Shown piece by piece: positions 1 to 64,000 of a DNA stretch of 64,000 bases. Position 1 is the first letter of the stretch. The number at the start of each line of letters is the position of its first letter. This stretch comes from a bacterium. GTDB taxonomy: Bacteria; Krumholzibacteriota; Krumholzibacteriia; G020349025. Under the pieces are notes generated by a model. That model was not told the DNA's origin. It saw only the letters and a list, made by a program, of their open reading frames with translations, and searched no databases. A program made the position numbers and the translations under genes. The DNA is taken from the NCBI GenBank assembly GCA_031362565.1, contig JANLSU010000106.1, positions 63,031 to 127,030 on the forward strand, in the 5' to 3' direction.

Positions 1-1
1 T

Positions 2-244
2 GGCGATGTGCTCGTGGTGGCGCCAATGGAGCTGGCGGTGTTCAACGAACTTCTGGGAGTCCGGCTGCACGACGGCGAGGCGAAGACCATCGGCGGTTTC
101 GTGCTGAATCGATTGGGGCGCATTCCGCTCCGCGGTGAAACCTTGGAGACGCACGGCCTGCGACTGACCGTCGAGCAAGCGACTCCGAACCGTGTCATCC
201 AATTGCGGGTCAAAAAACTGCCGCCGGCACCGGAGCGGCGATGA
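2..244 (+). CDS. Hemolysin/CorC-HlyC family protein, C-terminal transporter-associated domain (5'-truncated)
   Basis: TIGGFVLNRLGRIPLRGE...LTVEQATPNRVIQLRV is typical of the CorC_HlyC domain; stop overlaps the next DUF21 gene. Confidence 0.8.
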   Translation, partial: GDVLVVAPMELAVFNELLGVRLHDGEAKTIGGFVLNRLGRIPLRGETLETHGLRLTVEQATPNRVIQLRVKKLPPAPERR

Positions 245-1230
245 CACTCTATCTAGCCGCCATCGCCACGCTCTTGTTGTTCTCGGCGCTGTTCTCGGCA
301 ACCGAGATCGCCGTCACCATGGCGAGCCGGGTGCGCTTGCGAACGCGCGCCGCCGGCGGCAGCCGGAGCGCGGCGCGTGCCGAGCGCTTGCTGTTGCATC
401 CGGAAAAAGCCATCGCCGCGTGCTTGGTCGGCAACACGCTCGTTCAATGTTCGATGGCGGCGCTTGGGCGTACGGCGCTCATGGAGGTGGGGGGATTCCA
501 CACCGCTGCCGCCGAAGGTTTGACGACGCTCGTCCTCGTTCCTCTCGTCCTCGTGTGCGGTGAAACGGTGCCGAAGGCGCTGGCCCATACCTATCCCAAC
601 CGCACGTTGACGCGCCTCGCCTTGCCGCTGCAAATCGTCCGCTGGGTCTTGTGGCCGCTCATCCAAGTCTCGTTCGCGATCGCCGGTCTGGTGCGGCGCT
701 TGGCCGGCCTGCGACCGGATCTGCGCGACGTGCTGTCGCGGGAAGAGTTGAAGCAGTTCGTGGCGCACAGCGAGAAACATGGCCACGTGGACCGGGACGA
801 GCGCCATCTCATCGGCCAGATCGTCGAATTTTGGCGGCGCGACCCGGTGCGTTTTGCGCGCCGGCTCGACGCGTTGCCGCATCTCTCGGTCGATGTCTTC
901 GCCGGCGCCGCCAAGGAGTTCATGCGCGAGAACCGGTTGGGGCGCCTGGTGGTGACCGATTCCGCCGGCGGCGATGTGGCGGGAGTGGTTATCGCGGCGG
1001 CGCTTCTCGACGCCCCAAACAGTGCCCGGCTGGGAGGGTACCTGCAACCCGTGGTGCGCCTCGCCGCCGGCCTGGGCGCCGACCGTGTACTGGCCGAACT
1101 GCAGCGCAGCCCGAGCCAGGTGGGGGTGCAGGCCGACGCCGCGCAATCCGGCCGGCTGGTCTACCTCTTGGATGACCTCCTGCAGCAGCTCTTGGGTGGA
1201 CCGGGGGTGCCGCGCCAGAAAAACGCTTGA
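241..1230 (+). CDS. CNNM/DUF21 membrane protein with degenerate CBS domains
   Basis: FSALFSATEIA, LVGNTL, GETVPK and SREEL motifs; N-terminal TM helices. Confidence 0.85.
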   Translation: MTLYLAAIATLLLFSALFSATEIAVTMASRVRLRTRAAGGSRSAARAERLLLHPEKAIAACLVGNTLVQCSMAALGRTALMEVGGFHTAAAEGLTTLVLVPLVLVCGETVPKALAHTYPNRTLTRLALPLQIVRWVLWPLIQVSFAIAGLVRRLAGLRPDLRDVLSREELKQFVAHSEKHGHVDRDERHLIGQIVEFWRRDPVRFARRLDALPHLSVDVFAGAAKEFMRENRLGRLVVTDSAGGDVAGVVIAAALLDAPNSARLGGYLQPVVRLAAGLGADRVLAELQRSPSQVGVQADAAQSGRLVYLLDDLLQQLLGGPGVPRQKNA

Positions 1231-1408
1231 TGCCACAGGGCCGGGGTCCCTACCGTGCCCTCCAGACGTGCGGGTCGAGAGCGCGCCGCGCCGGCGCGCA
1301 GGCTCTCTGCAACGTCGAGATTCACATCGTGGTGACGGCTGGTCCGTCACGCGGGCGCGGCGCAACTTTGGGGTGCCGCGCAGCATGTCGAAAGGAACGG
1401 TAGGCTGC

Positions 1409-4087
1409 ATGGGTACGGAACGCGCCGTGTATTTCTTCGGTGATGGCGTCGCCGAAGGCTCGGGTTCGATGCGGGAACTGTTGGGTGGCAAGGGCGCCGG
1501 GCTGGCCGAAATGACCAGCTTGGGATTGCCGGTTCCGCCCGGCTTCACGATCACCACCGTCGAATGCGTCCGCTTCTACAAAGAGGGACAAGTGATGCGG
1601 GCGGATCTGCAACGCGATGCATTGGCCGCCATGCAGCGCGTCGAAAAGATCGTCGGACGCCAGTTCGGCGACGCCAAGAATCCGCTGCTCGTTTCGGTGC
1701 GTTCCGGCGCCCGCGCTTCGATGCCCGGCATGATGGACACAATTTTGAATTTGGGTTTGAACGACACGACCGTGCGCGCCCTCGTCGAGCAGACGGGCAA
1801 CCCGCGTTTTGCCTGGGACAGCTACCGGCGCTTCGTGCAGATGTTCGGCGATGTCGTGCTTGGCGTCGACCGCGACGTTTTCGAACACTTGATGGACGGC
1901 GTCAAGCAGGAGCGCGGCGTGCGCCTCGACACGCAGCTCAACGCCCAAGATCTCGAGAAACTCACCAAACTGTACAAGGACAAGGTGCGGGAGCATACGG
2001 GCAAACCGTTTCCCGAAGACCCGCATGCGCAGTTGTGGGCGGCGATCACCGCGGTCTTCCAGTCGTGGTACAACGATCGCGCCTACTCGTACCGCCGCAT
2101 GAATCGCATCCCGCACGACTGGGGCACGGCCGCCAACGTGCAGGCGATGGTGTTCGGGAACCTGGGCGAGGATTCCGCGACCGGCGTGGCGTTCACGCGC
2201 GACCCCTCGACCGGCGAGAATCAATTCTACGGCGAGTATTTGACGAACGCCCAGGGTGAAGACGTGGTGGCCGGAATTCGCACTCCGCGCCCGTTGACGA
2301 TCGCGCAGAAGGAACCCGGCGACGATCTTGCCTCGCTCGAGGAAGAAATGCCGGAGATGTACCGGGCTCTGACCGACGTACGGACCAAACTCGAGGCACA
2401 CTACAAGGACATGCTCGACCTCGAATTCACCGTCGAGCGCGGCCGCCTCTGGATGTTGCAGACGCGGAGCGGCAAGCGGACGGGAGTCGCGGCCATCAAG
2501 ATCGCCACCGATCTCGTCCGCAGCAAGACCCTCGACGAGCGCCAGGCGCTCTTGCGCGTCGATCCGGATGTGCACCTCGATCAGCTGTTGCATCCCATGA
2601 TCGACAAGCGCGCCAAAGTGGAACCGCTTGCCAAGGGTCTGAATGCGTCGCCGGGGGCGGCATCGGGTGGCGCGGTGTTCACTGCCGAGGCGGCCGTCGC
2701 GGCGGCGAAAGCCGGCAAAAAAGTCGTGCTCGTACGCACCGAAACCAGCCCCGAAGACATCGAGGGCATGGCGGCCGCCAAAGCGATTCTGACCGCCCGG
2801 GGCGGGCGCACGTCGCACGCGGCGGTGGTGGCGCGCGGCATGGGCAAGGTGTGCGTCGCCGGCTGTGGCGCGATGCACGTCGACACGGCGGCGCGCACCG
2901 CGACCTTCGATACCAAGAAGGGCCCGGTCACGGTGCGGGAATTCGATCCGCTCACCGTCGACGGCACGAACGGTTACGTCTATTTCGGTGTTGTCCCGAC
3001 CGTGGATCCGGAATTGAGCAGCGACTACGAACTCTTCATGGGTTGGGCCGACAAGCACCGCACGCTCGGCGTCCGAACGAATGCCGACACGCCGCACGAC
3101 GCGACCGCGGCCCGCAAGTTCGGCGCCGAGGGCATCGGGCTGTGCCGCACCGAACACATGTTCTTCGGCGAGGATCGCTTGCCTTGGGTGCGCAAGATGA
3201 TCTTGGCGACGAACGAAGTCGAGCGGCGGGCCGCACTCGAGCGCCTGAAACCGATGCAGCGCGAGGATTTCGTCGGCATTTTCACCGCGATGAGCGGCTT
3301 GCCGGTGACCATCCGGCTGCTCGATCCGCCGCTGCACGAATTCGTGCCGCACACCGAAAAGGAAGCCGCCGAACTGGCGCGCGAGATCGGCATGCAGCCG
3401 GCCGAGGTCTGGCGGCGGTGCCAAGCGCTCGCCGAATCGAATCCGATGTTGGGGCACCGCGGTTGCCGCCTTGGGATCACCTATCCCGAGATCTATGAAA
3501 TGCAGGCCATGGCCATCTTCGAAGCCGCGGTCGAAGTCAAGAAACGCGGCTCGAAACCGGTGCCGGAGATCATGTTGCCGCTCATCGGCACGGTGGAGGA
3601 GTACCGGCGCCTGAAAACGCTCGTCTTGCAAGCCGCCGACCACGTGCTCGGCGCCGATCGCGATTCGATTCCGTTCCTCATCGGCACGATGATCGAGGTG
3701 CCGCGCGCCTGCGTCGTGGCGGATCGCATTGCCGAGGAAGCACAGTTCTTCAGCTTTGGCACCAACGACCTGACCCAGCTGACCTTCGGCTACAGCCGCG
3801 ACGATGCCGGTACGTTCTTGCCGGCATACATCGAGCAGGGAGTTCTGCCACGCGATCCGTTCCAGAGTCTGGACGTCGAGGGCGTGGGCGCCCTCATTCA
3901 GATGGGTACCGAGCGCGGGCGGGCGACGACCGCGGATCTCAAGGTCGGGATTTGCGGCGAGCACGGTGGCGATCCAACCTCCGTCGGGTTCTGTCACAAG
4001 GTGGGTATGAATTACGTGAGCTGTTCACCGTACCGAGTTCCAGTGGCGCGACTTGCGGCGGCACAAGCGGCGGTGCGTGGGGCGTGA
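1409..4087 (+). CDS. ppdK: Pyruvate, phosphate dikinase
   Basis: LLGGKGAGLAEM, SVRSGARASMPGMMDT, GGRTSHAAVVARG (phospho-His), GIGLCRTEHMF, FSFGTNDLTQ, GICGEHGGDP; start placed at ATG 1409 (1385 is an alternative). Confidence 0.97.
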   Translation: MGTERAVYFFGDGVAEGSGSMRELLGGKGAGLAEMTSLGLPVPPGFTITTVECVRFYKEGQVMRADLQRDALAAMQRVEKIVGRQFGDAKNPLLVSVRSGARASMPGMMDTILNLGLNDTTVRALVEQTGNPRFAWDSYRRFVQMFGDVVLGVDRDVFEHLMDGVKQERGVRLDTQLNAQDLEKLTKLYKDKVREHTGKPFPEDPHAQLWAAITAVFQSWYNDRAYSYRRMNRIPHDWGTAANVQAMVFGNLGEDSATGVAFTRDPSTGENQFYGEYLTNAQGEDVVAGIRTPRPLTIAQKEPGDDLASLEEEMPEMYRALTDVRTKLEAHYKDMLDLEFTVERGRLWMLQTRSGKRTGVAAIKIATDLVRSKTLDERQALLRVDPDVHLDQLLHPMIDKRAKVEPLAKGLNASPGAASGGAVFTAEAAVAAAKAGKKVVLVRTETSPEDIEGMAAAKAILTARGGRTSHAAVVARGMGKVCVAGCGAMHVDTAARTATFDTKKGPVTVREFDPLTVDGTNGYVYFGVVPTVDPELSSDYELFMGWADKHRTLGVRTNADTPHDATAARKFGAEGIGLCRTEHMFFGEDRLPWVRKMILATNEVERRAALERLKPMQREDFVGIFTAMSGLPVTIRLLDPPLHEFVPHTEKEAAELAREIGMQPAEVWRRCQALAESNPMLGHRGCRLGITYPEIYEMQAMAIFEAAVEVKKRGSKPVPEIMLPLIGTVEEYRRLKTLVLQAADHVLGADRDSIPFLIGTMIEVPRACVVADRIAEEAQFFSFGTNDLTQLTFGYSRDDAGTFLPAYIEQGVLPRDPFQSLDVEGVGALIQMGTERGRATTADLKVGICGEHGGDPTSVGFCHKVGMNYVSCSPYRVPVARLAAAQAAVRGA

Positions 4088-4617
4088 CCCGGCGACCGCC
4101 ATTCGATCTGCAAGGCGAGCTGCGCAGCTTTCCGGCGCCGCTTGTTTTTCAAATGCTGGCGCTCGGGGGTCTCGACGGGCGCCTGACTCTGCGTGGCCCG
4201 AACGCGACATTCGACGCTTATTTTCAACGCGGCAAGTTGGTCTTCGCACGCGGCCCCGGACAAACGGCGACCGTCGGCGAGGAACTCGTGGCGCAGGGCC
4301 TCGTCGGACCCGAGCCGGTCGAGGAAGCGGCACGCGAGCGCTTGCGGCGGCGCACCGGACCGCGGATCGGCACCATCTTGGTGGATCGCGGCCTCATTCA
4401 GCGCCCGGATCTGGAGCGGGTCATTCGCGCCCGGATCAAGGATGCAATCTATGCCGTCGTCGACTGGCGCGACGGTAAATTCACTTTCGAGTCCGGCGCC
4501 GAGCCGCGCGACGAGGACATCTTGCTCGATGTGGGACTCGAGTCGCTGCTCTTGGAATGCATGGCGCGGCTCGACGATGCGAAACGCGGCGCGGCGCCGG
4601 ACGAGGGTCATGCCTGA
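4084..4617 (+). CDS. DUF4388 (PATAN-like) domain protein with MshEN-like motif
   Basis: LQGELRSF...LVFQML...GRLTL...YFQRGKLVFA; RIGTILVDRGLI; WRDGKFTFE; GTGA overlap with the ppdK stop. Confidence 0.75.
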   Translation: MTRRPPFDLQGELRSFPAPLVFQMLALGGLDGRLTLRGPNATFDAYFQRGKLVFARGPGQTATVGEELVAQGLVGPEPVEEAARERLRRRTGPRIGTILVDRGLIQRPDLERVIRARIKDAIYAVVDWRDGKFTFESGAEPRDEDILLDVGLESLLLECMARLDDAKRGAAPDEGHA

Positions 4618-5911
4618 GGACCCGTGGCGCGTCTATGCCGGCGTTGTGGTCGCGTTCCTTGGGTTTCTGGCGCCGTGCGTTCAGGCACAGTCTGCCGCCG
4701 ATCTCACGCCACGTCTTCACATCGATGGCCGGACGCACGACTACCGCACCGTCGAAGCCTGCTTCCGCAACGCCGCCGTGTGCGCCCAACTCGTGCCGCG
4801 GCCGGTGTGCGGCCCGGACGAGGAACGCGACGACGATTCGCGCTCGAACCGGTTCCAGGATGTGCGGCAGATCTACGTCACCTGGGATGCACACGCGCTC
4901 TATGTGGCGGTCGATGCGACGATCGAGAACGCGGCACTGATCGTTCTCTTGGATGTGCGGCCCGGCGGGTTGACGGGGCTCGGCAATTTGCCGGCGTGGC
5001 GCCACGCGGTGCGTTGCACGGAAGTCCTGCGCCCCGACCTCTTCCTGGCGGTCGGGGATCGTGGCCGGGAAGTCGAAGCCTGGCGCGCGCGCGGCGATGC
5101 CGCGATCGAACGCATCGCGAGCGCCGATTTCACGGCGCGCGCCACCTTCGATGGCGACGCGGCCGATCGCAGCCTCGAAGCGGCACTGCCGTGGACCCTG
5201 TTGTTCCCCGAAACCGCAACCGCCGTCGACACCGAGCCCGGCGCGCCGGCCGAACCGATCTTCGTGCTGCCGCCCGAATCGAGCCGCGCCGGCCTGCGCA
5301 TCGCGGCGCTCGTCGTCGGCACGAGCGATGGCTTCGGGGCGCGCGACGTAGCACCCGATCCGCTCGGTGGCGTACCGCTCGATGCCCGTGACGTGAGCGA
5401 CATCGACCGCGCCGTTCAGGTGGCTTGGGATGAACACACCCTGGGGGCGCCGCCGCAGTTCGTCGATTTCGGTGCGGCGGTGCAGACCCAATCGGCACCG
5501 CGGTTGTTGCCTTCGGGGCCGACGGTCGTGCCCGCCGCGCTCGGCGTTCAAGGTTTGCGCACCTACGCCGGGAGCCGCGTTTCGCGCCTGCTCTTGGCGG
5601 ATGCCGGGCTCGATCTGGCGTTTGCGTTCGATGTCGCGCTGCCGTATCCCGAAGTGCTCTTCTTGAGTGCGGCGATCTTCTCGGCGCGCGGCGAGCGCGT
5701 CATCGACCTGGCGCGCGACGTGCGCCGCACCCGCGGCACGCCGGTGGCGCCGTTCGGCGCGTTCAGTGACCCGTTGGCAGACCGCTGGGATGGACGCGAC
5801 CGGCTCGGGCGGCCGGTGCCCGCCGGCACGTATGTGCTGCAAGTGCGCACCACACTCGCCCCCGGCGGCACTACCACCGAGTCGGCACACTCGATCACGG
5901 TGGTGCGGTGA
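4610..5911 (+). CDS. Secreted protein, DOMON/CBM9-like N-terminal domain and FlgD Ig-like C-terminal domain
   Basis: Signal peptide ending VQA; HIDG...IYVTWDAHALYVAVD...LEAALPW; C-terminal IFSARGERV...WDGRDRLGRPVPAGTYVL...ITVVR. Confidence 0.65.
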   Translation: MPEDPWRVYAGVVVAFLGFLAPCVQAQSAADLTPRLHIDGRTHDYRTVEACFRNAAVCAQLVPRPVCGPDEERDDDSRSNRFQDVRQIYVTWDAHALYVAVDATIENAALIVLLDVRPGGLTGLGNLPAWRHAVRCTEVLRPDLFLAVGDRGREVEAWRARGDAAIERIASADFTARATFDGDAADRSLEAALPWTLLFPETATAVDTEPGAPAEPIFVLPPESSRAGLRIAALVVGTSDGFGARDVAPDPLGGVPLDARDVSDIDRAVQVAWDEHTLGAPPQFVDFGAAVQTQSAPRLLPSGPTVVPAALGVQGLRTYAGSRVSRLLLADAGLDLAFAFDVALPYPEVLFLSAAIFSARGERVIDLARDVRRTRGTPVAPFGAFSDPLADRWDGRDRLGRPVPAGTYVLQVRTTLAPGGTTTESAHSITVVR

Positions 5912-6819
5912 TGCGCGCCCGAGGTTGGATTGTGGGCGCAATCCTCGGGCTCGCAGCGCAGCCTGCGGCCGCGTGGTTTGAAACCGGCGAGGTCGGCGGA
6001 CGCGCTGCCGGCGTCGGCGACGCATTCGTCTCGGTTGCGGACGACGCGTCGGCGGTCTACTGGAACCCCGCCGGGTTGGTGCAATTGCCGCGTCACGAAG
6101 GGCTCTTGGCGACCGACCGCGCCGCGGCGCTCGACGGGATGGCGACGGATTTCGCCGCGGTCTCGGTGCATGCGCCCGGCCTCACGTTCGGCGTCGGATG
6201 GCGGCACCAAGGCCAGGAGGACGCGGCGCGCGAAGATGCCCTGTTGATTTCGACGGCGCACACGTTCGTGCGCCGGAGTCTCGGCGCGTTCATTGCCGGC
6301 GGCGCAACCCTCGAACTGCTGCGCGTCGGACTCGACACCAGCGGTTTCGAATCGGTGCCCGGATTGCGCGACTCGGACTACGGGGCGGCCGCGACGCTCG
6401 GCTTGCTCCTGCAGCCGATTCCGAATGTCACCGCGGGAGCGGTGATGCGGCATCTCGGGCAACCGACGTTCGACCTCATCGAAGGCGGAACCCGTACCCG
6501 GCTCGACGCCGAGGTCGAGTGGGGCGTGTCGCTGCGCTGGCGAGAGGATGCGCGCGTGCATGTCTCGCACCTCCACACGTCCGGCGGCCGGACTGCGACG
6601 CGGGTCGGCGCCGAATTGCGGGTCGGCGGCGCACTCCGCGTCCGCGCCGGCGCGGCGAGCGATGCCGTCGGCGGTGGCATCGGTGTAGCGCTGGGTGCAT
6701 GGGAGCTCGATTGGGCGTACCGCGTCCACGACGCGCTCGGCGCCACGGCACGGGTTGGACTGCGGCGTGGGTTCGGCCATGTGCGCGACGCGGTGGGGAC
6801 GACCTATGACGATTTCTGA
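5911..6819 (+). CDS. PorV/PorP-like outer-membrane beta-barrel protein
   Basis: Signal peptide; GGRAAGVGDAFVSVADDASAVYWNPAGL (FadL/PorV-type N-terminal motif); LDWAY..HDALG C-terminal strands. Confidence 0.7.
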   Translation: MRARGWIVGAILGLAAQPAAAWFETGEVGGRAAGVGDAFVSVADDASAVYWNPAGLVQLPRHEGLLATDRAAALDGMATDFAAVSVHAPGLTFGVGWRHQGQEDAAREDALLISTAHTFVRRSLGAFIAGGATLELLRVGLDTSGFESVPGLRDSDYGAAATLGLLLQPIPNVTAGAVMRHLGQPTFDLIEGGTRTRLDAEVEWGVSLRWREDARVHVSHLHTSGGRTATRVGAELRVGGALRVRAGAASDAVGGGIGVALGAWELDWAYRVHDALGATARVGLRRGFGHVRDAVGTTYDDF

Positions 6820-8371
6820 CCGGCGCGGGGCGCGGCGCGTTTCTGCAACCTGCACCGCCGGATGGGTGGGAGTTCTTGTCGCTTGGAATGCGGTCGCGGT
6901 CGACGCTACGGAAACGCGCTGGGGCGGCGTCTTGGGAGTCGGCCTCGCCGCGACGCGCGAGCCGGGTGCGTTTCGCTGGGACTTCGATTCGACGCGCGAT
7001 GCAGCACTCGCGGTGTTGCGGATGGGCGCGACGGCCGAGCACTTGCGCGGCTTCGCATCGTTCGCCGCGACGCAGGGCGTCGCCAGTGACGCCGATGCAC
7101 CGGAGTTTCGCATTCGAGAAGCGGCGCTGGCGGCTGCCTGGCATGCCGCGGCGGATAGCGCCGGGCTCGTCCTCTTCGCGCACCAGCCGGGGCGCGTCTG
7201 GCTCGATCTGCCGCTCTCGGCACCGGTCGATGCAGGGCGCATCGGTGGCGGCGCCATCACCGGCGTGCGCGGTGACGCGGCGTGGCAGCACTGGACCGCA
7301 ACCGTGCTCGCCTTGCGCGGGTCGGCGTCCGCGTCCCGCGACAGCGCCGACGATGCGCCGCGTGCTTGGGTCGCACGGCTGCGCCACGATTTCGGAATGC
7401 CCGGCGCGGCCCGCCTTGGTGTGACCTGGAGCCGCGATCTGCCGTCGGCGCGTCAAATCGATTCGGGCGCCGGCGACGTCCTGACTTTCGACGCGCGAGC
7501 GCACGCCGCCGGCATCGTTGCGAGCGCCGAGTACGCGGCATCGTGGCGCGACGGGAACCAATTGGGTTTGTCGGTCGCACGTGCCGCCGCTGCCGGCACA
7601 CACGTCGCGACGCCGGGGCCGTGGACGAACGCGCTGCCGGAGCGCGCCGCATTGCGCCTCGAGCTGCGCGCCGCGGCTTTGCCGGTGGGTCCGTTCGGCA
7701 CGCTTGGACTCGCGCCCGCCTATCGCGCCGTCGGCACGCGGCATTTCGATCGGCTCGCGGTGCAGGAACGCGACCTGGATGCGACGGCGCGCGGCTTCGA
7801 AGGGCCACACGTCGAAGCCTGGTTCGTGCCGCGCGCCTGGCCGGCTTGGGTGCGGCAGGTGTACGAGCGCCGGCGCGAGTTCACCGGCGCCGACCGGCGG
7901 ACTTGGCTGCAAGCGACCGAGGTGCAGGCGTGGCTCACCGATCGCATGCGCTCGCGCGCCTTCTACGTGCAGCGCGATCTCTGCACCTTCGATGTGCCGG
8001 AGCACGCCCACCAAGATGATTTGGTCGGCGAGATCGTCGCCGAGGATGGCGCGGCGCGGGTTCGCGTCCAGGGCGGATGGATCGATCTGAATGCGCCTGG
8101 GGAACGCAGCGTCATCATGTTGGAGACGACGGCCCGGATCGCCGGGCGCGTGCAACTGGTGTCGCGTCTCGCGGGTGCGTCGCGCGGTTCCGGGGCGCGG
8201 CGCAGCGCCTACATGGGGCTGCAATACTGGCACCTGCCGGAATTCGAACTGGGGCTCGACTACGGTTCCACGCTCGAAGGCGCGGTGTCGGAACCGGCGC
8301 TCGACGCCGATTTCTCTGTCGTCGGCACGCAACTCGACCGCATACGGTTGCATTTTCGGGGGTGGTTTTGA
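6806..8371 (+). CDS. Hypothetical outer-membrane beta-barrel protein
   Basis: Amphipathic strands; C-terminal RLHFRGWF beta-signal; overlaps both neighbours. Confidence 0.55.
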   Translation: MTISDRRGARRVSATCTAGWVGVLVAWNAVAVDATETRWGGVLGVGLAATREPGAFRWDFDSTRDAALAVLRMGATAEHLRGFASFAATQGVASDADAPEFRIREAALAAAWHAAADSAGLVLFAHQPGRVWLDLPLSAPVDAGRIGGGAITGVRGDAAWQHWTATVLALRGSASASRDSADDAPRAWVARLRHDFGMPGAARLGVTWSRDLPSARQIDSGAGDVLTFDARAHAAGIVASAEYAASWRDGNQLGLSVARAAAAGTHVATPGPWTNALPERAALRLELRAAALPVGPFGTLGLAPAYRAVGTRHFDRLAVQERDLDATARGFEGPHVEAWFVPRAWPAWVRQVYERRREFTGADRRTWLQATEVQAWLTDRMRSRAFYVQRDLCTFDVPEHAHQDDLVGEIVAEDGAARVRVQGGWIDLNAPGERSVIMLETTARIAGRVQLVSRLAGASRGSGARRSAYMGLQYWHLPEFELGLDYGSTLEGAVSEPALDADFSVVGTQLDRIRLHFRGWF

Positions 8372-10650
8372 TGCATCACGCTGGCGGCGAGCCGATCCAA
8401 CGCGATCCGTTTCGCCGCGCCGGGCAGGCGCGCGACTGGTTCCGCATCGGGTGCGCGGCCGGGTTCGTCCTTGGGTTGCAGGGTGCGGCGGCGTTTGCCC
8501 AACCGGCGAGCGACGCGGGTGTCGTGCGCTTCACGTACCCGGACACGACGGCCAAGGCGGTGTTCTTGGCCGGGGATTTCAACGGCTGGAGCCCGAATGC
8601 GACGCCGCTCGATCGCGAGGGCCCGGCGTGGGTGACGCGCGTTTTTCTGGACCCGGGAACCTACGAATACAAGTTCCAGGTCGACGGCGTTTGGACGGTG
8701 GATGCCGCCAATCCGGAGACGACCGCGAAAGGCAACTCGGTCGTGCGAGTCGGCAAGGAGGGGAGCGTCGAGCCACCGCGTTCGCCGGTCGCGGAGGCGG
8801 CGACGGCGGCAACCGCGGCCGGACCGGGCTCGCTGTTGTGGGGCGTACGCTATCTCGGTTTCGCGACCGCGGGCCGCGATCGCACCCTCGACCGTTACGA
8901 TCTCAGCCCGGTGGTGCACGACATCGACCTGCGTCTCGATGCGCGGATGACGCCTGATGCCACTGGATGGTTCCTCGGCCATTTCGACAATCGCGACGGC
9001 AGCGGTCCCGACAACGCGGCGTTGCGGTACGAGCGCGGCATGGTGGCATGGACGCCGGCGCCATGGGCACTGCGCCTTTTCGATCACACGGCCGCGAGCG
9101 TCTTTGATGATCCGGCGGCGCTGGTCGGCCGGGTCGGGCGCTATGCGGATGACTTCGGCTACGGGCGCCGCGGGGTGGATTTGCGCCGGCGAGTCCTCGG
9201 TGCGCCGCTCGAGTTCGTGTACGCCGACGACGCCGAGCCAGGGGAAAATCGCGCCCCGCAGACGGCGCTTCCCGATTTGCATGGTCCGGATGCGCTCGGG
9301 CTGGCGGGTCAAAAAGTGCAGCGGTATGTGACTTCGCAAAGCGATCGGGGTTCGGACGCGGTTGGTTTCCGGGCCCGCATCGGCACGGATCGCCGCGGCC
9401 TCGGAGTGTCGTTGCGCGGCAATCGCGGCCGCAATGCGGGCCGCTTAGCCGACGTGCAGGTGGCGCGGACGGCCGGCGATACGCTCATCGGTACCGGCCG
9501 CGAACTCACGACCACCGAGACCTCGTCCGCGTGGGGCCTCGATGTGCGGTCGCGCTGGGGCAAGTTGCGTTTCGCGGCCGAGTTCTTGGAGGGTGTCTTA
9601 CGGGCCCGCGCCCAGCGCGTCGCGCCGGTCGTGCGCTTGCGAGCCGCGCCCGGCGCGACCGCGACCGAACGATTCTTGGGGACCTCGGATGCGAGCGCCG
9701 ACGGTTTCGATTTGGACCATAGCCGGCGCGTCATTGTCCGCGCCGGGGGGCCGCGCGCCACCCACATCGTCGGCACCGAAACCTGGAGCGCCCGGCCGGG
9801 AACCGGCGGCCTCACGGGGCCACGCTTGGCTTACGAATACGAAGAGCACAATTTCACCGCGCTCAGGACCGGCGCACCGTTTCTCTTGCGCCGGAATTCG
9901 CTGCAAGGCGCCGTCGATCTGCATGCCGCCGGGACCGTCCTGCGCCTCGAGGCCGAGCAGAATTGGTTCCGCTCGCCCGCCGGGTCCGAGTGGTCGACAC
10001 AGTCGTGGTTTCGAAGCGGCAACTTTTGGCTCGACGAAGATGTCGTCGGCCTCGAACGGCTGACCCTGCTGGGAACTCCACAAGCTGCCATCGCGCGCCT
10101 GCACGCCGGCCGCATGTTGTGGCCGCGCCGCGAATTGCAGGGCGAGTTGCATGCGACGTGGAGCGCGCCGGGATTCGGCCACGCGCCGCGCGCCGTCGAG
10201 AACATTCTGCGCTTTTCGCTGCCGGTCCGCGGTCCGGTGTCGCTTCGCACCCACTCGCGGCTCGCGGTGTATCGCCAACTCGAGCCGCTCGACGCGGCCG
10301 GTATTACCGCGCTCGGGGCCGGGCCGCGCATCGAAGCGGGCACCGCCGACACCCACGGGTTCGCGGTCCGGCGTTCGTATCAGGCGTTTGGGGCGCATTT
10401 TGTCGAGTTGGTTTGTGCGCTGAGCGCGCGCTCCGATATCGCGCTCGGTTTCGGCGTCGATCCCATCGTGGTCTACGAAGTGACGAACGAATACGCGCCG
10501 ATCGGTTACGACGAGTTCCTCTTCGCACACGGTGCGAGCCCCACGGAGGCCCGGATCGATCCCGCCGGGCTCGGGAAGCGCATCGCCGCGGCGGAGGGTG
10601 CGCTCGAACGCGAGCGGCGCATCGGGATCGAAGCCCGGCTGCGCTTTTGA
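8371..10650 (+). CDS. AMPK-beta/CBM48 glycogen-binding domain fused to a putative beta-barrel
   Basis: Signal peptide (AFA-Q); VFLAGDFNGW...LDPGTYEYKFQVDGVWTVDAANP; C-terminal IEARLRF. Confidence 0.75.
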   Translation: MHHAGGEPIQRDPFRRAGQARDWFRIGCAAGFVLGLQGAAAFAQPASDAGVVRFTYPDTTAKAVFLAGDFNGWSPNATPLDREGPAWVTRVFLDPGTYEYKFQVDGVWTVDAANPETTAKGNSVVRVGKEGSVEPPRSPVAEAATAATAAGPGSLLWGVRYLGFATAGRDRTLDRYDLSPVVHDIDLRLDARMTPDATGWFLGHFDNRDGSGPDNAALRYERGMVAWTPAPWALRLFDHTAASVFDDPAALVGRVGRYADDFGYGRRGVDLRRRVLGAPLEFVYADDAEPGENRAPQTALPDLHGPDALGLAGQKVQRYVTSQSDRGSDAVGFRARIGTDRRGLGVSLRGNRGRNAGRLADVQVARTAGDTLIGTGRELTTTETSSAWGLDVRSRWGKLRFAAEFLEGVLRARAQRVAPVVRLRAAPGATATERFLGTSDASADGFDLDHSRRVIVRAGGPRATHIVGTETWSARPGTGGLTGPRLAYEYEEHNFTALRTGAPFLLRRNSLQGAVDLHAAGTVLRLEAEQNWFRSPAGSEWSTQSWFRSGNFWLDEDVVGLERLTLLGTPQAAIARLHAGRMLWPRRELQGELHATWSAPGFGHAPRAVENILRFSLPVRGPVSLRTHSRLAVYRQLEPLDAAGITALGAGPRIEAGTADTHGFAVRRSYQAFGAHFVELVCALSARSDIALGFGVDPIVVYEVTNEYAPIGYDEFLFAHGASPTEARIDPAGLGKRIAAAEGALERERRIGIEARLRF

Positions 10651-10706
10651 ACCGGGAGCCAACCACGTCTGTACGCGGGAGCGTCAAAGTGTCGATCGGA
10701 GTTTTG

Positions 10707-11141
10707 ATGCGGGGTGCTGAACCGGATCCACCGCGGCGTCGCCGTCGGCGCGCCGGGCGGCGCTCGGGCGCGGTGCTGCTCCTGATCGGCGGTCTCGGAC
10801 TCGCGTGCCAGCCGCCACCGCGTTCGCAGTCATCGCCGGAACGAACCGCGAATGGCTTCGTGTTCCGTTACCGGGCGCCTGCGGCACGCGTCGTTCAACT
10901 CGCCGGCAGCTGGGACGGCAATACCTTTCTACGCGGCAGCGAGTGGACGCGCGACACGCGTGTCGGTCAGATGCAGGATCCGGATCACGATGGCGTGTGG
11001 GAAGCGTGGGTGCCGCTCGGACCGGGACGCTACGAATATGTGTTCTTGGTGGATGGCACGTTCTGGGAAGCCGATCCCACGAATCCGCAGCGTGTACCGG
11101 ATGGCCAGGGTGGCACGCGGTCGCTTCTCGTCGTGCCGTAG
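10707..11141 (+). CDS. CBM48/AMPK-beta-like glycogen-binding lipoprotein
   Basis: Lipobox LGLA-C; VQLAGSWDG...GVWEAWVPLGPGRYEYVFLVDGTFWEADPTNP. Confidence 0.8.
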   Translation: MRGAEPDPPRRRRRRAGRRSGAVLLLIGGLGLACQPPPRSQSSPERTANGFVFRYRAPAARVVQLAGSWDGNTFLRGSEWTRDTRVGQMQDPDHDGVWEAWVPLGPGRYEYVFLVDGTFWEADPTNPQRVPDGQGGTRSLLVVP

Positions 11142-11180
11142 AGGGCGGCCACAACACGTCTTTCCCGGGGCTCGGAAGGC

Positions 11181-11189
11181 TGGTACACT
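11181..11189 (+). promoter_or_regulatory. Extended -10 (TGgTACACT), probably leaderless promoter
   Basis: TACACT ends 6 nt before ATG 11196; no SD visible. Confidence 0.5.
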
Positions 11190-11195
11190 GCCCGC

Positions 11196-12317
11196 ATGGC
11201 AACTCGATCCCGCGTCGCGGTTCTTCGCACGACGCCCAAAACGATCCTGACCGACATCGACAAGCTCGCGGACCTCGCTGGGGTGCGCACGGCGCTCGCG
11301 CCTGCATCCACGACGATTCTCAAGGACAACATCTCGTGGCATTTCCCGTTCCCCGGCGCCAACACCACTCCCTGGCAGCTCGAGGGCACGATCCTGGCGT
11401 TACGCCAGGCGGGATTCGCCGACCAGGTCTGCGTTCAGAACAAGACCGTCGTCACCAATGCCTTCAAAGGTGAAGACCTCAACCACTACGTGCCGCTGTT
11501 CCGGAAGTACGAGATTCCGGTGCTTTACAACTTCCGCGACACCGACATGCAGTGGATCGACTACAAGCCAAAGGCCAAGATGCTCGTCCTCGACAAGATC
11601 TTTCCCGAGGGCATTCGCATTCCCGACTACTTCCCCGGCAAGAACATCGTCCATTTGCCGACCGTGAAGTGCCATATCTACACGACGACCACCGGCGCTA
11701 TGAAGAACGCGTTCGGCGGCCTGCTGAGTACAAAACGCCACTACACGCACAGCTGGATTCATCAGACGCTCGTCGACCTGCTGGCGATTCAGAAGGAGAT
11801 TCACTCCGGGCTGTTCGCGATCATGGACGGCACGACGGCCGGCAATGGCCCGGGGCCACGGACCATGTTTCCCGAGATCAAGAATGTCATGTTGGCGAGC
11901 GCCGACCAAGTCGCCATCGACGCGGTGGCCGCGACGATGATGGGCTTCGATCCGATGCGGCTCGACTTCATTCGCCTGGCGCACGAAGCCGGACTCGGCG
12001 TCGGACGGCCGGAGGAAATCGAGATCGTCGGCCATCCCGATGCGGCCCAGGAGAACTGGCATTTCAGTGTCGGCGACAACGGCGCGAGCCGCGTCGGCGA
12101 CTTCTTCTGGTTCGGGCCGATGAAATCGGTGCAGAACTTCTTCTTCCGAACGCCGCTTGTGCATGCCTTCATTTTCGGTTCCGAGGCCTACCATGATCTG
12201 TATCGTTGGCCGGCCAAGGACCGTCACACGTTCGAGCGCTGGCGGCGTGACACCGAGTGGGGCCGGCTCTTCCACAAGTACGCCGCATCCGAGGCCGCGG
12301 TCGCGGGCCCGCCATGA
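11196..12317 (+). CDS. DUF362 domain protein
   Basis: ILKDN, HLPTVKCHIYTTTTGAMKNAFG, AIMDG, ADQVAIDAVAATMMGFDP motifs. Confidence 0.85.
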   Translation: MATRSRVAVLRTTPKTILTDIDKLADLAGVRTALAPASTTILKDNISWHFPFPGANTTPWQLEGTILALRQAGFADQVCVQNKTVVTNAFKGEDLNHYVPLFRKYEIPVLYNFRDTDMQWIDYKPKAKMLVLDKIFPEGIRIPDYFPGKNIVHLPTVKCHIYTTTTGAMKNAFGGLLSTKRHYTHSWIHQTLVDLLAIQKEIHSGLFAIMDGTTAGNGPGPRTMFPEIKNVMLASADQVAIDAVAATMMGFDPMRLDFIRLAHEAGLGVGRPEEIEIVGHPDAAQENWHFSVGDNGASRVGDFFWFGPMKSVQNFFFRTPLVHAFIFGSEAYHDLYRWPAKDRHTFERWRRDTEWGRLFHKYAASEAAVAGPP

Positions 12318-12460
12318 ACGCCCGCGTCTCCGGCCCGCTGATCGTCGCGGTCATCTTCTTCTGCCTGGCGTTCGGGCGCACCGGAGGCCAGCGCGGGGCT
12401 TTTATCGGCATTGCGGTGGTCTTCGTCGTTTTGGCGCTGCGGCGCCGCCGCAACGGTTGA
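12314..12460 (+). CDS. Small two-helix membrane protein (48 aa)
   Basis: ATGA overlap with the DUF362 stop; two hydrophobic segments and a basic tail. Confidence 0.5.
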   Translation: MNARVSGPLIVAVIFFCLAFGRTGGQRGAFIGIAVVFVVLALRRRRNG

Positions 12461-12662
12461 TGCGGGCGGCGCGCCTGGGTTGCACCGGCGGCGCGCGATC
12501 CTTCGTACCGGGTCTTCGCCCGCGCTTCGCGCCGCCCTGCTGCGCCTTTTCCCCCGTTCGCGTTCCACTCCTAATTCCACTCCGCCGTGATCAATGCGGC
12601 GCGCTGTGGCGCCGGCGCCTGCGTCGCGTGACGTTCGTCCTCACTTCGACGTGTTCCTTCCA

Positions 12663-12678
12663 GGGCATGCTCTTTGCG
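12663..12678 (+). promoter_or_regulatory. Candidate sigma54 -24/-12 promoter upstream of the giant surface protein
   Basis: GGGCATGCTCTTTGCG: GG-N10-GC with GGCA and TTGC, in a 415-nt intergenic gap. Confidence 0.45.
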
Positions 12679-12874
12679 CGACGACCTGCACCGGGGCCCT
12701 TGGCCGCACCCTCGACGTGTGGCCGGGAAACCGGCGGGTCGTTCGCGCCCCGACGCTAAATCCCTGCGACGCATGAACTGGGTCGAGCCACGCGTCGATG
12801 GCCGCCAGCAATCCCGGAATAGCGCATCGCACCTTCCGGGATTCGTGGTTGCGTCCCGCACAGGGAGTTCGCGA

Positions 12875-15800
12875 GTGTTGGATTTCTTGTCCCGCCGATG
12901 GTCGCTTTGGATCGTGGGTGCAGCCATCGTCCTGGCCGGACGGTCGGCCGGCGCCCAAGGCTTTTTGTCACTGCGCATCGAGACCGCACCGGGCGGCAAT
13001 GCACCGGATCTTGCGTCGACGACGCGCGTCGCGGGCGATTCGCTGCGGCTCTTCGCGGCGACTTACGATTTTCTGGGATTCTACGCCGGGCCGGCGGCCG
13101 TCGATTGGTCGATCATTCCCGGTGGCGCGACGCTCGACGCCACACAAGGGACGACAACGCTGGTGCAAACGAGCCTCACCGGCCAATTCCACGTCCAAGC
13201 TGTCATGGACGGCACGACGGCCGACACCGGCAACATCACGGTCGTACCCGGACCCCCCTCAGGCCTGGCGGCTTTCGCATCGCCGGCGTTCGGCGCGCCT
13301 GCCATCACGTCGCTGGCTCTCTCGGCCGATTCAAGCCTCGTGCTCTACACTGGCAGCTACGACAAATTCTCGAACTGGACGGGACCGATCGACGTCGCTT
13401 GGTCGCTCGATGCGCCGATCGCCGCCGTCACGCCGTCGCATGCAACGCTCACCGTGCTCGACCCGCGGCGCACGGGGAACGGCCACCTGTGGCTCGATGC
13501 GCCGTCGTTGCCGCGCCTCGATCTGCCACTCGCGGTGACCCACGGCCGGATTGCGTCACTGCTCGTCTCCACCACGCCGGGCGGTACGCCGCTCGCCGAC
13601 ACGACACTCGTCGCCGGCCAAACGCTGCATCTCGAGGCGCGCGCCGCCGACGCCGACGGCAACTCCGTGACGCCATTCGCCGGCGCCACTTGGTCGGCGA
13701 CCGGCACTGGACTCGCTCTCGGTGCCGTGAACGGCGTGCAAACGGACGCCCTCGCATCGCTTCCCGGCAGCGCGCGCATTGTGGCGACCGCCGGCGCCAT
13801 CCAAACGAGTACGGGGATCATCCGCATCACCGCCGGCATCCTCGCACGCTTGCGCGTGTCGCGCGCTCCGGACACGTATGTCGCTGTCGATCCGGCGACC
13901 GTCGACGCCGATCAAAATTTCGAATTGTTCGCACTCGGTCAAGATGCCGCCGGCCATTGGCTCGGACCGGTGAGCGCGACGTGGACGAGCACGGACGCCG
14001 CCGTGTTGCACTCGCCGACGACGACCGGGCCGAGTGCGGTCGTCGATTGTGCGCGCATCGGCACCGCCCGCCTGCGTCTGACGGGCGCTGGACTCGCCCC
14101 CGACAGTACCGGCGCCGTGCAAGTCACGCCGGGCCGGTTCGCGCGCCTGACCATCGAATCACTCGGCGACGGCACCGGCAGCGAGATGGGCGCCCTCGGC
14201 TTCTCGGCGGATTCCGTCATCGCCTTCCACGCCGTCGGACGCGACGCGGACGGCAATTTCGTCGGCGCACGCAATGCTCTGTGGTCGCTCACCGGTCCCA
14301 TCGGTTCGTTGTCCACGCCGCTGGGTCCGGACGTGGTACTCCTGGGCGAACATCCGGGCACCGCGCTTCTCACCGCCGTCGACGGCATCGAAACCGATGT
14401 TGCGGGCCCGATCACCGTCACCGCCGGCGCGCCGTATCGCCTGCGGGCCGAAGACAGTCTTGGCTTGGCGCTCGCGCCGCGCGCTCTCGCGCCGGGCGAA
14501 ACGGCGAGCGCGGTCGCGATGACCCTCGATCGCGACGGCAACCAGCTGACTGCGGCGCCGGTGACTTGGGGCTGGCTCGGCGATGCGCTGGCGCTCCTGC
14601 CGGGCAGCGCCGCGCCGCAATACAACTGGACCGCGGGCCGGGTCGGCCAAGGCCGGCTCGTGCTGGCAGCTCCCGGCCTGATGGCCGACACGAGTGCGAC
14701 GTTCACCGTCGTGGCGGGTTCACCCGCGAGGCTCGAAATGCGCGACGCATTGGGACTACCGGTGGGGGCGCGCACCTTGTCGTGCGATGCGCTTCTCGAA
14801 CTGCATGCATGGGCTCTCGATGGAAGTGGCAACGAGCTCGGACAGGTGCCCGTCACATGGAGCGTGCTCGGCACGGCGGGCAGCGCCACCGTAGCACCGC
14901 TTGCAGGTTCGGCGACGGTATTGCGCCCGGTCACTCCAGGTGTCGTCCGTGTTGCGGCACTGCATGGCAGCGGGGTCCAAGCGCAGTCCGGCGATCTGAC
15001 TCTCGTTCCCGGACAGATCACGCGCGTGACAATCGAGACCGCAGCCGACGGCAGCGGATCGCGCCTGGCGTCGCGCGGCCTCGCGGCCGGTGATCTGCTG
15101 CCGCTCTTCGCGGTCGGCCGCGACGGCCAGGGCAATTTCGTTGCGCCGGTGAATGCCAACTGGTTCGAGTCGGGCGGCATCGGCACCTTGAGCGTGACGC
15201 AAGGCACCGCCACGATTCTGCTCGCCGAGCACCGCGGCCGCGGCCGCGTGACGCTGACCGTGCCGCTCATCGATGGCGACGAGACCGGCATTCTCGACGT
15301 CACACCCGGACCGGTGGCGGCACTTGGCATCGAACGTTCGCCGGCCGGTCCGGCCGACGCGCTCGGCACGGCGACGGTGAGTGTCGATGATTCGCTGATG
15401 GCCTTCGCAGTGGTGCGGGACGTGTTCGGGAATTGGATTGCCACGGTGCCGGCATTCTGGAGTGTGACCGGCCCGGCGGGCGCGGCGCAGATTTCCAGCC
15501 CCGGCCCGGCAACCGCAACCGTGCTACGGCCGCAGCATCCGGCGCAAGTGCAACTCACCGCGACGTGGAACGGATTCGCGGCACTCTCCGGCCCGCTCGC
15601 CCTCGTCGTTGGACGCCTCGCCACGGTTGGCATCGAGACGGCGGCCGATGGCAGCGGCTTCGCGATCGGTAATCGCACCTTGGGCGCCGGTGAAGTGGTC
15701 GCGTTGTACGCCATCGGCCGTGACGCGCTCGGCAACTTGACCGGTGCGGTGACAGCGGCGTGGAGCGTCGTCGGCATCGGTGGAACGCTCGACACGGCGT

Positions 15801-18800
15801 GGCAGAGCGCGGCGCGTTTCACCGCCGACCGGCCCGGCCTGTGCCATGTGACGGCCGCCTACCCGGGGGTGGGTTTGGCGACGACCGGTGCATTGACGGT
15901 CACTGCCGGCACGCCCGCGTCACTCGTTCTCGAGCGGGCGCCCGGCGATCCATTCGACCCCTTCGACACCACCGCACTCGCGGCCGGCGATTCCGTCGAG
16001 GCCTACGCGGTGCTGCGCGATGGACTTGGGAACTGGGTGGGCAATGTCGTCGCAACGTGGAGTGTTCTCGGGAGTCCCACGAGCGCGATCTTGAATCCGA
16101 CCGCGGCGGGTGGCGTTGCGCTGCAGGCGCGCCATCCGGGAAGCGTGCGTTTGCAGGCGACGTGGAATGGCCGCGACGCGGTGAGCGGGACAATCGATCT
16201 CGGCGCCGGCGCGCCCGCCGGTACGTTTATGATGAGCTTGACGCCCAACACCCTACGGGCCGGTGGACCGTTGCCGGCGCTCGGCAACGGTGGCCCCGTC
16301 ACGGACGCATGGGGCAATGACGTCGCCGACGGCACGCGCATCGATGTGCGTTTGACGGGCGCCACGGGTCTCGCCGGCGAGGATCTCGATCCGGTGCGTG
16401 CCGGCGTGCAGCGCCCGACGAGCGCCGGGCACTTCGTCTTCACGCTCGTGCCGGGCGCCCTTGCGGGCCCGGCGACCGTCGATGCAACGGCGGGGACGGC
16501 GGCCGGCCGAGCGGCGATTGCCTTGTTGCCGCCGATCGGCATCGGCGTGCTGGCGGGATCGTTCACGCCGATCGAATGGTTGCGTGGCGCGCCGTTTGCA
16601 GCCCACTTGACGCTCGTGAATCCCGATGTGCTGGCGCTCGACCTCGCGACGGCAGAACTGCGGTTGGACGACGGCAACGGTGGCGCGATTCAAACCTCAC
16701 TCGCCGCGCCGGTCACGCTCCAGCCGGGCATGGCAACGGGTGTCGATTTTGTGTCGCTCGATACGCCCGGCGCGCTCCGCGCCGGACGTTACACGCCACG
16801 CTTGCACGTCACCGGCCAGGACCAGCTGGGGTCGCCGTTCGATCTCGAGATCGGCACCGCCGGTGCGACACTCGATCTGGTGGATGGCGCCGTGACCCAG
16901 GTGACCGGCCATGCGCCGCTCCGCCTGACGCAGGGAACGCCGGTGCACTTCACCGTCGATGTTCTGAATAGCGGCGATGTTGCCGTGCAGCTCGATGCGG
17001 CGCGTTCGCTCCTGCAGGGCGGCGCGTTCGCGGCGGCGCTGGCCCCCGGGAGTGCCACGACGCTCGCCCGCGGCACTGTCACCCGGCTCGATTTCGTCAC
17101 CACCATTTGGCCGCTTGGCGCGACGGTGGGGGATGTGCCGCTCGATCTCGAACTGCACGGCACCCAAACCGGCGGCGCCTTCGATGCGTCGGTGGCGAGC
17201 GGCACGGTGCGCGTCGATGCGACGGCGGCGTTGATCGCCGACAAGGGTGCACTGACGCCCGTCCTGGTGCCGCAAGGTGCGAGCCCGGCGCCGCGGATCA
17301 CGGTGCAGAACGCTGGTGGCAGTGCCGTGACCCTGAATACCAACACGCAAGTGCAAATCGCCGGCCGCGCCGGTGGTCTGGTGACACCGGTTCGCGTCGG
17401 ACCCGATTCCGCCGCGATCCTCGATTTCGCGCCAGTGGATCTCGGCGGCCTGCCGGCCGGACTGTACTCGGTGTGGTTGTCGGCACAGGGGACGCAGAAT
17501 GGCGCCGCGTTCGCGCAAGATGTCGCCTTGGCCGACAGCCTCACGCTGTTTGCGCCGGCGGCGCTCACCATCTTGGGGATTCAGCCGAGCCAGGCGACGG
17601 TCACGGCCGGGCAGACCGCGTCTTGGCTGCTGCGCGTCGTGCTGTCGAATAGCGGTGCGACAGCATACCGCATCGATGCAGCCGATGTGCACATCGTGTT
17701 GGGCGGCATCGACCGCACCGCGACCTACACGATGACGCACCAAAAACCCTTTACCAGCGCGTTGCCACCCGCAGCCCGGGATACGCTCGATTTCTTGGTG
17801 ACACAAACCGGCCCCGATGCTGGACTCGCGACTCTCGAAGCCGCGGTGCAGGCAACCGATCTCACCACCGGACTGCCCGTCGAGGCCAACACGTTCACGG
17901 CTGGAAAGGGCAGTCTCCGGGTCCAGAACCCGGCGATCGCCGCGGCGGGCGTGTTGACCCTGTCGCAGCCGGCCGTCGTCGCCGGCCAAACAGCGCCCGT
18001 GGAAGTGACGCTCACGGTGCGCAACGCCGGTGAAGCGATCCTCGATCTCGATCCAGCGTCGCTCGCGGCGAGCTTTGTCACCGCGCCGGCGATCGCGGTC
18101 GTGCCGGCGAGTTACACCGGCGGGCCCGGGCTCGCAGCCGGTGAATCGATGCTGCTGCGCTGGACCTTGGGCCCTTTCACCGCCGCGCCCGGCAGTCTGC
18201 AGTTGACCGCGACCCCGCAATTCGTGGAACGGAATCGCGCCGCGTTGTTGACCTGCAGCGCGAGCACCAACGTGCCGGTGCAAGGGCCGGCGGCGGTCGT
18301 TGTCAGCCAGGCCAATGCGCCGGCGAGCGTCACCGTGGCACAGGCGCAAGCTTGGACGGCGCGCTTCCAACTCACGAACTCCGGCGGCAGTAGCGTGACG
18401 GTCGCGACACCGCGCCTCGTGTTTGCGGCGCCGGGCGCCGCGACGACGTTCGGGGTCACGCCACCGCTCACCTTCGAAGACGGGCGGCCGTTGCAGCTCG
18501 CACCAGGTGCGCAGGGGACTCTCGCCTTCGTTATCAACCGAACCGATGCGACGGCGCGCCGGGTCACGATCGGCGTCGCGTGTGACGCCGTCGAAGAACT
18601 CTCGGGACGCGCGTTGACGATCGCCAACGGTGCGACCGCGACCGTGAGCGTGCAAGCGCCACCCGCCGTGCAGTTGGTGGATGCATCCCTCGCGCCGGCG
18701 CGCGCCGCGGTGGGCCAGGTCGTGGGGTTCACGCTCGATGCCCAGAATACCGGTGAGTCGCGCTTGGATCTCGATGCAACCCAGTCTTGGGCCCGGCTCG

Positions 18801-21800
18801 TGGATGGCACGACGCTGCATTCGTTGATGGCGCCGGCAGTGCTCCCAGGCGGCGGGACGGCGACGCTGCGCTTCGCTGCGGCGGCACTCGATGGGGCTCC
18901 GGGCGCCGGGGCGCTGCGCCTGCACCTTGCCGGCACCGAGAACGGCAATGCGTGGAGCGCCGATCTCTCGACCGGCGCCGTGCTGCGGCTCGATGCGGCC
19001 GCCCAACTCGAAATTACCGCCGTGCGCCCCTCCCGGCCACGCGTCACTCGCCGGCAAACTGTCGCTTGGACGGTGCGGGCGGCGGTGCGCAATCATGGCG
19101 GCGATGCGGTGCTGGATGCCGCAACGCTCGGATTCACGCTCGGCGCGGCGGACGTCGCGACTGGGTTCACGGTCACCGCTCCGGCCCACTTCGAATCCGG
19201 CACCACGCTCCTGGTTGCCGGTGCAGCTGACACCTTGCGCTTCGACGTGACGCGAACTCTGGACGCCATCGGTCTGGTCGCTCTGGACGCGACGCTCCAC
19301 GCCCACGATGCCAATAGCGGCACGCCGCTCGTGGTGACGAGCGTCGGTCAGGCGCGTGGCAGCGTGCAGATCGATGCCCCGGCAGAGCCGGTCATTGCCA
19401 CCCTGCAAGCGAGTCAAGCGCTCGTGAGTGCCGGTCAACGATCCGCGTGGCGCGTGCAAGTCACGGTGCGCAATGACGGCGGGTCGCCGTGGCGCGCCGA
19501 CTGGACACGCGCGGCGCTCGTGCTCGGTGCGGCGCCCGATGACAGCATTGCCTGTGGAGCACCGGCCGCACCCCAACTGTTGGATGCCGGCGAGTCCGAA
19601 GGCGCGGTCTTCACGATTCACCGCACCGGCGCCGAACTCGGCGCCGTCGGACTCGTTGCAAGCCTGCCAGGTGTCCAGGAATCGGACGGCGCGGCGATTG
19701 CCGCTCTCCCGAATGCGCCGGTCACCATCGTCGTGCAGCGTCCTGCCGCGGCCAGGCTCGAAACCGCGACGGCGCACACCCAGCGCCCCGGCACTGCCAA
19801 CACCGGTCAAACCGTCCGCTTGGACATCACGGTTCGGAATAGCGGCGAAGCCGATCTGCGGCGTGTCGCCGTACAGGCGCACGCGGATGGTGCGACCCCG
19901 GCGGACAGCCTTCTCGTTGCGGCTGTACCGGGCGGTGGAAGTGTCACGTTGCACTCCCAAGTGCGCTTACGTGACGATGCCGGACCGGCGGCGATTCAAT
20001 TCACGGTCCTGGAAGCGTACGATGCCAACGATTCCTTGACGACGGCCGCCTTCGGTGCGACCACCGCGGCCCACCTCGACTTGCGCGCCGAAACGCCCGG
20101 CAGCTTGGCGCTGACCCTGGTTCCGAGTCAGGGGCGGGTGTCCGCCGGACAGGCGCGCGAGTGGTCGCTGGCCGTGCAGGTGGAAAATGTCGGCGAAGAA
20201 CCGCTGGTGCTGCGCGCGCCGCGCCCGAGCGATATCGAGTTCCAGCGCAGCAACGTCCCGCAAAGCGACTATGTCGTGTTGGCGCCCGCCGCTTTCGACG
20301 AAGGCGGCCTGACGCTCGCCGGCGCCGGCCAAGGGACGCTGCGCTATCGGATCACCCGCACCGGTGATGGCGGCGGCAGCATTGCGATCACGGCCACGGC
20401 GAGTGCGCTGCACGCCAACGATGCCACCGCCCCCGACATGGCAGCCACCGCTGCCGCGACGATCGCCGTCGATGCAGAACCCAGTTTGCGAATTCTCTCG
20501 ACCGATACCCGGACCTGGCGCCGGGACCGCGGTTTCGACGACGACCGCGTCGATGCCGGGCAGGCCTTCGCGGTGCGCGTCGTCGTGGAAAATACCGGCG
20601 GCACCCAACTGGACAGCATCGGCGTCGATGTCGAGTCGCAGCGCGGCAATTCGCATCTCGATGGCCGGCGCTGGCTCGACACGCTCGCACCGGGACAGCG
20701 CGGCGAATTGGAGTTCGCGGTCGTCGGCGGCACTTGGTTGTCGCAGCCCGGCCTGCCGGAAGCTTTCACGGCGCACATCGCCGCCGCCCAGGATCTGAAC
20801 ACGGGCATCTCGGTTCTGCCCGGCGCGGCCGTCGACGCCACGACTTTCGCGTATATCGAGACACCCGCACAGGTCGCGCTCACGGCCTGGATCGACGCTC
20901 CCGATGGCGCTCGCGACGGCGTTCTCTCGGCCGCCCAAGAGTTCATTCTCGCGGCGCGGCTCGACAACGAGGGCAGCGCGGATTTCTCGGCGTCCGGGCG
21001 TGTGGCGCTCGGGTTGCCGGCCGGATATGCCATCGTCGATGGCGATCCAGAGCAATTTGCCGACGCCGGCCAAGTGATCCGGTGGACGTTGCAGGCCGGA
21101 GCGGCGGCGCACGCGTTCAGCGATACCTTGGTCATTGCGCTGGCCGCCGTGCCGCTCGACGAGAATCGTGGCACCCCAGCGATCGTGCGGGTTGGCACGG
21201 CGACGGTCGCCGTCGCGGTGCGCGCCACCGGTGATCTGGCCGCCCTGCTGACGCGTGGCGGTGCGGCGGCGGGTGGCTCGATCTTCGTTTCAACGGGTCA
21301 GACGCTCGACCTCGATGTTGTCGTCCGCGGCGATGCCGACTTGATCGGCCGCGAAGCGGATCTGGTGTTGCCGGCCGGCTGGTCGCCGGCACCGGGGAGT
21401 CCGCCGAAACTCGATCTGCCACCGGGCGCCGAAGCGCGTACGACCGCAGCCGTGCAAGTCGGTCATGCGCCAGGCATGGCCCAAGTCATCCTGCATGCAA
21501 CCGCCGTCGACCGGAACGACGAATCGCCGCGCGCCGCGCTGGATACCCTGCAATTGCAAGTCGTTCGCGCCGCACGGCTGGCGGTGGATGCGGCAATCGT
21601 CGCGCCCGACGAGGCGCGCGATGGGCGGCTCCTGCCGGGCCAAGCGTTTCAAGTCCGCGCCTGGGTGCGCAACCAGGGTGACGCGGCGGTCGTCGCGGCG
21701 CCGGGGAATACGTCCGGCGGCACGCTCCGCCTCATCGACGTGCCCGCGGGGTACGGCGTGCAGGCCGCCGAACAGCCGTACGTCCTGACCGGCCGTGAAG

Positions 21801-22738
21801 CGAGCATCACGTGGAATCTCACCGCGCCTCCGGTCGTGCGGCCGGGTGCGGAGACGATGCGGATCGTTTTCGCCGCTCTGCCGTTCGACGCCAACGCCAT
21901 GCAGGCCGTCGGGCTCGATCCGGATTCGACGATCGCCCGTTGCGTGGTTTCGGTCGCCAACGACGCGGTTGCCGTCGACGCTACCGCCGAGCCAGCCACC
22001 GTGGTGGCGCCGGGCGAGCGCGACGTCACGCTCTTGCACCTGCTGATCACCAATCAGGCTGAAGCCGCGGTGCGCATCGACGCCGTCGGTGTCGCACCCC
22101 TTGCCGACGGCGTCATTCTGCCCGATGCATTCGCCCACTACGTGCTGACGCGCGACGACGATGCGGCGATCCGCGTCGAAGCGCTGCCGTCCGGCAGCTC
22201 CCCGGTCTGGATCGATTTCGGCGCCGCGGGCAATGCGGCGATTCTCGCGCCGGGCGCCACGGCACGTTGGACGTTGCGCGCCGACATCGCGACATCGGCC
22301 GCGGCGCGCACCGTCAGTGCGGCATTGCGGACCAACGCCGCCGGTGCAGTGCTCGTACGGGCCAGTGAATCGAGCTCGGGCGCCGCGGTGCCGGTGCACG
22401 CCGATGCACGCGCCACGCTGGCGTCGGCAGCGGTGCGGGTTTTGGGCGCCGCGCTCGCCGCATACAACGCGCCGAATCCGTTTCACGCCGAACGCGAACC
22501 GACCACCATTCACTACCAAGTGGACGGCGCGAGTGATGTCACGATCCGCATTCAAACCCTGCAAGGCGCCCTCGTGTGGGAAACGCACCGGCACGAGGCT
22601 GCCGTTGGGACGGCGCTCCGCGGCGTCGAATGGGACGGCCGGAACGGCACCGGACAGCCGGTACGGAATGGTGTGTATGTGTGCTCCGTGCAAGTCGGCA
22701 CGCGGGCGACGCGGTTCAAAATCGCGGTGACCCGCTAG
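12875..22738 (+). CDS. Giant (~3290 aa) Ig-repeat surface protein/adhesin with C-terminal FlgD-like domain
   Basis: AGGGAG SD before GTG 12875; signal peptide (AGA-Q); ~11-12 D-x-x-GN...W repeats, ~15 V-x-N-x-G CARDB-like repeats; YNAPNPF...WDGRNGTGQPVRNGVY...KIAVTR. Confidence 0.85.
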   Translation: MLDFLSRRWSLWIVGAAIVLAGRSAGAQGFLSLRIETAPGGNAPDLASTTRVAGDSLRLFAATYDFLGFYAGPAAVDWSIIPGGATLDATQGTTTLVQTSLTGQFHVQAVMDGTTADTGNITVVPGPPSGLAAFASPAFGAPAITSLALSADSSLVLYTGSYDKFSNWTGPIDVAWSLDAPIAAVTPSHATLTVLDPRRTGNGHLWLDAPSLPRLDLPLAVTHGRIASLLVSTTPGGTPLADTTLVAGQTLHLEARAADADGNSVTPFAGATWSATGTGLALGAVNGVQTDALASLPGSARIVATAGAIQTSTGIIRITAGILARLRVSRAPDTYVAVDPATVDADQNFELFALGQDAAGHWLGPVSATWTSTDAAVLHSPTTTGPSAVVDCARIGTARLRLTGAGLAPDSTGAVQVTPGRFARLTIESLGDGTGSEMGALGFSADSVIAFHAVGRDADGNFVGARNALWSLTGPIGSLSTPLGPDVVLLGEHPGTALLTAVDGIETDVAGPITVTAGAPYRLRAEDSLGLALAPRALAPGETASAVAMTLDRDGNQLTAAPVTWGWLGDALALLPGSAAPQYNWTAGRVGQGRLVLAAPGLMADTSATFTVVAGSPARLEMRDALGLPVGARTLSCDALLELHAWALDGSGNELGQVPVTWSVLGTAGSATVAPLAGSATVLRPVTPGVVRVAALHGSGVQAQSGDLTLVPGQITRVTIETAADGSGSRLASRGLAAGDLLPLFAVGRDGQGNFVAPVNANWFESGGIGTLSVTQGTATILLAEHRGRGRVTLTVPLIDGDETGILDVTPGPVAALGIERSPAGPADALGTATVSVDDSLMAFAVVRDVFGNWIATVPAFWSVTGPAGAAQISSPGPATATVLRPQHPAQVQLTATWNGFAALSGPLALVVGRLATVGIETAADGSGFAIGNRTLGAGEVVALYAIGRDALGNLTGAVTAAWSVVGIGGTLDTAWQSAARFTADRPGLCHVTAAYPGVGLATTGALTVTAGTPASLVLERAPGDPFDPFDTTALAAGDSVEAYAVLRDGLGNWVGNVVATWSVLGSPTSAILNPTAAGGVALQARHPGSVRLQATWNGRDAVSGTIDLGAGAPAGTFMMSLTPNTLRAGGPLPALGNGGPVTDAWGNDVADGTRIDVRLTGATGLAGEDLDPVRAGVQRPTSAGHFVFTLVPGALAGPATVDATAGTAAGRAAIALLPPIGIGVLAGSFTPIEWLRGAPFAAHLTLVNPDVLALDLATAELRLDDGNGGAIQTSLAAPVTLQPGMATGVDFVSLDTPGALRAGRYTPRLHVTGQDQLGSPFDLEIGTAGATLDLVDGAVTQVTGHAPLRLTQGTPVHFTVDVLNSGDVAVQLDAARSLLQGGAFAAALAPGSATTLARGTVTRLDFVTTIWPLGATVGDVPLDLELHGTQTGGAFDASVASGTVRVDATAALIADKGALTPVLVPQGASPAPRITVQNAGGSAVTLNTNTQVQIAGRAGGLVTPVRVGPDSAAILDFAPVDLGGLPAGLYSVWLSAQGTQNGAAFAQDVALADSLTLFAPAALTILGIQPSQATVTAGQTASWLLRVVLSNSGATAYRIDAADVHIVLGGIDRTATYTMTHQKPFTSALPPAARDTLDFLVTQTGPDAGLATLEAAVQATDLTTGLPVEANTFTAGKGSLRVQNPAIAAAGVLTLSQPAVVAGQTAPVEVTLTVRNAGEAILDLDPASLAASFVTAPAIAVVPASYTGGPGLAAGESMLLRWTLGPFTAAPGSLQLTATPQFVERNRAALLTCSASTNVPVQGPAAVVVSQANAPASVTVAQAQAWTARFQLTNSGGSSVTVATPRLVFAAPGAATTFGVTPPLTFEDGRPLQLAPGAQGTLAFVINRTDATARRVTIGVACDAVEELSGRALTIANGATATVSVQAPPAVQLVDASLAPARAAVGQVVGFTLDAQNTGESRLDLDATQSWARLVDGTTLHSLMAPAVLPGGGTATLRFAAAALDGAPGAGALRLHLAGTENGNAWSADLSTGAVLRLDAAAQLEITAVRPSRPRVTRRQTVAWTVRAAVRNHGGDAVLDAATLGFTLGAADVATGFTVTAPAHFESGTTLLVAGAADTLRFDVTRTLDAIGLVALDATLHAHDANSGTPLVVTSVGQARGSVQIDAPAEPVIATLQASQALVSAGQRSAWRVQVTVRNDGGSPWRADWTRAALVLGAAPDDSIACGAPAAPQLLDAGESEGAVFTIHRTGAELGAVGLVASLPGVQESDGAAIAALPNAPVTIVVQRPAAARLETATAHTQRPGTANTGQTVRLDITVRNSGEADLRRVAVQAHADGATPADSLLVAAVPGGGSVTLHSQVRLRDDAGPAAIQFTVLEAYDANDSLTTAAFGATTAAHLDLRAETPGSLALTLVPSQGRVSAGQAREWSLAVQVENVGEEPLVLRAPRPSDIEFQRSNVPQSDYVVLAPAAFDEGGLTLAGAGQGTLRYRITRTGDGGGSIAITATASALHANDATAPDMAATAAATIAVDAEPSLRILSTDTRTWRRDRGFDDDRVDAGQAFAVRVVVENTGGTQLDSIGVDVESQRGNSHLDGRRWLDTLAPGQRGELEFAVVGGTWLSQPGLPEAFTAHIAAAQDLNTGISVLPGAAVDATTFAYIETPAQVALTAWIDAPDGARDGVLSAAQEFILAARLDNEGSADFSASGRVALGLPAGYAIVDGDPEQFADAGQVIRWTLQAGAAAHAFSDTLVIALAAVPLDENRGTPAIVRVGTATVAVAVRATGDLAALLTRGGAAAGGSIFVSTGQTLDLDVVVRGDADLIGREADLVLPAGWSPAPGSPPKLDLPPGAEARTTAAVQVGHAPGMAQVILHATAVDRNDESPRAALDTLQLQVVRAARLAVDAAIVAPDEARDGRLLPGQAFQVRAWVRNQGDAAVVAAPGNTSGGTLRLIDVPAGYGVQAAEQPYVLTGREASITWNLTAPPVVRPGAETMRIVFAALPFDANAMQAVGLDPDSTIARCVVSVANDAVAVDATAEPATVVAPGERDVTLLHLLITNQAEAAVRIDAVGVAPLADGVILPDAFAHYVLTRDDDAAIRVEALPSGSSPVWIDFGAAGNAAILAPGATARWTLRADIATSAAARTVSAALRTNAAGAVLVRASESSSGAAVPVHADARATLASAAVRVLGAALAAYNAPNPFHAEREPTTIHYQVDGASDVTIRIQTLQGALVWETHRHEAAVGTALRGVEWDGRNGTGQPVRNGVYVCSVQVGTRATRFKIAVTR

Positions 22739-22742
22739 GAGG

Positions 22743-24659
22743 ATGATGATGCTGGCACGGAAGTCCTGGATCCTACTCGCGTGCATGCTCGCGACGACCG
22801 CGCATGCCGGCGGCACCGCCAATGGCGGGACCGAATCGAATCTGAGCTTGGGAGCCACGAGCCGCGGGATCGGACTCGGCGGCGCGTTCCTGGCGAGCGT
22901 CGACGACGCGAGCGCCGTGTACTGGAATCCGGCCAAGCTGGCGAGCCTCGAACGCGGCAGCGTCATTCTGACTCACATGCCGATCGGCTTCGGTGACGCG
23001 ACTCTGAGTTTTGCCGGCGTCGCGTATCCGACCCTCGGTGCCGGCACGTTTGCTTTCGGGTTCCAGCACCTCTCCACCGATGGCATTCAGGCCTACGACG
23101 CCACGAGTCAGGCGCTCGGCAGCCTCGAATATTCGGAGACCGCGCTCTATGCCGGTTATGCCCACGCGATCGCCGCCGGCACGCTGGGTGCGCTGCAAGT
23201 CGGCGCGACCGCGAAGACGTTCACTCAAAGTCTAACGCCTTGGTCGAGCACCGGCGCCGGACTCGACTTGGGTTTGGCGTGCACGCCGCGCCGCTTTCCG
23301 GATCTCGGCTTGGCGTTCGTGTGGCGGGATGCGATCGCCCCGCATGTGCGGCTCGATCAAACCTCGGATGCCGCACCCGCGACATTGCAATTCGCCGGCA
23401 CCTGGCGGACCCGCGCCACGCGTACGACAACGCTGGCGCTGAACGCCGGTGTCGATCACACCGGCCCGCTCGGCTGGTCGCCACGCCTCGGACTCGAAGC
23501 CGGTTATGGTTCGCATCTGCAGTTGCGGCTCGGTTCGTCCCGCAACGGCGTCGCCTTCGGCCTCGGCGTGACCTGGCAGAATGCGGCGCTCGACTATGCA
23601 TTCCTGGGCCACGAGTCGGCGGCCACCCAGCCGGTCTCGGTGCGCACGGAGTGGGGCATGCGGCTCGAAAACCGCCTCGCGGCGCGCACGACGGCGCGCG
23701 AGGCGGCGCTGCGGGCGCAATTGCAAGACCGGCTCGAGGCCCGCCTCGATGCGGCGCAGGCGGCATTCGATCGTGGGGACTATGCGGCAGCGGTGGACGA
23801 GTGGAAGGTCGTGGCCGGGTTGGATCCCGCCGACGAACGGGCCGAGCGTGGCATTCAAGCCGCGGGTGCCAAGCTGGCGGAAACCCAGGCGCGCGATCTC
23901 GCCGATCGCGAACAGGTGGCGGCGCACACCGCCCAGTTCGAACTCGGGCTGCGCTACTACGGCCAGAGCGAGTATGCGTTGGCGCGCGACGTGTGGGCGC
24001 AACTGCGCCAGCAGGACCCGGCCAACACCGAAGTGCAACGCTATCTGGACAAGAACGAGAAGGCGTTCCGCGACCAGCTCCGGGCCCAATCCGACGAAGC
24101 GCACCGGCTCGAAATCGCCGGCGACTGGGTCGACGCACTCGCGGCCTGGACCCGCATTCGGGCCACCGACAATCAACGCGCCGACGCCGAAGCAGCGCTC
24201 GAACGCTGTCGCATGGGGCTCGAACGGCAAAATGCCCGCCGCTGGGATGCCAGCCGCGGCTCGAATGCGAACGTCAACGCCGGTACCAACGCCATCGCCA
24301 AGGCGGCGCCGGTATCGAAAGCCGCCGCCGCACCGTTCCGCGACGCCGTCGCGGCGTATTCGAGCGGTGAGATCAGCCGCGCCGTGACGTTGTTGCGCGA
24401 GGTTCGCCGGTTGGATCCCGCCAATCAGGAAGCCGAGCGCTTGTTGGCGAAAGCCGAGCGCCAACTGCTGCCCTTGGGTGACGAGGATCGCGCCCGGGTG
24501 CGCGAGATGTACCTGCGCGGGATGAGTTTCTTCACCGCCAATCAATTCGACAAGGCGATCGAAGCCTGGTCCAAGATTCTCGATGTCGATCCGGGCAATA
24601 CGAGCGTGTACCAGAACATCCGCGAAGCCCGCGCGCGCCTGCGTGCCCTGCAGCCTTGA
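22743..24659 (+). CDS. PorV-like beta-barrel fused to C-terminal coiled coil and TPR repeats
   Basis: AGGAGG SD; signal peptide; LGATSRGIGLGGAFLASVDDASAVYWNPA; LDYAF; several TPRs (e.g. YLRGMSFFTANQFDKAIEAWSKILDVDPGN). Confidence 0.8.
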   Translation: MMMLARKSWILLACMLATTAHAGGTANGGTESNLSLGATSRGIGLGGAFLASVDDASAVYWNPAKLASLERGSVILTHMPIGFGDATLSFAGVAYPTLGAGTFAFGFQHLSTDGIQAYDATSQALGSLEYSETALYAGYAHAIAAGTLGALQVGATAKTFTQSLTPWSSTGAGLDLGLACTPRRFPDLGLAFVWRDAIAPHVRLDQTSDAAPATLQFAGTWRTRATRTTTLALNAGVDHTGPLGWSPRLGLEAGYGSHLQLRLGSSRNGVAFGLGVTWQNAALDYAFLGHESAATQPVSVRTEWGMRLENRLAARTTAREAALRAQLQDRLEARLDAAQAAFDRGDYAAAVDEWKVVAGLDPADERAERGIQAAGAKLAETQARDLADREQVAAHTAQFELGLRYYGQSEYALARDVWAQLRQQDPANTEVQRYLDKNEKAFRDQLRAQSDEAHRLEIAGDWVDALAAWTRIRATDNQRADAEAALERCRMGLERQNARRWDASRGSNANVNAGTNAIAKAAPVSKAAAAPFRDAVAAYSSGEISRAVTLLREVRRLDPANQEAERLLAKAERQLLPLGDEDRARVREMYLRGMSFFTANQFDKAIEAWSKILDVDPGNTSVYQNIREARARLRALQP

Positions 24660-24685
24660 TCCCGCCCTTCCTTTGGAGCATCGCT

Positions 24686-27600
24686 ATGAGCAGTCGCAAC
24701 GGACGGACCGAGCGCCTCGAGATCGCCGCCGACGAGCGCCATCTCTCGGACGTTCGCGACTTCATCGATCGCACCTGTGCCGCGTGTGGCTTTGCGCCGC
24801 GGGCGATCGCCAATATCCGGCTGGCGGTCGACGAGGCCTGCACCAATGTCATCAAGCACGCCTACCCGAATGGCGGCCCCGGTGCGGCAAGCGCCAGGCT
24901 CGGCATCGCGGCCGGCGCGCACCGCGGCTGGCTCGAGGTGCGCATCGTCGATCAAGGCAAGCCGTTCGAAGGCCAGATCGACCTGCCCCAGCTTGGCGAA
25001 CTGGTGGAAGCGCGACGCAAGGGCGGCTTCGGCATGTTCCTGATGCACCGGCTCATGGACGAAGTGCGCTACGAAACGACCCCGGCAGGCAACGAATGGA
25101 TTCTGCGCAAGCGCCTGCCGCAACCGCCTTCGACCTTTGCGCGGCGCATGCGCCTGCGTTACGCGCTGCAGGCGAGCCTCGGGATTGTCGCCATCAGCGT
25201 CTTGGCGGTCACGCCACTCTGGCTGCGCGAAGGGCGCCAGCGTGAGCGCGCCGACTTGCAGGCACTGCGGGCGCTGGCTTTCGGTCTCGCCGAAGCGGCG
25301 CGGCCGGCACTCGTACAGCGCGCCGAACTCACCCCCGAGCAAACGCATTTGTTCGAGGCGGTACTGGCGCTCGGGCGCGAGGAGCCACGCATCCTGGCGG
25401 TCGATGTCGTGGATCGCGCCGGAACGATTTGGGCGGCGGATCGCGCTGCCGCCACCTTCACCCACTTCATCGAACCGGCCGGCTTGACGGCGGCCGATGC
25501 CGACGGGTTCCGGCAGGCGCGCGAGCGCGTCGACGGGCACGCGGTCCTGCATCTCGCAGTGCCGGTGCGGATGGGCAACGGCGCGACCGAAGTCGGGACG
25601 GTGCATCTCTCGGTGCGCCGCGACGAGATCGAGGCCGAAGTGCGCGCCGCGCGCGCCCGCTTGGCAAGTGGGGCACTGGCCGTGGATGCGCTGGCCCTGC
25701 TGCTCGTCGGCGCCGCCCTCACGGCTTTCCTGCGGCCCTTGCAGCGGCTCGTCGACGGAGTTCGCGGCATGGCGTCCGAAGGCGCTGATTTGGCGGAAGA
25801 CGGCCCCGGCGAGATCGGTTCCATCGCGGCGGCCTTCAACGACATGAATGCCCGTTACAAGGCCGCCCGCGAAACCGCCGCCGACCACGAACGCTTGCAG
25901 CAAGACCTGCAGGTCGCGCGCGAGATTCAGACGGCGATTCTGCCGCAGCACGTGCCCGACATTGCGGGCTATGAGATTGGCCGCTTGTACCGGCCGGCCG
26001 GCGAAGTCGGCGGCGACTACTACGATTTCTTGGATGTAGGCGACGGGCTGACCGGCGTCGTCGTGGCGGATGTCGCCGGCAAGGGCGTGCCGGGGTCGCT
26101 CGTCATGGGCATGTTGCGGACGGCTCTGCGGCTCGAAACCCGGCGCAACGCCAGCGCCGGCGACGTGCTGTCGCGTCTGCATCAATTCCTCGCCGCCGAC
26201 ATGCGCAAGGGAATGTTCGTGACGATGTTGTACGTGGTGCTCGACACGCGGCACCGGGTCGTGAGCTACGCTTCGGCCGGCCACACGCCCATGGTGCTGT
26301 ATCGCGCCGGCAAGGACGAAACCTTTTGTTTGTCGCCCAAGGGACTGCCGGTCGGCCTCGCCGGATCGGACACCGCAATGTTCGAAAAGGAACTCGACGT
26401 GGAGCGTCTGCGGCTGCGGACCGGTGATCTTTTGTTGCTCTACACCGACGGCATCACCGAGGCCACCAATGCAGCGGGCGAGGCGTATGGCGAAGAGCGG
26501 CTGGTGGCGGCCGTCAAACGCTTCGGGCGCGAATCGGCGGACGATTTCGTTCGGGCGCTCGAGGCGGACCTCGCCGAGTTCACTGGCGGTATGGCGCTCA
26601 CTGATGATCTGACGCTGGTCGCGATCAAGGAGAAGCAGGGAGCGCCGGAAGTCGGCGGCGAAACGTTTCGCAAGCTCGTTGACGCCATCGACGCCAAAGG
26701 TGTGCCGGTGGCGGATGCGTGCCGGCGGTTTGGCGTATCACCCTCGACCTACTATCGTTTGAAGCGCGTCGCGGGCGATGACAGCGAACCGCAACAGTTG
26801 TCGATGGAAAAGGGTGCCGCACTTCGCCGTCTGGCCATGGCGCGCCGCGACTTGGGTGCGCGCGAGATCGCCGCTTTGCTGCGCACCCCGGAGTGGGGCA
26901 GCATCGACCTTGCACCGACGCGCATCCACGTCGAATTGCGCCGCATGGGAATCGACCTGCCGGTGAGTGCAGTGCCGGCGATGCCGGCGCCGGGTTCAGC
27001 TGCGGCGCTGCCGATGGCGGATGACACCGCAACCGAAGCTCCAAACAGCAACGGCGCCGACAGCAGCGCGGTTGCGATGTCGGAAACATGGCTCGATGCA
27101 GGCGGATTGCGCGGTCTCCTTGCAGCGCCGGCCGCCGGTCCGGGCGCCGCGCTGTTGCAACTCGAGGGTTGTATCGACAGTACGTCATGCGATGCGCTGG
27201 AGAGCCTGCTCGCGACGGCAACCGGTGCCGGTCACGCTCTGGTCGTCGATCTGGCCGAAGTGGCGTACGTGAGTAGTCGAGGCTGGGGCCTGTTGGCGGC
27301 CGCGAGTGCGCGCGCCGTGGGTGGCTTGGCGCTCGCCGAGATGCGTTCCGATGTCTTCGACGTCTATCGAATGCTGGGTTTCGAGTCGATTGTACCGTCC
27401 GCGGCCGACCGCGATGCGGCGCGGGCGCGTCTGTTGCCGGCGGCTCGCAAGGCGGCTTCGAATGCATCGCCCGGCGCCGCATCCAAGTCGAAGGCCGCAC
27501 CCACGACGGCGATCGTGCCGTGCAAGGTGGCGTTCGATGCCGCCGCCCCGGACGATGCCGGTGCGTCGCTGCGCTGCCGCGTTGGGCACGCGGGGCGCGA

Positions 27601-28489
27601 TGGGGAAGTGGCGGTGATCGCCCTCGAAGGCATCCTCGACACGGTGAGCGCGCAATTGTGTGCCCGGATGTTCTCCGAACTCGCGCTCCGCGAACGCACC
27701 GCGGTGCTGATCGACCTGTCGTGCATCGAGTTCGTGAGCAGTGCCGGTTGGGGATGTCTGACGGCGTTCGCAGCCGAGCGCGCCCGCATCGGCAGCGCCG
27801 TGCGCTTGTTCGGGATGAGCGCCTCGGTGGCGCGCATCTATGAATTGCTGCACTTGGCAGCGGTGCTGCCTTCCGACGACATCCTGGCGGACGCGTTGGT
27901 GGCCTGCGGCGCCACCGAAGTTGCAGCTCCGGCGCGCGTCGACGCGACCACGGTGGCGCCCACCGCGTCACCAAGCCAACCGGTTGGTGCGGCGCACGGT
28001 GCTAGTGCGGTGGGCATCGAAATCGAAATCGGCGCTTTGCAGGCGCGACTCGAACCCTATGGAACCAGTGGCCGGGCGCATCGCCTGGCGCTCCGCGGCA
28101 CGTGGCGTGGTGACGCGGGAGCGTCGTTCGAGGCCTGGCTCGGCGCACATGCGACGCCGGTCGACCTGCTGCTGGTCGACGGCCGGGGCCTCGAAAGCGT
28201 CGACGCAGAAGCCTGGGATGTGTTGCGCCGGCACGCCGAGAGTCTTGCGACGCACGGCGGCCAAGTGTGCGTGGTGGCGAGCGCCGCAACGGCGCCCGCA
28301 GTCGACGCCGGCCTGCACGTCCACCGTTCGGTGGTGGAGGCGCTACGCACCCAGCAGAGCCGCCCGGTACGGCTGGAGACCGTTCGCGTCGAAGACAGCG
28401 ATTTCAGCAAGGACGCGGAGATCCGGCGTGAGGGCTGGAACGCTTATGTCGACCTGCTCCGGCAGGCATTCCGAGAGGACGCCCTGTGA
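24686..28489 (+). CDS. Membrane partner-switching protein: RsbW-type HATPase-2TM-HAMP-SpoIIE(PP2C)-HTH-3xSTAS
   Basis: LAVDEACTNVIKHAY, DQG, GGFGMFLM; VGGDYYDF, VADVAGKG, YTDGITEA, DDLT; VADACRRFGVSPSTYYR; DLAEVAYVSSRGWG and DLSCIEFVSSAGWG. Confidence 0.9.
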   Translation: MSSRNGRTERLEIAADERHLSDVRDFIDRTCAACGFAPRAIANIRLAVDEACTNVIKHAYPNGGPGAASARLGIAAGAHRGWLEVRIVDQGKPFEGQIDLPQLGELVEARRKGGFGMFLMHRLMDEVRYETTPAGNEWILRKRLPQPPSTFARRMRLRYALQASLGIVAISVLAVTPLWLREGRQRERADLQALRALAFGLAEAARPALVQRAELTPEQTHLFEAVLALGREEPRILAVDVVDRAGTIWAADRAAATFTHFIEPAGLTAADADGFRQARERVDGHAVLHLAVPVRMGNGATEVGTVHLSVRRDEIEAEVRAARARLASGALAVDALALLLVGAALTAFLRPLQRLVDGVRGMASEGADLAEDGPGEIGSIAAAFNDMNARYKAARETAADHERLQQDLQVAREIQTAILPQHVPDIAGYEIGRLYRPAGEVGGDYYDFLDVGDGLTGVVVADVAGKGVPGSLVMGMLRTALRLETRRNASAGDVLSRLHQFLAADMRKGMFVTMLYVVLDTRHRVVSYASAGHTPMVLYRAGKDETFCLSPKGLPVGLAGSDTAMFEKELDVERLRLRTGDLLLLYTDGITEATNAAGEAYGEERLVAAVKRFGRESADDFVRALEADLAEFTGGMALTDDLTLVAIKEKQGAPEVGGETFRKLVDAIDAKGVPVADACRRFGVSPSTYYRLKRVAGDDSEPQQLSMEKGAALRRLAMARRDLGAREIAALLRTPEWGSIDLAPTRIHVELRRMGIDLPVSAVPAMPAPGSAAALPMADDTATEAPNSNGADSSAVAMSETWLDAGGLRGLLAAPAAGPGAALLQLEGCIDSTSCDALESLLATATGAGHALVVDLAEVAYVSSRGWGLLAAASARAVGGLALAEMRSDVFDVYRMLGFESIVPSAADRDAARARLLPAARKAASNASPGAASKSKAAPTTAIVPCKVAFDAAAPDDAGASLRCRVGHAGRDGEVAVIALEGILDTVSAQLCARMFSELALRERTAVLIDLSCIEFVSSAGWGCLTAFAAERARIGSAVRLFGMSASVARIYELLHLAAVLPSDDILADALVACGATEVAAPARVDATTVAPTASPSQPVGAAHGASAVGIEIEIGALQARLEPYGTSGRAHRLALRGTWRGDAGASFEAWLGAHATPVDLLLVDGRGLESVDAEAWDVLRRHAESLATHGGQVCVVASAATAPAVDAGLHVHRSVVEALRTQQSRPVRLETVRVEDSDFSKDAEIRREGWNAYVDLLRQAFREDAL

Positions 28490-29226
28490 GGCGCATTGCA
28501 ATTGCGGCTGCCAAGGGCGGCACCGGTAAAACCACCACTGCCGTCGCACTCGCGCACGGCCTCGCGCTGGCCGGCGAGCGCGTGTTGCTCATCGATTGCG
28601 ATCCACGCCGCGACTCGAGCTTGCATTTCGGCCTGTCGCCCGAACCCGGACTCGCAGCCTGGCTGCGGGGCCGTCCGGCGCGCGTCATGGAAGTGCGTGC
28701 CGGCCTCTGCGTCCTGGATAGCGGTGGCGAGGCGCTTGCCGATCTCGAACTGACACTCGGCACCGATCCGCTCGAGGAACTGCGGCTTGGGCGCGCCCTG
28801 GACACGCTGCAGGATGTCGATTATGTGGTGCTCGATTGTCCGGCCGGCGTCGGACCCATCGCGCGCGCGGCGCTCCGCGCCAGCCACGAGGTCCTCGTGC
28901 CACTCTGCGCCGACTATTTGAGTTTGGCGAGCGCCGGCCTGCTGCTCGAGCGCCTGGTCCAGATGCGGGGCACGAACGGCGCCGCGCCACGTCTTCTGGG
29001 ACTCCTGCCGACATTCTATGACGCCGACGCTCCGAGCGCCCTGAACGTCGATTCCGTGCTTGCGGAACTGCACGCCGGCCGTGTCCTCCAGACGCGCATC
29101 GCGCTTTGCGATGGGCTCCGGGCGGCACCGGCACGCAGAGGCACGATCTTCGATTGCGAACCGCTATCGCGCGCGGCGTTGGACTACGTCTCGTTGCTCG
29201 ACGAGGTGCGGGCTGCCGCCGCCTGA
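28486..29226 (+). CDS. Orphan ParA/Soj family ATPase
   Basis: Deviant Walker A KGGTGKTTT, LLIDCDP, DYVVLDCPA; GTGA overlap with the upstream gene. Confidence 0.88.
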   Translation: MRRIAIAAAKGGTGKTTTAVALAHGLALAGERVLLIDCDPRRDSSLHFGLSPEPGLAAWLRGRPARVMEVRAGLCVLDSGGEALADLELTLGTDPLEELRLGRALDTLQDVDYVVLDCPAGVGPIARAALRASHEVLVPLCADYLSLASAGLLLERLVQMRGTNGAAPRLLGLLPTFYDADAPSALNVDSVLAELHAGRVLQTRIALCDGLRAAPARRGTIFDCEPLSRAALDYVSLLDEVRAAAA

Positions 29227-29328
29227 CCTGTCACTTCTGGAGCCATCGGGTGTCCACACGGTCGCGGCGGCGGCCGCATGGTTCTGCGTGGTGTATCGCT
29301 ACGGAGTGTTCCGCGCCGCCCAAGGTCG

Positions 29329-29345
29329 CTGGACTAAACCTTGCT
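29329..29345 (+). promoter_or_regulatory. Candidate sigma54 promoter for the STAS gene
   Basis: CTGGACTAAACCTTGCT (GG-N10-GC with TGG and TTGCT); implied +1 near 29356, just before SD AAGGAGGT. Confidence 0.45.
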
Positions 29346-29377
29346 TGTAGAGCCCTCGTGGCTCCAAGGAGGTGGGC

Positions 29378-29785
29378 ATGCGGTCCCTCGAGTACAGTGT
29401 CGAGACCGTGGGTGCGAAGAAGACGATCGCGATCTTGTCGCTCGACGGTTATGTCGACAGCGCGACCTCGCTGAACATGGACGAGGCTATCGACTCGATC
29501 CTGCAGCAGCGGGTCTATCAGATCGTGGTCGATTTGACCAAGGTGAGCTATATCAGCTCGGCCGGATGGGGTGTGTTCATCAGCAAGATCAAGGACATCC
29601 GTGAGAACAACGGTGGCCTGAAGATCGCGGGGATGCGTCCCGACGTCCGCGACGTCTTCGACTTGCTCGGCTTTGGCCACATCATCGAAGCCCACGATAC
29701 GGTGCAGGACGCGGTCAACGCGTTCGAAACGCAAAGCGGGCGCGACAAGCGCGAGGTCGTCACCGGCGGCCGTCGCACCGTCTGA
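29378..29785 (+). CDS. STAS domain anti-sigma factor antagonist
   Basis: LSLDGYVDS, VVDLTKVSYISSAGWG, VRDVFDLLGF; strong SD. Confidence 0.92.
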   Translation: MRSLEYSVETVGAKKTIAILSLDGYVDSATSLNMDEAIDSILQQRVYQIVVDLTKVSYISSAGWGVFISKIKDIRENNGGLKIAGMRPDVRDVFDLLGFGHIIEAHDTVQDAVNAFETQSGRDKREVVTGGRRTV

Positions 29786-29941
29786 AGCCCCCAGTGATTT
29801 CTGGGCGGTGCAGGCCATCTCGAGGCCCGCACCGCCCGTCCGACGCCTCGATCCTCCTCCCCGCGACACGTAAGATCGTGTAGAGTCCCGGCACGGTGAG
29901 CGCCGTGTCAGGGGCCGACGACGGGAAGGAGGCGCTCGCGC

Positions 29942-32143
29942 GTGCTCTTCGCACTTCACTTGGCGACGCAATCGCACTGGCCGCTCTTCGCTCTCCTGCC
30001 GGCGGCGCTGGTTCTGGCGCTCTGGGCGTATCGTCGAACCACCCCACCGCTCGCACCGCGACAACGCCTCGTACTGACGGCGTTGCGGGCGACCGCGTAC
30101 GCGTGCTTGTGCCTCGTGCTCGCGAGTCCGGTTTGGAACCGCGAGCGGCACGACCCGCAGCGGGCGCGAATTGCGGTGCTCATCGATGAGTCGGCGAGCA
30201 TGTCGAACAACGACGGACCCGGCGGGCCGACGCGGCTCGAGCGGGCGCGTACCGCGCTCGGGACACTGCGGGATGCACTGCGTGGCGCGCCGGTGGATCT
30301 CGAAGTCGTGCCGTTCGCGGCGGCGCCGGACGCGCCCCAGTCTGCTGAGGCGTATTTGGCGGCGGCCCGCACCGCCGTGGGACCGGCAACGGATCCGTTG
30401 GGAGCCATGGCGGCGACCGCCGACCGGCTGCGCGGCCAGAATCTGCAGGCCATCGTGCTGCTGAGCGACGGCCGCCCCACCCAGGGTGGTCTCGATCCCG
30501 GCTCGCGCACCGATCCGGGCCAGCCGGTTTTTGCGATCGGCCTCGGAGATTCACTGGCCGGGCGCGATCTGGCCATCGGCCGCTGCGAGTACAGCTCCAT
30601 CGCTTATGTCGAAAGCGAAGCCGAGATCGATGTGCGCATCGAGTCGAGCGGCTTTCGCGGCCAAGCGTCGACGCTGCACTTGCGCCAAGGCGAGCGCGAC
30701 ATTTTCTCGACGCACTTGCGCTTCGATCAGGATCGCAGCCGCGTCTCGGTGCGCGTGCCCGTGCAGTTGCACGAGCCCGGCCGCCAGCGCTACCGGCTCG
30801 TTCTCGATGCCTTGCCGGGCGAACGGACCGAGCGCAACAACGCCCGCGAGATCAGCATCGAAGTGTTGCGCAACCGGATTCGCGTTCTGGTGGTGGCGGC
30901 GCGGCCGGATTGGGATGTGGCGTTTTGGGCCCGCGCGCTGCGCAGCGATCCCAGCGTTCGGCCGACCGTAGTGACGCAAGATGTGAACGGCGGATGGCGC
31001 AATGCCGAAGACGGCCGCGCTTTCGAATGGCCGCGCGGTGTGGCGTGGACGCGTGACTACGATCTCTACATTTTAGGGACCCCGGGCACCGCGTGGCGCG
31101 GTGACTCCGCCAAGGAATTGCGCACCGCCGTTGAGCGCGGCAAGGGATTGCTGGTGCTGGGCGGACGTGACGGAGTGCTCGGCGATGCGGCGTCCTTCGA
31201 GGCAATCGGTCCGCTCTTGCCGGTGGCGCGCCTGCGGGTGCGCGGGACGCGTTTTGGACAATCCTTACCGCGCCTCGCACCCCAAGGCAGGCTCCACCCG
31301 GTGACCGGTGCGCTCTTACCGCTCGCGGATGCGGCCGGCACTCTCACCGGCCTGCCGCCGCTTCTCGGCCAAGCGGACCTTGCCGCCAACGTCGGTGCCC
31401 TCACATTGCTCTCGACCGACGCCAACCCGGCGCTGCCATTGCTTGTCGTGGGGCGAGCCGGCGAAGGCCAGGTGGCGGTGGTCAACGGCTTTCCCCTTTG
31501 GCGGTGGGGATTCGCCGCCAACCCGGTCGTGCGCCAATCGGTCGGCGCGTTCACGAGCGGCATGGTGCGCTGGCTGACGCAGCCGCGTGACATTACCGCG
31601 GTGCAAGTGACGACTCCGAAACCGGTGTACGAAAGCGGTGCAGCGGTCGAGATCTACGCCCACGTGCTCGATCCGCAATATGCACCGCTCGCCGACGCGC
31701 AGGTGCGCACCGATGTGCGGCGCGTCGACGACGGCAGCCCGAGCGGCAATGCGTTGTTGGAGCCGCGTGGCGGGCAGCCGGGCGAATACCAGGCGTCGAT
31801 TCCTGGCCTGGCGGCTGGGGAGTACGAAGCCGAAGCAGTCGCGACCCACGGCGGGCGGGAAGTCGGCCGGGCACGGGTGCGGTTTACCGTCGATGCCTAT
31901 TCGATCGAATTCGCCGACGCGCGCCAGGACGTGGATTTCCTGCGCGAAATCGCGGCGCGCACCGGCGGCCGCTATGTGGGGCCGGAAGCAGTGGCCGGCC
32001 TGGTGCAGGACTTGCCGCACGCGGCGCGCGACATCCTGGTGCGCAGCGAAATTGAAATCTGGAACACGACGCCGCTCTTCGTGCTGTTCGTTCTGGTGTT
32101 GGGTGTCGAGTGGCTGATGCGCAAACGGTTCGGTTTGCTCTGA
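29942..32143 (+). CDS. VWA domain membrane protein with Ig-like and GATase-like domains
   Basis: N-terminal TMs; MIDAS LIDESASM, LLSDG; GKGLLVLGG; C-terminal TM ending EWLMRKRFGLL. Confidence 0.8.
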   Translation: MLFALHLATQSHWPLFALLPAALVLALWAYRRTTPPLAPRQRLVLTALRATAYACLCLVLASPVWNRERHDPQRARIAVLIDESASMSNNDGPGGPTRLERARTALGTLRDALRGAPVDLEVVPFAAAPDAPQSAEAYLAAARTAVGPATDPLGAMAATADRLRGQNLQAIVLLSDGRPTQGGLDPGSRTDPGQPVFAIGLGDSLAGRDLAIGRCEYSSIAYVESEAEIDVRIESSGFRGQASTLHLRQGERDIFSTHLRFDQDRSRVSVRVPVQLHEPGRQRYRLVLDALPGERTERNNAREISIEVLRNRIRVLVVAARPDWDVAFWARALRSDPSVRPTVVTQDVNGGWRNAEDGRAFEWPRGVAWTRDYDLYILGTPGTAWRGDSAKELRTAVERGKGLLVLGGRDGVLGDAASFEAIGPLLPVARLRVRGTRFGQSLPRLAPQGRLHPVTGALLPLADAAGTLTGLPPLLGQADLAANVGALTLLSTDANPALPLLVVGRAGEGQVAVVNGFPLWRWGFAANPVVRQSVGAFTSGMVRWLTQPRDITAVQVTTPKPVYESGAAVEIYAHVLDPQYAPLADAQVRTDVRRVDDGSPSGNALLEPRGGQPGEYQASIPGLAAGEYEAEAVATHGGREVGRARVRFTVDAYSIEFADARQDVDFLREIAARTGGRYVGPEAVAGLVQDLPHAARDILVRSEIEIWNTTPLFVLFVLVLGVEWLMRKRFGLL

Positions 32144-32174
32144 TCGAATTCTGCCCTGGGAACTCCCGTCCCGC

Positions 32175-33830
32175 ATGTCTTTCGCGCCGGTCGCCGCGCT
32201 CGCGGCGTTGGTTCTGAACGAGGTCCTGTACGACCCGCCCGGCGTCGATGCCGGACGCGAATTTGTCGAGATCCTGAACGTTTCGAACGCCGACGTGCCG
32301 CTTGCCGGTCTCGAACTCGAGACCGGTGATGGGGCGCATCCCGGTGTGTGGCGGCATTCTTGGAGCGGCACAGGCGGCGTTCTGGCGCCCGGTGCGTTCT
32401 TGGTGGTCGGTGGCGACAGCATCCACACTCCCGAACATCTCGCCGCGGACCTGCAGAACGGGCCGGATGCATTGCGGCTGCGGCAGGACGGCGAAGTCCT
32501 GGATCGCTTGGGCTATGGCGCCCTCAACGATGCTGCGATGTTCGAGGGCCGGCCGGCGCAAGACGTCGCTAATGCCGGCCTGGCGCGTCTTCCCGATGGC
32601 CGTGACACCGGCGACAATCTGGCCGATTTCAGTCCGGCGCCGCCGTCGCCGGGACGCCGCAATCAGCTCTTGCACAACTTGCGCGTCACCCTCGTGGCGC
32701 CCGATCCGGCGACCGCGTGGCCCGGTCGAGCGCAGCGGGCCCGGGTCACGGTGCGCAACACGGGCGGCGAGACGGTGCCGTCGTGGGCGCTCGTTGCCTG
32801 GCTCGAACGCGCCGTCGGCGAGCCGGTGACCGGCGAGCCGGTCTTGGCGGTGGCGGAAACGCTCGCCACTCCGGGTCCGGGCGAGGCGATTGCCGCGCAT
32901 GACAGCAGCGTCGTCGGGCTCGAATGGCTGGGGTCGCTCGGACTCGTGCGGATCGGTGCCGCATTGCGAACGGCGGATGACGACAGTCTCGACGATCGGG
33001 CCAGCGTTTGGGTGCGCGTCGGTCCCGGTGACATCGTCATCAACGAAATCCTCTATGCGCCGCAGAGCGGTGCACCGGAATGGATCGAACTCTGGAATCG
33101 CGGCACGCGGCCGGTGCGGCTCGGTGGGTTCACGATGGCGGATGCGAGCGGCCGCCGCGCGACGCTTCGAGCCCGCGTCGACTTGGCCCCCGGGGCGTAC
33201 GCCATCGCGAGCGCCGACTCCACGGCGGTCGTCGCCGGCATCGCGTTCGGCACACCACGGATCGAGGCCACGCCGTGGCCGTCGCTCAATGATTCAGACA
33301 ACGACGCGGGCTACGCCGACACGGTCGTGTTGCGCGATTCGCTGGGAATCGTCGCCGATGCAATTCGCTATGCGGCAGCCGGTGGCGAGCGCGGCCGCAG
33401 CATCGAACGGCAGAGCGTCGAGCCCACCGCCCGCGGTGTGGCGTGGGTGCCGTCGACGTCGCAAAGCGGCACCACGGCCGGCGCGAAGAATAGTGTCAAC
33501 GGACCGCCACGCCTCGACCCGCGGCTCAATCTCGCTCCGAATCCCTTTTCGCCGAACGGCGACGGCCACGACGACCAACTCTGGATTCGCGCCGAAGTGC
33601 CTTTGGGTGCGAGCGGGTTTCGCGCCGAGGTCTTCGATCTCGACGGCCGCTGCCGCCGGCGCCGCGGCGCCGACGAATTGGGGCCGGGGTCCCGCGAACT
33701 CGCCTGGGATGGCGGTGCAGACGGCGGAGCATCTCTCCCCACAGGTGTCTACGTGCTCCGATTCGAGTGGTACTCGAAGTCCGAGGGGCGCCATCAGGTG
33801 CGCCGTGCCGTCGGGCTGGTGCGGCCATGA
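32175..33830 (+). CDS. Tandem lamin-tail-domain protein with C-terminal NPFSPNGDG/FlgD-like sorting domain
   Basis: LVLNEVLYDP..EFVEILN and IVINEILYAP..EWIELWN; PNPFSPNGDG...WDG...LPTGVYVL. Confidence 0.85.
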   Translation: MSFAPVAALAALVLNEVLYDPPGVDAGREFVEILNVSNADVPLAGLELETGDGAHPGVWRHSWSGTGGVLAPGAFLVVGGDSIHTPEHLAADLQNGPDALRLRQDGEVLDRLGYGALNDAAMFEGRPAQDVANAGLARLPDGRDTGDNLADFSPAPPSPGRRNQLLHNLRVTLVAPDPATAWPGRAQRARVTVRNTGGETVPSWALVAWLERAVGEPVTGEPVLAVAETLATPGPGEAIAAHDSSVVGLEWLGSLGLVRIGAALRTADDDSLDDRASVWVRVGPGDIVINEILYAPQSGAPEWIELWNRGTRPVRLGGFTMADASGRRATLRARVDLAPGAYAIASADSTAVVAGIAFGTPRIEATPWPSLNDSDNDAGYADTVVLRDSLGIVADAIRYAAAGGERGRSIERQSVEPTARGVAWVPSTSQSGTTAGAKNSVNGPPRLDPRLNLAPNPFSPNGDGHDDQLWIRAEVPLGASGFRAEVFDLDGRCRRRRGADELGPGSRELAWDGGADGGASLPTGVYVLRFEWYSKSEGRHQVRRAVGLVRP

Positions 33831-34579
33831 AACGCGCCGCGTGCATCGTTGCCGTGGTCTTGAGCGGAGCGGCACCGGTTCGGGCGCTCGTCCCCAATGC
33901 GACGGCTTGGGCCCAAGGTGGGATCGATGCCTTGGATCGGCTCGAGCGTTCGCCCGGCGCGCGAGTCGCGTTGGGCGCCAGCGTTGGCATCGATTCGTGG
34001 CAGATCGATCCGGTGGCTGGAATCGATGCGGTTGCACTGCGCGTGACACGTCGCACTGCGCGCTTTGCCATGGCCGCGTCGGTGGATCGAATTCAGAGTC
34101 CGGTGCATCACGATCGCGGCATCACGCTTGGCGCGCAGTTGCACACCCACACTGTCACCGCTGGGCTCGCCCTCGAAGCACGCCGGCTCGAGTTCACGAA
34201 CGGTGATCACGCCGGCGACACACGCGCCCGGGCCGGGTTCGGAATGCAATCGGGTTCATTCGCGGCCGTGGCGGTTCTGGAAGCGCCGGCGAACCAACGC
34301 GTCGCGCCGCAGGTTCGCATCGCTACCGAGTGGCGGGCGGCCGGCGCGGTTCGCATCCAAACCCAGCTCGACCGGGAGCCCGGCTCGCCCTCGCGATGGC
34401 GTCTTGCGGCCGCGTGGCGCACCGATCCCATCACTTGGTTCGGTGGCTATGACAACGCGATCGACGCGGCAACGCTGGGCCTCGCCTGCGGGCTCGGCCG
34501 CTGCCGCATCGTTTGGGGAGCGCGCGCCCATCCCGATCTCGGCTGGAGCCATCTGTGGACGTGCGAGTGGAGATTGTGA
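33827..34579 (+). CDS. Putative PorP/PorV-like beta-barrel protein
   Basis: Signal peptide, amphipathic strands, C-terminal HPDLGWSH; coupled to the LTD gene. Confidence 0.5.
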   Translation: MKRAACIVAVVLSGAAPVRALVPNATAWAQGGIDALDRLERSPGARVALGASVGIDSWQIDPVAGIDAVALRVTRRTARFAMAASVDRIQSPVHHDRGITLGAQLHTHTVTAGLALEARRLEFTNGDHAGDTRARAGFGMQSGSFAAVAVLEAPANQRVAPQVRIATEWRAAGAVRIQTQLDREPGSPSRWRLAAAWRTDPITWFGGYDNAIDAATLGLACGLGRCRIVWGARAHPDLGWSHLWTCEWRL

Positions 34580-36192
34580 TGCGAATGTTTCGTCTCCTAG
34601 CCGTGTGGTGTCTCGTCATGACCAGCGCCGTCCGGGCGGAGCCCAACGGCGCCAGCGCGAATGGACTCGGGAACGACCCGGACTCGACGGATGTCGTCGT
34701 CGAAGACGAAGCCTTCGATCCCGGCGATCTGGATCCGGCGACGCTGGCGGAACTCGACGTGCTGCTCTTTGACCCGGTCGGACTCGAGACCGGTGCGGAT
34801 CTCGACCGGCTCGCCGAACTGCCTTGGCTGACGCACGGCGATCTCGAATCGCTGCGCGCCGCGTTGCCGATTCGATCGTTGAACGAACTGGTGACCCGCG
34901 CCGGCTGGCCGTTGGCCATCGCCGGCGAAACCGCGCCGTTCGTGCGTCCCGCGGCGCGGATCGCCGAACGCACTGCCGTGTCGCTGGTCGTGCATCGAAC
35001 CCGCACTGATGCGCGCTGGCAACATGGTGGCGACGAAATGCACCTGCGCGTCGCGCCGGAGCGCCGCACCGCGCACGGCGGCCTGCAGGCAGCGCGTGGG
35101 CCGGTGCGCATCGTGGTGGGCGAATTTGTCGCGACGCACGCTCTGGGACTCGTTGTCGGGCGGTTGCGCCGCAGTGCCGATGCCAACCGCGCCGCATGGC
35201 CGGGCGGCCGCCGTCTTGGACTCGCAACCGGCCCGGGGCTCGCACGTGGCGCCGCGATTGCGCTCGCCGACGATCGCATTGTGGCGTTCACCGGGCAGCA
35301 GGATACCCTGATGAAAACCGCCCTCGCGGCGCGCGGCACGTGGCGCGGCACCGGACTCTCGGCGGCGGTTGTGCGGGACGGCAAGCGCCTAACGACGGGA
35401 GTCGGTGTCGACCGAATGCGGGCCGGGAGCCGCGCCGGTTTCGAAGCCGCGCGGCCCGGTGCGGACTATGCCCTGGCGGTCGCCACCGAGGCCCGCGCCG
35501 GACGCTTGGACGCCGACGCGCGCTTCGAACGCACCCGGCGCGATTGGGACCGCAACGTTGCGGGGGGAAAAGTACAGGTGGCCGAGGCGCGAGCCCGGCT
35601 GCGCCTCGGCGCGGCGCTTCTCGAAGGCGGCGTGGCGCGGCGCGCCGAGCGGGTTCTGGACGGGGCGCGCGTCGAGTCGTTGGCGCGGCGTCTGCGCGTG
35701 CTTTGGCGCCGCGGTGTGCATGGTTGCGACGCGACGCTGACGGAACGCAGCCGCACCGAGCGCCGGTTGCAACAAGGCTTCGAGGCCGCCAGTCACACCG
35801 CGACGCATACCCTGGCCCTCGCCGCCTGGCGCACCGGCGCCGAACGTGTCTTCAGTCTCGAAGCCCGTTGCCGTTTCGATCCCCAGCGCGGGCGCTTCGA
35901 TCGTGCCTGGCAGGCACGCATCGAGAAACGCCGCGGCCACGCGCGCTGGAGCCTCGCGGTCGCGACCTTCGCCGCACGGCAGGCCATCGCCTTGCCATTG
36001 CCCGCCGCCGCCCACGGCAGCTCGATGCGCGGCGACGGCATGCGCTTCGCGGCCGGTGTCCGGGCGGTGTTCGGGCGCTGCGAACTGCGCGCTGCCGCCA
36101 GCCGCAAATGGATCGACGGCATCGGTTGGCAATCCAATGCTGATGCGAGCCTGGCACTCCGTTTCGCGTCGCATGCTTCGCCGCGGCGTTGA
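34579..36192 (+). CDS. ComEA-like helix-hairpin-helix domain fused to a putative beta-barrel
   Basis: Signal peptide; acidic N-terminus; ADLDRLAELPWL...IRSLNEL HhH-like segment; strand-rich remainder. Confidence 0.5.
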   Translation: MRMFRLLAVWCLVMTSAVRAEPNGASANGLGNDPDSTDVVVEDEAFDPGDLDPATLAELDVLLFDPVGLETGADLDRLAELPWLTHGDLESLRAALPIRSLNELVTRAGWPLAIAGETAPFVRPAARIAERTAVSLVVHRTRTDARWQHGGDEMHLRVAPERRTAHGGLQAARGPVRIVVGEFVATHALGLVVGRLRRSADANRAAWPGGRRLGLATGPGLARGAAIALADDRIVAFTGQQDTLMKTALAARGTWRGTGLSAAVVRDGKRLTTGVGVDRMRAGSRAGFEAARPGADYALAVATEARAGRLDADARFERTRRDWDRNVAGGKVQVAEARARLRLGAALLEGGVARRAERVLDGARVESLARRLRVLWRRGVHGCDATLTERSRTERRLQQGFEAASHTATHTLALAAWRTGAERVFSLEARCRFDPQRGRFDRAWQARIEKRRGHARWSLAVATFAARQAIALPLPAAAHGSSMRGDGMRFAAGVRAVFGRCELRAAASRKWIDGIGWQSNADASLALRFASHASPRR

Positions 36193-36412
36193 GATCCGGG
36201 CGGTTACTTGAACGCGGCGCCAGCGCGGCGCGGCGCGCATGCAGCGGCAAGCAGGGGACTTCGGGCATGGTTTGACGGCTTCGATCGGCTTCCGGTACTG
36301 TTCGTATTCGGGTTTCAACCGCAGGGTGACGGCGGGCTCGTGCTCGGCGACGTACCGCGGGCTGAAGTTCGACCGCAAGCCACGAGCGTTGAGGGCTCGA
36401 AGGGAGACGGCG

Positions 36413-37576
36413 ATGCTGGCGAAGGCAACGGCACGGCTCGGGACCGAAACCGCATTCGAGGTGCTGGCCAAGGCGCGCGCCCTCGAAGCCGAAGGCCGCG
36501 ACATCGTGCACTTGGAAATCGGTGAGCCGGACTTCGACACGCCGCCGAACATCATCGAGGCGGCGGTCAAGGCGCTGCGCGGTGGATTCACGCACTACGG
36601 GCCGTCGCCGGGACTGCCCGAGGCGCGGGCGGCTTTTGCCGAGGTCGCCGGCGCGGCGCGCGGCATCCGCATTCCGGCCGAAAATGTCATCATTACTCCG
36701 GGTGCGAAGCCGGTGCTGTTCTACGGTATTTTGTCGCTCGTCGATCCCGGCGACGAAGTGATCTATCCCAATCCCGGTTTCCCGATCTACGAATCGGTCA
36801 TCCGCTATGTTGGTGCGACGCCGGTGCCGGTGGCGCTGCGCGAGGACAACGATTTCCGGTTCGATTTGGACGACGTGCGGCGCGCCATTACACCGCGTAC
36901 CAAGATGCTCATCTTCAACACGCCGCACAACCCGACCGGCGGGATCTTGTCGCGCGCCGACATCGAGGCCATCGCGGCGTTGGCACAGAAGCACGATTTC
37001 TGGGTCCTGGCCGACGAGATCTACTCCCGCATTCAGTACGACGGCGAGCACTTCTCCATTCTCTCGGTGCCGGGCATGGCCGAGCGGACGATTCTGCTCG
37101 ACGGACATTCCAAGACGTTCGCGATGACCGGTTGGCGCTTGGGATACGGCATCGCGCCGAAACCGGTCACCGACATGATGGCCAAGTTCGCAACGAACTG
37201 TACGAGTTGCACCGCCAGCTTCGTGCAGATCGCCGGCATCGAAGCTCTGCGTGGGCCGCAAGACTCGGTCGAAGCGATGGTGGCCGAGTTCCGTCAGCGG
37301 CGCGATCTCATCGTCGACGGGCTGAACGCCATTCCGCGCCTCAAATGCCGGCGGCCGAGCGGTGCCTTTTACGCTTTTCCGAACATCACCGAACTGGGAC
37401 GGCCGTCGAAGGAAATCGCCGACCTCTTGTTGCGCGAAGCGGGTGTGGCGGCGCTCTCGGGAACGGCCTTCGGCGAGCATGGCGAAGGGTATTTGCGTTT
37501 CTCATACGCCAACTCGCAGGCCAACATCCGGAAAGCGCTCGAACGGATTCGCACCACGGTCACGGCGCTCGGCTGA
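36413..37576 (+). CDS. Class I/II PLP-dependent aminotransferase (aspartate aminotransferase-like)
   Basis: IGEPDF, GAKP, NTPHNPTG, DEIY, SKTFAMTGWRLG; SD GGGAG. Confidence 0.93.
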   Translation: MLAKATARLGTETAFEVLAKARALEAEGRDIVHLEIGEPDFDTPPNIIEAAVKALRGGFTHYGPSPGLPEARAAFAEVAGAARGIRIPAENVIITPGAKPVLFYGILSLVDPGDEVIYPNPGFPIYESVIRYVGATPVPVALREDNDFRFDLDDVRRAITPRTKMLIFNTPHNPTGGILSRADIEAIAALAQKHDFWVLADEIYSRIQYDGEHFSILSVPGMAERTILLDGHSKTFAMTGWRLGYGIAPKPVTDMMAKFATNCTSCTASFVQIAGIEALRGPQDSVEAMVAEFRQRRDLIVDGLNAIPRLKCRRPSGAFYAFPNITELGRPSKEIADLLLREAGVAALSGTAFGEHGEGYLRFSYANSQANIRKALERIRTTVTALG

Positions 37577-37583
37577 GGCCGAG

Positions 37584-38468
37584 ATGGCCCCACGGCTTTC
37601 GACTCGCGGGGTGGCGAAACACGCGCCGGTGCCGGCGCGGCGCGCTCGCACGCTGGGGCGGGCGCTGGGATTGGGTGCCGACGGTTGCTGGGCCTTCGTG
37701 GGCGCCGGTGGCAAGACGGCGGCGATTCGCCGCCTGCTGCACGAGCGGCCGGGCTCGTTGGCTTCGACCACGACGTCACTCGATCGTTCGGGATTCGATT
37801 GCGGCACGCTCGCGGTCGCGGCCGACGCTGCCGCGCTCGGCCGTCTGGCGGTTCGTCTGGCGCACGTTCGGCCACTGACGCTGGCAATCGACGCGGCGAC
37901 GCATCTCGGCGCCCCGGCAGCCGCCCAACTCGCGGCGTGGATCGCCGCCAACCCGTCGGTCACTCTGGTCGAAGCCGATGATGCCGGGCGCCGGCTCGTG
38001 AAGTTGCCGGTGCCGGGAGCGCCTGCTTGGCCGGTGGCAGGACTGGTGCACACGGTGGTCGTCGTCGGTTGCGATGCGCTCGACCGGCCGTTGGCCGAGG
38101 TCGCGAGCCGGCCACGATCGTGGCACGGCGCGCGGCCGGGAGCGCGAGTCCGCGCCGTGCATCTCGAACAGATGGTGCGTGCCTACGCCGCCGTGTGTCC
38201 GCCGCGTGGCGCACTCGTTCTCTTGCTGACCGGCATCGACGCCGGCCGTCTCGAGCTCGCGACCCGTCTCGGCCGGGCGTTTCGCCGTGCGCTGCGCGCC
38301 CATCATGGGTCGCAGGACGCCAAGCGGCCGTTTCGTCTCGTTGCCGCCCGGCATCTCGGCGCCGGCACGTTTTGGGTGTGGCCGAGCGTCCGGACTCGTG
38401 CCGCGCCTGCATCGCGCCGCCGCCGTTCGACCGGCGCTGCCTTGTCGGTCCGGAGCCCGTTCGGATAA
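37584..38468 (+). CDS. YqeC-like (selenium-dependent Mo-hydroxylase accessory) protein, divergent
   Basis: FVGAGGKT, STTT, TLVEADDAGRRLVKLP, VVGCDALDRPL. Confidence 0.6.
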   Translation: MAPRLSTRGVAKHAPVPARRARTLGRALGLGADGCWAFVGAGGKTAAIRRLLHERPGSLASTTTSLDRSGFDCGTLAVAADAAALGRLAVRLAHVRPLTLAIDAATHLGAPAAAQLAAWIAANPSVTLVEADDAGRRLVKLPVPGAPAWPVAGLVHTVVVVGCDALDRPLAEVASRPRSWHGARPGARVRAVHLEQMVRAYAAVCPPRGALVLLLTGIDAGRLELATRLGRAFRRALRAHHGSQDAKRPFRLVAARHLGAGTFWVWPSVRTRAAPASRRRRSTGAALSVRSPFG

Positions 38469-38487
38469 GGTGCGCCGAGGAGGATCC

Positions 38488-39537
38488 ATGCATCGTCGCC
38501 GTTTTTCACGCCGGCTCGCACGCGGGCTGTGGCTCGGACTCGGGATTGGTCTTGCACTGGTGGCGGCTTGCAGCCGCAAGCCGGCGCCCGAGGCGCCGCA
38601 CGGGCTGCGCGTCGGTCTGGTGTTCGACATCGGCGGACGCGGCGACAAGTCGTTCAACGATTCCGCCTACCGCGGGCTCGAACGGGCCCGCGCCGAACTC
38701 GGCGTGCCGTACGAGTATCACGAACCCTCCGAAGGCGCCGATCGCGAAACCGGCCTGCGCGAATATGCCAGCCGCGGCTACGACTTGGTGATCGGGGTCG
38801 GGTTCATGTTCAGCGACGACATCGAGAAGATGGCGCGCGAGTTTCCGAACGTCAAGTTCGCGTGTGTCGACTACACGTTGAAGACGGGCGCCGATGGCGC
38901 CGCCCAGGCGCTGCCGCCGAACCTCGTGGGACTCAAATTCCGTGAGGAAGAGGGCAGTTTCTTGGCGGGCGCCGCCGCGGCGCTGGTTTCGACCACCGGC
39001 ACCGTCGGTTTCGTGGGTGGCATGGACATTCCGCTCATCCACAAATTCGAGGCGGGGTACATTGCCGGCGCCAAACACGTGCGACCGGCGTTACAAGTCC
39101 TGTCGGCGTACGCCGGAGTCAACGCCGGCGCATTCAAGGATCCCGCCAAAGGCAAGGAACTCGCGACGACGATGTTCGGCAACCACGCCGACGTCATCTT
39201 CCACGCTTCCGGCACCACCGGCCTCGGGGTGTTCGAAGCGGCGCGCGAACAGCACAAGCTGGCGATCGGCGTCGACTCCGATCAGTACGACGAAGCGCCC
39301 GGGCACATCCTGACGAGCATGGTGAAGGATGTGGACGTGGCGGTGTTCGGGGTGATCCGCGACGCCAAGGACGGGAATCTGCAGGGCGGGGTCCGTGAGC
39401 TCGGGCTCAAGGAAGACGGGGTGCGCATCGTGCGCGATGATCGCAATCGCGGCGTGTTTCCGGATGCGGTGTACGCGCGCGTCGAAGCCCTCCGGGACTC
39501 GGTCATCCAGGGATGGATCACCGTTCCGCGCCAGTGA
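38488..39537 (+). CDS. BMP family (nucleoside) ABC transporter substrate-binding lipoprotein
   Basis: Lipobox VAA-C; GGRGDKSFNDSA, GFVGGM, AIGVDSDQ, LTSMVK. Confidence 0.95.
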   Translation: MHRRRFSRRLARGLWLGLGIGLALVAACSRKPAPEAPHGLRVGLVFDIGGRGDKSFNDSAYRGLERARAELGVPYEYHEPSEGADRETGLREYASRGYDLVIGVGFMFSDDIEKMAREFPNVKFACVDYTLKTGADGAAQALPPNLVGLKFREEEGSFLAGAAAALVSTTGTVGFVGGMDIPLIHKFEAGYIAGAKHVRPALQVLSAYAGVNAGAFKDPAKGKELATTMFGNHADVIFHASGTTGLGVFEAAREQHKLAIGVDSDQYDEAPGHILTSMVKDVDVAVFGVIRDAKDGNLQGGVRELGLKEDGVRIVRDDRNRGVFPDAVYARVEALRDSVIQGWITVPRQ

Positions 39538-41045
39538 CGGCGCCGGCACTCGAACTCGCCGGCATCACCAAACGTTATCCCGGCGTGCTCGCTTGTGACG
39601 CGGTGGATTTTCGCGTCGAACCCGGCTCGGTGCACGCGCTCGTCGGCGAAAATGGTGCCGGCAAGTCGACCCTCATGTCAATCGCCTGCGGACTCGTGGC
39701 GCCGGACGCCGGCACCGTGCACATCGGCGGCGAACTGCTCGGCCGACGCGGCCCGGCCAGAGCGCGGGCGCTCGGCCTCGGTATGGTGCACCAGCACTTC
39801 CTGCTCGTGCCGACGCTGTCGGTCGCCGACAATGTCGTTCTCGGGCGCGAACCAGGACGCCTGGGCGCCTACGACCGCGCCGCCGCCGAGGCCCGCGTTC
39901 GCGCCACCGCGCTGCGCTACGGCTTCGATCTCGATCCGCGGGCGCGGGTCGGCGATCTTTCGGTGGGCGAGCAACAGCGAGTCGAAATCGTCCGGGTGCT
40001 CGACACGGGGGCGCGAGTCGTCATTCTCGACGAGCCGACGGCGGTGCTCGTGCCGCAAGAAACCGCCGAACTGGTGCGCATCCTGCGCGACTTGGCGGCC
40101 GCCGGCCACGCCATCGTTTTTATTTCGCATCGCCTCCCCGAGGTGCGCGCGATCGCCGACACGATCACCGTGTTGCGTGGTGGAAGGGTCGTCGAAACGC
40201 TCGCGGCCCGTGCTGCCTCCGAGGCCAATCTGGCGCGCGCCATTGTCGGCCGGGCGCTGGCGGCGCCGGTCGTGGCGCGGGCGCGCTCGGTCGCCGGCGC
40301 GGTGCTCGAACTCACCGATGTCCGCACCGCCGGCACGCGCGGCGCGCTGCAGGGTGTGTCGCTGACGGTGCGCGCCGGCGAGATCGTCGGTGTCGCCGGC
40401 GTGGAAGGCAACGGCCAGCAGGCGTTACTGCGTTCGGTCTTGGGGCTCGAAACACCGCGCTCCGGATCCATCCGGTTCGCGGCCCACGACGTGACGCACA
40501 CCGGCGTTGCCGAGCGGCGCCGGCGCGGGATGGCATACGTGTCCGACGACCGGTTGGGTGAGGGCCTCGTTCCCGAGATGACGCTCGCCGAGAATCTCTT
40601 GCTGTCGACCCCGCAGTCCGACGCACTGGGCTGGCGGGGTTTCCTGCGTCCGGCGGCCTGGCGAGCGCGGGCCGCGGCGATTCTCGACGCCGCCGCAGTG
40701 CGGCCGGCGCGCGCTGATCGCGACGCGCGGACCCTGTCGGGCGGCAACCAACAGAAAGTCGTTCTTGGGCGCGAGTTGGCGGGTGCGCCCCGACTGTTGG
40801 TTCTCGGACAGCCGACGCGCGGCGTCGATGTGGGTGGCATCGAGTTTCTGCATGCGCAGATTCTGAGCGCCCGCGATGCGGGTGCGGCGGTACTGCTTGT
40901 CTCCGCCGATCTGGCCGAGATTCGCGCTCTCGCCGACCGGGTCGTGGTGCTCTATGGCGGCCAACTGCGCGGTCCGCTCGACATCGACGCCGCAACGCCC
41001 GAGCGGCTCGGCCGGCTCATGCTGGGCGCGGAGGATGTCGCGTGA
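39534..41045 (+). CDS. Nucleoside/sugar ABC transporter ATP-binding protein (tandem NBD)
   Basis: GENGAGKST, MVHQHF, LDEPTAVL, LSGGNQQK, QPTRGVD. Confidence 0.95.
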   Translation: MTAPALELAGITKRYPGVLACDAVDFRVEPGSVHALVGENGAGKSTLMSIACGLVAPDAGTVHIGGELLGRRGPARARALGLGMVHQHFLLVPTLSVADNVVLGREPGRLGAYDRAAAEARVRATALRYGFDLDPRARVGDLSVGEQQRVEIVRVLDTGARVVILDEPTAVLVPQETAELVRILRDLAAAGHAIVFISHRLPEVRAIADTITVLRGGRVVETLAARAASEANLARAIVGRALAAPVVARARSVAGAVLELTDVRTAGTRGALQGVSLTVRAGEIVGVAGVEGNGQQALLRSVLGLETPRSGSIRFAAHDVTHTGVAERRRRGMAYVSDDRLGEGLVPEMTLAENLLLSTPQSDALGWRGFLRPAAWRARAAAILDAAAVRPARADRDARTLSGGNQQKVVLGRELAGAPRLLVLGQPTRGVDVGGIEFLHAQILSARDAGAAVLLVSADLAEIRALADRVVVLYGGQLRGPLDIDAATPERLGRLMLGAEDVA

Positions 41046-42106
41046 ACCGCCGTGCCGCATGGGTCGCGGCAATCGTTGCGCCGGCGCTCGCCGTCCTTGC
41101 GGCGCTCGCAACCGGCGCGTTGCTGGCCGCCGCACTCGGCAGAAATCCATTCGAGATCTACGCGCTCCTGGGGCGCGAGACCTTCGGTAGTTGGTACGGG
41201 CTCGGGCAAGTGTTGTTCAAGGCGACGACGCTGGCGGCAACCGGCCTTGCGGCGGCGATGGCGTTTCGGGCCGGACTCTTCAATGTCGGCGCCGAGGGCC
41301 AACTCTACTTGGGCGGCTTGGCCGCCGCCGTTGCGGCACTCACTCTGCCGCCGGCGTGTCCGGCGGTCCTGGCGATCCCGGTCACGCTGGTCGCGGCCGC
41401 TGCCGCGGGCGCCGCGTGGGCCGGTGTCGCGGGCGTGTTGCGCGCCCGGCTCGGCGTGCATGAAGTCATCGCGACGATTCTCCTCAACTTCATCGCCATG
41501 GCGCTCGGCAGTTGGATTCTGGTGACGCACTTCGCGCAGTTCGAAACCCTGCACACCGCCGAGATTCCCGCCGCCGCGCGTTGGGCGCGGCTCGAATCGG
41601 TGTGGCCGGCTTTTCGCGGCGCGCCGCTGAACGGCGCCGCATGGCTCGTGCTGGTGCTGTCGGGCGCCTGCGTCGTGCTCTTGTGGCATACGCGCTGGGG
41701 TTTCGAAGTCCGCGCCGTCGGCGCTTCGGAAAAGGCGGCGCGCGCCGCCGGAATCCCGGTGCGCCGCCGACTCTTCGAAGCCATGGCGGTGTCGGGCGCG
41801 CTCGCCGGATTGGCGGCGAGCAATTTCGTGCAAGGCTACAAGTACTACTTCGAAGATGGATTCACCGCCGAGGCCGGATTCCGTGGTTTGGCAGTTGCGC
41901 TGTTGGCGCGCAGCCATCCGCTCGGCATCGTGCCGGCCGCGATTCTGTTCGGGGCACTCGATCGCGGCGGCTTCGTGCTGAGCCAAAAGGTGCCGAAGGA
42001 GTTTGCCGACATCCTGCAAGCGCTCGTCTTGTTGTTCGTCGTCGTGTTGCAGCCCGGATTGCGCCGGTTCATGGAACGGCGCCAATCCCTCGAAGGGCGG
42101 GAGTGA
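41042..42106 (+). CDS. Nucleoside ABC transporter permease 1
   Basis: GLFNVGAEGQ, EVIATILLN, GFEVRAVG; multiple TMs. Confidence 0.92.
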   Translation: MNRRAAWVAAIVAPALAVLAALATGALLAAALGRNPFEIYALLGRETFGSWYGLGQVLFKATTLAATGLAAAMAFRAGLFNVGAEGQLYLGGLAAAVAALTLPPACPAVLAIPVTLVAAAAAGAAWAGVAGVLRARLGVHEVIATILLNFIAMALGSWILVTHFAQFETLHTAEIPAAARWARLESVWPAFRGAPLNGAAWLVLVLSGACVVLLWHTRWGFEVRAVGASEKAARAAGIPVRRRLFEAMAVSGALAGLAASNFVQGYKYYFEDGFTAEAGFRGLAVALLARSHPLGIVPAAILFGALDRGGFVLSQKVPKEFADILQALVLLFVVVLQPGLRRFMERRQSLEGRE

Positions 42107-42107
42107 C

Positions 42108-43034
42108 GTGGATCTGATCGCGCCGCTCATCGTCGCGACGTTGCGGATCTCGGCGCCGTACCTTTGGGCGTCGCTCGGCGGTTGGTACAGCGAGCGCTCG
42201 GGCATCGTCAATCTGGCCCTCGAAGGCATGTTGCTGCACGGGGCGCTGGCCTGCGTGCTGGCGGCACACGCTTGCGAACAGGCCGGCGCCTCGGGTGCGG
42301 TGGCCGCTTGGGCGGGGATCGCGGCGGCGATTCTGGCCGGGGCGCTGACCGGCGCATTGCACGCCGCTGCCTGTGTCGCCGCGAAGGGGGATCAGATCAC
42401 GAGTGGCATCGCCATCAACCTGCTCGCCGCCGGCGTCACCAAACTGGTACTCACGCTGGTGTTCGGCAGCGCTTCCAACTCGGCACGAATCGCCGGCCTC
42501 GAGCCCTGGGCCATTCCCGGCCTGGCGCATTGGGGCGTGACGCGGGTGCTGTTCTGCACCCCGCTCGTGCTGTTTGCGGCCGTGGCAGTCGCCGGCTCGG
42601 AGTTCGTGGCGCGCCGGACGCGCTTCGGCCTGCGCTTGCATGCCGCCGGCGAGATGCCGCGTGCGGTTCAGGCGGCCGGCGTTTCGGTTGCGGGACTGCG
42701 TTGGCGTGCGGTGCTCTTGGGCGGGGCACTGGCCGGCGTCGGCGGCGCGTGGCTCGCACTCGACCAACATCAGTTCACGGCGGGGATTTCGAACGGCCGG
42801 GGTTTCATCGCGCTCGCGGCGCTGATTTTCGGCAAGTGGACGCCGCGCGGCGCCGCGGCGGCGTGCTTGCTTTTCGGCGCCGCCGAGGCCATGCAGATTC
42901 AACTGCAAGCGCACGGCACCGGGATCCCAACGCAGTTCGTGCAGATGCTGCCCTACGTCGTGACCCTCGTGGCGCTGGCGGGCGCGATCGGCCGCGCCCA
43001 CCCGCCGGCCGCACTCGGCCGCGCCGACGAGTGA
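42108..43034 (+). CDS. Nucleoside ABC transporter permease 2
   Basis: SERSGIVNLALEG, GRGFIALAALIFGKW, LPYVVT. Confidence 0.92.
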   Translation: MDLIAPLIVATLRISAPYLWASLGGWYSERSGIVNLALEGMLLHGALACVLAAHACEQAGASGAVAAWAGIAAAILAGALTGALHAAACVAAKGDQITSGIAINLLAAGVTKLVLTLVFGSASNSARIAGLEPWAIPGLAHWGVTRVLFCTPLVLFAAVAVAGSEFVARRTRFGLRLHAAGEMPRAVQAAGVSVAGLRWRAVLLGGALAGVGGAWLALDQHQFTAGISNGRGFIALAALIFGKWTPRGAAAACLLFGAAEAMQIQLQAHGTGIPTQFVQMLPYVVTLVALAGAIGRAHPPAALGRADE

Positions 43035-43036
43035 CC

Positions 43037-43065
43037 TTGCACGCGCAGCGCCCAGCCCCTAGACT
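43037..43065 (+). promoter_or_regulatory. Candidate sigma70 promoter TTGCAC-17-TAGACT
   Basis: Canonical spacing; 10 nt upstream of ATG 43076. Confidence 0.4.
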
Positions 43066-43075
43066 GGCGCTCCTG

Positions 43076-44611
43076 ATGCGTGACTTCCACCGCAAATATC
43101 ACTTCGGTCTCGCGGCGCTGGTGCTGTGGCTCGTGCCGCTTGTCGTTGCGGCGTTGCCGCCGCGGCACGGCGAGATCACGCTTCTCGAAATGACCGACTT
43201 TCATGGCGCGTTGGTGGGCGGTGGCAAGGACCGTGTCACGTCCCGGCCGTGGGGCGGGGCGGTGGCGCTTTCGCAACGCGTCCGCGCCGAACGCGACCGG
43301 CGGCCCGACCGCACGTTTCTGTTGGACGGCGGCGACGAGATGCAGGGCACGCCGGAATCCAATTTCGTGTACGGGCGCTCGTCGGTGGCGATCTTGAACG
43401 CGCTCGGCGTCGACGCGGCCGCACTCGGCAATCATGAATTCGACTGGGGCATCGATTCGCTCCGCGCCCGCCGCCGCGAGATGCAGTATCCGACGCTGGC
43501 GGCGAACGTCTTCGAACGTGCCACCGGCAAGCGTCCGGACTGGGTGCGCCCCTGGACTGTGGTGACGCGCGACGGCGTGCGTCTTGGCGTCATCGGTTTC
43601 GCGACCCCCGATACGCCGCGCGTGACTTTGCCCACCAACGTCGCGGCGTTGCGTTTCGAGGCGCCCGAACCGCTCGTCGCAGGCCTGGTGCGCGAAGTGC
43701 GGCAGCACGGTGCCGATCTCGTCGTCATTCTGTGCCACATGGGCGGCGAGCAAGCGGCCGATGGCGCCATCACGGGCGATGTCGAGCGCCTGGCCCGGGC
43801 CGCGAAGGGCGTCGATGCCATTCTCGGCGGCCACACGCACACGTTCGTGGCCGGACGCGCGCACGGCGTGCCGATCGTCATCGCCGGTTCGAGCGCTCGC
43901 GCCCTGGGCCGCATCGTCTTCGATTGGGATGGCCGCCACGCGCGCTGTACGTCGGTGGATCTGCTGCGCGCCTTTTCGGATTCGATGACGGTGGCGCCCT
44001 GGGACCCGATCTCGGCACTCGTCGATTCGATGCGGGCGATCGCCGCACCCTACACGCGCCGCGTGCTGGGGCAAGCCACCGGGCCGCTCAATCGCGCCGC
44101 ACTCGCCAATCTCGTCACCGACGCGATGCGCGAGGCGACGCACGCCGAGGTTGCGATCACCAATCCGGGCGGGTTGCGGCGCAACCTCGAAGCCGGACCC
44201 GTGACGGCGGGTGACATCTTCGAACTCTTGCCCTTCGAGAACTCGCTCGTCGTCGTCGAGCTTACCGGGGCGCAGTTGCGGGCGGTGATTGCCTCGCGAC
44301 CCGAAAAAAGCCGGGTTTCCGGGGTGCAGGGCCGTTGGGATCCGAGCCAAGCTCCGGAGGCGCGGCTCGAACTGCAGGAGGCAGGCGGCGCACCCTTGCG
44401 GCTCGATCATACGTATCGTGTCGTCACGACGAATTTCTTGGCGAGCGGTGGGGACGGCTTCAAGGGATTCGATGCCGGCACGCAGACCGACCAACCGCTC
44501 TTGCTGCGCGACGTCGTCGGCCAAGCGATCGAACGACGTACCGCCGCCGGCCAGCGCCTCGATCCCGATCCGACGGCGCGGCTCCAGCTCCCCGAAACGC
44601 GCGACGAGTAA
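43076..44611 (+). CDS. Bifunctional metallophosphatase/5'-nucleotidase (UshA-like), secreted
   Basis: TDFHG, LDGGDEMQG, LGNHEFD, GGHTH, NPGGLR, LPFEN; GTG 43031 is an alternative start. Confidence 0.92.
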   Translation: MRDFHRKYHFGLAALVLWLVPLVVAALPPRHGEITLLEMTDFHGALVGGGKDRVTSRPWGGAVALSQRVRAERDRRPDRTFLLDGGDEMQGTPESNFVYGRSSVAILNALGVDAAALGNHEFDWGIDSLRARRREMQYPTLAANVFERATGKRPDWVRPWTVVTRDGVRLGVIGFATPDTPRVTLPTNVAALRFEAPEPLVAGLVREVRQHGADLVVILCHMGGEQAADGAITGDVERLARAAKGVDAILGGHTHTFVAGRAHGVPIVIAGSSARALGRIVFDWDGRHARCTSVDLLRAFSDSMTVAPWDPISALVDSMRAIAAPYTRRVLGQATGPLNRAALANLVTDAMREATHAEVAITNPGGLRRNLEAGPVTAGDIFELLPFENSLVVVELTGAQLRAVIASRPEKSRVSGVQGRWDPSQAPEARLELQEAGGAPLRLDHTYRVVTTNFLASGGDGFKGFDAGTQTDQPLLLRDVVGQAIERRTAAGQRLDPDPTARLQLPETRDE

Positions 44612-44636
44612 GATCAGAAATGTGGGGGGGGAATAG

Positions 44637-44677
44637 AAAAAGGCGGAGACTCAAAAGGGGGGAATGAGCCTCCGCCT
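44637..44677 (-). terminator. Rho-independent terminator
   Basis: Minus strand AGGCGGAGGCTCA-TTCCCCCCTTT-TGAGTCTCCGCCT-TTTT: 13-bp stem (one G-U) followed by a U tract. Confidence 0.8.
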
Positions 44678-44729
44678 GTTCGTCGTCTGAGTGATCCTTT
44701 GCCTCTCTCCAGGTTCCGAATCGCTCGAA
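44637..44729 (-). ncRNA. Candidate sigma54-dependent small RNA (~95 nt) with C-rich terminator loop
   Basis: Lies between a -24/-12 promoter (44739-44756) and an intrinsic terminator; no credible ORF. Confidence 0.6.
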
Positions 44730-44738
44730 GACTTCCTA

Positions 44739-44756
44739 TTGCACGCGTGATGCCAG
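44739..44756 (-). promoter_or_regulatory. sigma54 -24/-12 promoter
   Basis: Minus strand CTGGCATCACGCGTGCAA, exact GG-N10-GC spacing. Confidence 0.65.
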
Positions 44757-44795
44757 CCCGCCGGAGGCCCCGCGTCGCGCTGCGACCACAGTTTC

Positions 44796-44813
44796 TAACT
44801 ATTTGTAAAACAA
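44796..44813. promoter_or_regulatory. IHF-like AT-rich site
   Basis: TAACTATTTGTAAAACAA resembles YAA-N4-TTGATW; rare AT island ~45 nt upstream of the sigma54 promoter. Confidence 0.45.
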
Positions 44814-45021
44814 CGGGTTCTGTACCTGCTTCGGGGCGATACCGGGAGCGGTCTCGCGCCTCGATCGAGTCTCGCTCTGTCTCCCTTGGAGGACGCTCTG
44901 TCCGATGCGGTGGCCGCCGATCGCGAGCCCGTACCGGCGGTGCGATTCGGCGCCGGCGTTTTTCTCCTTGCGCCGTGCCGCTCGAAAAGGCCATGGATGG
45001 ATCGCAGTGGGAGGCAATGAA

Positions 45022-45648
45022 GTGGATCCCGATCTGGCGCGGTTTCTAAATTGGGTGCGGCCACGAACTCGGCGCGGGCACGCGGCGTTTTTCGAAGCCA
45101 TGGTCGTCGAACTGGCGGATCACTTGCGGCGCCGCGGCCGCCGGGCGCGAACCTTGGGCGCGGCGGACCTGCGCGGGTTTCTGGCCGGCTGGGCGTTGCG
45201 CAACGAACCGCGCATGCGCGGCGCGGAACTGCGCGCCTTTGGCGCCGCGTTGTGTGTTTTCGCCGCCTGGCATGCAACCGGTCTCGCGGCCGGCCGCGGC
45301 CGGCGCTTGCGCGCTGATGTGCGGCGTGGGGTGCGCGATACGCAGCAGGCATTTCGCGCCGGCGCGCTGCTCGATGCGTGCATCACCACCGGACCACAGA
45401 ACGGCACGCGCGATGGCTTTTGGCAGGTGGCGCTCGCCGGCACGGCGCATGTCGTGCTGCGCGATCTGCAGGGCGGGGCTTGCGTCGGCCCGGTGCCATT
45501 GCCGGCGGGTGTCGTTGCCGCGTTGCCGGCGGGTGCGGTCTTGAATCTGCGCCTTGCTTCGGACGCCGCCGGCTGGTCGGTGGTCGAACACGGGGCATGT
45601 TATCCGGCGCTCGTGGCGTCCGAATTGCGCGCCGGTGCGTGGTCCTGA
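45022..45648 (+). CDS. Hypothetical protein (helical N-domain plus beta-rich C-domain)
   Basis: GGGAGG SD before GTG; stop overlaps the next ATG. Confidence 0.6.
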   Translation: MDPDLARFLNWVRPRTRRGHAAFFEAMVVELADHLRRRGRRARTLGAADLRGFLAGWALRNEPRMRGAELRAFGAALCVFAAWHATGLAAGRGRRLRADVRRGVRDTQQAFRAGALLDACITTGPQNGTRDGFWQVALAGTAHVVLRDLQGGACVGPVPLPAGVVAALPAGAVLNLRLASDAAGWSVVEHGACYPALVASELRAGAWS

Positions 45649-46250
45649 TGCGGAACACCGGCGGCCGGGTGGTCGCGATCGCGCTGGCCGTATGCGTGGG
45701 CTGCGCGCGGCAGGCGCCCGAGGACGCGGCGTGGCGCACCGAACTCGAAGCTTGGCGCGCCGGCAAGGACATCTTCTTTCACACCGCCAATGGACCGCTC
45801 ACTCCGGCCCAGCAGGTGGCGTTCACCGGTCTCCGCTACTTTCCGCCCGATGTCGCGTGGAAACTCGCCGGGTATCTCGAAAACGCCGCGGTCGTCGACA
45901 CGGTTCGCTTCGTGACCTCGAAGCGCACTCTCGAAGCCTACTTGCGCGTCGGGCAAGTACGTTTCGACCGCCGACGCCGCCATCTTGCACTGACGCTGTA
46001 TCGCTCCACCACCGACGCCACCTACTTCCTGCCTTTCACGGACACGACGACCGGGCACGAAACGTATGGCGCCGGCCGTTATCTCGACGTGGATGTTGCA
46101 GCCGACGGCGCGGTGGCGCTCGACTTCAATCGCGCCTACAGTCCTTACTGCGCGTACAACGACGGCTGGGTCTGTCCCGTGGCCCCCGAGGAGAATCATC
46201 TCGCCGTCGCGGTCGAAGCGGGGGAGCGGCAATTTGGCGCCGGACACTGA
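45648..46250 (+). CDS. DUF1684 domain lipoprotein
   Basis: Lipobox CVG-C; FTGLRYFP, PFTDTTTGHETYGAGRYLD, LDFNRAYSPYCAYN..WVCP. Confidence 0.9.
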   Translation: MRNTGGRVVAIALAVCVGCARQAPEDAAWRTELEAWRAGKDIFFHTANGPLTPAQQVAFTGLRYFPPDVAWKLAGYLENAAVVDTVRFVTSKRTLEAYLRVGQVRFDRRRRHLALTLYRSTTDATYFLPFTDTTTGHETYGAGRYLDVDVAADGAVALDFNRAYSPYCAYNDGWVCPVAPEENHLAVAVEAGERQFGAGH

Positions 46251-47310
46251 TCAGGAGACCGGCGGCAACGGCGAAATCGAAGTCGTCCCTTGCGTCGACG
46301 ACGTCGACCCCGACGAATGGCATGGCGATATCAGCGTCGATGCCGACTCGGCCGCGGCACGCGCCCGCCCCAAGCCAGTCGACGCTGTTGCAACGCCCGA
46401 AGCGGCGGCGCGGCTCGCCGCTCTGGCGGTCGAGGCGGCGCGCACTCATCTGCAGCGCATCGAGCGGCGCCGGCAACGCCAGCCGTTCGTCGCCCCACCC
46501 GGCTGGTTCGAGATCGATCTCCGCTCGGCGCGCTATTGCGTCATCGACTTGGAGACGACCGGCGCCGAGGCCGAAGACGACATTGTCGAGATCGGCGCCG
46601 TGCACTGTACCGGCGCCGAGCTCGGCCGCGAATTCTCCGAGTTGGTGCGGCCGCTGCGCCCGGTGTCGACGCGCGCCCAGCGCGTCCATGGCATCGATCC
46701 CGCGGCGCTGCACGGCGCGCCGTCGATCGAAATGGTGTTGCCGTTCCTCGAAGAATTCAGCCGTGATCGCGTTCTCGTTTTCCACAATGCGCCGTTCGAC
46801 GTCGGTTTTCTGCAGCGCGCTTTGATGGCGGCGGGCCGGTCGCGGCTCCGCAACCCGGTGGTGGATACGGTGGCGGTCGCGCGCCGGCTCTTGGGCGGCC
46901 GGTGCGGTCTTGGAACGGCGGCGCACCGGCTCGGCATCGACGCACCGCATGTGCACCGGGCGCTCGCCGATGCACGGTTGACGGCGCAACTTTGGACGGC
47001 GTTCCTGCAAATTCTGGCCGCCGCCGGCATCAACCGCCTTGGCGCCGTGCCGGGTGCCGCGGGACGGCCGCCGCGCGCTCACTTGCGGCACCGTTCCGCG
47101 CTCCATGCGGTGCTGGCACGGCTGGACGCGGCGGTGCGGCAGGGCGAAGCCGTCCGGGTCATCCTGCGCAGCGGTGACGGCGCCGCTCTCGAACTGCGAA
47201 TTCGCGTCGTGCGGCGCATTGGATCCCAATGCATGGCGGTCGACTTGGACCGCCAGGCACCGTTCCACTTCGATGCGGCGCGCATCGAGACGCTCGCCGC
47301 CGCATCCTGA
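46234..47310 (+). CDS. DEDDh 3'-5' exonuclease (DnaQ-like) with C-terminal WYL-like domain
   Basis: VIDLETTG, HNAPFDVGFL, HRALADA; TTG start after GGGGAG. Confidence 0.85.
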   Translation: MAPDTDQETGGNGEIEVVPCVDDVDPDEWHGDISVDADSAAARARPKPVDAVATPEAAARLAALAVEAARTHLQRIERRRQRQPFVAPPGWFEIDLRSARYCVIDLETTGAEAEDDIVEIGAVHCTGAELGREFSELVRPLRPVSTRAQRVHGIDPAALHGAPSIEMVLPFLEEFSRDRVLVFHNAPFDVGFLQRALMAAGRSRLRNPVVDTVAVARRLLGGRCGLGTAAHRLGIDAPHVHRALADARLTAQLWTAFLQILAAAGINRLGAVPGAAGRPPRAHLRHRSALHAVLARLDAAVRQGEAVRVILRSGDGAALELRIRVVRRIGSQCMAVDLDRQAPFHFDAARIETLAAAS

Positions 47311-47422
47311 ACCAGCCCGCGGTCCCGAACCGCCTTGTCAGTGCCGGCTGTCATCGTGTTCAATGCCCGGCATCGGGCCCGCGACCGGCGCGGGCATCGC
47401 ATCTCGATCTCCGGTTGGCGTG

Positions 47423-48697
47423 ATGAAAGTCTTGGTTCTGGGCAGTGGCGCGCGCGAGCACGCGCTGGCGGCGGCGTTGGCGCAAAGCGCCGATTGCCAG
47501 GAAGTGTTGGTCGCGCCCGGCAACGACGGCATGCGCGATGTCGCGCGCCCCGTGCCGGTCGCCACTCACGACATCGATGCGCTGGTCGACCTGGCGCGTG
47601 CCGAAGACATCGACCTGACGATTGCCGGCAGCGAGGAACCGCTGGTGCGCGGCGTTTGGGACGCATTCGACGCCGAGCGCTTGCGGCTCTTCGGCCCCTC
47701 GGCCGACGCGGCGCAACTCGAGGGTTCGAAGGTGTTCGCGAAGGAATTCATGCGGCGGTTCGAAATTCCGACCGCCGACTTCGAAGTCTATGACGATTTC
47801 GACGCGGCGCGCGCCGCGCTCGCCCATCACACGTTCCCGCTCGTCATCAAGGCCGACGGTTTGGCGGCCGGCAAGGGCGTGCATGTCGTCGGTTCGCGCG
47901 CCGAAGCCGAGGCGAGTCTGCGCGCCATGCTGGTGGAAGGGCGCTATGGACAGGCGGGGTCACGCGTGTTGCTCGAGCAGGCACTCACGGGGCCCGAATT
48001 GTCGGTGTTCGCGCTTTCGGACGGCTATAGCTACCGGTTGTTGGGGCTGGCGCAAGATCACAAACGCGCTTTCGACGGCGATCGCGGGCCGAATACCGGC
48101 GGCATGGGCGCCTACTCACCGGTGCCGTTCGTCGACGCGGCGCTCCTCGAGGACATTCACAACCGCATCTTGGCGCCGACCCTCGCCGGCCTTGTGGACG
48201 AGGGGGCGCCGTACCGTGGTTTTCTGTACGCCGGTCTCATGCTGACCCCGAGCGGCCCGCAGGTGCTCGAATACAACTGCCGGCTCGGGGATCCGGAAGC
48301 GCAAGTGCTGCTGCCGCGTTTCCGCGCCGACTGGCTCCGCCTGTTGGATGCCGCCGAGCAAGGCGATGTGATGAGCGCCGAATTCGAACTCGATCCGGGC
48401 GCCGCGGTGGCCGTGGTGCTTGCGTCGGCCGGCTATCCGGATGCACCGCAACTAGGGCGCGCTGTCGAAGGTTTCGAAGCGGCGCGCGAGCGTGGCGCCA
48501 AAGTGTGGTGCGCGGGGGTCCGCGCCCGCGGTGCGACACTCGTGACGAGTGGCGGGCGCATTTGTACTGTTGTGGGGCGGGGCGCGGATATCGCGTCGGC
48601 ACGCGAAGCGGCGTACGCGGGCGTCGATTGCATTGCGATCGAGGGCGCATTTTATCGCCATGACATTGGTCTGCAGGCGTTGGAGGGTGTGTCGTGA
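47423..48697 (+). CDS. purD: Phosphoribosylamine--glycine ligase
   Basis: MKVLVLGSGAREHAL, LEGSKVFAK, KADGLAAGKGV, GPNTGGMGAYSP, RLGDPE. Confidence 0.97.
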   Translation: MKVLVLGSGAREHALAAALAQSADCQEVLVAPGNDGMRDVARPVPVATHDIDALVDLARAEDIDLTIAGSEEPLVRGVWDAFDAERLRLFGPSADAAQLEGSKVFAKEFMRRFEIPTADFEVYDDFDAARAALAHHTFPLVIKADGLAAGKGVHVVGSRAEAEASLRAMLVEGRYGQAGSRVLLEQALTGPELSVFALSDGYSYRLLGLAQDHKRAFDGDRGPNTGGMGAYSPVPFVDAALLEDIHNRILAPTLAGLVDEGAPYRGFLYAGLMLTPSGPQVLEYNCRLGDPEAQVLLPRFRADWLRLLDAAEQGDVMSAEFELDPGAAVAVVLASAGYPDAPQLGRAVEGFEAARERGAKVWCAGVRARGATLVTSGGRICTVVGRGADIASAREAAYAGVDCIAIEGAFYRHDIGLQALEGVS

Positions 48698-49158
48698 CCG
48701 AGCCGCGGGTGATGATCGTGATGGGCAGCGAGTCGGATCGCCCGGTCATGGCCGAGTGTGCGAAGCGGCTCACCGATCTGGGCGTCGAGTTCGAAATGCA
48801 CGTGTCCTCGGCGCATCGCAACCCCGAGGCCACCCGGCAATTGGCGCGCGACGCGGCCGGACGCGGCGTGCGGGTCGTCGTTGCCGGCGCCGGCATGGCG
48901 GCGCACTTGGCGGGCGCGTGCGCCTCCGAAACGCTGTTGCCGGTGATCGGCGTGCCGCTCGAATCGGGGCCGGTCCAGGGGCTCGATGCGCTGCTGGCAA
49001 CGGTCATGATGCCTTCCGGTGTGCCGGTTGCCACCATGGCGATCGGCAAGGCGGGAGCCGCCAACGCCGGCATTCTGGCGGCGCAGATCTTGGCACTCGA
49101 AGATGCGCCGTTGCGCGATCGACTGGCGGCGATGCGGCGCGCCTGGCGCGCCGCATGA
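48694..49158 (+). CDS. purE: N5-CAIR mutase
   Basis: MGSESD, SAHRNP, AGAGMAAHL, PVIGVP, MPSGVPVAT. Confidence 0.97.
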   Translation: MTEPRVMIVMGSESDRPVMAECAKRLTDLGVEFEMHVSSAHRNPEATRQLARDAAGRGVRVVVAGAGMAAHLAGACASETLLPVIGVPLESGPVQGLDALLATVMMPSGVPVATMAIGKAGAANAGILAAQILALEDAPLRDRLAAMRRAWRAA

Positions 49159-49787
49159 TCGCCCGCCTCACGTGGCCGGATGCGGCAACGCAGGCGACGC
49201 TCGTGCGGCTCCTCGGCGGCGATGCGGTCGTCGTCCTGCCGACCGACACGTTGTACGGTTTTTCGGCGCGGGCCGCGTCCGAGTTGGCATTGGCGCGCAT
49301 CGCGACACTGAAAGGCCGCCACAACGCCCGGAGTTTCGTGGCGCTCGCCGCGCATCCGGCGGACGTGTGGGCAGGGTCGATCGCCGAGCCGCGCGTCGTG
49401 GCATTTTTGACCGCCGTGTGGCCGGCGCCACTCACGGTGGTACTGCGGACGGCGGTGCCCGTGCCCTGGGGCGAAGTCCGTAACGGGGTGCCAACGGCCG
49501 CTTATCGCGTCCCGGCTCACCCGGCACTCCGGGGCCTGCTCGCCGCGGTCGGTGAGCCGGTGGTTTCGACGAGTGTGAATCGTAGCGGTCAGGCGCCGCT
49601 TTTGGACGCCGAATCGATCCAGCGCGAGTTCGGCGCCGAGGTCGCGGCGATCGTGATCGATCCGGGGCTCGAACGGCGTCCGGCCCAGGCGTCGACGCTC
49701 GGCGATTTCACCGCCTGGCCGCCGCGCACGCTGCGCCCGGGCGCGTTCGATCTCGATGCCGCGCTTGCCGCGTGGCCTTTGACCTGA
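49155..49787 (+). CDS. tsaC: L-threonylcarbamoyladenylate synthase (YrdC/Sua5)
   Basis: LPTDTLYG, LKGR, WPAPLT, STSVNRSG. Confidence 0.9.
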   Translation: MIARLTWPDAATQATLVRLLGGDAVVVLPTDTLYGFSARAASELALARIATLKGRHNARSFVALAAHPADVWAGSIAEPRVVAFLTAVWPAPLTVVLRTAVPVPWGEVRNGVPTAAYRVPAHPALRGLLAAVGEPVVSTSVNRSGQAPLLDAESIQREFGAEVAAIVIDPGLERRPAQASTLGDFTAWPPRTLRPGAFDLDAALAAWPLT

Positions 49788-49803
49788 GGACGAGGAGCAC
49801 GCC

Positions 49804-50289
49804 GTGGCGGGACTCGGGCAGATCCTGTTCGTGTGCACGGGGAACACTTGCCGGAGTCCGCTCGCCGAAGCGGTCGGGCGCCAGTGGATCCAACGCTCGG
49901 GGCTGGATGTAACGGTCACGTCGGCCGGCATCGGCGCCCTGGACGACGAGCCGGCCAGTGTCATGGCACGGGCCGTGGCGCGGGACGCGGGGCTCGACCT
50001 CGAATCGCACCGGGCGCGGCTGCTGACCCGCGGCGACGTACTGGGGGCGCAACTGGTGCTGGTCATGGGCCCCCGGCAGCTCGAATTCATCCGGGTCCTG
50101 GCGCCGGAGGCCATGGAACGGGTATTCCTCGTCAGCGACTACGCTCTGAGGGGCGAGCCGGGGCACGAAATCCGGGACCCGTTTGGCGGCGACCGGGAGG
50201 CGTATCGTCGTACACTGGCAGAGCTGCAGCCGCTGGTGGAGCACGCCTTGCAGCGCTTCGAGGCGGAAGCCAGCCAACGCGGCTCCTAA
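49804..50289 (+). CDS. Low molecular weight protein arginine/tyrosine phosphatase (YwlE-like)
   Basis: VCTGNTCRSP, IRDPFGG; follows tsaC. Confidence 0.9.
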   Translation: MAGLGQILFVCTGNTCRSPLAEAVGRQWIQRSGLDVTVTSAGIGALDDEPASVMARAVARDAGLDLESHRARLLTRGDVLGAQLVLVMGPRQLEFIRVLAPEAMERVFLVSDYALRGEPGHEIRDPFGGDREAYRRTLAELQPLVEHALQRFEAEASQRGS

Positions 50290-50328
50290 GGGCCGGCACG
50301 CCTGAGATCGACACACCGGGAGGCCTGA

Positions 50329-51318
50329 ATGAGCAAGCTGACAAGCGACGGGCACACCAATCCCGCCATGGCAAGTGCCCCCCGGTTCCAATCCGAGGCG
50401 CCGTTCCGTGCGGATCTGCAAATCTGGATGGACGGTGAGTTCGTTGCGTGGCAAGAGGCCAGCGTGCATGTCATGTCGCACGTGCTGCACTACGGCTCGA
50501 GTGTCTTCGAGGGTATCCGTTGCTACAAGACGAAACGCGGCCCGGCGGTCTTCCGTCTCGGCGATCACGTGCGGCGCTTGTTCGATTCGGCGCGCATCTA
50601 TCGCATGAAGCCAAGTGTCGAGAAGGAGGCGTTCGCCGCCGCGATTCTCGAATCGATCCGGCGCAACGGCTTCGAGGCCTGCTACATCCGGCCGCTGGTA
50701 TACCGCGGCTTGGGCCAGCCCGGCGTCAATCCACTGCACAGCCCGGTCTGCAGCGCGATCATCTGCTGGGATTGGGGACACTACCTGGGCGATGGCTCGC
50801 TGCAGAGCGGCATCGATGTCTGCGTCTCGTCGTGGACGCGCATGGCCCCCAACACGATGCCGGCGATGGCGAAGGCGAGTGCGAACTACATGAACTCGCA
50901 GCTCATCAAGATGGAAGCGGTTCTGAACGGCTTCAAGGAGGGCATCGCGCTCGATACCCACGGCTACGTGAGCGAAGGCAGCGGCGAGAACATTTTCGTC
51001 GTGCGGGACGGCGTGTTGCGTACCCCGCCGCTTTCGGCCGCCGTGTTGGCGGGCATCACGCGCGATTCGCTGCTGCAGCTGGCGCGCGATGCCGGGATCC
51101 CGGTAGCGGAAGAGAACATTCCGCGCGAAATGCTGTACACCGCCGACGAAGTCTTCTTGACCGGCACCGCCACCGAGCTTTGCCCGGTGCGCAACGTCGA
51201 CCGCATCCAGGTCGGCGACGGCCAGCCCGGCCCGGTGACGCGCCGGCTCCAGGAACTCTTCTTGGGAACGGTCCGCGGCGAGCGCGAGGATCGTCACGGT
51301 TGGCTCGACTTGGTGTGA
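50329..51318 (+). CDS. ilvE: Branched-chain amino acid aminotransferase
   Basis: LHYGSSVFEGIR, YIRPL, SEGSGENIF, LAGITR, EVFLTGTA. Confidence 0.96.
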   Translation: MSKLTSDGHTNPAMASAPRFQSEAPFRADLQIWMDGEFVAWQEASVHVMSHVLHYGSSVFEGIRCYKTKRGPAVFRLGDHVRRLFDSARIYRMKPSVEKEAFAAAILESIRRNGFEACYIRPLVYRGLGQPGVNPLHSPVCSAIICWDWGHYLGDGSLQSGIDVCVSSWTRMAPNTMPAMAKASANYMNSQLIKMEAVLNGFKEGIALDTHGYVSEGSGENIFVVRDGVLRTPPLSAAVLAGITRDSLLQLARDAGIPVAEENIPREMLYTADEVFLTGTATELCPVRNVDRIQVGDGQPGPVTRRLQELFLGTVRGEREDRHGWLDLV

Positions 51319-51386
51319 CGCCGCTTGGCGGCCCAAGGTGAGGGATCGGCCGCGGACGGCCCGGCGCGGGTGAGGAGAGCGGACCA

Positions 51387-51848
51387 ATGCGGTGCCCGGC
51401 GTGCGGTCACGAGGACGACAAGGTGATCGATTCGCGCAGCGTGCGCGATGGGCATGCGGTGCGCCGCCGGCGCGAATGCTCCAGTTGCCGCCAGCGCTAC
51501 ACCACCTACGAGGTCGTCGAGCAGGCGGCGGTGTTGGTCGTCAAAAAGGACGGCCGGCGCGAGCCTTACTCGCGCGACCGGGTGCTCGCCGGCCTCATCA
51601 AGGCGTGCGAGAAACGGCCGATTTCCCGCCAGCAACTCGAGGATCTCGTCGAAGAAGTGGAGCGCGGCGTGTTCGCCGATTCGCGCACCGAAGTCCCGTC
51701 GCGCGACATCGGTGAAGCGGTGATGAATCGCTTGCAGCTTCTCGACGAAGTCGCCTACGTGCGTTTTGCCTCGGTGTACCGGTCGTTCCGTGACTTGAAC
51801 CAGTTCATGGACGAACTGAAGTCGATCCTGCAGGAGAAGCGCCCATGA
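51387..51848 (+). CDS. nrdR: Transcriptional repressor NrdR
   Basis: [38 protein letters not shown]. Confidence 0.97.
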
Positions 51849-52639
51849 CTCCCATGGACGCGCCGCCGGCACCGCCCGGGGTGCCGCGCGTCGAACCGGC
51901 GCCGCCGCGGAGGCGGGCGGATCCGCTCGAGGTCATGAGCTTCATCCAGCACCTCGAGGAACTGCGGAAGACGCTCTTCTTTCTGATCGCGGTCGCCGCC
52001 GTCGCCGCCACCGGCGGCTGGTTCGTGGCGCCGTATGTGCTCAATCAAGTCGTCACTCCGAAGTTGGAGCGGGTTTATTTCAGCTCGCCCTCCGAGGGCT
52101 TCATGATCCAGCTCAAGGTCAGTCTGGTGCTCGGCGGCATCGTGGCGTTGCCGCTTCTCCTGGCACGTCTTTGGGGTTTCGTCGCACCGGGGTTGTTCAA
52201 ACACGAGCGGCGCGCCGTGGTGCCGGTGCTCGTGTCCGGTGCCATCTTGTTCTATGGCGGAATTCTCTTCTCCTACTGGGGCGTCGTGCCGCGCATGGTG
52301 GATTTTTTCCTGTCGTTCTCGGGAAGCCGGATCACGCCGCTCATCAACGTTACCGAGTATTTCATGTTCGTCGCCAAGTTTTGCGTGGCGTTCGGCTTGG
52401 CCTTCCAGCTGCCGCTCGTCATCGTCTTGCTGGCGGCATTGGGAATCGTGACGCCGGAACGGCTCTGGAGCCAGTGGCGCTACGGCATCATCGTCATCTT
52501 CATCATCGCCGCCTGGCTGACGCCGCCCGACGCCGTTTCGCAGGTCATGATGGGCGTACCGCTCACCGTGCTCTACATGGGGTCGCTGGTTGTCGCCTAC
52601 TTCGTGGCGCGCCGCCGGCGGCGGCGCCAGAAGCACTGA
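51845..52639 (+). CDS. tatC: Twin-arginine translocase subunit TatC
   Basis: HLEELR, FVAPGLFKHER, AFQLP, LTPPD. Confidence 0.95.
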   Translation: MTPMDAPPAPPGVPRVEPAPPRRRADPLEVMSFIQHLEELRKTLFFLIAVAAVAATGGWFVAPYVLNQVVTPKLERVYFSSPSEGFMIQLKVSLVLGGIVALPLLLARLWGFVAPGLFKHERRAVVPVLVSGAILFYGGILFSYWGVVPRMVDFFLSFSGSRITPLINVTEYFMFVAKFCVAFGLAFQLPLVIVLLAALGIVTPERLWSQWRYGIIVIFIIAAWLTPPDAVSQVMMGVPLTVLYMGSLVVAYFVARRRRRRQKH

Positions 52640-53004
52640 CACCTCTTGCCGGGCGGCGCGGCGCGGCCGATATTTCGAACGCCAGCCGTCGCTGCACGCG
52701 GCGGTCCGCACCGTGGTTGCGCGGCCACCACGCTGCAATCGATCTCCCCCCATTGGCAGGCCCGCATGGAGCGGTGGTTGCGCCCGCCGGCGCCGGCAAC
52801 GCGCCGGCGGCTGGAACGCCTGCCGCACGCGGCGTTTTTGGAATATGGACGGGCGGCGTGACGGCGGCAGGTGGCCGGAAATCGTCCGGCCCTTGGCGCC
52901 GGAGGCAAGGTGGGCGGCGGCTTCCTGCGCCGTGTGAATCGGAGACGGGAGCGTGGCGGCGCTGCAACCGGCAGCCCCACAACGAGTTTTCAAAGCTCGC
53001 CCAT

Positions 53005-53020
53005 GGGTATGTCGATTGCT
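53005..53020 (+). promoter_or_regulatory. Candidate sigma54 promoter for prkA-yeaH-spoVR
   Basis: GGGTATGTCGATTGCT, GG-N10-GC with TTGCT; E. coli yeaGH is known to be sigma54/NtrC-controlled. Confidence 0.5.
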
Positions 53021-53165
53021 TGCCAGCCACTGCAACCCCCAGCGCCGCATTTACCGCGGCGCGGGGTTCGACTCACAGGGCCGGAACGCCCGGACAGGTC
53101 CGCGGCAGTCGTGATCGCAGCGGGAGAGCCCTTTGGGCCCCGCGCTCTGGTGCAGGAGGACAGTC

Positions 53166-55223
<2,058 letters not shown>

Positions 55224-55276
55224 GCGCTTGAGGGATCTGCCGGGACGAGCGGTGGGGTCGTGTGGCTTGGAGCGTC

Positions 55277-56379
55277 ATGGTCAGTCGCATCGAAGAGGAC
55301 AAGAGCCGTTTCGACCGCATCGTACGCGGCCGGATCAAGAACGAGCTCCGCAAGTACATCACCCACGGCGAAATGATCGGCCGCAAGGGCAAGGACTACG
55401 TGTCCATCCCGTTGCCGCAGATCGACATCCCGCATTTCCGTTACGGCCGCAACAAGCAGGGCGGCGTCGGCCAGGGCGAAGGCGAGATCGGCGATGCGCT
55501 GGGGCCGCCGGGGCCGGGCGGCGAGAATCCAGGCGCCGGGGATGCACCGGGCCAGCACATGATGGAAGTCGATATTTCCATCACCGAGCTGGCGAAACTC
55601 TTGGGCGAAGAGCTCGAGTTGCCGCGCATCCAACCGCGCGGCAGCAAGAACATCACCGCAGTCCGTGACAAATATGTCGGCATTCGGACCACGGGGCCCG
55701 AATCCCTGCGGCATTTCAAGCGCTCGTTCCGCGAGGCTTTGAAGCGCGAGATGGCGACCGGCACCTACGATCCGGACAACCCGATCGTAGTGCCGATGCA
55801 GCCCGACAAGCGCTACCGCTCGTGGCGCGAAGTGCGGTTGCCCGAGAACAACGCCGTCATCGTCTACATCATGGACGTCTCCGGCTCGATGGGCGACGAG
55901 CAGAAGGAGATCGTGCGCGTCGAATCCTTCTGGATCGACACCTGGTTGCGGTCGCAATACAAGCAGATCGAGAGCCGCTATATCGTCCACGACGCGGTGG
56001 CCACCGAGGTCGACCAGAAGACCTTCTATTCGACGCGCGAAAGCGGCGGCACCAAGATCTCGAGCGCCTACAAACTCTGCAACGAGATCATCGACCGGCA
56101 CTATCCAGTCAGCGACTGGAACATCTATCCGTTTCACTTCTCGGACGGCGACAACTGGGGCGGCGGCGATACCAAGGAATGCGTCCGCTTGCTGCGCGAG
56201 GACCTGCTGCCGAAGGTGAACTTGTTCTGCTACGGACAGGTCGAGAGCCCGTACGGCAGCGGCCAGTTCATCAAGGACCTCGAGAAGGAGTTCCGGGAGC
56301 CGGATGCACTCGTGACCTCGCAAATCAAGGATCGCGACGCGATCTACGAATCCATCAAGCAGTTTCTAGGGAAGGGCCG

Positions 56380-56383
<4 letters not shown>
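55277..56383 (+). CDS. yeaH: YeaH/YhbH (DUF444) VWA-like protein
   Basis: [42 protein letters not shown]. Confidence 0.93.
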
Positions 56384-57894
<1,511 letters not shown>

Positions 57895-57902
57895 CGCGGC
57901 CC

Positions 57903-57932
57903 TTGACAGGCTTCGCAAAACGATGCTAGGTT
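57903..57932 (+). promoter_or_regulatory. sigma70 promoter TTGACA-18-TAGGTT with extended TG
   Basis: Perfect -35 box in the short gap before the polyprenyl synthase. Confidence 0.65.
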
Positions 57933-57962
57933 ACGCCGTTTCTTGCACTTGCGAGAAGGGGC

Positions 57963-58967
57963 GTGGGGCCGCTGAATCCTCAGTTCAACGTCGACGCACG
58001 CGTCCACGACTTTCGAGTTCTGGTCCAGGACGAGCTCGATTCGGTCGAAGAATTCCTGAAAAGCTGCTGCCAGGCGAGCGGCGTCGACCTCATCGACGAG
58101 GTCTGGTCGCACCTTTTGCATTCGCCGGGGAAGCGGCTGCGCCCGATGCTGCTCTTGCTGTCGGCGCGGGCCCACGGCGGCATCGGTCCTGACACCATCA
58201 TGGCCGGCGCGGTGGTCGAGATGATTCACACCGCGACCCTCATCCACGACGATGTCGTCGACAAGGCGCGCGTCCGGCGCGGCCAGCCGACGGTGAATCA
58301 TCGTTGGCATGACGGCATCGCGCTCATGATGGGCGACTTCTTGTATTCGAAGGGCTTCCAGCTCTTCACCGCCGCCGGATTGCGGCGCGAAATGGCGTTG
58401 CTCGCCGATACGACGAACCGCATGTCGATCGCTGAGATGATGCAGTTCCAGTTTCACACCAAGCTCGACATGCGCGAAGAGGAGTACATGCTCCTCATCG
58501 GCGAAAAGACCGCGGCCCTCATCGAGGCGTCTTGCGCTCTCGGCGCCATGTTGGCCGACTGGCACGACGTCGATGCCGTGGCGCGCTATGGCCGCTCGGT
58601 CGGGCTTGCCTTCCAGATCACCGACGATTTGTTCGACTACTTGAGCGATGCGACGGTGGTCGGCAAACCGGTGGGCAGCGATTTGCGCGAGGGCAAGGTC
58701 ACCTTGCCGCTCATCGCCGCACTCCGCAATGCGCCCGCCGCGGCGCGCCAGCGCATCGTGCAGCAGATTCACGCCGGCGACGTCTTCGAGGGACATTGGT
58801 CCGAGATGACCGACTTCGTGCAGACCCATGGCGGCATCGAGTACGCGCTGGCGCTCGCCAACACGCTCGGGCGTGATGCCAAAGAGGCGTTGCGCGGCGT
58901 GCCGCCTTCCGCCGAACGCGATGCCCTCGATGCGGCCGTCGATTTCATCATCAGCCGCGTCAACTAA
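57963..58967 (+). CDS. Polyprenyl diphosphate synthase (IspB/HepT-like)
   Basis: GKRLRP, HDDVVD..RRG, FQITDDLFD, GSDLREGK. Confidence 0.95.
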   Translation: MGPLNPQFNVDARVHDFRVLVQDELDSVEEFLKSCCQASGVDLIDEVWSHLLHSPGKRLRPMLLLLSARAHGGIGPDTIMAGAVVEMIHTATLIHDDVVDKARVRRGQPTVNHRWHDGIALMMGDFLYSKGFQLFTAAGLRREMALLADTTNRMSIAEMMQFQFHTKLDMREEEYMLLIGEKTAALIEASCALGAMLADWHDVDAVARYGRSVGLAFQITDDLFDYLSDATVVGKPVGSDLREGKVTLPLIAALRNAPAAARQRIVQQIHAGDVFEGHWSEMTDFVQTHGGIEYALALANTLGRDAKEALRGVPPSAERDALDAAVDFIISRVN

Positions 58968-59391
58968 AGTCGGCGCCGCCGTCGGCGCCGCGAATGCGGC
59001 GCCTCCGGCCCGGTCGCGCCGCCGGGCACCGACGCCTGCCGATCTCCTCTTGCTGGTGCTCCTCCTCGCCGCAGTCGCCGCCCTGCAGGCCGGCGTCGCA
59101 CGCGGCGGCGTGTCGCAAGATCTCTTGTTGCGGACGGCCGGCGGACCTGACCAGTGGGTCGACGCCCGCCGCGACGCCGACTACAACCTCACCGGGCCGC
59201 TCGGCACGACCGTGGTGACGGTGCGCGACGGCGATGCGTGGATCGCTCGCGCCCCGTGCCGCAACCAGGTTTGCGTGCGCATGGGGCACCTGCATGGCAC
59301 GCGTCGCGCCCTCGTCTGCCTGCCGAATCGGATTCTCGTGCGCTTCGCATCCAAAGGCCAGGCGGAGGGACCCGATGCCATCGCCCACTGA
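58930..59391 (+). CDS. NusG domain II-like (DUF1312) membrane-anchored protein; start uncertain
   Basis: ADLLLLVLLL TM; CRNQVCVRMG...LVCLPNRILV. Confidence 0.8.
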   Translation: MRPSISSSAASTKVGAAVGAANAAPPARSRRRAPTPADLLLLVLLLAAVAALQAGVARGGVSQDLLLRTAGGPDQWVDARRDADYNLTGPLGTTVVTVRDGDAWIARAPCRNQVCVRMGHLHGTRRALVCLPNRILVRFASKGQAEGPDAIAH

Positions 59392-59974
59392 GCCTTTGCC
59401 CCCGCCGCAGTCTGGAACCATCGCGCCGGTGGCAACGCCGGGTGCGGCGACGTTGCGCCGCGGCACGGCACTGCGGACGCGCATCGCGCTCTACGCTGCG
59501 GCGGCGACGGTGCTCTTCGTCGTCGAGCGCGCGTTGCCGAATCCGGTGCCATGGGTGCGGCTCGGGCTCGCCAACGTCGTGACACTGGTGGCGCTTCTTG
59601 AGCACGGTGCCGGGCCCGCCGCGGCGGTCGTGGCGTTGCGCTTGCTGCTCGGCGGATTCTTCACCGGCGGCCTGTTCGGCCCGCAGTTCGCGCTCGCCGT
59701 CGCCGGCGCGACCGCCAGTTGGTTCATCATGACGGCCGGGGTATGGTTCGGCGGGCGGTACTGGAGTCCGCTCGGGCTCTCCTTGCTCGGCGCGAGCGCC
59801 CACGCCGTGGCGCAAATTGCGATCGCCGGGCCACTCGTGGCGGGCGGCGCATCGCTGTGGGCCTTGCTGCCGTTGTTTCTCGGCTTGTCGATCGCCACTG
59901 GGATCGTCACCGGCCTCGCGGCCGATGCCTTGTTGCGGCGGCTCGACGTAGCGCGCGGCGTGCCCGGGCCTTGA
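59375..59974 (+). CDS. Gx transporter / heptaprenyl diphosphate synthase component I family
   Basis: ERALPNPVPWVRLGLANVV, SPLGLSLLGASAHAVAQ. Confidence 0.88.
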   Translation: MPSPTEPLPPPQSGTIAPVATPGAATLRRGTALRTRIALYAAAATVLFVVERALPNPVPWVRLGLANVVTLVALLEHGAGPAAAVVALRLLLGGFFTGGLFGPQFALAVAGATASWFIMTAGVWFGGRYWSPLGLSLLGASAHAVAQIAIAGPLVAGGASLWALLPLFLGLSIATGIVTGLAADALLRRLDVARGVPGP

Positions 59975-60054
59975 CCGCAGCGCGGGCCGGCGCTACCGTC
60001 GCCGGGTTCGCGAGCGCTCTCCGCGCGCCGGACTTCCCGCACGAAAGGTCCGTC

Positions 60055-60405
60055 TTGGCCCTGACCCCGCGTCAGCTCGCCCTCAGAGCCGTTGAACTCG
60101 CCCAAAGCAAGAAGGCCGAAGACATCGTGCTGGTCGATCTCCGCAAAGTCACCAACTTCGCGGAGTTCTTCGTGATCTGTACGGCGCGGTCCGACACTCA
60201 AGTGCAAGCGGTCGCCGCCGCCATCACCGACGGTCTGGCCGCCATCAAGCACAAGGTCTGGCACTCCGAAGGCTTCGAAGGCCGGAGCTGGGTGCTGCTC
60301 GACTACGTCGACATCGTGGTACACGTTTTCCTGCCGGAAACACGCGGCCACTACTCGCTCGAGCGGTTGTGGGGCGACGCGCCGCAGGAAAGCTTCCCGG
60401 ACTGA
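60055..60405 (+). CDS. rsfS: Ribosome silencing factor (Iojap)
   Basis: KKAEDIVLVDL, FVICTARSDTQV, WVLLDYVDIVVHVF, YSLERLWGD. Confidence 0.96.
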   Translation: MALTPRQLALRAVELAQSKKAEDIVLVDLRKVTNFAEFFVICTARSDTQVQAVAAAITDGLAAIKHKVWHSEGFEGRSWVLLDYVDIVVHVFLPETRGHYSLERLWGDAPQESFPD

Positions 60406-60421
60406 CACCGGAGATCGCAAG

Positions 60422-62134
60422 TTGGTCAAGGAACAGATCCAAGCCATCGTCGAGGACGTGCTGCGAACGATGGGCCTCGATCCAGGCGGCCGCGTCCAAG
60501 TGGATGCGCCGCGCGACCGCAAGCATGGCGACTTCAGCACCAACGTCGCGTTGTTGCTCGCCAAACGCGCCGGCCGCGCCCCCGCCGAACTGGCGCAAGA
60601 CATCATGGCGCGGCTCGGCGAACGTGCCGATCTCGAAGCCGACGTGTCTCTGGCGGGGCCGGGATTCATCAACTTCACGTTGCACGACGGCAGTGCCGCC
60701 CGCGCCTTGCGGGAATTGCTGGGGCGCGGTGCCGATCCCGGCCGCTCCGAAGCCGGGCGTGGGTTGCGCATGCAGATCGAGTTCGTGAGCGCCAATCCGA
60801 CCGGCCCGCTCAACGTCGTGAGCGCGCGCGCCGCCGCCTATGGCAGCACGCTCGCCCGCATGCTGCGGGCGGCAGGCTACGCCTGCGACACCGAGTTCTA
60901 TGTCAACGATGCCGGCAAGCAGGTGGAACTGTTGGGTGGCTCGGTGCGGGCGCGGTTCGCGGCCGGCCACGGCGTGCAAGAGCCGGTGCCGGAAGGCGGT
61001 TATCAGGGTGAGTACGTTCGCGACTTGGCAGCACTCGTTCCGGAGGCCGACGGGCGCCGCTGGATGGCTGAGCCGGTCGCTCGGAGCTGGCACTCTTTCG
61101 GTGCATTCGCCGTCGAGCGCGTGCTCGAGTGGCAGCGCGCCGATCTCGCCAAGTTCGGCGTCGAGTTCGACCGCTGGTACCGTGAGACGGAACTGCACGC
61201 CGATGGCCGGGTGCTGGCGGCGCTCGCCGAACTCGAGCTACAGGGCCACGTCTATGCCGATGCCGGCGCGAAACATTTTCGCAGTACGACATGGGGCGAC
61301 GACAAAGATCGTGTCGTCGTCCGCTCGGACGGCACGCCGACCTATTTCCTGGCCGACGTGGCGTACCACCGCGACAAGCACGAGCGCGGCTACGCGCGTG
61401 TCATCGATGTGTGGGGGCCGGATCATCACGGCCACATCCCGCGCATGCAGGCCGTGGCGCAGGCGCTCGGCTATGGCGCCGACTGGCTCGAGGTCATCAT
61501 TATTCAATGGGTCAAGCTCATCGAGAGCGGCCATGCCGTGAAGATGTCGAAACGCGCCGGGCAACTCGTGACGCTGGCGGATCTGATTTCCGAGGTCGAC
61601 CCCGATGTCGCGAAGTATTTCTTCTTGATGCGGCAGCAGAGTTCGCATCTCGACTTCGACTTAGGACTGGCGCTCGAGACGAGTGACGAAAACCCGGTGT
61701 ACTACGTCAAGTACGCCCACGCCCGCATTTGCAGTGTGATTGCTAGAGCAGCGGCGGCGGGGCTCGAACTCGTGGGGCCCGGCGCGACCGGGCCGCGGCC
61801 CGAAGATGCACCGCTCGAGCGCTTGCAAGCACCGGAGGAAACGGAGCTCGCCAAGCTGCTCGTCGATTTCCCGTCCTTCGTAGCGCGCGCCGCAGCAGCC
61901 CGTGAACCGCATCGCTTGACCAGCTATTGCGATGACGTGGCGCGGGCATTTCATCGTTTCTATCACGAACACCGGATTCTGCAAGACGATCGTGAACTGG
62001 CGTTGGCCCGGCTCGGGCTGTGTCACGCGACACGGCGGGTGCTGGCGCACGCGCTCGGACTCATGTCGATCGCCGCACCCGAGTCCATGGAACGCTCCGG
62101 CGTGAAGCAGGACGAAATAGGGGAGACATCGTGA
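60422..62134 (+). CDS. argS: Arginine--tRNA ligase
   Basis: HGDFSTNVA, EFVSANPTGPL, YVNDAG, KMSKRAG, YVKYAHARI. Confidence 0.97.
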   Translation: MVKEQIQAIVEDVLRTMGLDPGGRVQVDAPRDRKHGDFSTNVALLLAKRAGRAPAELAQDIMARLGERADLEADVSLAGPGFINFTLHDGSAARALRELLGRGADPGRSEAGRGLRMQIEFVSANPTGPLNVVSARAAAYGSTLARMLRAAGYACDTEFYVNDAGKQVELLGGSVRARFAAGHGVQEPVPEGGYQGEYVRDLAALVPEADGRRWMAEPVARSWHSFGAFAVERVLEWQRADLAKFGVEFDRWYRETELHADGRVLAALAELELQGHVYADAGAKHFRSTTWGDDKDRVVVRSDGTPTYFLADVAYHRDKHERGYARVIDVWGPDHHGHIPRMQAVAQALGYGADWLEVIIIQWVKLIESGHAVKMSKRAGQLVTLADLISEVDPDVAKYFFLMRQQSSHLDFDLGLALETSDENPVYYVKYAHARICSVIARAAAAGLELVGPGATGPRPEDAPLERLQAPEETELAKLLVDFPSFVARAAAAREPHRLTSYCDDVARAFHRFYHEHRILQDDRELALARLGLCHATRRVLAHALGLMSIAAPESMERSGVKQDEIGETS

Positions 62135-63066
62135 CCGCGCAACCCATCTTGCTCGTCGGCTCCGTGGCCCTCGATGAATTGCATACGCCGGCCGGCTCGT
62201 TGCACGATGCGTTCGGCGGTTCGGCATCCTATTTTGCGCTGGCGGCGCGCTTCTTCGCTCCCGTGCGCCTGGTCGCCGTGGTGGGTTCCGATTTTCCACC
62301 GGCGCACCGGCAATTGCTGGAGACGGCCGGCGTCGACCTCCGGGGTCTCGAGGTCGCCGAGGGTCCCTGTTTCCGCTGGGGCGGCCGCTACGGCGAAGAT
62401 CTCAACACGCGCGAAACGCTGTTCACGAACCTGGGAGTGTTCGAACACTTTCACCCGAAGGTTCCGGAAGGCTACCGCCAGAGCCCGTTCGTCTTCTTGG
62501 GCAACATTCACCCGTCGCTGCAAAAGGAAGTGCTGGCGCAGATCGATTCTCCGCGCTTGGTGGCGCTCGACACGATGAACCTCTGGATCGAAACCGCTCG
62601 CGCCGAACTCCTGGACGTGCTGCGGAAGGTCGACCTCTTGGTGGTCAACGATGGCGAGGCCCGGCAACTGACCGGCGAATCCAACGTCGTCCGCGCCGGC
62701 CGGCGGCTCCTCGAACTCGGGCCCAAGACGATCGTGATCAAAAAGGGCGAGCATGGTGCGGCGCTCTTCGCCTCCGGAGGCACGTTCGCGGTCCCCGCCG
62801 TGCCGCTCGAGCACGTTGTGGATCCCACCGGCGCCGGCGACAGTTTCGCCGGCGGCCTCATCGGTTCCCTCGCCGTGAGCGGCGACTTGGGCGATGCCGC
62901 GTTGCGGCGGGCGATTGCCTGTGGTTCCGTATTGGCCAGCTTCACGGTGCAGGACTTCGGCGTCGCCCGCCTGCAAAGCGTCACGCGGCACGAACTTGCG
63001 GCGCGCTACGAAGAACTGCGTCATCTGACGCATTTTGACTCCGCAGCACCCTTCGCGACCGTTTGA
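62131..63066 (+). CDS. PfkB family carbohydrate/nucleoside kinase
   Basis: VGSVALD, GGSASY, KKGEHGA, DPTGAGDSFAGG. Confidence 0.92.
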   Translation: MTAQPILLVGSVALDELHTPAGSLHDAFGGSASYFALAARFFAPVRLVAVVGSDFPPAHRQLLETAGVDLRGLEVAEGPCFRWGGRYGEDLNTRETLFTNLGVFEHFHPKVPEGYRQSPFVFLGNIHPSLQKEVLAQIDSPRLVALDTMNLWIETARAELLDVLRKVDLLVVNDGEARQLTGESNVVRAGRRLLELGPKTIVIKKGEHGAALFASGGTFAVPAVPLEHVVDPTGAGDSFAGGLIGSLAVSGDLGDAALRRAIACGSVLASFTVQDFGVARLQSVTRHELAARYEELRHLTHFDSAAPFATV

Positions 63067-63081
63067 ACCAATGGTCCAGCG

Positions 63082-63110
63082 TTGAGGGTTCGCTCCGCAT
63101 CTGCTACAAT
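63082..63110 (+). promoter_or_regulatory. sigma70 promoter TTGAGG-17-TACAAT with extended TG
   Basis: Canonical spacing, upstream of SD AAGGA and GTG 63161. Confidence 0.6.
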
Positions 63111-63160
63111 CGAAGTCCGCGCGCTGCCATCGGCATTGTCCATTCGCAAGGAATTGCATC

Positions 63161-63832
63161 GTGCTCAACCACGAGGTCGAAGAACTCGTTCGCCGGGTGC
63201 CGGACGTCCTCGCGTGTCGGCTCCGCACCGATGAAACCGGTGCGGTGGTGGCGATGTTCGTGACCGCCTCGAGCGCCCGTTCCGCCACCGAAGTTGCCGT
63301 CGATGTCATCACGGTGCTGGCCGCCGAAGCGCGGCTCGACGTCGACCTTTCCCGGGTGCACGTGACGCAGCTCGGGGCCACGGAAGAGGCGGGCCTGGGC
63401 GGGCTCGAAGAACTCGAGCACGAAGTCCGGCCGCGTCTCATCTCGGTGCACACCGACACTTCGGCGGAATGGACCCGCGTCGAAGTCGAACTCGGACTCG
63501 GCATGGAAACGGCTGTCGGCCGGGCCCAATGCCGCGGTGCCGGCGCTGCCCCCGAACTGCTCGCGGCCGCCGTTCTCGACTCGCTCGAAAAACTCTGCGG
63601 CGAGCGCGTCACACTCCGCCTTCTCTCGGTCGAACGCGTCACGCACGGCACGCACGAAATCGTCAGCGTCGTCGTCCAAGAAGCCGACGGCCGCGACGCC
63701 CGCGTCCATGTCGGCGCGGCGCGTTCCGACGGCGACGTCGCCCGCGCGGCGGCCTATGCTGCTCTCGCGGCCATGAACCGCCGCATCGGCCGCATCCTAG
63801 CCGGTCCGAGCAAGCACTACCGCATCGCGTAA
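63161..63832 (+). CDS. Hypothetical protein, C-terminus resembling the LeuA allosteric domain
   Basis: Own promoter and SD; AAVLDSL...VSVVV...VGAA..DVARAAAYAALAAMNR. Confidence 0.65.
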   Translation: MLNHEVEELVRRVPDVLACRLRTDETGAVVAMFVTASSARSATEVAVDVITVLAAEARLDVDLSRVHVTQLGATEEAGLGGLEELEHEVRPRLISVHTDTSAEWTRVEVELGLGMETAVGRAQCRGAGAAPELLAAAVLDSLEKLCGERVTLRLLSVERVTHGTHEIVSVVVQEADGRDARVHVGAARSDGDVARAAAYAALAAMNRRIGRILAGPSKHYRIA

Positions 63833-64000
63833 ACCCCACCGGACCGGATCTTGGTGCACCACATTGCGCATGGCGCGGTGGTGGGGCGGCGCGGGGACGC
63901 ATGGGGGTGGGCTCGCGGCCGTTCGCCGACCTCCTGTCGGCTCTCTCCCTCGCTCGTCGCCTCTCGGCCCTCCAGGCCTTCGGCTCCTCTCGACTCGCCC

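Follow-up and report, generated by a model that had tools for sequence, protein, structure and literature searches.

In the FecA-FecR-FecI system, an outer-membrane barrel that extends into the periplasm signals to an inner-membrane regulator. The SiaABCD and HsbR-HsbA-HsbD partner switches of Pseudomonas drive a diguanylate cyclase, and Rv1364c of Mycobacterium tuberculosis (3ke6) carries its switch on one chain in the order sensor-phosphatase-kinase-antagonist. Little is known of how bacteria with type IX secretion learn of surface events. The one worked example that we found, PorA-PorY, comes from one pathogen, Porphyromonas gingivalis, where the state of T9SS cargo or carrier is told to an inner-membrane sensor within the PorA-PorY-PorX-SigP pathway (PMC12152298). 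PorV, the T9SS type A carrier of Flavobacterium johnsoniae (6h3i, 8gl6), uses its loops to bind CTDs within SprA (PMC10994853). In the SprB-SprF and PG1035-PorP-PorE systems a giant adhesin has its own outer-membrane barrel, and PorE supplies a periplasmic TPR domain (PMC9143113 and PMC12773672).

We analyzed a stretch of 64,000 nucleotides (the window) from a genome of the class Krumholzibacteriia (GCA_031362565.1, contig JANLSU010000106.1). The initial annotation had described five co-oriented genes separated by a 4-nt gap, a 26-nt gap, a 4-nt overlap and a 151-nt gap. All five open reading frames were found on the + strand at these positions, and the spacings were reproduced if ATG codons at 24686 (sensor) and 29378 (STAS) are taken as starts; for the sensor, ATG 24686 is the probable start. 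The co-orientation is real and yet uninformative, since the confirmed genes of the whole window lie on the + strand, including all 24 flanking ORFs with a Pfam match (the set submitted had 34 ORFs on the + strand and one on the - strand). What is above chance is the tight gene spacing together with its conservation in other genomes. The features are as follows, with the basis of each in brackets.

12463..12874, + strand: non-coding stretch, candidate promoter/operator region of the cluster (read directly)
12875..22738, + strand: giant protein, 3287 aa, presumed T9SS-type cargo with signal peptide (ORF, domain matches)
22457..22735, + strand: C-terminal sorting-type domain of the giant protein, aa ~3195-3287 (FlgD_ig, PorU model)
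22743..24659, + strand: PorV-TPR protein, 638 aa (PorV/PorQ family match, then TPR repeats)
22842..23654, + strand: PorV/PorQ-family beta-barrel, aa ~34-304 (NF033709, AF2, Foldseek)
23664..24650, + strand: all-helical TPR-like tail, aa ~308-636, presumed periplasmic (TPR matches, AF2)
24656 or 24686..28489, + strand: fused partner-switching sensor, 1277 aa from TTG 24656 (domain matches)
24722..25111, + strand: RsbW-type serine kinase domain, aa 23-152 (HATPase_c_2, E 3.8e-26)
25226..25654, + strand: extracytoplasmic single-Cache/PDC domain, aa 191-333, flanked by two TM helices (AF2, Foldseek)
25727..25846, + strand: HAMP domain, aa 358-397 (domain match)
26042..26629, + strand: SpoIIE/PP2C serine phosphatase domain, aa 463-658 (E 2.4e-48)
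26660..26965, + strand: HTH module, homeodomain-like, transposase-type, aa ~669-770 (HTH_23, 21.1 bits)
27155..27871, + strand: two fused STAS domains, aa 834-909 and 983-1072 (domain matches, SS-x-GWG motif in each)
28486..29226, + strand: ParA/MinD-type ATPase, BcsQ-like, accessory (4-nt overlap with the sensor; KGGTGKT)
29372 or 29378..29785, + strand: stand-alone STAS protein, anti-sigma-antagonist type (STAS match)
29942..32143, + strand: 733-aa membrane protein (dn1), TM helices at both ends, weak VWA_2 match; membership uncertain
32175..33830, + strand: lamin-tail-domain protein, linked within the class only; membership uncertain

A simple sigma-70-like promoter scan of positions 12000-31999 returned no promoter-like site, and a terminator scan of the same range returned 5 sites against 12.0 expected, none of them in the gaps between the five genes; both scans are uninformative because the genome has 68% G+C.

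The outer-membrane barrel with a TPR tail, as annotated, proved PorV-like by fold and gave TPR matches in its tail. Residues 34-298 scored 87.7 bits alone and 91.3 bits summed in frame against the family model NF033709 (cut-off 90), for which the relatives L131 and L135 reached 113.6 and 109.6 bits. In the AF2 model (pLDDT 86.7), the top two Foldseek matches of the barrel were the PorV chains 8gl6_F and 6h3i_F (E 4.7e-10; TM-score on target 0.63-0.65), followed by FadL and TodX. Beyond the common barrel fold, the likeness to F. johnsoniae PorV extends to the surroundings: a CTD-bearing cargo gene adjoins the barrel, and the genome encodes SprA (448.9 bits summed) and three PorU over the cut-off. 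Unlike PorV, the window protein adds a C-terminal TPR arm of ~330 aa (638 residues against 345 and 367), is linked to a signalling protein, belongs to a PorV/PorQ family with at least 8 members in its genome and stays far under the cut-off of the PorV equivalog NF033710 (20.1 vs 250 bits). Contig C85 carries a canonical PorU-PorV pair; a GldM model gave zero matches in the genome and was silent in control genomes too, so it is uninformative. The tail comprises 13 helices in the AF2 model, is conserved up to its C-terminus across 26 sequences and, judging from the barrel topology, would be periplasmic. Such a tail is unspecific to one partner, since the PorV+TPR protein of an Elusimicrobia locus (L048) pairs with a FliF/FliG-like protein and not with the sensor.

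The giant gene starts at a GTG preceded by GGGAG, and its product has a signal-peptide-like N-terminus and matches CARDB, DUF7507 and one DUF11 repeat. Its last ~90 aa match FlgD_ig (22 bits, where Pfam requires 27) and, in the PorU model, positions 999-1081 (E 2.9e-8), as well as the CTD part of an M6-like model (E 3.2e-6), and an NCBIfam-type model search brought no further CTD-type family at E <= 0.01. The protein had been called a giant Ig adhesin. The ORF and the FlgD-like, sub-cut-off C-terminus stand; an Ig or adhesin nature is only partly borne out because most of the length is without a family match and self-BLAST found no internal repeats at E <= 1e-3. A phmmer search against the PDB gave zero matches. 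The signal-peptide-like N-terminus together with a translocon and a sortase in the genome suits a T9SS type A cargo, which the protein is presumed to be. With SprA, three PorU sortases and the same C-terminal match in about 35 other ORFs of this genome, it is plausible that the barrel is a carrier of the giant protein, which it may export or anchor as first proposed. The arrangement resembles SprB-SprF and PG1035-PorP-PorE, which differ in having PorP-family barrels, type B CTD cargo, the TPR domain on a separate protein and no phospho-switch.

The predicted inner-membrane kinase/phosphatase sensor with an outer domain of ~145 aa was confirmed (~143 aa, Cache/PDC fold), while the HTH and two to three STAS domains had been missed. 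The kinase domain has RsbW (6m36) as its PDB relative, and in 26 sequences the catalytic-type residues E60, N64, G123, G124 and G126 never vary. In the PDB, the PP2C domain is related to RssB, to Rv1364c and to chain 6k4e ('putative serine phosphatase'); the catalytic-type residues D454, D472, D598, D650 and D651 are likewise constant in the 26 sequences. The outer domain was modelled with a pLDDT of 93.5 and matched the sensor domains of DctB, WalK/YycG, KinD, DcuS and CitA in Foldseek; in the sensor of a relative (L044), which carries its kinase domain at the C-terminus, Pfam sCache_3_2 was found at E 1.2e-11. Only one residue of the Cache domain is invariant among 26 sequences, and this low conservation fits co-evolution with a partner and varied small ligands equally. 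The HTH lies under the Pfam cut-offs in the window sensor and over them in orthologues. A degenerate third STAS domain occupies ~aa 1142-1240, and the orthologue L014 has three STAS stretches. Free and fused STAS domains have the SS-x-GWG motif in common, whose serine we take to be the counterpart of the phosphorylated serine of SpoIIAA. Three parts of an RsbU/RsbW/RsbV-type partner switch are present: PP2C phosphatase, RsbW-type kinase and STAS (E 2.1e-19) with a conserved serine. By domain content, a complete switch, with kinase, phosphatase, substrates and HTH, appears to be contained within one membrane protein. In this it is like Rv1364c, an entire partner switch in one polypeptide; Rv1364c is cytoplasmic with a PAS input, whereas the window sensor is membrane-bound, takes its input through a Cache domain, has the kinase first and adds an HTH.

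Downstream of the sensor, the ParA-type ATPase has a deviant Walker A motif (KGGTGKT, residues 10-16), matches AAA_31 (E 2.9e-24) and CbiA, and is BcsQ-like over its full length with a score under the cut-off. ParA had been counted as a component of the system, but it is accessory and outside the core: it is present in 14 of 18 related loci, in 2 of 7 further loci (five with the label Ignavibacteria, one with the label Calditrichaceae, and L051) and in 1 of 17 metagenome loci. No ParB gene occurs among the annotated neighbours of the cluster, and the positioning role first proposed for ParA is pure conjecture, which we set aside. The stand-alone STAS protein is the best-conserved member (41-54% identity). 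The membrane protein dn1 is linked to the cluster within the class only; it was not found in the Ignavibacteria, Calditrichaceae and L051 loci and has no similarity (E 0.96) to the DUF4175 protein behind STAS in the Calditrichaceae locus. The window copy is reduced in that it is without a cytoplasmic TPR protein, a ~90-aa protein and a second STAS known from 14 related loci; with the query used, a search for the cytoplasmic TPR protein in the same genome returned only generic TPR matches (best E 6.5e-10).

Signals had been proposed to be relayed to a sigma-factor switch. We set this aside because Pfam and ORF annotation of the neighbours shows no sigma factor linked with the cluster; across the whole genome, the best SigB/F/G model score was 130 bits (cut-off 234). 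STAS is followed by a GGDEF cyclase only in five Ignavibacteria-type loci (L037, L040, L041, L043, L137), and this gene order points to a non-sigma output. SiaABCD and HsbR-HsbA-HsbD likewise have a membrane HAMP-PP2C sensor, and the SiaA model is the top NCBIfam match of the window sensor, yet at 66 bits against a cut-off of 700. The window sensor differs in fusing kinase, phosphatase, HTH and substrate domains and in having an outer-membrane partner, and no GGDEF domain is encoded in the window's cluster.

The gene order is retained well beyond the window. Full-length sensor orthologues were found in 18 of 40 related genomes, with PorV-TPR directly upstream in 18 of 18 loci and the two frames abutting stop to start or overlapping by 4 nt in most of them. 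Full-length PorV-TPR orthologues occurred in exactly the same 18 genomes and in none of the other 22. These counts come from whole-genome and alignment-based searches, used in place of a pattern scan of close relatives' contigs with the sensor alone, in which none of 64 pattern matches was confirmed. In 16 of 18 related loci, an orthologue of the giant gene sits immediately ahead of PorV-TPR; the remaining 2 loci end at a contig edge. Metagenome loci with a full-length sensor had PorV-TPR upstream in 17 of 17 cases (12 recognized by tblastn, 3 by NCBIfam and 2 at a contig end with just the tail portion of the protein visible). Five Ignavibacteria-labelled loci, one Calditrichaceae-labelled locus and L051 show the same order. 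Among 80 PorV-family loci, a sensor accompanied all 10 with an aligned TPR tail and 2 of the 70 others, both of which also have tails; a tail-less PorV beside a sensor was never seen among the loci examined. The PorV-TPR/sensor linkage of the initial annotation therefore held in every locus examined, and no unlinked sensor homologue turned up there. The invariant core is PorV-TPR, sensor and STAS, usually with a cargo gene ahead, as far as gene content tells. A paralogous trio of CTD protein, PorV+TPR (690 aa) and HAMP-PP2C lies on contig C63 of the same genome, and 21 of 28 weaker PorV+tail matches have a same-strand sensor paralogue just downstream.

The initial annotation had the TPR tail contact the outer domain of the sensor. 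Complex prediction of tail (300-638) with Cache (189-336) gave a score of 0.59 against 0.00 for the best of three controls; at least 57% of contacts agreed between runs, and partner pLDDT was at least 82. Of 157 solved complexes, 116 pass the mark, as do 2 of 215 mismatched pairs; passes at 0.60 or under comprise 18 of the 157 solved complexes and both mismatched pairs that passed. The score of 0.59 falls in a range more often wrong than right unless the pairing is likely beforehand. The proposed contact outscores its controls, and the model weakly suggests that the TPR tail contacts the Cache domain. In a mirror-tree comparison, Cache distances track the barrel (r 0.91) and the tail (0.89) better than they track the PP2C domain of the same chain (0.68); we do not count this as evidence because the kinase follows the tail just as closely (0.91), fast-evolving parts inter-correlate and the taxa are related.

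We put it slightly above an even chance that the locus encodes a conserved trans-envelope module, consisting of a barrel with a ~330-aa periplasmic TPR arm, a translationally coupled sensor and STAS, which would signal in the following way. The giant protein would cross the outer membrane via SprA/PorU/PorV-type machinery, its CTD being held by the dedicated PorV-like barrel, whose TPR arm would reach the sensor's Cache domain. The state of barrel and cargo would pass through HAMP to the balance between PP2C and RsbW-type kinase in one polypeptide, and this balance would set the phosphorylation of the conserved serine in fused and free STAS. Unphosphorylated STAS may then engage a lineage-dependent output, a GGDEF cyclase in Ignavibacteria-type loci or, in most Krumholzibacteriia, ParA together with a TPR protein; the HTH within the sensor may be a further output. 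The direction of signalling, the export role and 'surface contact' are what we infer. We are more doubtful about a bolder form, in which a T9SS carrier barrel has turned signal transducer, with the arm reporting whether cargo is loaded, anchored or under load and STAS controlling the production of c-di-GMP or exopolysaccharide, ParA-dependent placement or transcription.

The cargo CTD, and not the TPR arm, might instead be the Cache ligand, in the periplasm or after cleavage, with the arm only docking the barrel to the secretion machinery or cell wall. PorA sets a precedent, as its CTD binds PorY in the periplasm and activates PorXY-SigP (PMC12152298); moreover, a CTD-bearing gene precedes the barrel-sensor pair in most loci, and in structure the outer domain comes closest to sensor domains that bind ligands or partners. 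However, the strict link joins tail and sensor (10/10 vs 2/70) and not cargo and sensor. In L137, barrel and sensor remain paired with no cargo gene next to them, and of the 24 CTD genes found ahead of the 77 PorV-family genes with room upstream, 11 are without a sensor within 3 kb downstream, a stretch that is present in 9 of the 11. We consider a CTD ligand unlikely.

Alternatively, the genes could be neighbours through co-regulation and make no contact, with the Cache domain sensing a small molecule and the switch controlling, inside-out, the expression (through the HTH) or the deployment of adhesin and barrel. A Cache/PDC fold typical of small-ligand sensors (DctB, DcuS, CitA), the conserved HTH, the 412-nt non-coding region ahead of the cluster and the weakly predicted tail-Cache contact would all suit such an arrangement. 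But the abutting or overlapping frames of barrel and sensor, together with the strict tail-sensor co-occurrence across phyla and in the paralogous family, exceed what co-regulation usually gives, and in the loci examined no tail-less PorV stands with a sensor; we hold this reading, too, to be improbable. That adjacency merely reflects inherited gene order without shared function we judge to be very improbable. Within the class the entire neighbourhood is collinear, from a PPDK gene upstream to an aminotransferase gene downstream (57-62% identity), and within-class synteny overstates linkage because these housekeeping genes are included. The core order nevertheless recurs in loci that bear the labels of other phyla, where the flanking genes differ (aconitase, FolD, a GGDEF/Wza set), and in the paralogous pair family, and fusions join members, such as the TPR protein fused to the sensor in L051.

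The preferred module with its TPR arm follows the same logic as FecA-FecR-FecI, but it does so without a TonB-dependent transducer, FecR or ECF sigma factor, and the families are unrelated. PorY is the histidine kinase of a two-component system that acts on an ECF sigma factor, whereas the window sensor is a PP2C/RsbW/STAS switch and the candidate messenger is the barrel-borne arm. In a literature search covering a minority of the subscription journals, no paper combined PorV with partner-switching, type IX secretion with anti-sigma factor antagonist, or Krumholzibacteriota with type IX secretion or T9SS, and among the best 10 of 52 results for PorV, tetratricopeptide and SpoIIE were only ordinary T9SS papers. 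The module's gene order, kept across several phyla, points to undescribed trans-envelope signalling.

The module would join T9SS carrier barrels to partner-switching phospho-relays, a link that we did not find in the literature searched, and it offers testable pairs: TPR tail with Cache domain, and kinase and phosphatase with STAS. If true, it would represent a second, architecturally different solution beside PorA-PorY, in loci labelled several little-studied environmental phyla. In the bolder form it would be a surface-sensing pathway common to Krumholzibacteriota, Ignavibacteria and Calditrichota, beside which the same cells would run a simpler paralogous version (barrel-TPR and HAMP-PP2C). 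The module also suggests that dedicated, cargo-specific carriers may be among the numerous unexplained PorV/PorQ paralogues of such genomes.

Reading of the open reading frames in the window, whose G+C content is about 68%, bore out the five genes of the cluster as initially described:

12875..29785, plus strand: the five-gene cluster, comprising in order the genes below
probably from GTG 12875, plus strand: giant protein of 3287 residues
plus strand: PorV-TPR, a 638-aa protein with TPR repeats C-terminal to a PorV/PorQ-family half
24656 or 24686..28489, plus strand: kinase/phosphatase sensor
plus strand, 3' of the sensor: ParA/BcsQ-like ATPase with a KGGTGKT motif
29372 or 29378..29785, plus strand, after ParA: free STAS protein with the motif YISSAGWG

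The proposed spacings (gaps of 4 nt and 26 nt, a 4-nt overlap and a gap of 151 nt) were recovered with ATG starts at 24686 and 29378. The co-orientation of the five genes is unremarkable in itself because all 24 flanking ORFs with Pfam matches also lie on the plus strand (34 plus-strand ORFs and one minus-strand ORF were submitted to the search). Elsewhere in the window, the N-terminus encoded by the ORF 5908..6819 is weakly PorV/FadL-like (E 1.3e-7), with weak Toluene_X and UPF0164 matches. Two long ORFs without family match (4193..5911 and 6695..8371) flank this ORF, and the region 4193-8371 may be a further barrel-centred set. The region 53133-57929, with a G+C of 0.61 below that of the remaining window, has genes for a PrkA kinase and a DUF444 protein, after which comes an ORF of 459 aa that had no Pfam match at E ≤ 1e-4.

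We searched 40 related genomes for the sensor and found a full-length orthologue (E ≤ 7.7e-153) in 18 of them. These fall into families f3 (5/5 genomes), f4 (3/3), f6 (4/6), f7 (2/2) and f8 (4/4), with none in f2 or f5 and, beyond the window's own genome, none among six genomes of its own family. A search with PorV-TPR gave full-length matches (E ≤ 2.2e-61) in these 18 genomes and in no others of the 40. For each of the 18 sensors, as much as 20 kb of surrounding sequence was compared with the window proteins: PorV-TPR lies directly upstream of the sensor at all 18 loci, with the barrel stop and the sensor start abutting or overlapping by 4 nt in most, and the giant gene lies upstream at 16, the remaining two ending at a contig edge. 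A free STAS gene is present at every locus, in two copies at 14 and in one at the four f6 loci. Collinearity in the class extends to the surrounding genes (an aminotransferase with 57-62% identity downstream, a PPDK or CBM48 protein upstream), so within-class synteny alone overstates the functional linkage. Two genes after STAS (29942..32143 and a lamin-tail protein at 32175..33830) accompany the cluster only within the class. The window carries a reduced version of the cluster. Compared with its relatives, it has no second STAS and no genes for a ~90-aa protein and a ~380-aa TPR protein; where it has the gap 29227-29371, a class relative (L014:16409-18701) has three genes between ParA and the last STAS, which are present in 14 relatives. 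A search of the window's own genome gave no clear copy of the ~380-aa cytoplasmic TPR protein at another site.

An alignment-based scan across phyla, with one genome per species, yielded 80 PorV-family loci. The order cargo gene with a C-terminal sorting domain (CTD), PorV-TPR, sensor, in some cases ParA, and STAS recurred in five loci labelled Ignavibacteria or Ignavibacteriales, in one labelled Calditrichaceae and in locus L051, and reading frames overlap in these loci as well. The sensor was present in 10/10 loci with an aligned TPR tail and in only 2 of the 70 without one (L039 and L044), both of which have TPR tails by Pfam. One of these, L044 (positions 10001-14133, in a record labelled Candidatus Limnocylindria), carries a permuted sensor beside its PorV+TPR gene, in which a TM-sCache_3_2-HAMP-SpoIIE arrangement is followed by a C-terminal instead of an N-terminal RsbW-type kinase. 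In L051 the cytoplasmic TPR protein is fused to the sensor. In most Krumholzibacteriia this TPR protein has a gene of its own, and Ignavibacteria loci encode full-length relatives of it (E 8.5e-31 and 7e-19). When metagenomes were scanned with the sensor alignment, 17 loci had a full-length match: PorV-TPR was upstream in 12 by tblastn, three more had a 653-679-aa PorV-family and TPR gene upstream by NCBIfam, and two are truncated by the contig end, so that no more than the tail part is seen. At locus L137 the barrel-sensor pair follows FolD and RNase Y and has no cargo gene, which argues that barrel-TPR, sensor and STAS form the invariant core. Thus, the gene-neighbourhood comparison proposed for the cluster identified a real unit, conserved in loci whose labels span several phyla.

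The pairing extends to paralogues. Contig C63 of the window's own genome carries a trio whose products are a protein ending in FlgD_ig (at least 1723 aa), a PorV+TPR protein (690 aa) and a TM-HAMP-PP2C protein (569 aa) without kinase, HTH and STAS. The related genomes yielded 28 weaker PorV+tail matches, and 21 of these have a sensor paralogue just downstream on the same strand; three of the other seven are barrels in short frames (446-486 aa), and the remaining four had no sensor paralogue among the matches listed. In an Elusimicrobia-labelled locus (L048:9518-18200), with a sigma-54 response regulator upstream, a 129-aa FlgD_ig protein precedes a 538-aa PorV-like barrel with a TPR tail. Here the barrel has another inner-membrane partner, as the next genes encode a 611-aa protein with FliF-C, FliG-M/C and TPR domains and a 1601-aa TPR protein.

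We then considered the giant protein and the barrel. GTG 12875, preceded by GGGAG and 412 nt of non-coding DNA, is most plausibly the start of the giant gene, and the encoded N-terminus is signal-peptide-like. Known-family matches are confined to small parts of the protein: a CARDB/DUF7507 match at about residues 2300-2370, a DUF11 repeat, and the last ~90 residues, which match FlgD_ig below its cut-off (22 versus 27 bits) and the C-terminal part of a PorU sortase model (E 2.9e-8). Self-BLAST detected no internal repeats and a sequence search no PDB relative. The N-terminal half of PorV-TPR scored 87.7 bits against the PorV/PorQ-family model, or 91.3 summed in frame (cut-off 90). It is not an orthologue of PorV itself (20.1 bits against the equivalog model, cut-off 250). 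An AlphaFold2 model from 26 sequences (mean pLDDT 86.7) placed a barrel at residues 72-304 and 13 helices at 308-636. The closest PDB structures to the barrel were the Flavobacterium translocon PorV chains 8gl6_F (E 4.7e-10) and 6h3i_F, followed by FadL and TodX. In that translocon PorV is the type A substrate carrier, whose loops bind the cargo CTD inside SprA (PMC10994853). Because the window's own genome encodes SprA, three PorU sortases, at least eight PorV/PorQ-family genes and about 35 further ORFs that share the CTD-like match at their C-termini, it is reasonable to read the giant protein as a cargo with PorV-TPR as its dedicated carrier. Among the 77 PorV-family genes with enough sequence on their 5' side, 24 are immediately preceded by a CTD-bearing gene; therefore, cargo/barrel pairs are common in these phyla. 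The three PorU paralogues (on contigs C85 and C131) are full-length; C85 has two of them, separated by 1.2 kb, next to a canonical PorV.

The kinase/phosphatase sensor is present, and its initial description was incomplete. Its domain order is RsbW-type kinase, TM helix, ~143-aa outer domain, TM helix, HAMP, SpoIIE/PP2C, an HTH-like module, two clear STAS domains and a degenerate third. Across 26 sequences, kinase residues E60, N64, G123, G124 and G126 and PP2C residues D454, D472, D598, D650 and D651 are invariant, and judging by sequence both enzymes look active. PDB relatives by sequence were RssB, Rv1364c, the ‘putative serine phosphatase’ 6k4e, RsbW and RsfB. The outer domain is predicted to be a single Cache/PDC fold (pLDDT 93.5) resembling the sensor domains of DctB, WalK/YycG, KinD, DcuS and CitA, and Pfam called sCache_3_2 in the L044 relative (E 1.2e-11). 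Most of these domains bind small ligands, and that of WalK engages the accessory proteins YycH and YycI.

The TPR tail had been proposed to contact the outer domain of the sensor. Complex prediction for the tail (residues 300-638) and the Cache domain (189-336), with 26-row alignments, gave a score of 0.59 (three runs: 0.60, 0.59 and 0.56), compared with 0.00 for the best of three controls; the runs shared at least 57% of contacts with partner pLDDT of at least 82. Of 157 solved complexes 116 reached the mark, as did 2 of 215 mismatched pairs; passes with a score of 0.60 or under comprised just 18 of these solved complexes and both of the passing mismatches. A pass of this kind is expected to be wrong in more cases than right, except where the contact was already probable. 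We regard the contact as already probable because of the strict co-occurrence of tail and sensor. The model thus lends weak support to the idea that the tail may touch the Cache domain. A mirror-tree comparison pointed the same way, is confounded and was not counted as evidence.

The proposed relay to a sigma-factor switch is unsupported, since the cluster encodes no sigma factor and no SigB/F/G-type sigma passes the cut-off in the genome (best 130 versus 234 bits). A positioning role for ParA is not supported either. ParA is an accessory member, being present in 14/18 related loci (it is absent from the four f6 loci, where the sensor has no STAS tail either), in 2/7 loci labelled outside Krumholzibacteriia or unlabelled and in 1/17 metagenome loci. 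In five Ignavibacteria-type loci (L037, L040, L041, L043 and L137) a GGDEF cyclase directly follows STAS, resembling the SiaABCD and HsbR-HsbA-HsbD switches of Pseudomonas, which drive a cyclase. SiaA was the top NCBIfam match of the sensor, yet at 66 bits against a cut-off of 700. In L041 (14761-20982) the cyclase is followed by a Wza-like exporter (Poly_export and SLBB), a Wzz/GNVR protein, a TPR protein related to that of Krumholzibacteriia and a ParA-fold ATPase, and the other four loci have the same size pattern after STAS. In such loci c-di-GMP/exopolysaccharide is a possible output of the switch; elsewhere, STAS is followed by housekeeping (aconitase) or unrelated genes.

The five-gene trans-envelope model is therefore partly supported: the observation and the conserved unit are confirmed, and the sigma output and the ParA role are unsupported. 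We found no published description of this barrel-TPR/sensor arrangement in the literature; the closest worked cases are PorA-PorY (PMC12152298) and the cargo-PorP-PorE complexes (PMC9143113). The best reading of the cluster is a cargo-carrier pairing with a trans-envelope link to the sensor.

Follow-up and report, generated by a model that had tools for sequence, protein, structure and literature searches.

A conserved bacterial membrane sensor protein that joins an RsbW-type kinase, a SpoIIE-type phosphatase, and STAS domains

The kinase-phosphatase-STAS fusion encoded in the 64,000-nucleotide stretch of bacterial DNA analyzed here (the window) is a real, conserved membrane sensor protein. 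With moderate confidence, we favor a reading in which it is an inner-membrane receptor that serves as both kinase and phosphatase of STAS switch domains while its tail holds a ParA-like ATPase, a scheme of which we infer every enzymatic step, signal, and output.

Gene and domain organization

The gene is a single open frame, uninterrupted in translation, that runs from an ATG at 24686 to a TGA at 28489 and is preceded by a GGAG 8 nt 5′ of the start. The gene before it stops at 24659, ahead of that start. From the N terminus, the protein comprises an RsbW-type kinase (HATPase_c_2), a transmembrane segment (TM1), a Cache-like loop of ~145 residues, TM2, HAMP, a SpoIIE-type PP2C, a transposase-type double helix-turn-helix (HTH), two STAS domains, a decayed third, and a C-terminal helix. 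The order from HATPase through TM1, sensor, TM2, HAMP, PP2C, and HTH to STAS had been proposed in an initial annotation and is borne out by Pfam and hydrophobicity, the sensor being weakly Cache-like.

24686..28489, + strand: whole gene, 1267 residues, kinase-TM-sensor-TM-HAMP-PP2C-HTH-STASx3-C-terminal helix (open reading frame, Pfam; 100% match to recorded protein P0002)
24722..25111, + strand: RsbW/SpoIIAB-type GHKL serine-kinase domain, residues 13-142, predicted cytoplasmic (HATPase_c_2, 92 bits, E 3.8e-26)
25163..25228, + strand: TM1, residues ~160-181 (Kyte-Doolittle peak 1.6-1.9)
25229..25660, + strand: periplasmic sensor loop, weakly Cache-like, residues ~182-325, between the two TM segments
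25661..25735, + strand: TM2, residues ~326-350 (Kyte-Doolittle peak up to 2.3)
25727..25846, + strand: HAMP, residues 348-387, directly behind TM2 (Pfam HAMP, 27.3 bits, cut-off 25)
26042..26629, + strand: SpoIIE-type PP2C phosphatase, residues 453-648 (Pfam SpoIIE/PP2C, 165 bits, E 2.3e-48)

Kinase, membrane region, and phosphatase

All of the catalytic motifs first listed for the protein are present: DEACTN (49-54), DQG (89-91), and GGFG (113-116) in the kinase and GGD (442-444), DVAGKG (462-467), TDG (587-589), and DD (640-641) in the phosphatase. Across 18 full-length relatives, E50, N54, G91, G113, G114, and G116 of the kinase and D444, D447, D462, D588, D640, and D641 of the phosphatase are invariant, D89 is at least 90% conserved, and G465-G467 and G589 are either invariant or conserved to at least 90%. 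The kinase domain is matched by RsbW (6m36, E 2.7e-13), with the N-box, DxG, and GGxG aligned and the N-box, G1, and G2 covered, and PDB sequences matching the PP2C include RssB (3es2), Rv1364c (3ke6, E 1.3e-14), and SiaA (6k4e). The family-wide invariance of the motifs and these alignments argue that both catalytic domains are intact, as had been suggested. An excerpt of PMC5468089 gives D628, D746, and D795 as the metal ligands of SpoIIE, which by motif would correspond to D462, D588, and D640/641.

The earlier expectation that both catalytic domains are cytoplasmic agrees with the predicted topology, in which there are two TM segments with HAMP right behind the second, RRMRLR precedes TM1, and the 20 residues ahead of TM1 hold four Arg and no acidic residue. 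The match of the loop to sCache_3_2 is weak (19.5 bits, under the Pfam cut-off of 28.4); PF17203 is precomputed at this position in many relatives.

Proposed mechanism

The receptor would probably be dimeric and reside in the inner membrane, with the kinase and the HAMP-coupled PP2C both in the cytoplasm, one on each side of the Cache-like sensor in the periplasm. A cue from the periplasm or envelope, transmitted through TM2 and HAMP, would tilt the balance between phosphorylation and dephosphorylation of STAS domains, and TM1, attached directly to the kinase, may join in signaling. The putative targets are a conserved serine in each of two tethered STAS domains (Ser864 and Ser1019) and in the free STAS protein, whose gene is the second one downstream. 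On their long disordered Ala/Pro-rich linkers, the tethered domains could compete locally as substrates or bind the kinase as inhibitors, setting a threshold for the diffusible STAS, and the third, which has lost the serine, may be a copy that cannot be phosphorylated and instead binds the kinase or acts as an adaptor. The C-terminal helix would hold the ParA/Soj-like ATPase encoded by the stop-overlapping gene, in a system presumed to have no sigma factor of its own. Most likely, the system senses or controls the state of its envelope gene cluster (giant T9SS-type, PorV/PorQ-like, VWA, and LTD proteins). This logic has precedents in SypE/SypA, HsbR/HsbA, CrsR/CrsA, and Rv1364c.

Gene neighborhood

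The conserved order of the cluster is giant T9SS-type surface protein, PorV/PorQ-like protein, fusion gene, ParA/Soj-like ATPase, free STAS, VWA protein, and LTD protein.

12674..22738, + strand: giant surface-type protein, at most 3354 residues, start uncertain (CARDB; T9SS-like C-terminal domain)
22743..24659, + strand: PorV/PorQ-like outer-membrane protein with C-terminal TPR, 638 residues (NCBIfam PorV_fam, 87.7 bits, cut-off 90; TPR_2)
28486..29226, + strand: ParA/Soj-like ATPase, 246 residues (AAA_31/CbiA; KGGTGKT Walker A)
29378..29785, + strand: free-standing STAS protein, 135 residues (ant_ant_sig, 69.7 bits, above cut-off)
29942..32143, + strand: membrane protein with weak VWA match, 733 residues (VWA_2, E 5e-4, below cut-off; TM-like segments at both ends)
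32175..33830, + strand: lamin-tail-domain protein, 551 residues (LTD, E 2.5e-30)

Among 80 loci, a related free STAS occurs in 38, and synteny extends to the PorV/PorQ-like gene in 26, the C-terminal part of the giant protein in 21, the VWA gene in 8, and the LTD gene in 5. The C terminus of the giant protein weakly matches the PorU tail and FlgD-Ig. The free STAS carries a YISSAGWG motif in common with the internal STAS domains and scores 101 bits on the profile of internal STAS2, against at most 60 for the other STAS proteins of the genome.

The polypeptide had been described as a whole circuit, a description that does not hold, as neither it nor the adjoining genes supply a sigma factor or other output; the conserved companions are the free STAS and the ParA-like ATPase. 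This bears on an unlikely alternative, in which HATPase_c_2 is mainly an anti-sigma-type binding module that keeps either a sigma factor or the HTH of the same protein at the membrane until unphosphorylated tethered STAS domains displace the partner, on the pattern of CrsR/RpoS or Rv1364c/SigF, with the kinase acting only as a reset. The RsbW and SpoIIAB homologues matched by the domain are indeed anti-sigma factors, CrsR and HsbR bind RpoS via a like domain and Rv1364c binds SigF (excerpts of PMC6482189 and PMC7693655), and Sigma70_r4_2 is precomputed at the HTH position in some short relatives (6 among the 120 clusters listed). However, Pfam scans of 26 large + strand open frames and 10 further sequences of the window revealed no sigma-factor gene, none is conserved within the syntenic cluster across the 80 loci, the HTH of the window protein matches transposase-type families rather than sigma region 4, and the strictly conserved ATP-binding motifs argue for catalysis.

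Tethered STAS domains

27140..27412, + strand: STAS1, residues 819-909, candidate acceptor Ser864 (STAS_2, 37 bits; STAS, 31.6 bits)
27602..27871, + strand: STAS2, residues 973-1062, candidate acceptor Ser1019 (STAS, 41 bits)
28025..28363, + strand: STAS3, decayed and without acceptor serine, residues ~1114-1226 (Pfam STAS_2, 15 bits)

Three STAS domains with their own phospho-acceptors had been proposed. The first two are significant in Pfam, whereas the third falls under the cut-off (STAS_2, 15 bits against 29.2, E 0.028) and is recognizable from its relatives and its model: the homologous third domain is a bona fide Pfam STAS in all five relatives scanned (E 1e-10 to 1e-20), and an AlphaFold model of STAS3 built on the family alignment (pLDDT 89) superimposes on SpoIIAA (1tid_B) with Z 14.1 and rmsd 2.6 Å over 110 of 119 residues. 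The STAS1 model has pLDDT >90, and that of STAS2 matches the same SpoIIAA chain with Z 19.1 and rmsd 1.8 Å over 118 aligned residues. As judged from these models, all three tethered domains have the STAS fold. Stressosome chains are also among the fold matches of the STAS models.

The claim about acceptors stands for two of the three domains. S863/S864 of STAS1 and S1018/S1019 of STAS2 are invariant (18 of 18 and 71 of 71 sequences), and both pairs lie where TM1442 has the serine following Asp, S1019 falling on the serine of its MDSAG motif. STAS3 has Asp-Ala at the position where its relatives have Ser-Ser, and thus no phospho-acceptor of the usual kind, so that, judging by sequence, only STAS1 and STAS2 could carry the acceptor serine; more distant relatives keep Ser-Ser in STAS3 as well.

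It is rather improbable that the tethered domains are instead structural or oligomerization modules, forming a stressosome-like scaffold or binding ligands and positioning the ParA-like ATPase, with the free STAS alone being phosphorylated. STAS3 fits such a role, having lost its serine and yet kept a confidently modeled fold and the conserved Trp, as do the short relatives, which work with a free STAS only, and the precedent of RsbS and RsbR, whose STAS domains build scaffolds of the kind met among the fold matches. But a Ser-Ser pair that all 71 of 71 sequences keep in STAS1 and STAS2, and that distant relatives retain in STAS3 as well, is hard to explain without phosphorylation.

HTH region

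26675..26965, + strand: double helix-turn-helix, transposase type, residues ~664-760 (HTH_23, HTH_28)

Scanned alone, the fragment matches HTH_23 (26.1 bits) and HTH_28 (25.8 bits) at residues 664-702, just above the cut-offs, and transposase N-termini of the IS3 (661-758, E 8e-7) and IS481 (663-757, E 4e-5) types match it far under the NCBIfam cut-offs. Its CxxxxVSPSTYYR motif is conserved in the alignment of relatives. These matches, and the retention of the region throughout the family, in its short, TPR-tailed, and STAS-tailed forms alike, are what might be expected if the main output were direct DNA binding by a ToxR/CadC-like membrane-tethered regulator, the double HTH being masked or released by STAS phosphorylation and the kinase and phosphatase only tuning it. 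We accord this little probability, given that the HTH scores are marginal, reaching only 21 bits, below the cut-off, when the whole protein is scanned by Pfam. It also overlaps the receptor reading that we prefer, and the two are not mutually exclusive.

Conservation of the family

Independent assemblies show the full domain order at 20 distinct loci, kinase, PP2C, and STAS occur together in 79 of the 120 protein clusters listed, and base composition is smooth over the fusion gene, which, together with the uninterrupted frame and with no supporting point on the other side, leaves a vanishingly small probability that an assembly or frameshift artefact has joined separate kinase, phosphatase, and STAS genes. 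The fusion is therefore genuine, as had been supposed.

Carriers of the fusion are metagenome-assembled genomes labeled Latescibacterota or Krumholzibacteriota, and 68 of the 150 genomes sampled from the phylum contain an ortholog. Among genomes of the same family, the gene occurs in none of four, and its importance in the source organism is therefore uncertain. Shorter relatives have the same core without fused STAS domains and in every case have a free STAS gene behind them, which speaks for the free STAS being the ancestral substrate. Of all family members, the window copy shows the most erosion: its STAS3 is decayed, it has a single free STAS rather than two, it lacks the TPR gene, and its tail is not rich in Lys.

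Comparison with known systems

Such kinases, phosphatases, and STAS proteins had been noted to be usually separate. Single polypeptides that unite kinase and phosphatase, some of them with STAS too, are already characterized in Rv1364c, SypE, and HsbR/CrsR, and the window protein is a further variant rather than a new kind.

Rv1364c of Mycobacterium tuberculosis, with the order sensor-PP2C-kinase-STAS, acts on its own STAS domain as both kinase and phosphatase, as described in an excerpt of PMC7693655. Both proteins unite sensor, PP2C, GHKL serine kinase, and STAS. Unlike the soluble Rv1364c, with its one STAS, the window protein begins with the kinase, followed by two TM segments enclosing a periplasmic sensor, and HAMP; it further carries the HTH, three STAS domains rather than one, and a predicted ParA-docking tail, and it is not known to have a SigF-like partner. 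SypE of Vibrio fischeri begins with an RsbW-like serine kinase and ends with a PP2C, a signaling domain lying between them, and the protein acts on the free single-domain STAS SypA of a polysaccharide/biofilm locus, with no sigma factor, according to the excerpted text of PMC10120452. The window protein shares this plan, including the apparent independence from a sigma factor, whereas SypE is cytoplasmic, has a central REC domain, and is devoid of TM, HAMP, HTH, and fused STAS.

HsbR/HsbA of Pseudomonas aeruginosa and CrsR/CrsA of Shewanella oneidensis likewise place PP2C and a kinase/anti-sigma domain in one protein that sets the phosphorylation of a free STAS, and STAS proteins of the HsbA/CrsA type switch between partners, namely FlgM, HsbD, and RpoS (both from a portion of PMC6482189). 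They differ in their REC-PP2C-kinase order, phosphorelay input, and lack of tethered STAS and HTH. SiaA-SiaB-SiaC of P. aeruginosa resembles the window system in having a membrane HAMP-PP2C that opposes a kinase on a STAS-like switch with a non-sigma output; in Sia, however, kinase SiaB and switch SiaC are separate proteins. The SiaA model matches HAMP and PP2C over residues 332-647 (E 2.5e-18), as does structure 6k4e, and identity with SiaA was rejected because the 66 bits obtained are far under the equivalog cut-off of 700.

C-terminal helix and ParA-like ATPase

28394..28483, + strand: conserved C-terminal helix, residues 1237-1266, predicted (invariant D1243, G1250, W1251, and L1258; Y1254 at least 90%)

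The GTG start of the ParA-like gene overlaps the stop of the fusion gene (GTGA), and the gene lies directly 3′ of all 20 long-form relatives. Its product matches Soj (1wcv) by profile at E 5e-51, and its best NCBIfam match is BcsQ (80 bits, under the cut-off of 157.85). In complex predictions that used custom-made alignments and included ATP, the tail helix and the ParA-like protein gave an ipSAE of 0.81 in three of three runs, against 0.00 for the best of three controls, with at least 95% agreement in contacts and a partner pLDDT of at least 76. Among solved complexes, 116 of 157 attain that mark, as do 2 of 215 mismatched pairs, a calibration that holds only roughly under these settings. The predicted contacts involve invariant D1243, W1251, and L1258 and near-invariant Y1254 on the tail and the invariant H24, L28, G30, F48, R71, T220, P226, and A231 on the ATPase. 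The tail helix thus seems, from modeling, to dock the product of the overlapping gene, although the high score may partly reflect likeness to solved complexes of ParA-family proteins with partner peptides. Because the 20 tail-plus-ParA loci all come from a single clade, finding tail and ATPase together in them amounts to roughly one event. The link is missing from the short and TPR-tailed forms of the family and is therefore not the core output.

ParA/MinD-family positioning ATPases with receptor cargo (ParC, PpfA) are coupled to the receptor by a short conserved partner segment, and known partners mostly use an N-terminal region, as stated in the excerpted part of PMC11407121. The arrangement modeled here would be similar, coupling a ParA-like, Soj-matching ATPase to a signaling receptor through a short conserved segment; it differs in that the segment is a C-terminal helix with predicted binding and the cargo a partner-switching receptor, not a chemoreceptor array.

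Structures that match the profile of the ParA-like protein include Soj, MinD, and ParF.

Architecture of the receptor

The receptor gene (24686–28489, forward strand) runs for 1267 codons without interruption from an ATG that has GGAG 8 nt to its 5′ side and stands 26 nt beyond the stop codon of the preceding gene. The initial annotation had seen in its product a whole partner-switching circuit, comprising kinase, phosphatase and substrates. The observation of a one-polypeptide architecture is confirmed, with a single correction that concerns STAS domain 3, whereas the interpretation placed upon it is, as a whole, partly supported.

The N-terminal kinase domain (residues 13–142) is matched by the Pfam family HATPase_c_2 at 92 bits, against a cut-off of 27.4, and aligns with RsbW of Bacillus subtilis (6m36; E 2.7e-13) through DEACTN, DQG and GGFG. 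The ATP-binding motifs of GHKL proteins are known as the N-box, with its Glu and Asn, G1 (DxG) and G2 (GxxG). Aligned with 18 relatives of full length (32–63% identity), the window protein shows E50, N54, G91, G113, G114 and G116 to be invariant, with D89 kept in at least 90%. The kinase motifs first described as intact (EACTN, DQG, GGFG) are borne out by this conservation and by the alignment with RsbW. The domain does not reach the RsbW equivalogs of NCBIfam (54.5 against 145) and is thus a member of the family rather than an RsbW ortholog.

Hydropathy indicates two membrane segments, at approximately 160–181 and 326–350, the first directly preceded by RRMRLR and the second directly followed by a HAMP domain (residues 348–387; 27.3 bits, Pfam cut-off 25). 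HAMP domains stand on the cytoplasmic side after the last transmembrane helix. The N-terminal kinase and the PP2C domain are therefore both predicted to be cytoplasmic, as had been proposed, and the intervening loop of about 145 residues to be periplasmic. This loop resembles the sensor family sCache_3_2 weakly (19.5 bits, cut-off 28.4), a family that is among the precomputed assignments of many relatives of the receptor.

The phosphatase is of the SpoIIE type (residues 453–648; 165 bits, Pfam cut-off 25), and D444, D447, D462, G465, K466, G467, D588, G589, D640 and D641 are invariant among the 18 relatives, in agreement with the metal-binding motifs originally noted. The metal ligands of SpoIIE are D628 (with G629), D746 and D795, according to the available text of PMC5468089, and by motif position these would correspond to D462, D588 and D640/D641 of the receptor. 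Structures that align with this part of the protein are those of RssB, Rv1364c and SiaA. The helix-turn-helix (HTH) region reported to follow the phosphatase is also found, if marginally: scanned alone, the fragment matches HTH_23 and HTH_28 of Pfam at 664–702 (26.1 and 25.8 bits), and in NCBIfam residues 661–758 show weak similarity to the DNA-binding portion at the N terminus of IS3 and IS481 transposases.

Three STAS domains, two with acceptor serines

Beyond the HTH region, Pfam recognizes STAS1 at 819–908 (STAS_2, 37 bits) and STAS2 at 973–1062 (STAS, 41 bits), which have in common the motif Y-[IV]-S-S-x-G-W-G. The serine pairs S863/S864 and S1018/S1019 are invariant in all 18 relatives and in 71 of 71 sequences. 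In alignment with TM1442, S1019 takes the place of the serine just after Asp in the MDSAG motif, the position that is phosphorylated in SpoIIAA and its relatives, TM1442 included. Modelled with AlphaFold from alignments of 71 sequences, the three domains share one strand-helix pattern at pLDDT above 90 and are separated by linkers below 50; the linkers around the tethered domains are Ala/Pro-rich and some 50–60 residues long. Folds were compared for STAS2 and STAS3, and the model of STAS2 superimposes on SpoIIAA (1tid_B) with Z 19.1 and an rmsd of 1.8 Å over 118 aligned residues.

The third domain is less easily recognized. Scanned alone, the C-terminal 188 residues (1080–1267) match no Pfam family at E ≤0.1, and a tighter fragment reaches 15 bits with STAS_2, below the cut-off of 29.2. 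In the family alignment, this region stands opposite the third STAS domain of the relatives, which is a clear Pfam STAS in all five scanned (E 1e-10 to 1e-20). A Foldseek-ranked search with the 478-residue model was filled by STAS2, and STAS3 was folded and searched separately. Its model (pLDDT 89.2, pTM 0.70), which draws on true STAS relatives in its alignment, matches 1tid_B with Z 14.1 and an rmsd of 2.6 Å over 110 of 119 residues, and the top 12 rows of that search are all STAS. STAS3 of the window protein has Asp-Ala in place of Ser-Ser. In this protein and the five relatives nearest to it, the serine pair is lost and the Trp kept; every one of the six members of the window's subclade that have the domain shows this loss. 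Just STAS1 and STAS2 can therefore be conventional acceptors. The description of three STAS domains thus stands as regards fold and ancestry, but as phospho-acceptors of the conventional kind it applies to two. A tree of 39 STAS rows did not show an origin of the tethered domains from free STAS proteins; it resolved just two clades, one of domain 2 (99/96) and one of domain 3 (96/80), with a branch length of 10 for the window's STAS3 and the outgroups placed within the unresolved part.

Forms and distribution of the family

A search of protein collections returned 297 relatives, the closest 60% identical among the matches listed. The combination of HATPase_c_2, SpoIIE and STAS, counted from the table of precomputed Pfam assignments, is present in 79 of the 120 matches listed. 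Profiles cut from the family alignment and run against the loci distinguish three forms. The core-only form, of about 830–900 aa, has the order kinase, TM, sensor, TM, HAMP, PP2C, HTH; in the TPR-tailed form this core is followed by a long acidic linker and, at the C terminus, by TPR repeats; and in the STAS-tailed form, to which the window protein belongs, it is followed by three STAS domains, with a conserved motif at the C terminus. We refer to the last as the long form, and to the core-only form as the short form. The long form with its whole C terminus was found at 20 distinct loci (six, plus 14 new ones after two duplicates were dropped). Recurrence of the order at these loci, the uninterrupted frame and the frequency of the combination among the listed matches argue that the fusion is no assembly artefact, a possibility raised in the initial annotation. 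Fusion of the TPR module behind an acidic linker at the receptor C terminus was seen in KSB1- and Cytophagia-labelled relatives.

Metagenome-assembled genomes with relatives carry the labels Latescibacterota, Krumholzibacteriota, Eisenbacteria, KSB1, Calditrichota, FCPU426 and others. A scan of genome contigs with the single protein found no relative; the alignment-based scan found relatives. Orthologs (best E ≤1e-120) are present in 68 of 150 further genomes sampled from the phylum, and fragments in two. The distribution is patchy, covering nearly all sampled genomes of five taxonomic families and 5/9 of a sixth, with none in three further families: 0/10, 0/61 and, in the window's own family, 0/4. 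Closer relatives, at 54–60% identity, occur only among metagenome proteins. In one genome of the phylum (locus L278), the ortholog is seemingly broken at the HTH, leaving an 811-aa frame with an unrelated Arg/Ser-rich tail, and no STAS or ParA genes were found within 3.5 kb downstream.

The gene cluster

From 12674 to 33830 every gene lies on the forward strand, with short gaps, in the following order.

Genes of the receptor cluster
12674–22738, forward strand: giant protein, at most 3354 aa long, containing CARDB and resembling T9SS sorting / FlgD-Ig domains at its C terminus
22743–24659, forward strand: PorV/PorQ-like protein with TPR (NCBIfam 87.7 bits against a cut-off of 90, E 1e-24, residues 34–298)
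24686–28489, forward strand: receptor
28486–29226, forward strand: ParA/Soj-like ATPase
29378–29785, forward strand: free STAS protein
29942–32143, forward strand: membrane protein of 733 aa with a weak VWA_2 match (E 5e-4) and TM-like segments at both ends, here termed the VWA protein
32175–33830, forward strand: lamin-tail-domain (LTD) protein

The true start of the giant frame is uncertain, since its first 35 or so codons look non-coding, and the VWA protein has no family name in NCBIfam. A second PorV/PorQ-like gene lies at 5908–6819 and has the N-terminal motif DDASAVYWNPA in common with the first; similar 'GxYxL...V' tails end the LTD protein and the product of 4193–5911. Synteny was assessed by tblastn against 80 related loci, many of them too short to show every gene: the free STAS was found at 38, the PorV-like protein at 26, the C-terminal part of the giant protein at 21, ParA at 7 and the LTD protein at 5. 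The VWA protein is syntenic at 8, among them long-form as well as Eisenbacteria-labelled short-form loci. In the interval 22000–34500, promoter-like and terminator-like sequences were no more frequent than chance (0 against 1.0 expected and 6 against 7.9 expected, respectively).

The free STAS protein has 135 aa and the motif YISSAGWG, and scores 101 bits on the profile of the internal STAS2, compared with at most 60 for each other STAS protein of the genome. At short-form loci its gene directly follows that of the receptor. The ancestral unit thus looks like a bifunctional receptor with a free STAS substrate, which is the logic of SypE and SypA. The longer free STAS proteins of other lineages (L011, L017, L019 and L025; 224–257 aa from stop to stop) contain no Pfam HTH at E ≤0.01.

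The window's receptor locus is the most eroded of its clade: STAS3 has decayed, the C-terminal tail is not Lys-rich, and the 151 nt between the ParA and free STAS genes hold no TPR gene, with one free STAS gene instead of two. At the long-form loci L002, L003, L004, L010, L261–L275 and L280, a TPR protein of approximately 385 aa and two tandem free STAS genes follow the ParA gene.

A predicted docking helix for a ParA-like ATPase

The last 30 residues of the receptor are predicted to form a helix, in which D1243, G1250, W1251 and L1258 are invariant among the 18 relatives and Y1254 is kept in at least 90%. The next gene starts with a GTG that overlaps the receptor stop codon (GTGA), with GAGAGGA 8 nt upstream. 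Its product matches AAA_31 at 86 bits and Soj (1wcv) at E 5e-51, and its deviant Walker A motif, KGGTGKT, is invariant (general form KGGxGK[ST]); on its sequence it can be placed in the ParA/Soj family. More specific assignments, to BcsQ (80 bits against 157.85) and to the ParA_partition equivalog (73 against 180), were rejected.

All 20 long-form loci have both the tail motif and a ParA gene immediately downstream. Among forms without the motif, a ParA gene was found at only two loci, L019 and L023, where the tails end, as judged by eye, in a loosely similar aromatic-x-x-Tyr motif. As the 20 loci are kin, the association counts for little more than a single evolutionary event. Scanned with the ParA alignment, metagenomes yielded 80 generic ParA loci (26–40% identity), none with a receptor-family domain, a result that is uninformative on co-occurrence.

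Complexes were predicted for two copies of the ParA-like ATPase with ATP and receptor residues 1222–1267. The ipSAE was 0.81 in three of three runs, compared with 0.00 for the best of three controls. Of 157 solved complexes 116 attain that mark, as do 2 of 215 mismatched pairs; the calibration holds only roughly here because custom alignments and a ligand were used. The runs share at least 95% of their contacts, with partner pLDDT of at least 76. In the model, the tail touches one ParA copy only, through D1243, W1251, Y1254 and L1258, and the ParA residues contacted (H24, L28, G30, F48, R71, T220, P226 and A231) are all invariant among eight ParA orthologs. Solved structures exist in which ParA-family proteins bind partner peptides, and likeness to these may account for part of the score. 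The prediction supports, but does not show, binding of the tail helix to the ParA-like ATPase. Known partners of A/D-ATPases mostly use their N-terminal region, as the available text of PMC11407121 has it, whereas the receptor would use a C-terminal helix.

Relation to known partner-switching systems

One known counterpart is Rv1364c, a single polypeptide which, in the available text of PMC7693655, combines a sensor and PP2C with a GHKL kinase and the STAS domain that it acts on. The receptor works like Rv1364c; it is set apart from that type by membrane topology and domain order, Rv1364c being soluble and arranged sensor-PP2C-kinase-STAS, in contrast to kinase-TM-sensor-TM-HAMP-PP2C-HTH-STAS×3. 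SypE (kinase-REC-PP2C), which acts on SypA (PMC10120452, available text), and HsbR and CrsR (REC-PP2C-kinase), which act on HsbA and CrsA (PMC6482189, likewise), are also close in function, but Pfam finds no REC domain in the receptor, and its NCBIfam match to RssB covers the PP2C part only (392–593). SiaA, a membrane HAMP-PP2C protein, resembles the corresponding part of the receptor, which scores 66 bits against an equivalog cut-off of 700 (NF038263). The receptor is a member of none of these groups, although it works like all of them; it is distinguished by its domain order and membrane topology, by its HTH region and three STAS domains, and by a tail predicted to dock ParA. Literature searches, with subscription journals outside their coverage, found no description of its architecture. 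The fusion of kinase and phosphatase is already known and will not surprise the specialist; what is new and testable is the register of several tethered STAS domains, the series of forms that occurs in nature and the docking predicted for ParA.

A probable mechanism and its significance

Most probably, a periplasmic or envelope cue would be sensed by a dimeric receptor and passed to the PP2C domain through HAMP, by analogy with other HAMP-PP2C sensors. The kinase, on a tether of about 15 residues to TM1, would phosphorylate the STAS serines, and the balance of the two enzymes would determine how far the free STAS and two of the tethered STAS domains are phosphorylated. The tethered domains would compete with the diffusible STAS or buffer it, or clamp the kinase when unphosphorylated. 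The serine-less STAS3 and the tail would organize the ParA-like ATPase. The output may lie with this ATPase, with the HTH region or with partners of the free STAS.

A bolder reading, which we consider quite improbable, is that the long form serves as a ParB-like adaptor gated by a signal. The membrane receptor would carry a ParA-docking helix together with a transposase-derived module for binding DNA, and the pattern of phosphorylation across its three tethered STAS domains would decide whether the ParA/Soj-type ATPase is engaged, and through this ATPase the nucleoid or a position in the cell. If this were true, envelope sensing would be coupled to the spatial placement or partition of the receptor and of the T9SS-type surface apparatus encoded around it, and the partner switch would have positioning, not transcription, as its output.

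Partner switching is usually taught as a matter of three or four separate proteins with a sigma factor at the end. The receptor family shows how far this scheme can be rewired, with input, two enzymes of opposite action and their substrate in multiple copies joined in one membrane receptor and, unlike the taught scheme, no sigma factor nearby, none being present among the window ORFs scanned. Its conserved envelope gene cluster belongs to little-studied candidate phyla. The forms make up a natural series for comparison (core only, core with TPR, and core with three STAS domains and the predicted ParA-docking tail) that could test what tethered substrates do to a phospho-switch, in terms of threshold, memory or buffering, and whether a STAS switch can drive a ParA-type ATPase. 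The predicted contact between tail and ParA is a concrete and cheap hypothesis in this respect.

Other related genes

The receptor gene is single-copy in the window's genome, which elsewhere encodes separate classical RsbV-, RsbW- and RsbU-like proteins and, in addition, a split pair of sensor-PP2C and kinase; among these genes are the following.

Separate partner-switching genes in the same genome
Contig C60, 70279–72658: split version, a sensor-HAMP-PP2C gene and then a separate HATPase_c_2 gene
Contig C75, 57271–60583: classical trio of STAS, kinase and PP2C genes

Within the window, genes for the serine kinase PrkA (AAA_PrkA and PrkA) and SpoVR, with an ORF at 55262–56383 between them, occupy 53133–57894 on the forward strand, in the usual prkA-yeaH-spoVR arrangement.

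Follow-up and report, generated by a model that had tools for sequence, protein, structure and literature searches.

RepG of Helicobacter pylori carries a C-rich terminator loop which pairs with a G homopolymer of its target mRNA (PMC8295292); as outlined there, the G-repeat is situated in the 5' UTR and is variable in length. Chaperone-independent binding of C-rich loops to G-rich mRNA motifs in GC-rich bacteria was described for sX13 of Xanthomonas (PMC3771888) and for the 6C sRNA of Mycobacterium (PMC6486639), each of which has two or three C loops and acts on many mRNAs. RNAIII of Staphylococcus aureus binds the coa mRNA at two distant places, through a duplex at the RBS and through loop-loop pairing within the coding sequence, and RNase III cleavage accompanies these contacts (PMC2837412). 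Pxr of Myxococcus is a stand-alone sigma54 sRNA with an upstream enhancer region (PMC5684412). GlmY and NrsZ are likewise stand-alone sRNAs with a sigma54 promoter and an upstream enhancer region. Qrr also belongs to this type, and OxyS-fhlA is a further system of comparison.

The locus described here lies in a window of 64,000 nucleotides, which is the whole stretch of DNA analysed. On the minus strand, a sRNA of about 95 nt is predicted at 44635..44729 (87-96 nt in homologues). By analogy, its action would be most like that of RepG combined with RNAIII-coa, and by Rfam it belongs to none of these systems. As in RepG, a C-rich terminator loop faces a G-run, here by complementarity. Unlike the length-variable 5' UTR repeat of RepG, the G7 run is fixed and lies in the coding sequence as GGG-GGG, and a second seed in a GA loop, a sigma54 promoter and the lack of a Rfam sequence match further distinguish the RNA. 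Like RNAIII on coa, it is predicted to make two distant contacts on one mRNA. RNAIII is far longer, driven by quorum sensing and directs C-rich loops to the SD, whereas the present RNA has ~95 nt, is predicted to be sigma54-driven and would direct a purine loop to a pyrimidine leader. Unlike sX13 and 6C, the present RNA has a single C loop beside its GA loop, and the conserved G7 sites number two so far. Features of C-loop sRNAs of the RepG, sX13, 6C and RsaE type were found as an unpaired conserved loop in 10/10 homologues and as complementary G-sites in a small ORF (5/5) and in mfd (6/7). Pxr has three stem-loops and adjacent pxrR/pxrK, while two stem-loops flanked by a nucleotidase and a hypothetical gene are present here; the Pxr model RF01812 gave no match above cut-off in seven family genomes, with two weak matches elsewhere in genome G000.

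The preferred reading, to which a probability of about 0.5 is given, is that a conserved sigma54-dependent sRNA uses two loops against two family-specific mRNA sites and represses the mRNA of a small ORF independently of Hfq. Such an RNA would unite features known separately, namely sigma54 enhancer control, a RepG-like C loop on a G-run and RNAIII-like docking at two sites.

Genomic context and homologues

The predicted sRNA is situated between a 5'-nucleotidase family gene (43076..44611, plus strand, PF02872), which is convergent with it, and a conserved hypothetical protein gene (45022..45648, plus strand), which is divergent from it. The nucleotidase gene adjoins the sRNA in 4/4 genome relatives and 4/5 metagenomic loci, and the hypothetical gene in 4/4 and 3/5, respectively. 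The hypothetical protein has no Pfam or NCBIfam match. By eye, its N-terminal pattern resembles the core-binding domain of tyrosine recombinases, and unnamed look-alike clusters occur in several phyla. A purpose-made codon-model gene caller placed all 46 predicted genes of the window on the plus strand, and ARAGORN detected no tRNA in it. A preliminary description of this DNA had called the element the only minus-strand unit in 64 kb, which is right among predicted genes and tRNAs, the two classes covered. All motifs which it named were found in place.

Both flanks are adjacent in four of the six other genomes of the bacterial family, and the element is present in unchanged orientation in each of the four spacers. 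In G004 and G006 (64% and 86% complete), neither orthologues of the flanks nor a match to the RNA were found. BLASTN of the region against 60 relatives returned chance matches only, and the homologues were obtained through synteny. A pattern scan of metagenomes gave 18 matches, of which seven were real (strong with covariance model R1; five new sequences), five represented a different element and six were due to chance. The homologue set therefore holds 10 sequences, five genome copies found by synteny and five metagenomic ones. The pattern contained the stem-1 base and six C, with promoter, enhancer, terminator stem and flanks left out of it; since it demanded the former two, their conservation is unbiased only in the five genome copies. 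As the element is conserved in 4/4 relatives with a syntenic locus and in five distinct metagenomic sequences, it goes beyond chance. Two records with the element (L090, L095) are labelled Ca. Latescibacterota and Ca. Krumholzibacteriia.

Predicted structure of the RNA

Folding of the homologues gave two stem-loops per RNA. The base of stem-loop 1 (44689..44726, minus strand), GAGCGAU/GGAUCACUC, is invariant and includes a C.A mismatch. Its seven pairs are 100% paired; six show no variation and, being invariant, carry no information on structure. The stem-1 base is also invariant in the five copies found by synteny. The GA-rich loop region (44698..44719, minus strand; core GGAGAGAGGCAA at 44710-44699) exposes a GAGAGA loop and is predicted seed 1. 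About 50 purine-rich nt had been described here earlier; the GA-rich part is present, and the region folds as a conserved stem-loop which had gone unrecognised. The invariant GGAUCAC of stem 1 (44691-44697, minus strand) equals seven nt of the 16S rRNA 3' end of G000 (GGATCACCTCC), which may be chance. That end of the 16S rRNA is recognised by KH-domain proteins, Era for example.

The terminator hairpin (44641..44677, minus strand) has 13 bp and the loop UUCCCCCCUUU. With the 10 homologues collected, two-sided changes were observed at 4/12 pairs and the stem was 97.5% paired. The covariation score was reached by 0/500 shuffles and the pair count by 80/500, the sequences being kin and not independent. 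The C-rich loop (44654..44664, minus strand; C6 at 44662-44657) is predicted seed 2; it has six to eight C in the homologues and is unpaired at 0.97-1.00 in the predicted fold of 10/10. The U-tract (44637..44641, minus strand) shows 4-8 T of 8 on the sRNA strand against 1-3 of 8 on the other strand in 10/10. The hairpin with its C-rich loop and U-tract, as described before, is thereby borne out.

The second C-run ATTCCCCCCCC (44624..44634, minus strand) lies beyond the U-tract and probably falls outside the RNA. Its sequence is as had been described, but it is not conserved, with at least six C in 2/10 homologues and at least five in 4/10. The fold of the window copy has a z-score of -2.24 (5/200 shuffles equally good), which is weak alone. 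No ORF or start codon is conserved in the RNA among the homologues, and the window copy has no ATG.

Promoter and upstream elements

The sigma54 -24/-12 promoter TGGCA-N7-TGCA (TGGCATCACGCGTGCA) was located at 44755-44740 (minus strand), with a predicted +1 near 44729. TGGCA-N7-TGC is kept in 10/10 homologues, 27-31 nt ahead of the conserved RNA start motif. At two mismatches the consensus had 105 matches in the window, where 76 were expected, and such a match is weak alone. An enhancer-like palindrome, ACA-N2/3-YGTCC-N8-RGACA, was found at 44878..44901 (minus strand) and is a predicted binding site of a sigma54 activator. In 8/9 homologues with upstream sequence, a palindrome of the GTCC-N8-GGACA type is present and the ninth carries a variant; the end of its core is 118-129 nt upstream of the -24 box in 9/9. 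The exact pattern is nearly unique, occurring once per genome in 4/5 genomes and twice in one. A matrix of the enhancer gave its top score at this promoter among 34 intergenic sigma54-like sites, the matrix being derived from the same promoter. Between enhancer and promoter lies an AT-rich island (44790..44815, minus strand), which is putatively IHF-like. The AT fraction at -75..-25 is 0.46-0.70 against 0.31-0.34 for the loci in 9/9 homologues.

rpoN is encoded in 5/5 genomes, and G000 has 22 strong matches to the activator domain PF00158. The flanks of the sRNA hold no activator gene. The promoter and the AT island proposed in the preliminary description are supported by these data. With its promoter spacing, RpoN, activators and upstream site, the predicted RNA is a candidate member of the class of sigma54-dependent sRNAs.

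It is very improbable that there is no RNA gene at all, the hairpin being the terminator of the plus-strand transporter-nucleotidase operon and the upstream motifs serving the divergent gene. In G000 the nucleotidase stop is followed after 30 nt by the hairpin, and two-mismatch matches to the sigma54 consensus are common. However, the reading as a plain operon terminator fails because the U-tract is on the sRNA strand only. In 10/10 the spacing of the promoter is fixed and its orientation is opposite to that of the divergent gene, and loop and stem-1 sequence are conserved while the spacer lengths vary.

Apart from this locus, 9/34 intergenic sigma54-like promoters of G000 have no gene on the same strand within 400 nt. 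These may drive further unannotated RNAs, for example at C33:21893(-), C57:3184(+) and C97:32262(-).

Distribution of the RNA family

Outside the bacterial family, the covariance models R1 and R2 found nothing convincing in the genomes searched. Weak model matches occurred in 19/144 genomes of other classes; the 22 examined were mostly ordinary terminators, none with a sigma54 motif. R2 gave five weak matches in 146 genomes (one, G065, outside the inspection). The pattern scan of GTDB gave 22 matches, three of them real and without new sequence, and that of viruses gave none. G000 has no paralogue of the sRNA. Among the sequencing runs listed, no holder of the RNA was detected, and the DNA contigs of sequencing runs gave two short near-identical pieces and nothing else. 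In Rfam 15, no family matched in the window at gathering score, over the element at E<=10 (five loci) or in three metagenomic homologues, so the element is indeed unannotated as had been claimed. Among the papers listed for the lineage, none dealt with a sRNA, and subscription papers and supplements may hold such a motif. Judged from sequence, the sRNA family is real, absent from Rfam 15 and restricted so far to one bacterial family.

Two kinds of look-alikes were noticed. A different conserved two-hairpin element with U-tract is present on five metagenomic contigs (L106:1496-1585; also L107, L110, L116, L117). It matches R1 weakly, has no sigma54 motif, no Rfam match (L106) and neighbours unrelated to the sRNA locus. 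C-run look-alikes at the G000 contig ends C38, C61, C44, C98 and C101 were rejected as they resemble IS21-family terminal repeats; these ends show repeated TTTTCAG...TTTCCCCCC motifs beside transposase-like sequence.

Target search

The C-rich loop had been called anti-SD-like. The SD of G000 is GGAGG (798/3382 upstream windows against 174 shuffled) and G5/G6 runs are depleted in these windows, so that a loop made of C alone suits G-runs better than this SD, and the anti-SD part of the preliminary description is not supported as worded. A search for AAGGGGGG-ATG likewise gave no shared SD target, the apparent shared match being the reverse strand of a coding gene.

Targets were predicted by a two-genome scan. 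The purpose-made gene caller was applied to G000 and to 2.4 of the 3.84 Mb of G003; of the 1134 reciprocal pairs, the 656 with concordant starts were retained. Four RNA segments were scanned against the windows from -60 to +30. With the GA loop, one mRNA was singled out: a small membrane ORF topped the 656 pairs with z of -3.8 and -4.5 at an identical position in both genomes, the runner-up having -2.05. Shuffled seeds did as well in 1/60, corresponding to about 0.1 after correction because four segments were scanned. In single genomes the ORF ranked 4/3862 and 2/1737. The scans with the C loop, the linker and the whole 5' segment gave no standout among the 656 pairs. The best C-loop SD target had z of about -2, G7 runs upstream of starts were not kept in orthologues, and G7 sites kept between the two genomes lie inside coding sequences only.

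The G7 run of the small ORF was spotted after the GA-loop scan and counts as a further prediction in its own right. A G7 close to the start is shared by the two genomes in 2/656 pairs and in 2/1134 (0.12 expected), namely the small ORF and mfd. A pyrimidine 7-mer near the start in both genomes was found in 1/1134 (0.18 expected), and the small ORF is in both sets. The GA loop of stem-loop 1 appears to be the main seed.

The small membrane ORF ahead of tRNA-Val

The ORF (G000:C75:63486-63665) encodes a predicted two-helix membrane protein of 59 aa (56-59 aa overall). The protein is present in 170/201 genomes of the class, its gene adjoining tRNA-Val. It has no family match, with none to PF11297 (DUF3098) above cut-off; a lead to DUF3098 came from a feature similarity of 0.85, with 15% of the cluster members carrying this domain. 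The structure model has two helices (pLDDT 80) and no fold match at E<=0.001. In G000 the tRNA-Val begins 10 nt before the ORF end, with the ORF stop inside the tRNA gene (L274:3487-3733; G000:C75:63486-63732), so that a RNase P cut would yield an mRNA lacking its stop codon. The ORF stop of four relatives is just ahead of the tRNA.

The leader site CUUCUCUCUG, which complements the GA loop, directly follows a sigma70-like -10 box and is itself closely followed by the SD; the G7 run at codons 17-18 complements the C loop. The codon pair GGG-GGG is rare, being used for 62/10,778 Gly-Gly pairs in G000. Both sites are present in 5/5 family orthologues and in 0/25 best-scoring orthologues of three other families. 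Among 208 genomes, the joint pattern was found on the ORF in 5/7 family genomes and in 2/201 others, both away from the ORF. Because both loops match sites found only in the family's copy, the sRNA likely controls the small-ORF gene by pairing, and the pairing itself is considered probable. A concrete sRNA-target pair is thus predicted in an uncultured lineage from sequence alone, with unusually good support for the predicted target.

The pairing extends in a species-matched manner. UUCCGA of the G000 leader faces UCGGAA of its RNA, and GUGACCUGGA of the G001 leader faces UCGGGUUC. The three G000-type RNAs pair best with the G000 leader (-27.7, -28.6 and -24.3 against -16 to -22 kcal/mol), favouring it by 3-9 kcal/mol. 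The G001 RNA pairs best with the G001 and G006 leaders, and the G003 RNA reaches -23.1 kcal/mol on its own leader, weaker than on those of G000, G001 and G006. Suppression of synonymous change in codons 8-30 was seen in the family alone, at 0.22 against 0.40 downstream; two other families gave 0.50/0.46 and 0.63/0.57. Both mRNA sites, leader and G7, are also predicted to pair in cis, and this could be the reason for their conservation.

The target gene is old (170/201), with the docking sites and the mRNA fold found only in the RNA-bearing family, which makes this a clean case of a sRNA and its target arising together, including the choice of synonymous codons. Family specificity counts as one evolutionary event since the members share ancestry. 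RNA and target occur together in G000, G001 and G003 only. G004 and G006 have the target sites and no RNA match; in G002 and G005 (71% and 97% complete) the RNA is present, and the ORF and its upstream neighbour were not found. Assembly gaps might explain the missing partners.

Two further ideas were rejected. A third contact, of the stem-1 5' strand with codons 21-24, was discarded as other families score as well. A type I antitoxin does not fit a single-copy target on another contig which is present in 170/201 class genomes, nearly all of them without the RNA.

Proposed mechanism and direction of control

In the preferred mechanism, an enhancer-binding protein bound about 120-145 nt upstream, together with a bend at the AT island, would activate sigma54 transcription, and the RNA of ~95 nt would end at its own hairpin. 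Pairing of the GA loop would cover the initial ~15 nt of the leader and reach the SD edge, the 10-bp core growing to 15-18 bp. The C6-8 terminator loop would kiss the G7 at codons 17-18, a loop-loop contact which was scored as isolated duplexes only. The duplex would then block initiation and/or invite RNase III, an enzyme detected in 6/7 genomes. Cofolding favoured the leader duplex by 4-11 kcal/mol.

The direction of control is the weakest step of this model. Repression or RNase III decay is preferred because the duplex reaches the SD edge and raises the cost of RBS opening in the longer mRNA, to 12-15 kcal/mol with the leader bound against 10-13 kcal/mol (increase in 5/5). Since mRNA folding alone is predicted to lock the RBS, repression may be redundant.

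Activation was considered since binding lowers the cost of RBS opening in the nascent mRNA. Here the CU tract would be a cis anti-SD in the nascent transcript, and the sRNA would free the RBS before the long-range lock forms. The nascent leader indeed pairs with the SD region in 4/5 genomes, and at +15 blocking of the leader cuts the opening cost by 0.2-6 kcal/mol in 5/5. This is nevertheless judged quite improbable, for the duplex as predicted touches or enters the SD and the opening cost in the longer mRNA rises in 5/5.

A sponge is also possible, given an mRNA which folds into a locked state with both sites exposed and which forms the 5' leader of a tRNA precursor. Once freed from the tRNA-Val precursor by RNase P, the structured leader with the small ORF would catch both loops and set a threshold for the sRNA, whose real targets would be mRNAs with G-runs, mfd among them. 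There is precedent for sponges derived from tRNA spacers, as in 3'ETS-leuZ. The ORF is fused to tRNA-Val behind a sigma70-like promoter, and its 5' region in the family is unusually structured (z of -2.3 to -3.3 in 5/5, against 1/25 others) and predicted to be RBS-locked by 10-13 kcal/mol, with the CU tract mostly single-stranded (0.60-0.90). The restriction of mfd to a C-loop site agrees with it as well. Still, the ORF is a widely conserved protein gene with a SD, and one further conserved C-loop site was found and no more, leaving the sponge unlikely.

The preferred repression model and the sponge both lead to mfd, on which the C loop would likely dock also. A G7-8 run near codons 24-26 is present in 6/7 family genomes, the seventh having it with one mismatch, and G7 in the same window occurs in 1/18 outside the family. 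mfd offers the C-loop site only. The mfd starts in the family (L316-L322) have no clear SD and a -10-like box near the ATG, and a conserved ACCTCCCTG/CGGGAG hairpin follows directly after the G7. The locus hints that mfd and a tRNA precursor may come under sRNA control. A rather unlikely, speculative extension would make of it a module of one lineage, in which a two-seed sigma54 RNA acts with a re-engineered small-protein/tRNA-Val transcript (new pyrimidine leader, GGG-GGG codons and RBS-locking fold). The released leader would serve as a coding sponge gating mfd control, and transcription-coupled repair would thereby be tied to tRNA synthesis with neither Hfq nor ProQ involved.

RNA-binding proteins

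Hfq was found in 0/5 and ProQ in 0/7 genomes, in line with the Hfq-independent action of the preferred reading. CsrA is present in 5/5. The element might be a protein-binding RNA, for instance for CsrA or a KH-domain protein. The mRNA sites would then be kept for cis folding, frameshifting or phase variation, and the loop match would be due to chance. In favour of this, CsrA occurs in all five genomes and its gene in G000 is not part of a flagellar cluster; the unvarying base of stem 1 hints at a protein site, and GGAUCAC is shared with the 16S rRNA 3' end. The RNAs however carry 2-5 GGA motifs each, mostly within stems, on which account a CsrA decoy of the CsrB/RsmZ type was rejected despite the presence of CsrA. 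Two separate loops fit one mRNA and the extension of pairing is species-matched, so protein binding as the whole explanation is regarded as doubtful, with a small chance of being right. The csrA gene of G000 (L099, G000:C70:13484-13726) is situated between a HU/RNase R cluster and a sigma54 activator gene, with no flagellar cluster.
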